DNA of 42,420 nt from Chiloscyllium plagiosum (taxonomy: Eukaryota). Positions within the stretch are counted from its first letter, which is position 1. Each line of letters begins with the position of its first letter. The notes under the pieces are model-generated. The model was not told where the DNA came from and made no database searches. It was given only the letters and a program-made list of their open reading frames with translations. The position numbers and the translations under genes were made by a program. This document shows, in pieces, positions 1 to 42,420 of this stretch. Where the stretch lies: positions 6,853,003 through 6,895,422 of the forward strand of contig NC_057752.1 of assembly GCF_004010195.1 (NCBI RefSeq). Direction: 5' to 3'.

Positions 1-260
1 GGTTTCCAAGTTGGTCCAGGTGAATTTGAGGTCAGGGTGGAAGGTGTTGGTAAATTTGACGAACTGTTCAACCTCCTCGTGGGAGCACAAGATGGTGCCA
101 ATACAGTCATCGATGTAGCAGAGGAACAGGTGGGGGTGTGGTGCTGGCGAAACTGTGGAAGATGGATTGTTCCTCATAACTGACAGAGGCAGGTGTAGCT
201 GGGTCCCATGTGGGTGCCATAGCTACCCCTTTGGTTCGGAGGAAGTGGGAAGATTAGAAG
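1..260 (-). mobile_element. Penelope-like element reverse transcriptase fragment (inverted relative to the adjacent 3' part)
   Basis: Minus-strand translation with frameshifts gives HFLRTKGVAM-GTHMGPSYTCL...FLCYIDDCIG...EEVEQFVKFTNTFHPDLKFTWT, the PLE-type RT motifs with YIDD. Homologous to 3340-3538. Confidence 0.9.
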
Positions 261-267
261 AAGAAAG

Positions 268-985
268 GTGCCACTCCTAGCACCTTTCCCTGCCACCATA
301 GGAAGTGCAAAATCTACATCCACACCACTCCCCTCACCTCCAACCAAGGCCCCAAGGGAGCCTTCCACATCCATCAGAAATTTACCTGTACCTCTACCAA
401 TGTCATCTACTGCATCCGTTGCACCCAGTGTGGTCTCCTCTATATCGGGGAGACAGGATGCCTTCTTGCGGATCGTTTCAGAGACATCTCTGGGACACCC
501 GCACCCACAAACCCCACGGCCCCGTGGCTGAACGCTTCAACTCCCCCTCCCACTCCATCACGAACATGCAGGCCGGGGCCTCCTCCACCACCAAACCATT
601 ACCACCCTAGAGGAAGAATGCCTTATATTCCGCCTTGGGATCTTGCAAACACATGGGATAAATGCAGATTTCAACAGTTTTCTCATTTCCCCTCCCCCAA
701 CATTATCCCAGTCCCAAGCCTCCAACTCTGCACTGCCCCCCCCCCCGACCTATTATTATCTTCTCCCTCACCTTCATCCACCTATTGCTTTCTCAGCTAT
801 TTTCCCCCAAAGCCCACCACTTCCCATTTACCCCTCAGCCCCGACCCACATGTCTCATTCCTGATGAAGGGTTTATGCCCGAAACGTCAATTCTCCTGCT
901 CCTCAGATGCTGCCTGACCTGTTGTGTTTTTCCAGCACTACACTCTTCGCTCTGAGCTCCAGCATCTGCAGTCCTCACTTTCTCC
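268..985 (+). mobile_element. Penelope-like element GIY-YIG endonuclease region and 3' end (pLTR)
   Basis: GTFPCHHRKC...FTCTSTNVIYCIRCTQCGLLYIGETG (GIY-YIG with Cys/His linker), then a C-rich 3' UTR and an HHR motif. The terminus gatgctgcctgacctg...gcagtcctcactttctcc is shared with the copies at 4500, 23420 and 25700. Confidence 0.9.
857..892 (+). ncRNA. Minimal type I hammerhead ribozyme motif (PLE-associated)
   Basis: CTGATGA (861-867), A, GGGT-ttat-GCCC stem II, GAAA (881-884), CGTC. Core intact; first stem I pair is mismatched. Confidence 0.75.
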
Positions 986-1002
986 ATCATTCACAACTCA
1001 AT

Positions 1003-2003
1003 CATAGAGCTGTACCTCATGAAAACAGACCCTTCGGTACAACTCACCCAAGCCAACCAATTAATCTAGTCCCATATCCTTCTAAACCCTTCCTATTCAT
1101 ATACCATCCAGGTGCCTTTTAAATGTTGTAATTGTACCAGCCTCCACCACTTCCTCTGGCAGCTTTCCGTAGATGCACCACCCTCTGCGTGAAATGGTTG
1201 CTACTTAGGTCCCTTTTAAACCTTATCTCTCTCATCTTAAACCTATGCCATCTAGTTTTGGACTCCCCCCACACCCTGGGGAAAAGACCTTGTCTATTTA
1301 CCCTATCCATGCCCCTCAAGATTTTATAAACTTGTACAAAGATCACCCCTCAAGCTCTGATGCTCCAGGGAAAACATCCCCAGCCTATTCACCTCTCCCT
1401 ATAGTTCAAATCCTCCAACCCTGGCAACATCCTTGTAAATCTTTTCTGAACCCTTTCAAGTTTCACAACATCATTCAGACAGCAGGGAGACCAGAACTGA
1501 ACACAACATTCCAAAAGTGGCCGAACCAATATCCTGTACAGATGCAACATGACCTCCCAAACTCCTATACTCAATTCTCTGACCAACAAAGGTAAACATA
1601 ACAAATGAATTCTTCACTATCCTGTCTACCTACAACTCTACTTTCAAGGAACTATGAACCTGCATTCCAAGGTCTCTTTGTTCAGCAACAATCTCCAAGC
1701 CCTTACCATTAAGGTGTACAAGTCCTGTCCTGATTTGACTTTCCAAAATGCAGCACCTCTACACTGAACTCCATCTGCCAGTGCTCGGCACATCAGCCTC
1801 TCTGATCAAGGTCCTGTTGTAATCGGAGGTAACTTTCTTCATTGTCCGCCACACCATCTGCCAACTTATTAACCAGGCCTCCTATGTTCACATCCAAGTC
1901 ATTTATATAAATGACAAAAAGCAGTGGACCCAGCACCGATCCTTGTGGCATTCCACTGGTCACAGACCTCCAGTCTGAAACTCAACTCTCAAGCACCACC
2001 CTC
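1003..2003 (-). mobile_element. CR1-clade LINE 3' fragment
   Basis: Minus-strand peptides VRPLLECCVQFWSP..LERVQKRFTRMLPGL..NYRER and VYKILRGMDRV; 3' UTR homologous to 15130-15365 and 21200-21350. Confidence 0.9.
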
Positions 2004-2009
2004 AGATAC

Positions 2010-2787
2010 TAAAGCAGTCCATATTCAAGTTCAACAACATCTGGATAATATTCAGGCTTAGGCTTACAATTGACAAACATTCGCACCACACAAATGTCAG
2101 GCAATCTAATCACTGTCCCTTGACATTCAATGGTGTTACCATCAGAATTCCCCAACATCCTTGGGGGCGGGGTTTACCATTGAGCAGAAAATCAACTGGA
2201 CTAGCCATGTAAATAGAGTGGCTACAAGACACGGCTAGAAATACTGCAGCGAATAACTCCCCTCCCGACTCCGCAAAGCCTGTCCACCATTTACTACGCA
2301 CAAGTCAGGAGTGGGATGGAATGCTCCCTATTTGCCTCGATGATAATACTCAAGAAGCTTGACAGCATCCAGGAGGAAGCAGTCCACTTCACTGGCATCA
2401 CAACCACTTCCTCCATCATCGACACTCAGTAGCACCAGTGTGTACCATCCAGAAGATGCACTGCAGAAATTCAGCAAGGATCCTTCAATAGCACCTTCCA
2501 AACCCATGACTACTTCCATCTGGAAGGGCAAGGACAGTAGATGCATGGGAACACCATCACTTGCAAGCTCCCCTCCAAGCACTAACCATCCTAAGTGCAG
2601 TTCCTTCAGTCTCATTGGCTCAAAATCCTTGAATATCCTCAACAGCATTGTAGGTCTACCTACAGCACATGGACTGCAGTGGCTCAGGCAGGCAGCTCAC
2701 TAACACCTTAAATTGCAAATAGGGACAAGCAATAAATGCTGGCCCAGCCCGTGATGCCCATGTCCCAAGTGAATATGAAAAAAAACT
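2010..2787 (+). mobile_element. CR1/L2-group LINE 3' fragment (second, older family)
   Basis: Decayed RT C-terminus (around gcacaagtcaggagtgggatggaa) and tail gcaataaatgctggcc...gcccatgtccc...aaaaaaaa; same tail type at 38030-38200. Confidence 0.7.
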
Positions 2788-2939
2788 TAAAATTATATTC
2801 ATTATGTAACAGATAAATCAAGAAGTTTCCAAAACCAAACATTTTCATTGCATATGTGGGACGAAACTGGTTGCACTGGTGGAAGCACCAAAAACCAAAA
2901 GGACACCAATGTAATGTGATGGACAAAAGTAGTAATGGT

Positions 2940-3115
2940 GAAATTGTGCAGTGAATCACTTGGATCTGGAATTGAACGCCGGAGTGTGGTGGAAGCAGAT
3001 TTTAAAAGGGAACTTTGAAAAGGAATCTGAAAAGAAAACAGTTGCAGGGCTGAGGAGAAGTGCAATTTGATGAATTGCTCTTGCAGAAAACAAGCCAAAT
3101 GGGTTTCTTCTGTGC
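2940..3115 (+). mobile_element. Old LINE/SINE 3' tail, interrupted by the PLE at 3116
   Basis: gtggtggaagcagat...gcagggctgaggaga...ttcttctgtgc; the tail resumes as atgctttatcattcta at 4571-4586. Confidence 0.5.
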
Positions 3116-3538
3116 ACCCACGCCCTCCACCTCCTCCATGATTTTCGCTTCCCCGGTCCCCAATGCCTTATCTTCACCATGGACATCCAGTCCCTGTACA
3201 CCTCCATTCCCCATCACGAAGGACTTAAAGCCCTCCACTTCTTCCTTTCCCGCCGTACCAACCAGTACCCTTCTATTGACACCCTCCTTCGACTGATTGA
3301 ACTGGTCCTCACCCTGAACAACTCCTCTTTCCAATGCTCCCACTTCCTCCAAACCAAAGGAGTAACCATGGGCACCTGCATGGGCCCCAGCTATGCCTGC
3401 CTCTTCGTAGGATATGTGGAACAGTCCACCTTCCGCAGCTACACTGGCACCACCCCCCCACCTTTTCCTCCGCTACATCGATGACTGTATCGGCGCTGGA
3501 GGTTGAACAGTTCATCCACTTTACCAACACCTTCCACC

Positions 3539-4328
3539 NNNNNNNNNNNNNNNNNNNNNNNNNNNNNNNNNNNNNNNNNNNNNNNNNNNNNNNNNNNNNN
3601 NNNNNNNNNNNNNNNNNNNNNNNNNNNNNNNNNNNNNNNNNNNNNNNNNNNNNNNNNNNNNNNNNNNNNNNNNNNNNNNNNNNNNNNNNNNNNNNNNNNN
3701 NNNNNNNNNNNNNNNNNNNNNNNNNNNNNNNNNNNNNNNNNNNNNNNNNNNNNNNNNNNNNNNNNNNNNNNNNNNNNNNNNNNNNNNNNNNNNNNNNNNN
3801 NNNNNNNNNNNNNNNNNNNNNNNNNNNNNNNNNNNNNNNNNNNNNNNNNNNNNNNNNNNNNNNNNNNNNNNNNNNNNNNNNNNNNNNNNNNNNNNNNNNN
3901 NNNNNNNNNNNNNNNNNNNNNNNNNNNNNNNNNNNNNNNNNNNNNNNNNNNNNNNNNNNNNNNNNNNNNNNNNNNNNNNNNNNNNNNNNNNNNNNNNNNN
4001 NNNNNNNNNNNNNNNNNNNNNNNNNNNNNNNNNNNNNNNNNNNNNNNNNNNNNNNNNNNNNNNNNNNNNNNNNNNNNNNNNNNNNNNNNNNNNNNNNNNN
4101 NNNNNNNNNNNNNNNNNNNNNNNNNNNNNNNNNNNNNNNNNNNNNNNNNNNNNNNNNNNNNNNNNNNNNNNNNNNNNNNNNNNNNNNNNNNNNNNNNNNN
4201 NNNNNNNNNNNNNNNNNNNNNNNNNNNNNNNNNNNNNNNNNNNNNNNNNNNNNNNNNNNNNNNNNNNNNNNNNNNNNNNNNNNNNNNNNNNNNNNNNNNN
4301 NNNNNNNNNNNNNNNNNNNNNNNNNNNN
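3539..4328. other. Assembly gap
   Basis: Run of N. Confidence 1.
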
Positions 4329-4469
4329 TCTTCCTGACCTCTCCGCCCCCACCCCACTCCGGCCTATCACCCTCACCTTGACCTCCCTCCACCTATCGCA
4401 TTTCCAACGCCCCTCCCCCAAGTCCTTCCTCCCTACCTTTTATCTTAGCCTGCTGGACACACTTTCCTC

Positions 4470-4506
4470 ATTCCTGAAGAAGGGCTTATGCCCGAAACGT
4501 CGATTC
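4470..4506 (+). ncRNA. Minimal type I hammerhead ribozyme motif (best-preserved copy)
   Basis: CTGAAGA (4474-4480), A, GGGC-ttat-GCCC, GAAA (4494-4497), CG, TC (predicted cleavage after 4501). Stem III is the palindrome ACGT. Confidence 0.8.
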
Positions 4507-5124
4507 TCCTGTTCCTTGGATGCTGCCTGACCTGCTGCGCTTTTCCAGCAACACATTTTCAGCTTCTTCTATGCTTTATCATTCTACAATAAATAAATTC
4601 TCCATGTATATAGTTATAATGGAAATTGCAAGTAAACTTACTATATTGGTAATCACACCTCATCACCTATCGAGATGCCCTTGCACAGCGCTAACAGGAG
4701 GGTGTAACTGCAGTTTGCTTGCTTCCTTCCTCTTTTTGGCTTTTCCCATATTACATGGGGTTACCTCAAATGTGGTTGATCACCCTTTATATGATCCATC
4801 ATTTTTGGATTTGGGATAGGAGTTGGAATTAGTGGTTGAGTGTGGAGTTTGTGCTGATTACTGACATTTCCAAAAGCTAACTGTCTTGAATGCATCCAAA
4901 TTTTCCTTCAGTGTCACACAAGCAACTGGAAGTGCTCAAACAGGTGGAAGCTGCCTGTAGGTCTTAAGATGAGTTTGCGCAGGTGACAGCATGTGGATGA
5001 GGAAGAAAGGGGCCAAGGATCGCAGAGCTAGAAAGAGGAATAATTGCTGGAGATGGTCTGGCTACATCATGATAGGCCAAAGTATAATCCAGCAAGAGAA
5101 ATCCCATTGAAACTTGTTCCACAG

Positions 5125-5385
5125 TGGAGACAGTGGCATTGTGCTAATACAGTGAACGAGTAATTCAGGAGGTCAAGTCCAACTGGTAGAATATAAATTC
5201 CACTAATAAATTCAGCCAGTTTAGTTCAATAAACACCCTTTAAAGGAAATCTGCCCTTTTTTGGTTTGGCCTACATGAGACTATAAACCAACAGCAACAT
5301 GGTCAACTCCAAAATATTTGGGAGTGGGGTTTAAGATACTGGCCCTGCCAGTAATGTCCTCATCCTGTGAACAATTTTAAAAATG
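5125..5385 (+). repeat. Decayed tRNA-derived SINE
   Basis: gtggcattgtgctaata...taattcaggagg head, aaggaaatctgcc body, ctggccctgccagtaatgtcctcatcc tail. Confidence 0.5.
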
Positions 5386-6481
5386 ACTGAACTGCATAAT
5401 AACAGAGGATTTGGAAGATGATGGGATGGTCGAACCTATCAAAGGCTGCAGAGAAGTCAAGCAGGGTAAAGAATCACAGACAATGCTATTTGTTTCCAAA
5501 ACTGTTCCATTTCTGTGGAATTCAAACATGGATTCATTGTAAAGGTGGGTGCAGATTTGGGAAGCAATTCATTTAAAGTCTATAAGGAGAAGAAAGGGAG
5601 GCTTGGCCTTAAAAGTCAACATTTAGTTTGGCTCAGAACTAAGATTTTAACCTAATAGCCTTCCATCATAGAGACTTACTTTCTCCTTCACTTCTGCATT
5701 CAGTTGTTTGGGCCCCACACTCAAATTCCCCTCCATAAACCCCTCTGCCACTGCACCTCCCTGTCCTCAAGATTATCCATAAAGCTCAGATCTTATTCAC
5801 CCTTTCCCTCTACCCAGCAATTTGTATGCTGTTTTAAACCAACAGCACCATAGCCAATATTTCTACATTAAAAACACAATGTGAATGCCAGCAATGGTCT
5901 TTAAAATCTTATTCAACCTTCAACTTCACTGATGTTCCTAATTCCCTTGCTTACATATGCAAATAGCACCAATGTACTTGCTGAAAAAGATGGGCACAAA
6001 TGGCGCAGGGCTGCAAAATGTGTTCCAATAGAACCATTTACATAATGAAATCCCACTGTACAACAGATGAATCGACTGAAGTGCATAACATTTTTCTAAA
6101 AGCTAGTTTCATTGGGATCAGGAATTTTAGTTAAAATGAAAGGTAATAGCTTGCAAGTCTGTACTTGATAGTCCATTGAATCATTGTGCTTTTTTTTGAA
6201 TTGTTCAAAAAATGATGAGGCTTCTCGAATGTTTCTGGGTAAAATGCAGTAGTACAGAGTTTTCAGATGCAGAAAATGTTTTTTTGGAAGGAGTGGGGGA
6301 GGAAAACCTTTTATGCATGAATGAGGAGCTTTTTACAATGGGAATGAATGGGAAATGTTTTGGATCACTGGAATTCTATACAATGAGTGTGCAAGGCAAG
6401 TGCTTTGCTCCACTGGATTTCCACACTTTGATCAAGTTTCACTGACATCAACTGTATGCCATTAGTATACTAAACACAAAA

Positions 6482-6745
6482 TTAGAATCATAGCATCCTT
6501 ACCGGCCATTCGGCCGATTGAGTCCATACCAGTCCTCTGAACAGCATCAGACTCGGTCTCAGACTCAGACCCATCCCATCTCTGTAACCCTGCATCCCCC
6601 ATAGCTAATCCACCTAGCCTGCACATCCCTGGACACGGTAGGCAATTTGGTATGGCCAATCCATCTAACCTGCATACCTTTGGACTGTGAGAGGATACGG
6701 AGCATCAGAAGGAAACCCACGCAGATATGGGGAGAATGTGCACTA
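6482..6745 (-). repeat. HE1-like SINE fragment
   Basis: aatccacctagcctgcacatccctggac...tggccaatccatctaacctgcatacctttggactgtgagagg; homologous to 7400-7572 and 23030-23220. Confidence 0.75.
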
Positions 6746-7399
6746 GTATGTCTGAAAGTTTCTAACAAAATTACATGCATTAATGGCATAAATCTTATTT
6801 GTTCCCCTACCAGAGTCAAAGTATGGCATTTTTAAAAACAGCTGTGCTGTTGTACCATTGCCCAAGAGTCAGAAAGTCTAACAATGTCATGATAATCATT
6901 TGGAAAATCATTTTTCATTGTTTCCTTCAAAGGAAACATAAAGAGTAATAGAATTGAAAATACTGGAAATACTTTGTGGATCAAGTAGTAGTGGAGAAAT
7001 GAAGTACAATGATGTAAGGAGGTCAGCCATATGGACCTCATAGAATGAGTTCCCCAATTGTGGCTGATACCCCAGTTCAATCAGGGAGTGCTGGCTGACA
7101 AATATAAACAGAAGTACTCTCAGCGCTGTCACCCCGGGCAGGCTGTCCCAGAGGTGGCCAGAAGGTACGAAGGGCAGTTAGGGAAACTGGAAGATGGGTA
7201 GGGCTGTTGTCCTGGAGGTTGGGGAAGCAGGACAGGCTGTCCTAGAGGTGGTCGAAAGGTGTGTCAGGGCGGACAGAGAGCTGAAGGAGCATGGGATGGA
7301 CCGAGAGCAGGAAGGGGCGTAGGGGCGCAAGGGCGGGCTGCCTTAGAGTGGCCGGAAGGTGGGAGGGACAGGGGGCTTGCTGGGGGTCAGTATTATGTT

Positions 7400-7572
7400 A
7401 GATTAGATTAGATTAGCTTAGTGTGGAAACAGGTTCTTCAGCCCAACAAGTCCACACCGACCCGCCGAAGTGCAACCCACCCAGACCCATTCTCCTACAT
7501 TTACCCCTTCACCTAACACTACGGGCAATTTAGCATGGTCAATTCACCTAACCTGCATATTTTTGGACTTTT
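7400..7572 (-). repeat. HE1-like SINE 3' fragment with (attag)n tail
   Basis: gattagattagattag...gggcaatttagcatggtcaattcacctaacctgcatatttttggact. Confidence 0.75.
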
Positions 7573-7799
7573 GTAATGTAATTAGACTGTCTTATATGTC
7601 ATTATTACTGTTTTGTAATGATGGAAACTGGGATTTGAGGTTTGTCCTCATTTCCCTGAAAACTGGTTGAACAGTGGAGTTTGGGGCCTGGCTTTGCTGC
7701 TCCTCTCCCTCGTAAAATTGCTGTTTCTCTGTATACAGCTGTTAACGTTAATTGTTTTGTAAACTGTGAATTGATTACTAAAATAAAAAAAGAAATACT

Positions 7800-8270
7800 A
7801 GACCATCTTGTGGTGCAATGGTAACGTCCCTACCCCGACACAGAGAGACCCGGGTTCAAGTCCCACCTGCTCCAGGAGGTGTGAGATTACATCTCTGAAC
7901 AGATTGGATTAGAAAAATACATTAAATTTTTGGGAGGTTGTGGTTTAATGGTAATATCACTGGACAAGTAATCCTGAAACCTGGTTTAAAAAAGTAGCTC
8001 AGTGGCGAGCACTACTGCCTCATAGCACCAGGGATTCAGGTTTGATTCCTGCCTTGGCTGACTGTGCAAACTCTGTGTAGACATTCTCCCAGCGTCCACA
8101 TGGGTTTTCTCCAGGTGCTCCAGCTTCCTCTCAGTCCAACAATGGACTTCTATTAGGATTTTGTGGCATTATGGTAGTGTCCCTACCTCTGAGCCAGTAG
8201 ACCTGGGTTCAAGGCCTACTTGCTTTAGAGATGTGTACTAACATTTCTGAACAGGTTGGTTAGAAAATAA
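7800..8270 (+). repeat. Cluster of tRNA-derived SINE heads (two related copies at about 7800-7920 and 8160-8270, plus fragments)
   Basis: A-box/B-box-like tggtgcaatgg...gggttcaagtcc and tggcattatgg...gggttcaaggcc, both followed by tctgaacag...ttagaaaa; an HE1-type head lies at 7995-8140. Confidence 0.7.
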
Positions 8271-11257
8271 ATAAACAGGAGTGTCAGAGGTTCTGTTCAC
8301 TCAGAGCAGACTCTGAGGGAGCTGGATCAGTGGCAATGATTCTCCACGGGTAAATAAAGGGTGGCTTAGTGAAGGGATACTGGCCTCTGTGGAGTTATTT
8401 CAGTGGCAACGTGAGAAAAAAGTACTTCCTGAAGAAATGTACTCGCAACAGTCATTTTTGAGTTGGGGTAAGCATTTCTGATATTATGCTGTTATTTGGG
8501 AAGCTTGACTTGTTCAATCCTGCTGAAGACTGGGCCCAGTATGTAGAAATAATGCATTAATTTTTCTAGGGCAAAAGACATTTGGGTAGATGAAAACCAA
8601 CAAGCAATTCTCCTGACAGTTTGTGGCCCCCTAGCGTTTTCGGTTATTAGGTGTCTAATGTTTCCTGAGATACCAGATGTTAAAACCTGTGAAGAGTTGA
8701 TGGATTTAGTTAAGGAGTATTGTGACCCCAAGCTTCCTCTAATTCAGAGATCAACTTTACTTGGCACTTAGAGAACAGAGGAATCTACGTCGGTACTTTT
8801 GACTAGGTTAAGATGACTGGCAGAGGTTTGTGACTCTGGTTTAACCCTGACAAAGAAGCTTAGAGACCATGTGGTATGTGGGATTAATGATGCAGCCATG
8901 CAAAAAGCACGTACTAACTGAAGCCCAACTGGACTTCAAACAGGCACTGCAACTGACTTTATCAATAGAAAATGCAGCAAGTGGAGTAGATCAGCTGCAA
9001 TGATATCCTGATAGAAAGTGGACACCCTCGCCAGTCCAACTGAGCTTGGGGAATACCACTGGAGTGGAGGCAATTCCATAGCCTCACATATCCTGAACAG
9101 AGGGACTCTAGGCCAACCCTCAGCAAAACCCCAAATCAAAGCTACGCCTTGGCCAAAACAGTTAACATTTTCTTCAGGGTCTAGGCCAGCAAGTCATTGT
9201 AGTTGCTGCGGTATGCAGACTCAAGACAGCAAAGGAGGCCCACCAGACCTAAATTGAGTAAGAGAACTCATAGGCCAGTATCCAGGAAAGTGTACACCCT
9301 GGAAAGCCCACCTACATCTGGTTTAGAACAGTGAAATTGCTTCGCAACATCCAAATCAGAGCAAATCAAAATAAACAGCTGGTTAAATGGTCACCCAGTT
9401 CTAATTGAGGTTGATACTGGTGAGGCCATTCCAGTGATTGCAGAACCAGTCTTGAACAAAATTCACTCTGTAACTCCAACCCTTTTCTTTACGCAAGACC
9501 ACAGCTGGACTGAACCTACATCGGGGAACCTTCACAGATAAAAGGGTACAACTTCAGTTCCAGTCTCTTATGAAAATCAGCGGGTTCAGTTACCTCCGAT
9601 TCTGCTAAAAGGGTTGGGTCGAAGTTTAATGGGGTGAAATTGGTTGAGAAAGACTCCCCTCAACTGGCTCAATAGTTTTTGATTAGATAGTGGCTGCCAG
9701 AATGAAGCCTAAATTGAACAACTCAGAATTTGTTTCAGGAAGGTCTAGGAACTATTAAAGCAACCAAGGTCACCTTGTAGGTTGACCTGGAAGCAATTCA
9801 GGTCAACGCCCTTCCAGTACCATTTGCCAGATGGGCAAAAATAGAAGTAGATATCAGGAGGCTGGAAAGTGAAGGAATCACCAGACCAGTCCAGTCTGCA
9901 TAACAGGCAGCACCGGTTGTACTGATGGTGAAGTCAGACGGGTTGGTTCACCTTTGTGGGGATTTTAAACAAACAGTAAACAGCTTTTTGCTGCTGGATA
10001 AATACCCAATCCTTTGCATAGAGGATTTAAAAGTAGAGCTGACAGGGGGCTGTCCTTTACAAAGCTGGACATGAGCCATGCGTACTTGCAGTTGTGGTTA
10101 GATGAGGGTTCATCTAAGTATGCTACAATTAAGGGTACCATAAGGGTTTGTACTGATATGAGACTGCCATTTGGAATACTACCTGTAAAATGGGTGTTAC
10201 AGGCCACCCAAGTGACGTACTTGGGCTACAGAGTTGACAAGACCAGATTATACACATTGATTGCCCTCACTTCATCTTCCAAACGTGCCCTGGCTCCAAA
10301 GGTTGTAGTGGAGAAGAGACCGTTTCTTGGATTGGCGAACTGTAAGAGAAAGTTCATGGATAGCCTGGCTTCCATCCGGACACCTTTGCATTAACTCCTT
10401 AAAAAAAAAGGGTCAGCCTTGGAAATGGTCACGTAGCCAAACGATAGCTGTTTCTTCACTTCTCTGAAGGCTATCATCCTCAAAAGGTACGGACATACTA
10501 TGATCCCGAGTGAGATTTAGTATTAACATGCAATGCCTCCTTGTAAGGCATTGGTGTAGTATTAGCTCATTGGTGGCCCAATGGGGAGGAACACCCAATA
10601 ACATATACATCCAGGAGTTTGGCTAATGCAGAGCGTACATACACCTAGATACAGGAGGAACATTTGGCCGACGCAAGGTCAGGTCCAGCAACATATAATG
10701 TTTGGGTAGGTGCGACACTCCTGAACAAGCACGTGGAAAAGTGTGGGGACATAACACGCCTAGCTCCTCGACTGCCTTTCCAACTGCTGCAGAACCCATC
10801 CGTCAAGCGTTGAAGATACCTCTGAATCAGAGATGGACACAGCGGATATTGCCATCTTGATGCCTTTGCTGCCTGAAGAGAAGAATGCTCCAGGTGCAAG
10901 AGATGAGCTACTGTGCATTACACATCGCCTGTATCAGAAGCGGAGTTAGAGGAACCCGACCCGGTGTTAAAACAGCCCAGGAGGAGCCACACTTAACAAA
11001 ATAAAACAGAACCAGCCTATATCCTCGGACTCGGAGGAAGAGGAATCTGGTGATTATAATGAGGTCAGCCAGGTGGACCTGATAAGAGTTCCTGAGGGAG
11101 CTGGATCAGAGTCAAGGGTTCCCCACATCAGTAAAGGGTGATTTGGTGAGGGGAAACTGGCCTCTGTGGAGTTATTTCATGCAGGGTTAACATTTCAGGT
11201 CAAATGGTCTTTACGGTTGAAGCTTGAAAGGACAGAGACAGGACTGTAATTTTTTCC

Positions 11258-12265
11258 CTTCTCAGGCAATCCTTAGGTATCAAGAATGACTTGCCTGTAC
11301 TCCTATTTGCAGGATTCAGAGATGGTTACTCAGACCAACGTGCAATCCGCTGACTCTGCCGTTTGAAGGGAAGCTGGTGCTTGAAGAGTTATGGACACAT
11401 TCGGCTATTCGTGTGCGCTCAGATTCCTCATATCTACACGTTTCCAAAGTCTCTTGATGTGTTTGGTGCCTTCCCAAATGTACCTTCTCTATTTTGGTTG
11501 GTCAAACATCACAGACTCCCGTGCACCAGTAGCAATGTTTGACCTCTTCAGGGTTGTTTTAAGGTCATCATGAAAACACTTCCTCTTTCCTGCTGGGGCA
11601 GAGTTGCAAGTAAAACAGTTGTCTTGGGGATTTTGTCAGACATATAACTGCATGTCCCACCTTTCTTCAGTCAGCCTGAGGCACTGGAGGCAATGAGGTG
11701 GTTTGTTATCTGTCTGCCTTCATCAAGAGGCGGCCCCTAGGATATGGGCAATGGCCCACATTTTCCTGGGTCTCAAATAGAGCTCTGAATTGATTGGAGG
11801 GTTGTGTCACACTGTGGAAGGTGATTGGAAGACCACCTTAGTTCACCAAGAGTTTAGTGGAAGTCCCATTGTCAACTGCTTCTCCAAACCTTATGAGAAA
11901 ATGAGCCGGTGCTTAGCATGCATTCAAGCATCATCTGCACACTGAAGTTCGATAACCTCTGTCAGAGTAACTCATTTTTAGATTGTCCCATCTGTTCTGT
12001 CGATTCCCTCCAGCAAACTGGACACAGACATAGAGTTTAAAAGTGCAGTATTGCAGCGAGGAAATTGAAAATAGGATTGGTATATGACAGAACCTTGTTT
12101 GACTCAGTCTTCAGTTGAAGATCACTGCTTGCATGTCATCACAAAGTAGACTGGTGATGTCAAATTTCCAAGGCAGCCAAACCTTTGCTGTTGGCAAAGT
12201 CAAAGGCTTTTGTGAGGTATTAAAAAAAGGCCATGTATAATGCTCGGTGCTGCTCCTTGCACACT
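11258..12265 (-). mobile_element. Decayed RTE (BovB-like) LINE fragments
   Basis: Minus-strand DLTKAFD-like motif at 12197-12220 and DDMQAVI at about 12120-12142; 3' end resembles 20995-21200. Confidence 0.6.
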
Positions 12266-12319
12266 TTTTAAATTTGCTGCAGTGAAGACTTCGTTTTTAA
12301 AAATCAAATTAAGAACTAA

Positions 12320-14490
12320 GTCATTAAAAGAGAGATGCTGGGCCAGAATGATGATTCCTGCATGATGTGGGAGCTGGTGGACCCCACTGTGGTTCAGAGT
12401 GACCACACCTGTAGCAAATGTTGGCCCAGACTTGATGAGCTGGAGTCTGAGCTTCAAACACTGCGACACATTAGGCAGGGGGCAAAAGATTTATATGAAC
12501 ATTGTTTGTTTCAGGAGGCAATCACATCACTTAGAATAAACTACCTCAAATTCAGTCAGAGACAGGAGGGTGTGACTACCAGTGAGGGAGGTAGAGATAT
12601 CCAGGAAGTAGTGCTGAAGGAGCTTGACTAACAGGTTTGAGATTCTTGCTCCCTGTGCGGATGAGATTGGAGGCTGTGGGAAGATGAGCAAATTAACCAT
12701 CGCACCACAGTGCAGGGAGCCAATAGGTTGGTTGAGGCGAAGTGAAGAGACATGTACTTGTGATCAGGGAGACGATACTCAGGGGAAGAGACACTGTTCT
12801 ATTTGGCCAGGATCAAGAATCCCAAAGGCTGTGTTCCCTGGGTTCAGGATGTCTCACCTGGAGCAGGAGAAGAAAGATCCAGTTGTCGTGGTTTCTGTAG
12901 GTAGAGAGAGGAAAGAGGTTCTGCTGACGGAATATGAGCAGCTAAATTAAAAATCAGAACTGAAAAAGGTAATAATCTCTAGATTACTACCAGAGTCACG
13001 AGAAAATTGGCACAGGGTCAACAAGATTGAAGAGGTAAGCGCATGGCTGAAAGATTAGTGTGGGAGAAACAGTTCACATGCATGGGACATTGGCACCAGT
13101 ACCAGGGAAAGGAAGAATCTGTTCTAACGGAAAGGGCTTCACCTGAATCATGCTGGGGCCAGAGTCCTGGAAAATTTCATAACTAGGGCTGTAGGTAGGG
13201 TGCAAAACTAAATAGTGCAGTAGGGGGTTCTGTTGCATGGAAAATGTTAAAGGGGGCAGTACAGAGGTTTTTAAAGTTTCCAGAACAAGTAATAGGATAG
13301 AGTATGGAAAGGATCAGGAATCTAACTTCAGGCACAGAAGGTCAGGGGACAACTATGAGAAGGTGGGCAGTCAACACAGGACTGAGATGTTGTACTTAAA
13401 TGCACGCAGTGTACAAAACAGGGTAAATGAAATGAACTTTGTTGCACAGACTGAAATTAGCAGGTACAATGTTGTGGATATTACAGAGACATGGCTGCTT
13501 GGGGATCAGGGCTGGGAATTAAAATATCCAAGGCTACACATCCTATCAAAAGGACTAGGAGATGGGTAGAGGGAGTGGGATTGCATTGTTAGAAAGAAAC
13601 AAAATTAAATTGATAGCCAGAAGTGATGTCAAGTTGGAAGGCGTAGAATCGGCGTGGGTGGAGTTGAGGAACCGCAAAGGAAAACAAAGACCCTGATGGG
13701 AGTTGTGTGCAGGCCTCCGAGCAGTAATCAGGATGTGGGGAAGAAAATAAACCAGGGGATAGAAAAGGCCTATATGAAAGATACTATTACAATACTCATA
13801 GGGGACTTCAACCTCCAGGTGGACTGGGAATATCCAGTTGATAGCAGATCTCATGAAACAGAATTTGTGGAATGTCTACGAGATAGTCTTTTGGAGCAGT
13901 TTGTGGTACAGCCCACGAAGGAACAGGCAATTCTGGATTTAGTGATGTGAAATGAGGTAGACTTGATTAGGGAGCTTAAGTTGAAGGAACCCCTATGGGG
14001 CCATGATCATAAATATGATGAATTCACCCTGCAATTTGAGGGGGAGAAGCTGAAATCAGATGGAACACTATTACAATTGAGTACAGGTACAGTAATTACA
14101 GAGGCAAGAGGGAGGAGCTGGCCAGAGGAGATTGGAAGGGGAGCCCAACAGGGAAGACGGTGGAGCAGCAATGGCAGGAGTTTCTGGGGGTAATTCAGGA
14201 GGCAGAGCAGAAATTCATCAAAGAAGAAACATTAAGGGGAGGATAAGGCAACCATGCTTGGCAAGGGAAGTCAAGAAAAATATAAGAGCAAAACAAAAGC
14301 ATTGAATGTGGTGAAGATTAGTGAGAGAGTTCAAAAGGAAATAGCCGACGAGACTGTCACCAATGCCTCTACAATCCATCAGGAATCACTGAAGTCAGGA
14401 AAGGTCCCAGAGAATGGAAAAATGGCTAATGTAAGACCCCTGTTTAAGAAGGGAGGGAAGCAGAAGACCAGCTTACGACAGTTGACCTAG
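12320..14490 (+). mobile_element. CR1 LINE 5' part: ORF1 and ORF2 endonuclease, deleted further 3'
   Basis: SCMMWELVD...HTCSKC (zinc finger); LTNRFEILA; LYLNARSV; ITETWL; IGDFN; QPTKEQAILDLVM; ANVRPLFKKG. Many stops and frameshifts. Confidence 0.9.
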
Positions 14491-14539
14491 GACACCATCC
14501 TATAGAAATGTCCTGAAGTTGACATCCCAATCAAATGGG

Positions 14540-15368
14540 TCAATAGCTGAAAAATGGCAGATGAAGCTCAATCTGGATAAATGCAAGGTACTGCATTTTG
14601 GTACAACAAACAGGGTAGGGCTTACACAATTAATGGTAGGGCCTTGGGTGGTGGTGTAGAACAGAGGGACCTAGGGGCGCAGGTACATAATTCTTTAAAG
14701 TTTGCATCACATATAGACAGGGTGGTTAAGGCAGCGTTTGGCATGCTTGCCTTTATTGCTCAGTCCTTTGAGTATAGAAGTTGGGACGTTATGTTGGAGG
14801 TTGTACAAGACATTGGTGAGGCCTCTTCTGGAAATACTATGCCCAGTTCTGGTTGCCCAGTTATAGGAAGTACATTATTAATCTCAAGAGGGTTCACAAG
14901 AGATTTACCAGAATGTTGCTGGGTATGGAAGGTTTGAGTTATAAAGAAAGGCTGGATCGGCCGTGACTTTTTTCCCCCCCACTGGAGCGCAAGAGGTTGA
15001 GAGATGACCTGATAGAAGTTTATTAAATAATGAGGAGGGATAGATAGAGTTAATGGTAGTTGTCTTTTCCCTAGGATGGGAAATTTCAAGGCTGGGGGGC
15101 ATTTTTTAAAGATGAGAGGAGAGAGATTTTAAAAAAAAAGACACAAAAGGAAATGTTTTACACAGAGGGTGGTTCGCGTGCGGAATGAACTTCTTGAGGA
15201 AGCGGTGGATGTGGGTCCAATTACAATGTTTAAAAGACATTTGGATGGATACATGAACAGGAAAGGTTTGGAGGGATATGGGCCAGGATCAGGCCGGTGG
15301 GACAAGTTTAGTTTGGGATTATGTTCAGCATGGACTAAAGGGTCTGTTTCCATGCTGTATGACTCTCC
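14540..15368 (+). mobile_element. CR1 LINE 3' fragment
   Basis: WQM..N.DKCKVLHFG; EQRDLGAQVHNSLK; RVVKAAFGMLAFI; FTQRVVRVRN; tail catgctgtatgactct. Confidence 0.9.
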
Positions 15369-16444
15369 AAGATGACTGACCAACAACCACAACCATGTTC
15401 CTATGTGGCAGGTATGACTTCAACCAACAAACATTTGTAGAAGTGAAAGTGAATTAAACAGAACAAAAAGCAAATATTTCAGATGTTGTAAAGTCTGAAA
15501 ATAAATTATGTTGTTGAAAGCACTTAACAACATTTCAGGTCAATGACTTTTAAAGAAAGTATTCTCACATTCTACAGAAGATGATAAGATGAGGCAATTA
15601 ATACGTTAAAAACACTGCTTACATTAATGCAGTAAATTTTAATCATGATTACTGAGTTCTCCTTTCTGTTTACAGAAACAAATACAGTATATATTAAATT
15701 TGTATGTGGACAGTAAATGCCTACAGCCATATTTGTTGTGAAAATTGCCCATGTAAATTTACCACATAATAATTATTCCTCATCACCAAAAGGAGATGCT
15801 GCAGTGATGGGAGCTACTGCATTACAAAACTTATCAACATGTGGTCATAGATGATTCAGGGAATACCTAAATAATGATAAAATATATACTTTTAAAATGT
15901 GTGTGTGTCTAGGTGAAATTAGCCTCCCCAACACACAACAAATACATGTGGCTTCAATTTACAGATTAAAAATGTACATCAGAATAACCAGAGCAACAGA
16001 AACCAATAGAAAATAAATTTGTTAGCAGCACATTGGAGTTCAAATACAACATGTACACCTCACAGTACCAATCCAATACAGATACATAAGCAGTGTTCAA
16101 TTAGCATATGTAATTTTCACATAATCCTTCAGTAACCCTGGATTTAAGTCATTAAAACAGTATGCGATCCCCTTGGCAATAGGGCTATCAATGCAGCATA
16201 TGGTCAAATTGTTGCTTCTACACACATTGCAGTCAACTAGCTCTTGGTACTGGTCTCGGCACAAATGTAAACTTGTCAGTCCTTGAACTAAATTAAGCAG
16301 AAACCAACCTTAACCACACCTGGAATAATCCTTCCCTTCACTGCTGTCAAATTTGAACAAATACACTCAACCCTAACATTTGAGGAAGCACTACTTTTTT
16401 TTCCAAATTTTCTTCTCAGAAAATGAGCATCACAGTCAAGAACA

Positions 16445-17950
16445 TCCATAACTGCTCTTGAGAAGTTGGTGTCAAAGAAGGTGCCTTCTTCAAACTTCAT
16501 TACCTCTACCAGATGGACTGCCATGTCACAGTGATGTTAGGGAAGGAGTTCCAGGATTCTGACACAGCAGTGAAGAAATGGTGATATAGTTTCAAGTTAA
16601 GATGGTGAGAGACTTTGAAAATTCTTTGATAGGATACGACTATCGCTGACAAGGTCAGAATTTGTTTCCCATCCTGAATTACTCTTCAATGGTTAGCGAG
16701 CCTAAGGGTTACATGTAACCAGACCAGATAAGGAAGGCAGAATTCCTTCCCTCAAAACAGATAGACAACAAATGGCCACTATTACAGAGAATTTTCAATT
16801 TAAATTCAGCTAGTTGCCATAGTAGGATTTGAAGCCATGTCCCCAGAACATTAGTTTAAGTTTTTAAGACTACTAATCCAGTGATATTACGATTAGGTCA
16901 ACATCTCCCCCTGAATTGGAGAGGGCTTTACAAACGGTGTTCCCATGTAGCTGCCGCCTTTGTTCTTCTAGATGTTCGAAGTTTCAGATTTACAAAATGC
17001 TGACAAAGAAGTCTATAGTTGCTGGAGTACATTGTGTAGATGCTGTACACGGTGGGTCAGTGTTGGAGGAAGTGAACGTTTAAGGGCGACAATCAAGCTG
17101 GCCACTTTGTGCTGGATTTTTCTTCTAACCTGCTCTTGCAGTCACAATATTTATCGAGCTAGGCCAGTTAAGTTTCTGGTCAATGGTCACCCCTCAGGAT
17201 CTTAGTAGTGGGGGCTTCTGCAATGATAATACTATTGAAGTTAAAAGGAGAAAAGGTTACATTCTCTTCTGTTGAAAAAGTCATTCCCTAGCATTTGTAT
17301 GGTGTGAATGTTGCTCATCATGTCTCAGATCAAAGCCAAATGTTATTCAGGTTTTGATGAGTGCAGCCATGGACAGCTTTGGTATTTGACAAGTTATGAA
17401 TAACACTAAACATTATGCAAGCATCAGCAAAATCCCCACCTCTTAGCTCATCATGGAGGAAGGTCTATGGGTGCAGCAGATGAGGATGGTTAGGCTTAGG
17501 ACACGACCCTGAAAAACTTCTGTAACAATGTCCTGGAACATAGATGATCAGCTTCAAACTACCATCTTCCAATCAGTAGAGTTTTCAACCACCTCCTACT
17601 AATTCCCATTGACTTCAATGGTGCCAAGGCTCGTTAATGCCACGTGAGGTCATTGCTCTCTAAGTACAGTAGATAGCACTGATGACAACACCTTCCATAA
17701 CTTTAGTGACGATCAAGAGTCATCCAATGAGTTGTAAACTGGCCAAATTGCATTTGTTCTGCTTTTTGCAGACAGGACATACCTGGGCAATTTTCCATAT
17801 TGTTGGGTAGCTATCTGTTCTGCAGTTGTATTGGAACAGCTTGACTACTGATGTAGCCAGTTCTGAATCACAAGTCTTCAGTACTACAGCCAGGATGTTG
17901 TCAAGGCTGATAGTGTTTGCTATATCTCATATCCTCAGCCATTTTATATC
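16445..17950 (-). mobile_element. Old CR1/L2-group LINE fragment with a nested SINE remnant
   Basis: Minus-strand homology to 2010-2787; K..G.DNI.A.VLK-type linker at 17870-17920, also seen at 26660-26720. Confidence 0.6.
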
Positions 17951-19609
17951 ACATGCACAACATACAGATATCAGAAAGCAACCAATTTACTTGGTAAAGA
18001 AGCAAAATACTTCAGGAAAAAGACAAAAACATTTTACACCCATGTTTCCAAAAATGACAGTGAAATTTGCCAACGCTTAAAGGGAGACTTTACAACACAT
18101 CAATGCAAAAGAAAGTTTAGGGACATAACCCAACACTGCTAAAGTAGCCATTCTGTATGATTCTTGAAACAGTTAACAAATGCTCACTGCAGCATTATAC
18201 AAGGTCATGTCAAATTGCTCAGTCTCAGGTCATTGTGTCTACACAGGTAGCTTACTGAAGCTTTGCACTTTTTTTCAAATTTCTGAAAACAACTATAAAG
18301 AATATTATATCTAGCACCATGTCAATACTTTCCAATAGTTAAAATAATATGCATTTATTTTGAACCTAAGAGGTTTTTTTTTCCGTACACCAGCAACCTT
18401 ACTTTGTTCAAATATTCATGCTCTGGGGTTTGGACAAGTGAAAGTTATTTAACAGTCAGAAGGAAAAACAACTCTTATTTGTTTCCACAGTCAATAGTGA
18501 ATTACATAGTGGCCCTGGCAGAGTCTGGAAGTCTTCGTACCTCGGCAAGAGTTTATGATGGAGATAGGTGGACCATTTTTAATAAACCTATACTTGAACT
18601 CTCATACTTTTAACTCAACTATTTAATCGCATAAAACTTTGAGGGTTTGAAGACAAATAATTTGCGAACAGCCCTGCCTCAGTCAGTACTTGATAATCAG
18701 TCACAATCGACAGAATATGCTTAAAAGCTCATTCTTACAACTTCTACTATTGCATGCTACAATAATAGTATTTAACTAATGTTCAATTATCAAAATAATA
18801 AAAAACTGTTTAGTCATCAGGCAAGCATAACCATATTTCAGGAAAATAAGGTTCATTATAATTATATTTATTCATTATCTTATTACTTCTACATAAAAAT
18901 TAGAGGACTGCATTGTCATTGCTTCCCACTACTCTAACTGCATACAAATGCTGGGCATATAATGCAGTTGCAGTATGCAAGAGACATCTTCACACAATGT
19001 ATTCACAATTACCCTGGATATTTGGGGATTTATTTTTTGCACTGGTATGACCAGTACACAGACCTATAATCCCATACTTTTGTTCGCATTCTGCAGATAA
19101 TATTATCACTATTTAGGATGTGGGTGTATAATCGCTCATGTTACATTTACGTATTACATTTCCCACTCCGTTCGACAATGGATTTTAAAATTGAATTCCA
19201 ACAGGCGAGGAATGTGGTGTCACACAAAAGGCCTCATTCCAGACATTTTGAATACGGAGGACTAAAATACGTGCGTGAAGCATCAAACGCCACAAATAGC
19301 TTCACCAGATGGATTTAGGTGCACTTTGAACAGAATAAACAGAGATCACACTGTCGCTGAGTTTAACTTCTCGAGTGATTGGGGGTTGGGGAGAAGAGGA
19401 GACAAGAGAGAATCTTCATGACTAACAGCACACCTGCAACACTCAATAGCTCTAGGACTCAGAACCATAATATAGGACATCAGTAGTCTCCTCAGAGGGA
19501 TTCCCTGACTGCAATATAACATCTTTAATCCCACGAGAGCCAAATCCTCACTTTCTACCAAATTAGATTCACATTCCCTTGATTAAGAACCTATTGCAAA
19601 CTCACACTT

Positions 19610-20290
19610 AACTGCGCCAACCGTCCCGCCCCTTGGATGATCGATAGCGTGGCCGTCCAATCAGTGAGCGCAAATTCCCCAGAGGCACCAATGATCACGA
19701 AGGAGAGGCAAGACTTCCGGTAGCAGGTGCGGTTGACTGAGAAAAGGAGACAAACGTCTCGAAAAGCGGGCAGCTTTAACATTGCATTTCTCGTTTTATA
19801 TTTTTACAGTAAAAACGCAGAAAACAAAGCAAACAAAGTTTGCTGAATTTGTTCCCGAAGCAGGTAGATTTGCAAAACAAACACTCCCACCCTCCTCCCT
19901 CAGAAGATAATAGTGAATAAATGTTAGGCCGCGGGTTCGTTCGCTTGACAGCGCGACGCGGACCGACATTTTATGTACCGTTTGATTTCGTGTTTAAACA
20001 CTCGCTTCAGAACTGAATAAAAGCCGGTTTTTACCTCAAAAATTAGCGTTTACAGATACAGCAGCATTACCTCCGCTCGGCTTCGAGCAATTGAATTCCA
20101 GTCAGCGAACAACTTCCGCCATAACTTCCGAGCAACAGGGAAGCGAGCAGAACGACAAAAAAAATTCATAACACTACCAGGGCGAGTAGCCAAACTCCAC
20201 CGAATCAATTCATACCGAGAGCAAGGGTAACGAGCAGATCGCTGATACACTGATCGACATTGACACTAACGCTAGCGATTGGAAGCCTGA
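19610..20290. promoter_or_regulatory. CpG-rich promoter / first-exon region of an unidentified gene
   Basis: Dense CpG in an otherwise CpG-depleted window. GC box cccgcccc 19625; CCAAT 19657 and 19688, reverse at 20278; ETS acttccg(g) 19713, 20112, 20124; YY1-like cgccat 20117; minus-strand donor cggag|gtaatg at 20071/20070. Confidence 0.7.
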
Positions 20291-20450
20291 AGAAAATCAA
20301 ATTAGATCTTGTCTGACTTACAAAAACAGACAAATTTTTTTTTGCAAAAAATTTCACTGCAACGTCCATTCATATTAACGGAAACATTAAAGTGAACACT
20401 ACATTCTTTGCCAAAATTACAGGCCAATTGCCAAATAAAACGCAAAATTA

Positions 20451-20643
20451 GTCAGGCAGCCAATGGAGAGAGAGTAAGCTAACGCTTTGAGTTTAAATGA
20501 CTCTTCATCAGAGCTGTAATGAAGAGTAATCTCGACTCAAAACGTTAGCTTGCTCTCTCTCCACGGATGCTGCATAACCCGCTGTGATCTCCAGCATTTC
20601 TTGTTTACAATCCAGATTTCAGCATCTGGAGTAGTTTGCTTCG
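20451..20643. mobile_element. Inverted PLE-end mini-element with two decayed HHR cores
   Basis: Arms 20463-20511 and 20515-20563 are inverted copies; exact 14-bp TSD aaaacgcaaaatta (20437-20450, 20644-20657). Confidence 0.8.
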
Positions 20644-20859
20644 AAAACGCAAAATTAATTGTATTCAGATATAAGTGCGTGTAGTATTGGAAAGTGAGGA
20701 TTCAGTGATTTACACTATTCCCCAAAATGTGGACAAGATGAGAATTATTTCAAAACAAAAACAAGATGGTAATTTAAGATCTTTCATGTTTAGCCTTGAA
20801 TTTTCATTGAATGAAGAGGAAATATAATACAATATGTACCTAGATAAACAAGATCTAAA

Positions 20860-20948
20860 TGGAAGATTACAGACCTGAAACATTAACTCTTTCTCTCAAC
20901 AGATGCTGCCTAACCTGTCGAATATTTCAAGCATTTTCTGATTTCAGA
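20860..20948 (+). mobile_element. Decayed PLE 3' end remnant
   Basis: gacctgaaacattaactctttctctc-acagatgctgcctaacctg; same family on the minus strand at 15460-15550 and at 6945-7004 joined to 11180-11212. Confidence 0.55.
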
Positions 20949-21201
20949 CATATCTACATGAAATTTCCAAATTATAGATTTTTTTGGTAAATTGATAATC
21001 CCTTGCAGATGAGGATGACTTTCTTCCACTCTCAGGGTGAGTCGGTACGTGGATGTACAGACCGATGTGGCTTCTGCAGACTTTGTTACACTTGAGGCAG
21101 AAGGGGGTCATGGGAAGGGGTGGGTGGGGTGTGGTTGTATGCTCCTTGCCCTATTTTCTCCTGACTTCTTCTTTTTCCTGGTGGCAAGTCTTGAGGCACT
21201 C

Positions 21202-21916
21202 ATAGAGTCAGAGAGATGTACAGCATGGAAGCAGACCCTTCAGTCCAACCTGTCCATGCCAACCAGATATCCCAACCCAATCTAGTCCCACCTGCCAGCA
21301 CCCGGCCCATATCCCTCCAAACCCTTCCTATTCATATACCCATCCAAATGCCTNNNNNNNNNNNNNNNNNNNNNNNNNNNNNNNNNNNNNNNNNNNNNNN
21401 NNNNNNNNNNNNNNNNNNNNNNNNNNNNNNNNNNNNNNNNNNNNNNNNNNNNNNNNNNNNNNNNNNNNNNNNNNNNNNNNNNNTCCTGTACAGCCGCAAC
21501 ATGACCTCCCAACTCCTGTACTCAATACTCTGACCAATAAAAGAAAGCATACCAAATTACTTCTTCACTATCCTATCTACCTGCGACTCCACTTTCAAGG
21601 AGCTATGAACCTGCACCCTAAGGTCTCTTTGTTCAGCAACACTCCCTGGGACCTTACCATTAAGTGTATAAGTCCTGCTAAGATTTGTTTTCCCAAAATG
21701 TAGCACCTCGCATTTATCTGAATTAAACTCCATCTGCCACTTCTCAGCCCATTGGCCCATCTGGTCCTGATCCTGTTGTAATCTGAGGTAACCCTCTTCG
21801 CTGTCCATTACACCTTCAATTTTGGTGTTATATGCAAATTTACTGTACCTGTTATGCTCGCATCCAAATCATTTATGTAATTGACAAAAAGTAGAGGGCC
21901 CAGCACCGATCCTTGT
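21202..21916 (-). mobile_element. Young CR1 3' fragment inserted in the RTE copy
   Basis: WAEKWQMEFNSDKCEVLHFGK...EQRDLRVQVHSSLKV; ggcactc is repeated at 21195-21201 and 21917-21923. Confidence 0.9.
21354..21483. other. Assembly gap
   Basis: Run of N. Confidence 1.
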
Positions 21917-23029
21917 GGCACTCTTCCTGGATGATCCTCCTCCACTTTGGACGATCTTGGGCCAGTGATTCCCAGGTGTCTGTTGGAATGTCATACATCA
22001 CCATTGAGGCCTTGAGAGTATCACTGAAACGTTTTCTCTACCCACCTGGGGGTCGCCTGCTGTTTCGGAGCTGGGAGCAGAGCACCTGTCTAGGGAGTCT
22101 CATGTTGATAATGCGAACGATGTGCCCAGCCCATTGTATCTGATCAAGGGTCATCAGTGCCTTGACGCTGCAGATATTGGCCTGGTCAGGGATGCTAGTG
22201 TTAGTGCATCTTTCTTCCTAGTAGATTCGCAAAATCCTGTGCAAGCAGCATTGGTGGCAGTGCTGTAATGCCTTGAGGTGCCTGTATACAGTTCATGTCT
22301 CACAGCTATATAGGAGGGTGGAATCCACCACCGCTCTATAAACCATGATCTTGGTGTTGGATCTGATGTTGTCCTCAAACACCCTTTTCCTCAGGCAGCC
22401 GAAGGTTGCACTAGTACACTAGAGGGAGTGCTGGATCTCTTCATCAATAGCTGCTTTAGCCAACAGGACACTCCCGAGGTATTGGAAGTAGTCAACATTC
22501 TCTAAGGCCTCCCTGTGGACTTTGATGATCAGGGGTTCCCTCCTCAATGCCAGGCCAGGTTGGTGGAAGACTCTTCATCTTGCGAATTTTTAAAATGAGA
22601 CCCATGCTCTCATATGCCTCCGTATAGGTGCTGAGGATGGTCTGGAGTACATCTCTGAGATTGCATGTACACAAGCAACATCTGTGTACTGCAGCTCAAT
22701 GAAGCTGGTTGAGGTGACTTTGGTCTTGGTTTGACGGCAGTGGAGGCTGACTACTTTCCTTAAGAATAAGAAGGCTGCTGGAGCAGATAGTGTCCTCATT
22801 GAGACATTGAAGTGTGGAGGCACACAGCTCCTGCTGCAGCTACCTGCCCTTGTCTGCCTTATCTGAAAGGATGAGAGCTTAGCAATTTCCTTAGCAATTT
22901 CTCATTACAAGTTTTTCAGCTGTATTTTCATAATTAATACTTGGGACTTGGATGTCACTGGCAAGACTGGATTTTATTGTCAATCCTTTAGTACCCTTGA
23001 GAAGTTGCTAAATAGCCTTATCCTACAAT

Positions 23030-23222
23030 CCAAAAATGTGCAAGTTTTTGGCCATACTAAATTGCCCATAGCATTCAGGGATGTATAGGTTGGGTGCATT
23101 CGTCAGGGGTAAATATAGCGTAATATGGTAAGGGAATGAGTCTGGGTGGGTTACTCTTCAGAAGATCGGTGTGGATTTGTTGGGTCAAATGGCCTATTTC
23201 CACACTGTAGGGTTTCTACAAC
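23030..23222 (+). repeat. HE1-like SINE 3' part
   Basis: tccaaaaatgtgcaag...ggccatactaaattgcccatag...aatggcctatttccacactgtaggg. Confidence 0.75.
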
Positions 23223-23282
23223 GATGAAGTCAAGGAAATGTGCCTGCAGTAGGCCTTTGTTGACCAAACTGTTAAAATTGCT

Positions 23283-23490
23283 GAAAATGTGTTGCTGGAA
23301 AAGCGCAGCAGGTCAGGCAGCATCCAAGGAGCAGGAGAATCGACGTTTCGGGCATGAGTCCTTCTTCAGGAAAGCCCTTCTTCAGGCTCATGCCCGAAAT
23401 GTCGATTCTCCTGCTCCTTGGATGCTGCCTGACCTGCTGCACTTTTCCAGCTCTGATCTCCAGCATCTGCAGTCCTCACTTTCTCCTCGA
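23283..23490. mobile_element. Inverted PLE-end mini-element with HHR
   Basis: About 65-bp near-perfect inverted arms. Minus-strand CTGAAGA-A-GGAC-tcat-GCCC-GAAA-CGTC at 23342-23369. Exact 16-bp TSD aaactgttaaaattgc (23267-23282, 23491-23506). Confidence 0.9.
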
Positions 23491-23804
23491 AAACTGTTAA
23501 AATTGCCAACATTTTGATTGCCTAATTGCCTGAAATAAATTGCTTGATCTTCAAAAGACTTGGTCATCTTTGACCATCCAAAGTCATGACTGTTGATCTT
23601 CAAAGATTTCTGCTCATGCAGTCTTTATATAAGGAAATAAAACAAATAGGATATTTTGCATAAGTGCCTACATTTTGAAGAACTTTCTAAAAGGAATTTT
23701 AAAATTTTTTCATACCACATTTGTAACAGTTGATCAAGCCAATTTATATAATCTAAGCTTGACATCACTATAAATATATTAATCTTTAGCATTGCTTAAA
23801 AAAA

Positions 23805-24605
23805 ACACGTTTTCAAAGCTTTTCATCATGTACTCATCAGAATAATTTGCAAGAATACAAATTTAATGGAAAATCAACATTTATACTATATGAGAGTGCT
23901 GATTAGTCACCAAGTGGACTCTGTTTTGTAGAGGTATTCCCATGGAGAATACATCAGTTAATAATGATTGACAGTTAACAGCCAGGCTTTGTTTGAATTT
24001 TAAAAAAGGCAGGTTGACTCTGATTGGTCGAGGCAATGCCCTAAGAAATGAAATGAATGGTTGCCACTTATTTTGTTGAGTTGAAACAGGCAAAATTGGT
24101 CTACAAAGAATATAGCCCCATGCATTGTTCCCCAGGAGCTGCATGGCTATGTTCACATGCAGCCACTCTGATGTTCAGCGCATGGCAATCAGCATCAGCA
24201 CACTGATTCCTCCAGTTCTGGAAGTCAGTGCTATTCATGGGTCTTGAAAGCCTGCGCGGTCATTAATAAAGTTTGGGGCAATGTTGGTGCCGTGGATGAA
24301 TGTTTGTAGCTTCTAGTACAGACAAATGGACCACACACTGCAAGCCTAAGTGACAATCATACACTGATTGTCAGCATGATTCTTCACACATTCAGCAAAT
24401 ATTGTCCAATTGAAGAATCTAATATAGAAACAGTGTTGTAAGTTTTGCAAGTATGGAATGGTGGGTATAGTCAGTACCATACTTGTTGTGAACACCCATG
24501 TGGTACATGTATTTCAGTGCCGGTGTGATGCTAGATATGTCTGAAGCATGTGCCAGTAACTGGCAGATTATATCAAACAACATATCCCCTCAGCTGCTTG
24601 CTGTT
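23805..24605. mobile_element. Old Penelope-like element of another family, with an internal inversion
   Basis: Plus strand 24497-24605 VVHVFQCRCDARYV...LADYIKQHIP (GIY-YIG); minus strand 24300-24480 DSSIGQYLLN; minus-strand HHR-like ctgatgagtacatgatgaaaagctt at 23816-23840. Confidence 0.7.
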
Positions 24606-24714
24606 ATACCTTCTAAACTGATAGGGAACATTGTCAGAATTACAAGTAACTTACCACAATTCAGAGTTTACAAAGCTGAACTTCATTAATGGCATCAGCC
24701 ATAGTTTAGCCTAC

Positions 24715-24890
24715 ATGTCAGAAGGATCTGAGTTCATTCTGCTCCGGTGACTTCAGTACAAGGATCTTGGCTGATATTCCAGCATACCACTGAGGGAGTG
24801 CTACACAGCCTTTCAGGCGAGACATTAAAGCAAGACCCAAGCTTCTCTCTAAGGCGGATGTAAAAGATCCTATTGCAATATTTCAAAGGG
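24715..24890 (+). repeat. Deu-domain SINE fragment
   Basis: ctgagggagtgctaca...tttcaggcgagacattaaa...ggcggatgtaaaagatcctattgcaatatttc resembles the Deu-SINE central domain. Confidence 0.65.
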
Positions 24891-24899
24891 TCATTTCAA

Positions 24900-25268
24900 A
24901 CAGCACAGAAGGAGGTTATTCAGCCCTTCAATTCTATACCTGGTCTCTGTAGAGTAATCCAGTCATTCTCATTTCCCTGCTTTATCAACAGCGAGTTCCA
25001 TGTCATCACTACTCACTGATTTAAAAATATTCTTCCTCATATTTTACCCTGTACCCTGCCCAAAACCATAACATTCTGCCCTTGTCCTTAATGGAAACTT
25101 TCCAATGTCTACCTTTTATGTAAAAATGTCATAATCTTAAACACTAATATCAAATCTCCCCGGACCTTCTTTGCTTCAAGGAGAACAGCCCCAGTTTGTC
25201 CAATTTAACATTGTAGCTAAAATCCCTAATCCCTGGAACCATTGTGTTAAATTTCTTCTGCATCCTTT
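24900..25268 (-). mobile_element. Old CR1 3' fragment
   Basis: cagcacagaaggaggttattcagccc tail; aaggagaacagccccag...atccctggaacc...aatttcttctgca. Confidence 0.6.
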
Positions 25269-25325
25269 CATGTTGCAACAATGACAAGAGGAGTGTGCTC
25301 GTAACCAGGCCCCACTACTCCGTGA

Positions 25326-25786
25326 ATCGACGTTTCTGGCATGAGCCTTTCTTCAGGAATGAGGAAAGTGTGCCAAGCAGGCTAAGATAAAAGGTAGGGA
25401 GGAGGGACTTGGGGGAGGGGCGTTGGAAATGTGATAGGTGGAAGGAGGTCAAGGTGAGGGTGATAGGCCGGAGTGGGGGTGGGGGCGGAGAGGTCAGGAA
25501 GAAGATTGCAGGTTAGGAAGGCGGTGCTGAGTTCGAGAGATTTGACTGAGACAAGGTGGGGGGAGGGGAAATGAGGAAACTGGAAAAATCTGAGTTCATC
25601 CCTTGTGGTTGGAGGGTTCCTAGGCGGAAGATGAGGCGCTCTTCCTCTAGCTGTTGTGTTGCTATGGTCTGGCGATGGAGGAGTCCAAGGACCTGCTCCT
25701 GTTCCTTGGATGCTGCCTGACCTGCTGTGCTTTTCCAGCAACACATTTTCAACTCTGATCTCCAACATCTGCAGTCCTCACTTTTT
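25326..25786. mobile_element. PLE 3' fragment (minus) joined to an inverted PLE terminus (plus)
   Basis: Minus strand: EEERLIFRLGTLQPQGMNSDF, 3' UTR and HHR (25329-25356). Plus-strand terminus at 25695-25786. Exact 14-bp TSD ccactactccgtga (25312-25325, 25787-25800). Confidence 0.9.
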
Positions 25787-26569
25787 CCACTACTCCGTGA
25801 GCCACACCATTTGTGTAACGTTTTGATTCTGTCATCAGAATGGCCAATTGTTTCACTTTGGTACTGCTATCCAGAATAAAAGAGAAAATTCTCAGGTGTT
25901 TTTGATGAACTTAAAAATAATGTATTATAAAATAAAAGTCATTTCTAAAAACAAGTGACAAAACTGGTCAACATCTAAGATATAATCCAGAATTATCCCC
26001 TTTTAATCCTAGCACAAACAAACCCACATAACAAAATGACAACAAAGAATCTGTGCAAATATTTTGAAACGGGCCGAAGAAAAATATCCTTATTGTCTGA
26101 AAAACAGAAAATGGAACTTCACAAATTCTCATAGTCCACCTGGTTTCTTGTTGACAAATTGCATTGTTAACAGCTGTAGACTGATGGAAGGCCTTCCAAA
26201 CTAGCTTCAGGTCAAACAAAACACCAACTATTTCCAAGTCTTTGAAAAATGATCACAATTCAGATTCTGAACAATTAGAAGGCAGTCAAAATACCGTGAT
26301 ATGGAAATTTTATCAGGTTCACAACTACTTCAGCCAAGAGAGAGGGAGAGTGTCTTACTGATTTTATTTCAAGTTTTAGAGGTTTGCTTGTTTCTGACTC
26401 CCTTAAAGCTTTTTGAAACAGAAACCAAGATTAAAAAGGATTGCTAGGCAATCATCAGCACAAGTCTATTCCAAAGTCAGGTTTTCCAGTAATTTAGGGC
26501 AATAAATTCCATTTCTTATCTCACTAAAAGTTTTGCTAGGCTGTTTTCCCAAAGTCACGACTTTCTATA

Positions 26570-26775
26570 ATTATCAGGTAGATCACTGCCCACACTAAAT
26601 TGTTGACCTAGTTGCAGTTGTACTGGAACAGCTTGGATGTAGTAAGTTCTGGTGCATAAATCTTTAGTACTATTACTGGAATAGTGTCAGGGCCTGTAGC
26701 CTTTGCAGTATCCAGTGCCTTCAAGCGTCCTTTATATTGCCTGGACTGAATCAAATTGCCTAAAAACTGAAAGCT
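26570..26775 (-). mobile_element. LINE ORF2 linker fragment
   Basis: RLKALDTAKATGPDTIPVIVLKIYAPEL..SKLFQY. Confidence 0.7.
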
Positions 26776-28219
26776 GAAGTGAACAAAATTAAAGAACAAA
26801 AAAAAAATTGGATTTGAATTATTAAGGGCTTAGGAGTACAAACACTTAGTCAGAAGTATCCTCAGGATGGATATAGATGAAGGGAGAGCTGAAGAATTTT
26901 GAGTCCATGTATGATGATATTTTAATGGTATTGGGTGAAGTGATCTGTATCTGGGAAATTTGAGAAGAACAAACCAAATTAAGGAGCATAAATTTGAATC
27001 AATATTATTGAGAGATTATGGATAATAGGATATGGTGAATTTTAACATGGAAATAGATAAACTGAAATCCAAAAAATATTTCACAAATATTATGTCAGTG
27101 ATTTAAGTAGATCATCACACTTAAAAGGTTAAAGAAAGAGTGATCAAGAACATTGATAAGACAGGGGGTGATAGTAGTCTTGTCTTATAAAAGTGAAAGA
27201 TTTAAAGAGAGTGTTTTCAATGCCTTCCTCAATTTGCAAATAATATTTGTGACTAAGAAAATGAGTGAATTTCATCTTTTATTGATAGTAGAATGGTTAG
27301 TGACTTATCTATTGGTTGCAATTACACTAGTGGAAAGATAGAACAAGAGCTATCATATGTAGCTAAGAGAAATAGTATGCAAAGTATTTAAAGTAGAGTC
27401 AGTATGATCAGAACCATATCTTTTGCATCAGCTCATCCAATCTTAATTGAGCAGCATGTGTGAGATAGCTTGGAATCAGTCACCATTTTATATGATATGA
27501 TATGTGGGGTAAAAGCAAATAAATCAGTGAGCTACCCTTACCTTCACACAAACACTTATTGTGTGACATGTCACAACAAGTAATTTAAACACAGTAAGGA
27601 CAGATATCCCATGAGGAACCGAACTTCTATTTTAAGCTAACTTAGAGCATGCAAATAAGTGACACAATCTGGAGAAATTAGAATTGTAACTACAACTGCA
27701 AGATAGATAAGAAAATTATTATGTGAAGCATCAAATGCCTCAAGGAGGTGACTTGTAGGATTAATAGGGAACTTATATTTGAAATTAACACTTTATAAAT
27801 GACTTAGTTTAGTTATAATCACATGATGAAAGTATATTTATTGATTCACCTAATATAATAGTATTCTGCTTAAGTATAGCTAATGTAGATCATGACATTC
27901 TAACATCACATGACTTACCTTCAATTGACACAGAAATGCACCATGGGATTGCAAACAGGGTGAAGATGATAATCTAATGTTTTAGATTTACGTGCTATAA
28001 GGCTGAGGGGCATCTGTTTAGTTTCATGATCCATGAATCATGACTACAGCTATGTATTGGTGTATTTCAAACGTACTGCAATTGACTAAATGTAACTTTT
28101 GCAATGGAATTACCAATCTACAATGTAGTCAAGTTTGTAGTTGTATAATCCTTAGACTTTAACATATCCTTAATAAAAACTTTGTAGAATTTAGCATACT
28201 TTCTGATCTTATGTATTAA

Positions 28220-28430
28220 GGGGATTGGTTAGCTGGATGGCTGGTTTGCAATGCAGAGTGATGCAACAGCATGGGTTCAATTCCCACACTAGCTGGGGTT
28301 ACCATGAAGGATTCTGCTCCTCATCCTCTTTCCTTGTCTGAGGTGTAGTGACCCTCAGGTTAAATCATCACCAGTCATCTCTCTCTAGTCAGAGAGAAGC
28401 CCTATGATCTGGTAGGATATGGAGACTCCA
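28220..28430 (+). repeat. tRNA-derived SINE
   Basis: ggttagctggatggctgg...gggttcaattccc (B box) ...accctcaggttaaatcatcaccagtc. Confidence 0.6.
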
Positions 28431-30899
28431 TTGTTATTAAGGTAATATAAGGAACACAAAATGTTTCTAAATATTTCACATAGCAGAATCAAACTAGCCA
28501 AAAGCAAACTGATCATAATACGTAAGTGTCTGATTTAATGGGAACTTTATCAATTACTCAAGGATTGAGACACGAACTCAAGACATCAGTCGAGTCCAGA
28601 TTATATATCCCTGCCATTTCCTTTGAACAAAGAAGCAATAAATATTTATCTTACTAAAATCACAAAACAAAATTAATGAAGCGGATTGATCCATGGACAA
28701 TTGACACATTAAGGAACCAACAAGCAGATAGTGGGAGGTGATAGCAGTGAACAGCTAATTAGAGATTGATCACACATCCCTTAAACCAATTAGTAACAAG
28801 TCTTGCTTAGTTTAGGCAAGCAGAATGTATTGATGTAATTCATAAAATTGTGGGATGTAGTTTGGAAAGAGTTAATAAGCAGCAGCTTTCAATAATGAAG
28901 GCACATAGATGAGAAAGTCTGAAGTTGTGTTCCTAGTGGTGGACGAGAAAGAACATGTATAGTATATATAATACACTCTGCTCACAAACGTGTCTTCTTT
29001 TGCTTCACTATAAAAAATATACAAACTCTATTCACAAAGTTGTCCTTTTCTGTCTGACAATAAAAAAAGAGAAAGTTTGAAGTTATCCCATTTCCAACTA
29101 GGAGAGGAAGGCCAGTGAGACATTGGAGAGAGAAAGAGAGATTGGGTGTCAACCTGTGCCCTCAGCCAGAAAGTAAGAGCTATAGTACGCCTGTAAAGTC
29201 ATTGCTCTGCTTTTTGATAAGTTGATTATAAATTTTTATAACTTACTATAAGTTTACTGAGTTACTGCACTGGAATGTATGTTGTTGCCTTATTGGTTAA
29301 AGTTTTCAAGTGAAAAAATTAATATTGGGATTTGAGTATTAGACCTCTATAAACTTACCCCAGCCAAATCACATAAAGAATGGTTGAAATTCTGTTCTGG
29401 TTAAGAGTTTTCACAGTCACTCATTTAAATTAAGATCAATGTATCATTCTAAAATGATGCATCATCCAACTGTCTGCCAATTTGCACACTATTCTACATA
29501 AAAGACTAAGTTGTATTTCAGCCACTTCATCAATCTAACAGACCTCAAATGAATTTCCCCAATGGTTGTGTGCATCCTTCATATTTAGATAAATTAAGTG
29601 TCTGACTTCATCGTACAGAGAAGATTCTGAACATTGTGCAGTCAAAATGCAAACAGGAAGACAGGACTCTAATATAGTAAATGTCAGCAGCCTATACTCC
29701 ATACCTGACCTTTGTAATTCACAGTATTTCCAGTAAAATCATTAATAAAGCCGTTTAAAGAGGAAGAGTCTGATCAAGATTAGAAAATAAATTTGCGCAA
29801 ATCCAACCGCAGTGTTCGAATACGTCTGAAAAACAGAAAACCACTGACATACTGTGACCAGTTTCTCAATTCTGGAGCAGAGCGTTGATATTGCAAGCAT
29901 GTGTTTAGTTGTAGAAATGGAATGAGAATAGCAATATTTTAAAATTTCTAATAGCCAATACTGCAGATACATAAAATTGGTAATTAAGGTGGTGGCAATT
30001 CATTTTAGTTTTCTGAAATGATCCTGTTTTCAAGTAAAATGTAAGATTTTTAGAAAGCTAAATGTTGGGAGTTAATGTTCTTGGATTTTTTTATATACTA
30101 ATGTAATTGAAAGGGGTGCTACGATACTAAAGTATCTGGAATCTATAACCTAAAAGAATGTATTTGTGAATAACTAAAAGCATCAAAGAGAGATTAAAGA
30201 ATAAAACCAAATGAAGATCCAAGTACTTCTTTGTTTTAAACATTCAAAATAAATTTTGAGGACTGGAAATATATTTGTTGAACACAAAGCCAAGATAATG
30301 ATGTTATTGTGGTTTCATAGCTAATATTGTTTGTGGACTTCAGTTTGAAGGATTATGGATACCTGGATTATTCTTTAAGAGGTCAATGACAGGATAACAA
30401 AACATTTTTAAACAAGTCGTTTCTTCAAAGTCACATCTTGCTATAACTGCTTGTTTACTGCAGGGCCCCAGTCTGGCTTTACAATTGATAGGTTTGCAGC
30501 TTCTATTTTGAAGATTGTTTGGACTTTTCAGTTGGCAGCCAGCTTGTGGGAAGGAAAAGAGCTCCCCAGTCCAGCTCTCCTTTTCCTGAAAAAAATATTC
30601 TTGTTGCAGATCCAGAGAGGTACATGCAGCCATGGTCCAATTGGAACCTTGATTGTTCTTCTGAAGAGCATTTGGTAATCCTGATCCTGTGTTTCCTGTG
30701 TAAGCTGCTTTGGCACAAAGACATCTGGTTATGTTTGGTGACATACATCTTTGTTTGGTAGATTATTAGATGGCAGTCATCTGTACTTTCCACACCTTAT
30801 CTTTTTTTGCTTTCAAGATCTATGATTTCTGGCCAAAAGTCTTGTCCCCCGCAAAGTGAATTACTATAGAGAAATGTTATTTTCCTTTTACCTGTAGTG

Positions 30900-31742
30900 T
30901 AGCAGTAGTAGGCCATTCAGTCCATTGAGTCTGTTGTGCCATTCAGAGGTTATTGATCTGATAATCCTCAAATCCACTTTCCTGCATTTTCCCTGAATCC
31001 CTGTTTCCTTACTGATTAAAAATGTCTATTTCGGCCATGAATATACTTTACACTCAGCCTCTTCAGCTCTGTGTATTAAAGAATTACAATAGATTCACTA
31101 CTCTCCAAGAAAAAAAAAAATCCCTATCTCTGTCTTAAATGTGTGACCCCTTATTGTGATTATGCCGTCTTGTCCTCGATTCTCCCACAAGGGCAAACAA
31201 ACATTCCGTATCCACCCTGTCAAATCCCTTAACAATATTTTATGTTTCAATAAGGTCGTGTCACATTCCTCTATATTCCAATGAGTAAAAGCCCAACCTA
31301 CTCAATCTCTCCTCATGAGATAGTCCCTTCATACACAAGATTTGGACTGCCCCAAATGCCAAAATATCTTTCCTTAGACGGAGCCTAAAACTGTTCACTA
31401 TTCCAGCTATGGTCTAACTAGTTCCTTGTACAGTTTTGCAAGACTTCCCTATTTTTATACTCCATTCCCTTTGAAGTAAAGGCAGATATTCATTTACCTT
31501 TCCTCTTACTTGCTGAACTTGGATGCTAGCTTTTTGGGAATTATGCATGAGTATTCCAAATCCATCTCTGCTGTAGTTTTCCACAGCTTTTAAAAAAATC
31601 TAAATAATATTCTGCCTCTGTATTCTTCATGCCAATGTACGTACTATCACATTTTCTCACATTAGATTCCATCTGCCAAGTTCATGCCCACTCAATTAAC
31701 CTGTTTATATCCCTCTGCAGTCTTTATGTCATCTTCATCACT
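30900..31742 (-). mobile_element. CR1 3' fragment
   Basis: Homologous to 41050-41810; WQMESNVRKCDS; tail gcagtagtaggccattcag. Confidence 0.8.
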
Positions 31743-32189
31743 TGGTTCACAGAAGAAACAGGAAACAGAAAGTATGCAAGAAATATGCGTAACTTGAGGA
31801 CCCTGGTTCAACAGAAATAGTAAACTACTAGCAGACCTTAAGTGTTGAAACTCAGTGTATCTATTGTAATATAGATGCGGTCAACAAGTTTAACAATTGC
31901 GTTAAGTAAATGTGGAAATTGTTAGAAGTGTGCACTATATACGAGACTTACAATATAGGATCAATCAGATGAAAACAGCAGAAGTAATTAGGCCAACATG
32001 AGAAGACAAAATAATTAACTAGAAACTGTTTTCTATTATTTTCTCTTTCTCTTGCTATGTTTGTCAGCCTCCAAGAGACCAGCAGTTGAAAAGCTACACG
32101 AGAGGGCTCAGTTTGAAAATAAAAATCAATGATATCATAGGAGTAATGTTCATTAATCTCAAAATTCATTAACCTCTAATCTTCACTTT

Positions 32190-33505
32190 GTAGTAAATAG
32201 CATGTGAGAAATTGTGGACACTTCCCGTAACCTAGATGAACACATGTGCAGGGAGTGTTAGCAGCTGCAGAAACTTGAACTCCAGGCTTTAGGTCTCAAT
32301 TGGCACCTGGAGTCACTGTGGTGCAAAGGCTTACAGTTACATGAATTTTCAGAGAGGTGGTCACACCACAAGTTAAGGACATGCAGGCAAATAGGAAATG
32401 GATGACTGCCAGACAATCTGAAAGAATCAACCCAGATAGTACAGGTGTCCCCTGTGGTCCTGCTCAAAAATTGGTTTTCATTTCTGGATAATGGTGAGGT
32501 TGATGGTTCCTCAAATGAGTGCAGCCACCTCTAGGTCCATGGCCCCACAGGTGGGCCAACTGTACAAGAGGGAAGGAAGAAGAATGGTTGAATGTACTGA
32601 TTGGTGATTCATTAGTTAAGGATAGAAACAGGCATTCCTGTGCTATAGACATGACTCCAATATGGTGTGTTGTCTTCCTTGTGTCAGGGTCAAGTATATT
32701 GCAGAGTGGCTGTAGGACATTCTTCTGGGGGAGGATCATCAACCAGAGATTGTGGTACATGTTGGTACCAACAATATAGTAAGAAGGTTGATATGGTCCT
32801 GCACTTGTAGTCTAGCAAGCACCAGGAAACCAACAAGGAGGATTCAAAAGTTGTGATCTCCAGATTGCTGAGCACAGCACAAAAATGAGTACAGAAATAA
32901 GAGGATAAGGCAAATGAATTTATGGCTGGAAAGATGGCACAGGAGAGAAGCCTGGGACAGGATCTGAGGAGATGAAACCTAGAGAAGCTGCATGGGTTAA
33001 ACCTGAACAGAATCAGAACTTAGTTCTTTGCACAGAGTTTTGGTAGTTCTCTTGGGGAGGTTCAAAACTAACTTAACAGGGGTGTGGAACCAACAGAAAA
33101 TACTAGAGAGTATTACCATGGTGCACAAAATATTTGGAGAGTCAGATAGCACTAAAATGGAGAATAGTCAGTTATTAAGTAGAGTTGGAGTGAGAAATTA
33201 AAACATTCTAAATCAGGGAAACACTATGTATATAAATGTGTGGAAAATATTAAATAAGATTGGTGAGCTACAGATGCAGATTGCCATTTGGAATTATTAT
33301 AATATAACAATAACAGAAACCTAATTGAAGGAAGGACAGGATTGGGTGTTAAATATTCTTAGTTACAGAATGTTCAGGAAAGATAGGAAAGGAAGGGAAA
33401 GAGGAAGGGTGGTATCAGTTAAGGAAAGCGTCACAGTACTTTAGAAAGAAGATATTTCAGAGGGGTCTAGGACAGTATTGATTTGGCTGGAGCTTAGAAA
33501 CAAGA
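32190..33505 (+). mobile_element. Decayed CR1 ORF1 and start of ORF2
   Basis: HMCREC; VLIGDSLVK (SGNH-esterase block); VVHVGTNNI; ITET; RKDRKGR; IWLELRNK. Confidence 0.8.
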
Positions 33506-33660
33506 GAAGCCAGGAAAATGGCATTATGTTATGACTTTTATTCAGGGGGCTGGTGCAGAGATGATGGGCTGAATGGCCTTCTTCTGCATTGTAACAATTC
33601 TTTGATTTTGAACTCCATCTGTGATACCCCAGTCCACTCCTCTTGTTCTTGCATGTGTGA

Positions 33661-34300
33661 ATTGAATTGAATTGAATTTATTGTCACGTGTACCGAGGCA
33701 CAGTGAAAAGCTTTGTCTTGCAAGCAATACAGGCAGATCACAGAGTTAAGTAGCATAGATAGTAAATAACAGGTAAACAGCAGCAAAAACAAAAACACAG
33801 GTACAGGTGAATGTTAAGACTTTGAGAGTCCATTCAGTATTCTAATAACAGTAGGGTAGAAACTGTTGCAAAACCGACTGGTGCGTGTGTTCAGGCTTCT
33901 GTACCTTCTCCCCAATGGTAGAGGTCGTAGAAAAGCATTGCCAGGGTGGGATGGATCTTTAAGAATGCTGGCGGCCTTTCCTTGACTGTGGGCCTGGTAG
34001 ATGGATTCTATAGATGGGAGGTTGGCGTTTGTGATTGTCCGGGCTGAGTTCACCACTCTCTGTAACCGTCTCCGATCTTGAATAGTATAGTTGCTATACC
34101 AGGTGGTGATACATACAGAAAGAATGCTCTCGACGGTGCACCTATAAAAGTTGGCAAGGGTATTCGCCGTCATGCCAAATTTCCTCAGCTGCCTGAGGAA
34201 GAAGAGACATTGTTGGGCCTTTGTAACCAGTGCATCCACATGAAGAGTCCAAAAAAGCTTGTTGTTGATGACCACTCCCAGAAGCTTGACACTCTCCACG
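33661..34300 (-). mobile_element. Rex1/Babar-type LINE, 5'-truncated and relatively young
   Basis: Uninterrupted 161-aa frame KLLGVVI...KAQQCLFFLRQLRKFG...FYRCTVESIL...LQRVV; aataaa followed by (ttcaa)n tail; 8-bp TSD atgtgtga (33653-33660, 34301-34308). Confidence 0.9.
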
Positions 34301-36140
34301 ATGTGTGATCAAGTCACTAATCATACACGGTTGTCCCCAGAGTCCTGACATTCACAGCTTGCTCAGTAAGTGCAATCTTCAGTATATCTTTCAATCACTC
34401 TTTCCAAAGAACAAATAGGTTTAACCCTGAACACAACAAGAGGATTTATTTCCAGAAAGCGGGAAGATCAGCGAGATAGACCTTCCTGCAGGTTTCATGT
34501 CCCCCAACTAATTCGAGCAACCAAAGCACTCTCTCTTGAGTTACTTTTCAAACAAGCCCGGTCGAGAAGGGGTTGCCATGCCACCTTTACACTTGTGGTA
34601 TCTAAAGTTTTCTTTTCCTATTGCTCCATCTAGCTGCAACCCTGAAAGCAGCAGCTGAGTTGGAGTTTGTCTATTCAATGTCACTTTGGATGACTGTGGC
34701 TGGCGTGAGACCTTGAGGCTTCTAGTTTACTGGGGGTCTCCTGCACTAGTGCAAAGGCAACCCCTTGACCTCACTACTGCTGGAGCAAATTAAGTCAATG
34801 TTAGAGGGCATGAAGAGCCAGCACAAACTCTGCAGGTGCCCTGAGAGGAAGCCCCAGAGCAACTGGCATGCACTTCCCCTCCATCTGGGTGCACGGATGC
34901 ATGATGCATCTGTTTCTCCTGCATGACAATGTGCAGTTAGGGTCATGTCAAGTGAAACTTAGCCCACTGTCTGCATGAATCCCTATCACACCTAATAGCC
35001 TGTCATTTACATGTGACATTCAAGTGCAAAGAACAGCCAAACACCTATATGTTTTGGCCTCAATTGTCATGTAGCACTAAAGTTAATCATACACTCACAT
35101 TTCTGACATAGCTGCCCATTCAGTGATATAAGTTTTTTATGGGAAAATCTTTGATGCTCTCTCATGAGAGACCCTTTATTGAAATGCAATCATGGCAGAT
35201 TGGAGCAGGTCGTTCAGCCATTTCCTGCACTGTACTCAGGTATTGCAAAGAGCCCCATAGGTGATCACATCCATTGGCAGCTCTCTCTTGGCTAATCTGG
35301 TCAGGCTGGAGGGCCTTCTGAAGCCATCTGCAGGGAGGCATCACTGAAGTGTTGGGATGATCTGTCTAGGCTCTGACATCTTTTAAAATGAAAGGCTTAG
35401 ATGTATTGGTAGGGGAGAGAGGAGAAGACAGAATAATAAAGGAGGGAGAATGATAGGACAAGAGGCTTGAGGGAGCCCGAGGTTGAAAGGGGTACAGCAA
35501 GAAATTGACCCACTGACCAGGAAAGTTCGGGCCTGACATATGTATGTCTGAGAGGTTCATTATACTCCATCCACTCCCGTTCTATTGTGGACTGATTGTG
35601 GGTTGCTCCCAGCAATATTATGCACGTGCCGTTGCTTTAAATATTAATTAGAATCGGAGGGAAGCAGTGAAAAGCAAAGCATCATAATGGCACCCACTTC
35701 TGGAATGGTGCGCCAAAGTTAAAATTCAACCCTGCATTGTTAGCACTGTGTTCTCGGGCTACTGTGAAAACTAGATGGCAGTCAAAACTTTTTCAAAAGA
35801 ATACTTTGAATAATTTTGCTGGTTGTCCTTCTGTGGTTGCTTTCTGACCTGAAGGATACCAGGTGATTTGCTAATTTTTAAAAGAAGAAACAATATATCA
35901 GCCACTCAAACATAACATTCAGCTTGCATGTGTTTTTTAAAGTGTTTTGGATTGTCTTCCTTCAAACTATAAGGCTTTGACCTTGATTGATCGAATACTT
36001 CACTTCATACCACTTGAGCACTCAACTTTGTCCAGATCCATAATCCCTGCAAATTGGAACAGGATTTTGAGTAGCTAATTACAAAAAATTAAAAATAAGG
36101 TAGTGCTGGAGACAAACCAAATGACTGTAATAACAAGATA

Positions 36141-36359
36141 CAGTCAGTTCTGCTCTAACATGTGTTTCTTCAACGTGTATTGGTTACAATGCGATTGAAG
36201 AATTTAGACCATTATTTGTAGAACACAAACTTGCCTTACCTGTATTGGCGATAATGCGATCCCAGTCCCATTAGTTTAAATGGCGCTGCTATTGCACAAT
36301 TTTCTTATAACGAAGGATCGCATGGGAATGGAACTATTGCGTTATATCAGAGCCAACTG
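36141..36359. mobile_element. Tc1/mariner-pogo (Tigger-like) MITE
   Basis: TA|CAGT...ACTG|TA ends; terminal inverted repeats match at 14 of 20 positions (cagtcagttctgctctaaca vs cagttggctctgatataacg). Confidence 0.7.
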
Positions 36360-36439
36360 TAGCGAATGAGTCGCATGCCAAGGATCTAACTAAAGTAATA
36401 AGTAGCTAATTTTCTCAAGAACCACTTTTTTTGGTAATT

Positions 36440-36712
36440 ATCTCTTTGCCTCGTGTAATCAGATTGTAGGTCATCCCTTTGCTTGTTATTCAGCTGTTGA
36501 CACTTTACTCACACCGTCTGACACTTTTGATCACCCGCAGAGACTTATTATTCAACACTCTACTCAAACCATTTATATGATCTTTTGATCTCTCTGCCTA
36601 TAAATTCTGTGTCTGTGTACTTCTCTCTACTTTACCTGACGAAAGGGCTACACTATGAAAGCTTGTGATTTTAAATAAACCTTTTGGACTCTAATCTGGT
36701 GTCATGTGATAT
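36440..36712 (+). mobile_element. PLE 3' end (GAAAGCT family) with a decayed HHR
   Basis: CTGACGA 36636-36642, GAAA 36657-36660, GCTT, then aataaaccttttggactctaatctggtgtc; homologous to 41937-42022. Confidence 0.7.
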
Positions 36713-37179
36713 CTGTCTATTTCTTAGGTTATTCTAATTGTGTTATTTAGGCAATTAGTGTAACTAATTTGCAAAATCTGCTTAAATCTGAAATTTAAAG
36801 GCAGTCACAAAACAACTAATTGGCTATTACATACAGCAGATTCAATGTGTTGAAACATTTGGGGATGTGAAGGAATTACTGAAAATCAGTACTCAGTCTC
36901 ATTTCCATGCATTGGCTGAGAGGGGCTCCGTGGAATGTACTCAAGCCACAGCAAGTTATGTATTGTATTCACTATTCAATTCACACTTGCCTGCAACAAT
37001 CACATTAGTCATCATTCTATTAACCAGCAGAAATTCACGAGATGAAATGGCATACTCCTGCTCTAATTTCTGATGATATTACACAGGATGAAGTGAGATA
37101 TTTCCAAATCTCTGAATCATGCAGTAAAGAGTTCTGCAGTAGGATTGGTCCACTCTGCCTCTGGAAAAGCAGTAGATTA

Positions 37180-37790
37180 TATAGAGCATAGAACAGTACA
37201 GCACAGAACAGGCCCTTCAGCCCACGATGTTGTGCCGACCATTGATCCTCATGTATGCACCCTCAAATTTCTGTGACCATATGCATGTCCAGCAGTCTCT
37301 TAAATGTCCCCAATGACCTTGCTTCCACAACTGCTGCTGGCAACCCATTCCATGCTCTCACAACTCTCTGTAAAGAACCCGCCTCTGACATCCCCTCTAT
37401 ACTTTCCTCCAACCAGCTTAAAACTATGACCCCTCGTGTTATAATAGGGCGACCAGAACTGGGCGCAGTATTCCAAGTGCGGTCTAACCAAAGTTTTATG
37501 GAGCTGCAACAAGATCTCCCGACTCTTAAACTCGATCCCCCTGTTAATGAAAGCCAAAATACAACCCTGTCCACTTGGGTGGCCATTTTAAGAATCTATG
37601 TACCTGCACCCCAAGATCCCTCTGTTCCTCCACACTGCCAAGAATCCTATCCTTAATCCTGTACTCAGCTTTCAAATTTGACCTTCCAAAATGCATCACC
37701 TCGCATTTATCCAGGTTGAACTCCATCTGCCACCTCTCAGCCCATCTCTGCATCCTGTCAATGTCCCGCTGCAGCCTACAACAGCCTTCT
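37180..37790 (-). mobile_element. CR1 3' fragment with an internal deletion
   Basis: WAERWQMEFNLDKCEVMHFG; LVRPHLEYCAQFWSPY fused directly to TRGHSFKL. Confidence 0.9.
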
Positions 37791-38019
37791 TATTAGTAGA
37801 TGTTAGTAGATGTTCATATTAGTAGATGTTGCTCACAAAAAAAGGTATCAGTTATTAACAAGCTCTGCAATCAGGAAAATTGCAAGATGCAATTTTTAGT
37901 TCTTTGGTCTACATGGACTATACGTACACAATATAGTCTGTACTAGTTTCCAAAAGTATAAACACCAGACAATGGAGGAGGAGCATACTGAAGAGAGCGT
38001 TCAACAAGAGGTTACAATT

Positions 38020-38202
38020 GCTGAGTCACAGTCACTGGGTCAAAATCCTTGAACTCCCTCCCTGACAGAACTGTGGATGGACCTATGACACATGGACTAC
38101 AGCAGTACAAAAGACAGCTTACCAACACCTTCTCAAGAGTAGTTAGGGTTGGGCAATGAATGCTGACCGAGCTGGCAATATTTATATCCCATTAATGAAA
38201 AC
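38020..38202 (+). repeat. LINE/SINE 3' tail
   Basis: gtcactgggtcaaaatccttgaactccctccc...catggactacagcag...gggcaatgaatgctg; homologous to 2610-2770. Confidence 0.65.
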
Positions 38203-38788
38203 AAATGTACAAGGTAAGAGAAGTAGTATTCAACACATTTATTTCGGAGTTACTTTGTAAACTGTAGTGCAGGGGAGAATTACAATGCATTATATAGGTA
38301 CATGAGAAAGAGGTAAAAGACAGAAATACTACACAGATACACATTCAAAATTCACTTTTGCTGTGAGTTCTTGGGTGTTAGCTGTGCTGCCACGGTGACT
38401 CAATAAATGGAATCTTGGTATTTATTTATTTTTATGGGTGTGCTGGAGTGGGGATGGGGAAGGAGGAGGCAGTAAGTCATAGATAATCAACACTGAGATA
38501 TGCGCACACCTGCTGGCAGCAGAAGGCATTGGCATATTTCTGGCAAGTGTCTGCCCATTTCCTTGGGTAAAGAACCCATTCAAACAAAGAAAACATGCAG
38601 GAAATATGTTACTGTGATCTTATATGCACTTGATGGTCAATGCTCTATACTGGCATGTTATTTCTCTTGACATCACAAACTACAAAATACCTCGTGTGAA
38701 CATTAGGAAATCATGGGCTACTGCTGTCCCTTTACAACAGAAAGCCACAAGGCATTGAAAGAAAATAATCTCCGTCCATAGCGAAAGA

Positions 38789-38848
38789 AGTCTTACAGTG
38801 TTCCCCCCTCCCCATGCCAGTCTTACAGTGTCCCCCCCTCCCCATGCC
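38789..38848 (+). repeat. 30-bp tandem duplication
   Basis: agtcttacagtgt(t/c)cccccctccccatgcc twice, one mismatch. Confidence 0.95.
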
Positions 38849-39109
38849 CCCATTACCAGCAAAGATTTAATTTGAGGGTGGCAGCAAACCACAAAGTAAA
38901 ATGTGTGCTTCTCATCTTCCATGTAAAACAAGGAGACTGAGAGACCTGGAGAATAATGATACTACATCAGTCACATGTTAAAAAAGCAAGAGGATATGGC
39001 AGTGTTATAGGGCTGCTATAAGGATAATGATAGCCAAAGTGGGAAAGGAAAGGATAGAGTATACAAATACAGAAAACAGCAGTGAATAGGGTCAAAAGGA
39101 TAAAAAATG

Positions 39110-41812
39110 ATAAAAAGGCAAAATTAATACTTCTTGAATGTGTGTCCTCTTCTAAGCAATATAAATGATTTAATGGCACAAATACAGGTTCATGGGTATG
39201 CCCTTATCGCCATTATGAGGACATGTTTTCAAGGAGATCAAAGCTGAGAACTAAATATTCATGGTTGTGTGACTTTTTGAAAGGACAGACAGGAAGGGTA
39301 GTAATATTGTTTGTACAGGATGGAATAAGCATGATAGCAAGAAACAAACGCACTAACAAACAATCTTGGGTTGGAAGATGTGGAAATTCATTTAGGTGGA
39401 GGTAAGCAATAAAAAGGAAAAGATGACACTGGTAGGAGTAGTGTGTAGACTCCCTAATAGTAGTTACATGTTGGGTTATGGAATAAATCAGGAGATAATG
39501 AGAACACGTAAAAAATGCACATTATTAATCATGGGTGATTTTAGTTTTCATGCTGATTGGGGTAGTCAGATTGGCAGACAGAAGAATTCATAGAAGTATT
39601 CAGGGCAGTTTCCTAAAACACTATATTGTTGATCCAACCAGGGATAAGGCTATTTTAGATCTGGTGATGTGTAATAAGGCAGCTCTAATAAATTATGTCA
39701 GAGTAAGAGATCCCCTGGGAAGCAGTGATCATGACAAGGCAGAATTTAGCATTTAGTTTGAGAGGGAGGAACTTGGGTTGGAAATACCTGTGCTAAACTT
39801 AAACAAGGACAATTACAAAGGAATGAGGACACAGCTGGCTGCAGTAGACTGGGAAAGGAGTTTAGACACAAAGACAGTTCGGGAACAACGGTAGATGTTT
39901 AAGAAAATAGTTCATGGCTCACAGCGAAGAAATATCCCAATGAGAAAGGAGGATTTTAGGAAGGGGATAAGCCAACCATACTTAACCAGGGAATGTAAGG
40001 GTATCACCAAATTGAAAGAAAAAAGAAACATACACTCTGGCAAAGATTAGTGGTAAGACAGAGAATTGGGAAAACTTTAAAAATAAACAAAAAGATGACC
40101 AAAATAAGGAGGGAGAAGGTAAACTTTGAGAGTAAACTTGCAAGTGATACAAAAGATAGACAGCAATAGCTTCTTTAAAAAGAGAGATGGCAAAGTTAAT
40201 CTAGGCCCCTTAGAGAATGAGGCTGGGGAAATAATAATGGGGAACCAGGAAAAGCAAATGTATTGAATAAATACTTTGTATCATCTTCACAAGTAAAACA
40301 CACTAATAGCACTCCAAAATTACTAAATATTCAAGAGACAAAAGGAAAAGAGAAAATAAAGATCAATAGAGGAAAAGGTGCTAGGTATACTAATGGGGCT
40401 AAAGACTGATAAGTCCCCTGGACCACATGGTGTGCATCCTAGAATGTTAAAAGATATAGCTACAGAGATAGTGGATGCACTAGTAGCCACCTTCCAAGAA
40501 TCTTTATATTTTACAAAAATCCCAGAGGACTGGAAATCTGCCAATATGACACCTCTATTTGGAAAAAAAGAAGAGACAAAAATAGGTAACTATAGGCTAT
40601 TTAGCTTAACAGATGTTATTGGGTAAATGTTAGTCTATTATGAAGGGTGTAATAGCAGAGTATTTAGAAATGCTAATATGATCAAGCAGAATCAATTAGA
40701 ATTCTTTGAAGAGGTAAGAAATAGGATAAATATAGTGGAAACAGTGGATGTAAGATATATTTGGAGTTTCAGAAGGCTTTTGATTAGCTACCACACATTA
40801 GGCTACTTAATAAGAACCCAAGGTGTTAAAGGCAGTATGTTAGCATGGATAGAGAACTGGCTAATGAACAGAAGACACAGAGTTGGGATAAGAGTTCATT
40901 TTCAGGATGAACTGTAACTACTGCTACGCTACAGGGATCAGAGCTGAGTACACAAATCATTTATTATATATTAACGACTTGGATGAGGAAAATAAAATGT
41001 ACTATATCCAAGTTTGCAGATGACACAAGAATAGGTGGTATGACAAAGTCTGCAGAGGGATACAGACACGTTGCAAGTGGTCAAAAACTTGGCAGATGGA
41101 ATATAATGTTGGAAAATGTGAGGTTATGCACTTTGGTAGGAAGAATAAAGAGCTGAATAATATGTATATGGGGAAAGAATGCAGAAAGCTGCAGCACTCG
41201 GGCTTTAGGACTCCTTGTGCATTAGTTACAAAAAGCAAACATCCAAGTTCAATGGGTGATAGGGAAGGCAAATAGAACATTGGATTAATTTCAAAGGGAA
41301 TAGAATATAAAAATAAAGGAAGTCTTGCTAAAGTTATAGAAGGCACTAGTCAGACCACAGCTGGAATACTGCAAACAGTTCTGGGCTCTTATCTAAGGCC
41401 TGTACTGACTGGGATATAGAAGAGTAAGAGGTGACATTCTTAAAACATGCAATATTCTTTGGGGACTTGAAAGGGTAATGAGGGGAGGTTATTCCCCTTG
41501 TGAGAGAGTCTAGGATGAGAAAGCACAATCCCAGAATAATGGGTCACCTATTTAAGACAAATACGAGGAAGAATTCCTTCTCTCAGACATAGTGAATCTG
41601 CGGAATTCTTTACTGCATAGAGCTGTAGAGGTTGGGTCATTAAGTATGTTCAAGGGTGAGGTCGATTTTTGCACTGTATGGGAATCAAGGCTTTGAGGAA
41701 AACACAGAAAAATGGAGTTGAGGATTATTAGATCAGGCATGATTTCATAATATGGTGGAGCAGAATCATGGACTGAATAGTCTACTTCTCTCCCAAGTTT
41801 TATGGTCTTAAG
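39110..41812 (+). mobile_element. Decayed CR1 ORF2 (endonuclease to RT) with 3' UTR
   Basis: IMGDFS; PTRDKAILDLVMCN; LGSSDHD; KSPGPHGVHPRMLK; PEDWKSAN; NYR..SLT; ISKFADDT; WQMEYNVGKCEVMHFG. Confidence 0.9.
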
Positions 41813-41834
41813 GAAACATCGCTTCCTTACATCA

Positions 41835-42022
41835 TGATGTGGTAGTGTCGGTATTGGACTGGGGTGGACAAAGTTAAAAATCACACAATACCAGGTTATA
41901 GTCCAACAGGTTTATTTAGAAGTACAAGCTAGCTACCAGATGAAGGAGCAGTGCTTAGAAAGCTTATACAGTACTTCCAAATAAACCTGTTGGACTATAA
42001 TCTGGTCTTGTGTGATTTTTCA
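41835..42022. mobile_element. Inverted PLE-end mini-element (GAAAGCT family) with a decayed HHR
   Basis: Arms 41871-41924 and 41971-42025 are inverted; cagatga-aggagcagtgctta-gaaagct lies between them (41937-41964); exact 13-bp TSD cttccttacatca (41822-41834, 42023-42035). Confidence 0.85.
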
Positions 42023-42154
42023 CTTCCTTACATCAAACAGCCCTGTGACATGAAAACAATAGCAATAAAAATAGGAAGGTGACTAAGTAGAACTAAAACT
42101 CCACAAAGATTTTTATAGAATTCAGAGGGAAGTAGCTTCACCTATTGCGCTTTT

Positions 42155-42420
42155 AATTACCAATGCCAATAAGAACCTCCCCAATTTGACAGCATTACCA
42201 CCCCCACGCTGATTGATGATGTCACTTCTGCCCCCATCATGGCCACTCCCACAGCCACTTCCAGCCCTCACATCATCGCCGATGCCACACGCTCAGTGAC
42301 TTCCGCCACCCCTACTGCCATGTCTGCCACCACTTCCGACCCCACCAGCGCCACTCACCTGCATTCTGCTGACACGCCCCCCACAGACCCCACTGTCACT
42401 ATCCCCACCCCCCAGAACCC
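42155..42420 (+). mobile_element. C-rich low-complexity segment, probably a PLE ORF linker running off the window
   Basis: Repeated (gc)cacttcc(g) units encoding Thr/Ser/Ala/Pro-rich sequence; family assignment is from recollection only. Confidence 0.35.

Follow-up and report, generated by a model that had tools for sequence, protein, structure and literature searches.

Short inverted inserts of Penelope-like element ends in Chiloscyllium plagiosum: probable one-off products of priming on both target strands

Do short, inverted pairs of Penelope-like element (PLE) ends form a self-copying family of their own, or are they single by-products of PLE integration? We examined four such inserts, named A, B, C and D, in a 42,420-nt stretch of Chiloscyllium plagiosum DNA (the window). 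We consider it likely that A–D are one-off insertion products of endonuclease-bearing PLEs and not a self-copying family.

Four inserts from three sequence families

The original prediction held that each insert lies between exact target-site duplications (TSDs) of 13–16 bp, and exact direct repeats of these lengths were indeed found on both sides of all four (a comparable flanking repeat arose by chance in 16 of 195,393 random intervals of equal size), although insert B begins at 23282 and not, as had been given, at 23283. The window holds 13 exact direct repeats of at least 12 bp (spacing 80–1600 bp); five of them reach 13 bp or more, and four of these five are loci A–D.

20437 to 20450, plus strand: left TSD of A, 14 bp
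20644 to 20657, plus strand: right TSD of A, 14 bp
23266 to 23281, plus strand: left TSD of B, 16 bp; final 2 nt shared with the element (+61, +62)
23491 to 23506, plus strand: right TSD of B, 16 bp
25312 to 25325, plus strand: left TSD of C, 14 bp; final 2 nt shared with the element (+4, +5)
25787 to 25800, plus strand: right TSD of C, 14 bp
41822 to 41834, plus strand: left TSD of D, 13 bp
42023 to 42035, plus strand: right TSD of D, 13 bp

The proposed common architecture stood in that every insert joins an antisense piece to a sense piece, but not in its palindrome, which C lacks. A, B and D consist entirely of two PLE ends (188–209 bp) with no reading frame between them and fold, as predicted, into long hairpins (folding z −8.7, −17.7 and −9.5, respectively; 0 of 200 shuffles equally stable). 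C is 461 bp long, is largely sequence of the element's 3' coding end, has arms that abut on the template and forms no hairpin (z +0.96; 84 of 100 shuffles as stable). Arm-to-arm identity is 63/65 in B, 51/55 in D and 42/50 in A, values by which the three inserts would differ in age yet share the same outcome.

Three sequence families were seen among the inserts, as had been claimed. B and C match PLE ends at 258–986 and 4329–4564 (family 1), A (family 2) is 65–70% like the family-1 ends, and D (family 3) matches only a fragment at 36633–36723 within the window. Two family-1 copies serve for comparison.

3116 to 4563, plus strand: copy F, the family-1 reference; reverse transcriptase (RT) fragment, assembly gap, and pLTR with intact minimal hammerhead, no tail
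core at 4474, predicted cut at 4501/4502, plus strand: hammerhead of copy F
1 to 986, plus strand: copy E; antisense RT piece ending at 259, then sense GIY-YIG region, pLTR and tail (258–986)

The TSD of copy F is 11 bp with one mismatch; no exact TSD of at least 10 bp was found for copies E, F and G, and copy H has only a distant 10-bp match. The inversion joint of copy E lies ~630 nt upstream of its hammerhead, and its left end is beyond the window. In copy F, RVT_1 is matched with E 5.6e-6 (26.6 bits, under the 29.6 cut-off), while the copy E frame, which the inverted piece of C matches, gave 0.96 against protein clusters, one set of which carries GIY-YIG on 18% of its members; Pfam returned nothing in the endonuclease frames of copy E or locus C. 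A PLE origin for all families, as originally proposed, thus holds for family 1, which has a coding link to EN+ PLEs, whereas the families of A and D come without a PLE reading frame in the window (tblastn found none adjoining A, D, copy G or copy H); D is a candidate PLE on its hammerhead-like motif and architecture. A cysteine-containing stretch ahead of the endonuclease motif in copy E is a lead that may point to the Neptune clade rather than Poseidon. Motif scans elsewhere gave 0 family-1 matches in viral contigs, 48 in metagenome contigs (none aligning to the window beyond 34 bp) and 3 family-3 matches in bacterial genomes (none extending past 23 bp).

Arms, centres and priming on two strands

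The arms and centres are given below, with template positions relative to the predicted cut.

20451 to 20515, minus strand: A tail-less arm, family-2 end; starts 4 nt upstream of the CUGAUGA core (core start 20511, minus)
20512 to 20515, no strand: A centre; self-complementary AGCT common to both arms, equal to the 5' strand of predicted helix I
20512 to 20643, plus strand: A tail-bearing arm; core mutated; ~34-nt tail (~20610–20643) relative to copy G
23282 to 23372, minus strand: B tail-less arm, family-1 end; template −31 to +60
23373 to 23386, minus strand: B centre; 14 nt of template (−29 to −16) copied a second time, with 2-nt overlap with the plus arm
23385 to 23490, plus strand: B tail-bearing arm; template −19 to ~+97, without the CUGA core and the 14 nt preceding the tail
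25326 to 25696, minus strand: C inverted piece; template +3 back to ~−370, taking in the hammerhead core and beyond it the 3' end of the endonuclease coding region
25696 to 25786, plus strand: C sense piece; template +5 to tail end, no overlap with the inverted piece
41835 to 41930, minus strand: D tail-bearing arm, family-3 end; starts 5 nt before the predicted cut; 36-nt tail 41835–41870
41931 to 42022, plus strand: D tail-less arm; starts 3–6 nt upstream of the mutated core (41937–41943)

A tail is present on one end only (B ~35 nt, D 36 nt, A ~34 nt relative to copy G; in C on the sense piece), and such a one-sided tail is a PLE signature (PMC8557442; PMC3846280). The tail-less arm of B, 97% identical to copy F and with an intact minimal core at 23369–23346, begins at +60/+62, the point where copy F also ends. 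That of D carries a 5-nt insertion at the predicted cut site (41966–41970) and overlaps the right TSD by 3 nt. In both B and D, the tail-less arm holds a core that is absent from the tail-bearing arm, and only the latter holds the tail; since each arm contains template missing from the other, neither is a fold-back copy and both were copied from RNA. Mutually missing sequence inside one TSD is what two-sided priming predicts.

We propose that a PLE protein, whose action we infer from the observed TSDs, would nick two target strands 13–16 nt apart, and that both 3' ends would prime reverse transcription on element RNA at internal start sites, namely the tail end (~+97 from the predicted cut) and a tail-less site 34–36 nt further in (+62). 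These sites would lie near the RNA 5' end, so that each cDNA would be just 65–130 nt long; it would run off at a fixed boundary 3–5 nt before the core or halt before reaching it, commonly on the 3' strand of helix I, and the two cDNA ends would be joined head to head through 2–5 nt of microhomology, at times with re-copied bases. Where both primers start downstream of the hammerhead, overlapping arms and a hairpin would result (A, B, D), and where the second primer starts at the first cDNA's stop, an L1-style twin-priming inversion without a hairpin would follow (C). In vitro, purified Poseidon protein cuts each of the two strands and extends it, beginning at two internal sites that bound the tail (PMC11167929); two-sided priming in vivo and the end joining are our inferences.

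A hairpin could also arise by fold-back self-priming, whereby a short palindrome lets a cDNA (or, in the proposal of Arkhipova et al., 2013, an antisense RNA) fold onto its own strand and prime the second arm from it, and the text of PMC3846280 reads palindromes at head-to-head joints in this way. The zero-spacer AGCT centre of A and the palindromic centre of D (AGCTAGCT) are suited to it, as are two differences from copy F that the arms of B share (at ~16% and ~53% of summed X1 depth), although shared differences are also expected from one RNA or from RNAs of one source locus. A fold-back arm must, however, contain nothing that its template arm lacks, whereas in B and in D both arms hold such extra sequence, short of invoking subsequent deletions; the arms of C have no overlap at all. 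A is just as compatible with fold-back, all of its minus arm being contained in the plus arm. That minus arm also does not start at the expected tail-less site, stopping ~31 nt short of the end of tail-less copy G. Overall we regard fold-back as unlikely.

The template boundary before the hammerhead

To look beyond the window we surveyed contigs for family 1, aligning 71,243, 83,120 and 77,576 contigs from three organisms to copy F (for two runs the counts are at-least values), and considered the best 15 of 51 joints, 12 of 104 filler joints and 18 of 884 loose-end rows. Summed contig depth climbs 2–4-fold over positions 4459–4497 of copy F; subfamilies that diverge upstream, seen in the row at 4466 (agreement 0.47), account for part of this step. 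Five of the six 5' loose-end rows listed fall at 4469–4471, 3–5 nt upstream of the core, with random flanks (agreement 0.31–0.32) and 201–389 contigs each. The arms end at the corresponding place: both arms of A exactly 4 nt before the core (equal to 4470 in family 1), B 3 nt and D 3–6 nt. The original prediction that the hammerhead marks the template boundary is therefore supported in modified form, as contigs and arms point to the 5' edge of predicted helix I and not to the cleavage site; none of the six 5' loose-end rows listed lies at the predicted cut (4502), and we rejected the cut as main boundary. A splice acceptor was likewise rejected as its source (no AG precedes 4470). The predicted placing of inversion points at or near the hammerhead fits the arm ends of A, B and D but not one side of the joint in C, ~370 nt upstream, and templates can reach hundreds of bases upstream of the boundary (E and C).

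The arms of A, B and D can thus be taken for the extreme truncations first suggested, though the truncation is not random, with arms ending 3–6 nt before the core. Random truncation and inversion unrelated to the hammerhead, with short products owed to poorly processive reverse transcription, would suit the joint of E and one side of that of C, both far upstream in coding sequence, as well as the B plus arm that stops at −19 and a joint at 4518 (+17). Against this, the pile-up at 4469–4471 is sharp in three organisms, contradicting random truncation for family 1, and the arm ends of A, B and D coincide with it; we consider this the least probable of the alternatives. Hardly more credible is shrinkage after insertion, in which cruciform- or hairpin-induced deletion removes the middle of longer inverted PLE insertions. 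The window does contain a long inverted copy (E), the 14-nt deletion in the B plus arm sits between short repeats, and microhomology deletions are described as common in PLEs (PMC3846280), but shrinkage leaves unexplained why the arms of three families end within 3–6 nt of one motif, and why the same pile-up appears in contigs with random 5' flanks.

The boundary is probably where the element's RNA begins. TCAKTY is an initiator-like motif, and position 4470 is the A of its sole match in 4329–4563; the position also lies in one of three BBCABW matches. BBCABW, too, is initiator-like (PMC5287114), and both words are frequent in the window (BBCABW 15.9 and TCAKTY 1.5 per kb). The promoter of D. 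virilis Penelope is located in the pLTR (PMC2377424).

A second cluster of breakpoints, to which C and six of the 12 filler joints listed belong, spans −1 to +5 around the predicted cut and may record cleavage or stalling. A further-reaching reading, possible though doubtful, is that both strands of helix I bound templates in vivo: PLE RNA would begin at the helix's 5' edge, the ribozyme would cut some of it, and the breakpoints between −1 and +5 would preserve in the genome the traces of cleavage and subsequent template jumps. The insertion at the cut site of D and a 4470/4506 joint seen in all three organisms can be cited alongside C and those filler joints. If true, the many thousands of PLE copies in these genomes would be a readable assay of hammerhead function; in vitro, PLE hammerhead cleavage is dispensable, leaving its role open (PMC11167929).

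Could the inserts nonetheless be a self-propagating class, MITE-like or retrozyme-like, in which PLE proteins take transcripts of the palindromic unit and insert it anew as a whole? In cis, pLTRs are all that mobilisation in trans requires (PMC3846280), the retrozymes of animals descend from PLEs (bioRxiv 10.64898/2026.07.22.740005), and some of the joints listed recur (4470/4506 in 1, 1 and 5 contigs; 4471/4518 in 3, 4 and 2), but such recurrence is expected if the mechanism fixes both ends. One listed filler joint reaches depth 284 in X9 against ~20 for unique flank. The four loci have four different centres, and that of B, which carries event-specific debris, is absent from the joints listed (15 of 51; filler 12 of 104, the lowest of those in X1 having depth 28 against ~5 for unique flank) and so lends a MITE-like class no support, a weak test given the share of joints listed and the collapse of palindromes in contigs. 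The original prediction had proposed that unique joints unrelated to the hammerhead would speak for simple truncation-inversions; the centres do differ by locus, but the joints are tied to hammerhead position. Motif traces do lie at the centre, as predicted, but are mostly decayed or cut short: the core is intact in two of the eight arms of A–D (B minus and C minus, the latter at 25356–25333) and, across the 12 stretches examined, also in E, F and H, the other seven being decayed or shortened. Forcing a hammerhead fold onto B costs ~37 kcal/mol, no locus among A–D carries an intact hammerhead twice on one strand or a tandem same-strand pair, and Rfam left the hammerhead unmatched. With unrelated centres, rare intact cores and no terminal inverted repeats, the ribozyme-class proposal finds no support in our data, and we hold it very unlikely.

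Minimal PLE inserts among known systems

A–D define no new mobile element class; they are mostly ordinary PLE footprints, and the refinement is that copying usually halts at the front edge of the hammerhead. The origin of tandem and inverted PLE ends and the purpose of the hammerhead are stated as open (PMC8557442; PMC11167929), and minimal inserts such as B and D lay the reaction bare, with mutually missing sequence in the arms within one TSD, while the fixed 5' boundary offers a testable RNA start. Such hairpins also risk being annotated as MITEs or microRNA precursors (Rfam gave four matches, all to microRNA models far under gathering scores). Nor do their termini resemble those of MITEs: their ends are not inverted repeats, the tail sets the arms 36–65 nt out of register, and the arms derive from retroelement and not DNA transposon ends.

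Animal non-LTR retrozymes (Li, Clavereau and Pollet, bioRxiv 10.64898/2026.07.22.740005), reported in a chondrichthyan genome, are likewise PLE-derived and non-coding with a type I hammerhead. They are, however, head-to-tail tandems with an intact hammerhead per unit, whereas A–D are head-to-head single inserts with mostly broken cores, and on this definition, which calls for two or more such units, A–D were rejected as retrozymes. The fold-back rearrangements of bioRxiv 10.1101/2024.12.14.628481 are of larger size.

The hammerheads here, numbered after PMC4209133 and classed as minimal type I motifs in the pLTR, resemble those of metazoan PLEs (Cervera and de la Peña, 2014, PMC4209133) in their type I core, missing helix III loop and short helix I. 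That text describes opposite-strand hammerhead pairs spaced 100–700 bp, while most motifs are solitary and stem from truncated PLEs; its results and discussion leave the TSDs and joints of those pairs undissected and name no sharks, though its supplements may show short inverted copies. Closest in form are the inverted-pLTR insertions of EN+ PLEs (Penelope/Poseidon, Neptune and Nematis; PMC3846280, PMC8557442), in which a head-to-head 5'-truncated copy lies beside a sense copy; they share the one-sided 30–40 bp tail, the TSD around the unit, joint palindromes and the pLTR hammerhead. Unlike them, A, B and D consist solely of two ends, with arm ends clustered at one position, and the TSDs of A–D are 13–16 bp against 8–10 bp in rotifer PLEs.

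L1 twin and dual priming (Meyer et al., 2010, PMC2837659) offers the same logic of TSDs around two inverted fragments, a top-strand overhang as second primer, and microhomology; it differs in that PLEs start internally and have no poly(A) tail. C fits twin priming, and alone has its marks (+3/+5 and +5, with a 2-nt TSD overlap), whereas the arms of A, B and D overlap and fit dual priming, in which both nicks are primed at the normal start and which is merely postulated for L1. For Poseidon of Anolis carolinensis in vitro (Frangieh et al., 2024, PMC11167929), start sites lie downstream of the hammerhead; the text reports no RNA read with either end at the cut site, around which some of our breakpoints fall (−1 to +5 of the predicted cut), and has no description of a joined product, though its supplements may show short inverted copies. 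By analogy, families that we know from DNA sequence would appear to share with Poseidon both the extension of two strands and the two starts that bound the tail.

Short inserts and PLE families in the window

The original prediction described four inserts in which an antisense end of a Penelope-like element (PLE) is joined to a sense end between exact target-site duplications (TSDs) of 13-16 bp, and we found such TSDs at all four (loci A-D, given here with the other PLE copies of the window; the tail is ~30-40 nt on one end only):

20451-20643: locus A insert, family 2; exact direct repeats of 14 bp at both sides
23282-23490: locus B insert; exact direct repeats of 16 bp at both sides
25326-25786: locus C insert; exact direct repeats of 14 bp at both sides
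41835-42022: locus D insert, family 3; exact direct repeats of 13 bp at both sides
1-986: copy E, family 1; frame with GIY-YIG-like features, tail-bearing end
3116-4563: copy F, family 1; RT fragment, tail-less end
20874-20946: fragment G, family 2
36633-36723: fragment H, family 3

When 195,393 intervals of similar size were drawn at random, 16 had comparable flanking repeats, and those of A-D are among the five longest of the 13 exact repeats of at least 12 bp lying 80-1600 bp apart in the window. The 538 bp within the fifth, a 13-bp direct repeat at 5284-5847, are unmatched in the rest of the window and may stem from an ancient insertion of a different element. The left TSD edge of D is the centre of a short mirror complement (41829-41840), formed by the last six bases of the TSD and the first six of the insert, which may reflect chance, target choice or hairpin opening. 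The expected palindromes were borne out at three loci, with long hairpin folds in A, B and D (z = -8.7, -17.7 and -9.5, respectively), but C gave no hairpin fold (z = +0.96). On the minus strand of B, a forced hammerhead fold costs ~37 kcal/mol relative to the hairpin.

The window contains eight recognised PLE-end loci, of which A-E are inverted; three of these five have their centre at the hammerhead. The RT fragment of F matches RVT_1 under the curated cut-off (E = 5.6e-6), and the frame of E scores 0.96 to clusters in part annotated GIY-YIG; E is a long inverted copy whose joint lies between RT and endonuclease coding sequence and whose left end lies beyond the window. No reading frame adjoins families 2 and 3 within the window. 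Two decayed open frames presumably resemble parts of retroelements: an RT segment of an LTR retrotransposon (10002-10394) and the C-terminal part of a LINE (33814-34308). The TSD of F itself measures 11 bp and includes one mismatch. In two organisms (sets X9 and X13), contigs from the flank of F align only from 4564, with ~370 unaligned letters ahead, which suggests that the F insertion is absent there. Both E and F contain the pattern CUGANGA-stem-GAAA-NN-UH, the minimal type I hammerhead motif as defined in PMC4209133; in F the core runs from 4474, the cut is predicted at 4501/4502, and predicted helix I pairs 4470-4473 with 4502-4505 with one mismatch. The core is intact in two of the eight arms of A-D.

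Arms of the four inserts

Counted from the predicted cut, the tail-less arm of B runs from +60 to -31 (a 2-nt TSD overlap extends it to +62, also the end of F). A second copy of -16 to -29, 14 nt long, separates it from the tail-bearing arm, which starts at -19 and reaches about +97. Right before the tail (23452-23453), 14 nt are missing from the plus arm of B, with short direct repeats on both sides. The inverted piece of C reaches from +3 (+5 counting overlap) back to about -370, and its sense piece from +5 through the tail end. In D, the tail-bearing arm starts at -5 and the tail-less (plus) arm 3-6 nt ahead of the core; right at the predicted cut, the latter has an insertion of five bases (41966-41970), which could be template-jump filler or a decayed short duplication. 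Both arms of A have a common start, one AGCT that makes up the four bases directly ahead of the core. The four centres resemble one another in position only.

In B and D, the hammerhead core occurs only in the tail-less arm and the tail only in the other. Because each arm holds what the other lacks, and a fold-back copies only its own content, two priming events, with both arms copied from RNA, are needed for B and D unless later deletions are assumed. For A, fold-back of one strand fits as well as two-sided priming.

Breakpoints at helix I

We aligned DNA contigs of three organisms to F 4329-4700 (71,243, 83,120 and 77,576 contigs in sets X1, X9 and X13; family 1 only). Between bins 4446-4458 and 4485-4497, summed depth, which is not copy number, rose from 2.3 to 8.3 million in X1, from 4.2 to 10.0 million in X9 and from 1.6 to 8.0 million in X13. 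The 18 listed of 884 rows of loose ends, where contigs leave F's sequence, include six 5' ends: five lie at 4469-4471 (201-389 contigs each, random flanks), the sixth, at 4466, resembles upstream sequence of another subfamily, and none of the six is at the cut. The main boundary of family 1 therefore lies at -33 to -31, where helix I has its outer edge; arms of A and B end there too, and one of D nearly so. The idea that the hammerhead marks the template boundary is thus supported for this edge in family 1 and for the A and B arm ends, but not as a universal rule, against which count the inversion joints far upstream of the hammerhead in E (~630 nt) and C (~370 nt, one side) and the tail-bearing arm of B, which stops short of the boundary at -19.

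Within 4329-4563, the A at 4470 is +1 of the sole match to TCAKTY, an initiator-type word, and of one of three matches to BBCABW (word taken from PMC5287114). The initiator-like word at 4468-4474, whose A at 4470 falls on the 5'-end pile-up and takes part in the outer base pair of the predicted helix I, also occurs in E and C. Initiator-like words are common; their position here, together with transcription beginning within the pLTR (the PLE end repeat) of D. virilis Penelope (PMC2377424), suggests a putative transcription start at 4470.

Among the 15 of 51 joints listed, two opposite-strand joints recur in the three organisms, 4470/4506 (1, 1 and 5 contigs) and 4471/4518 (3, 4 and 2), as does a head-to-tail joint of 4564 to 4470 (3, 21 and 3). 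The last joint connects the tail-less end with the 5' boundary in a 95-nt unit; it may come from a tandem like those of retrozymes or from a template jump after run-off. Six of the 12 filler joints listed of 104 (breakpoint pairs with 1-12 extra letters between, listed without orientation) connect 4501-4505 with 4470-4471; with the break of C at +3/+5 and the insertion of D at the cut, they make the 3' strand of helix I a second breakpoint hot spot. This cluster could be the outcome of a template jump after ribozyme cleavage, or of stalling at helix I. The inverted piece of C passes the cut by 3 nt and the tail-bearing arm of D by 5 nt, more in keeping with an uncut template at both loci. In the work of Frangieh et al., cleavage was dispensable in vitro and reads ending at the cut were not found (PMC11167929).

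Propagation and priming

The proposed self-propagating, MITE-like class gained no support: the centres differ, A-D have no terminal inverted repeats, and B's centre is absent among the listed family-1 joints (15 of 51) and filler joints (12 of 104). The missing centre argues only modestly against self-propagation, since few rows are listed, contigs collapse palindromes, counts from two runs are incomplete and family 1 alone is covered. The lowest listed filler joint in X1 has a depth of 28 vs. ~5 for F's unique flank; in X9, the filler joint 4505 to 4470 has 284 vs. ~20, which suggests that some joints are multiplied in that organism. Two intact hammerheads in tandem, which define retrozymes (bioRxiv 10.64898/2026.07.22.740005), are absent from A-D.

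We consider A-D real insertions, three of the four palindromic, that are probably best read as by-products of two-sided priming, in which PLE proteins would prime on both target strands while copying a short RNA leader. PLEs typically show an inverted 5'-truncated copy and, at one end, a 30-40 bp tail (PMC8557442; PMC8969392). In rotifers, inverted pLTRs are flanked by TSDs of 8-10 bp and head-to-head joints contain palindromes (PMC3846280), and a 2014 study described hammerhead pairs that lie 100-700 bp from each other on opposite strands (PMC4209133). Among the open-access main texts searched, we found none that describes minimal inserts like A-D in sharks or a clustering of 5' ends at helix I. 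The structure of C agrees with L1 twin priming (PMC2837659), and the two-arm structure of B and D agrees both with L1 dual priming, only postulated there (PMC2837659), and with the biochemistry of Poseidon, whose protein nicks and extends both strands and begins synthesis at two internal sites that delimit the tail (PMC11167929).
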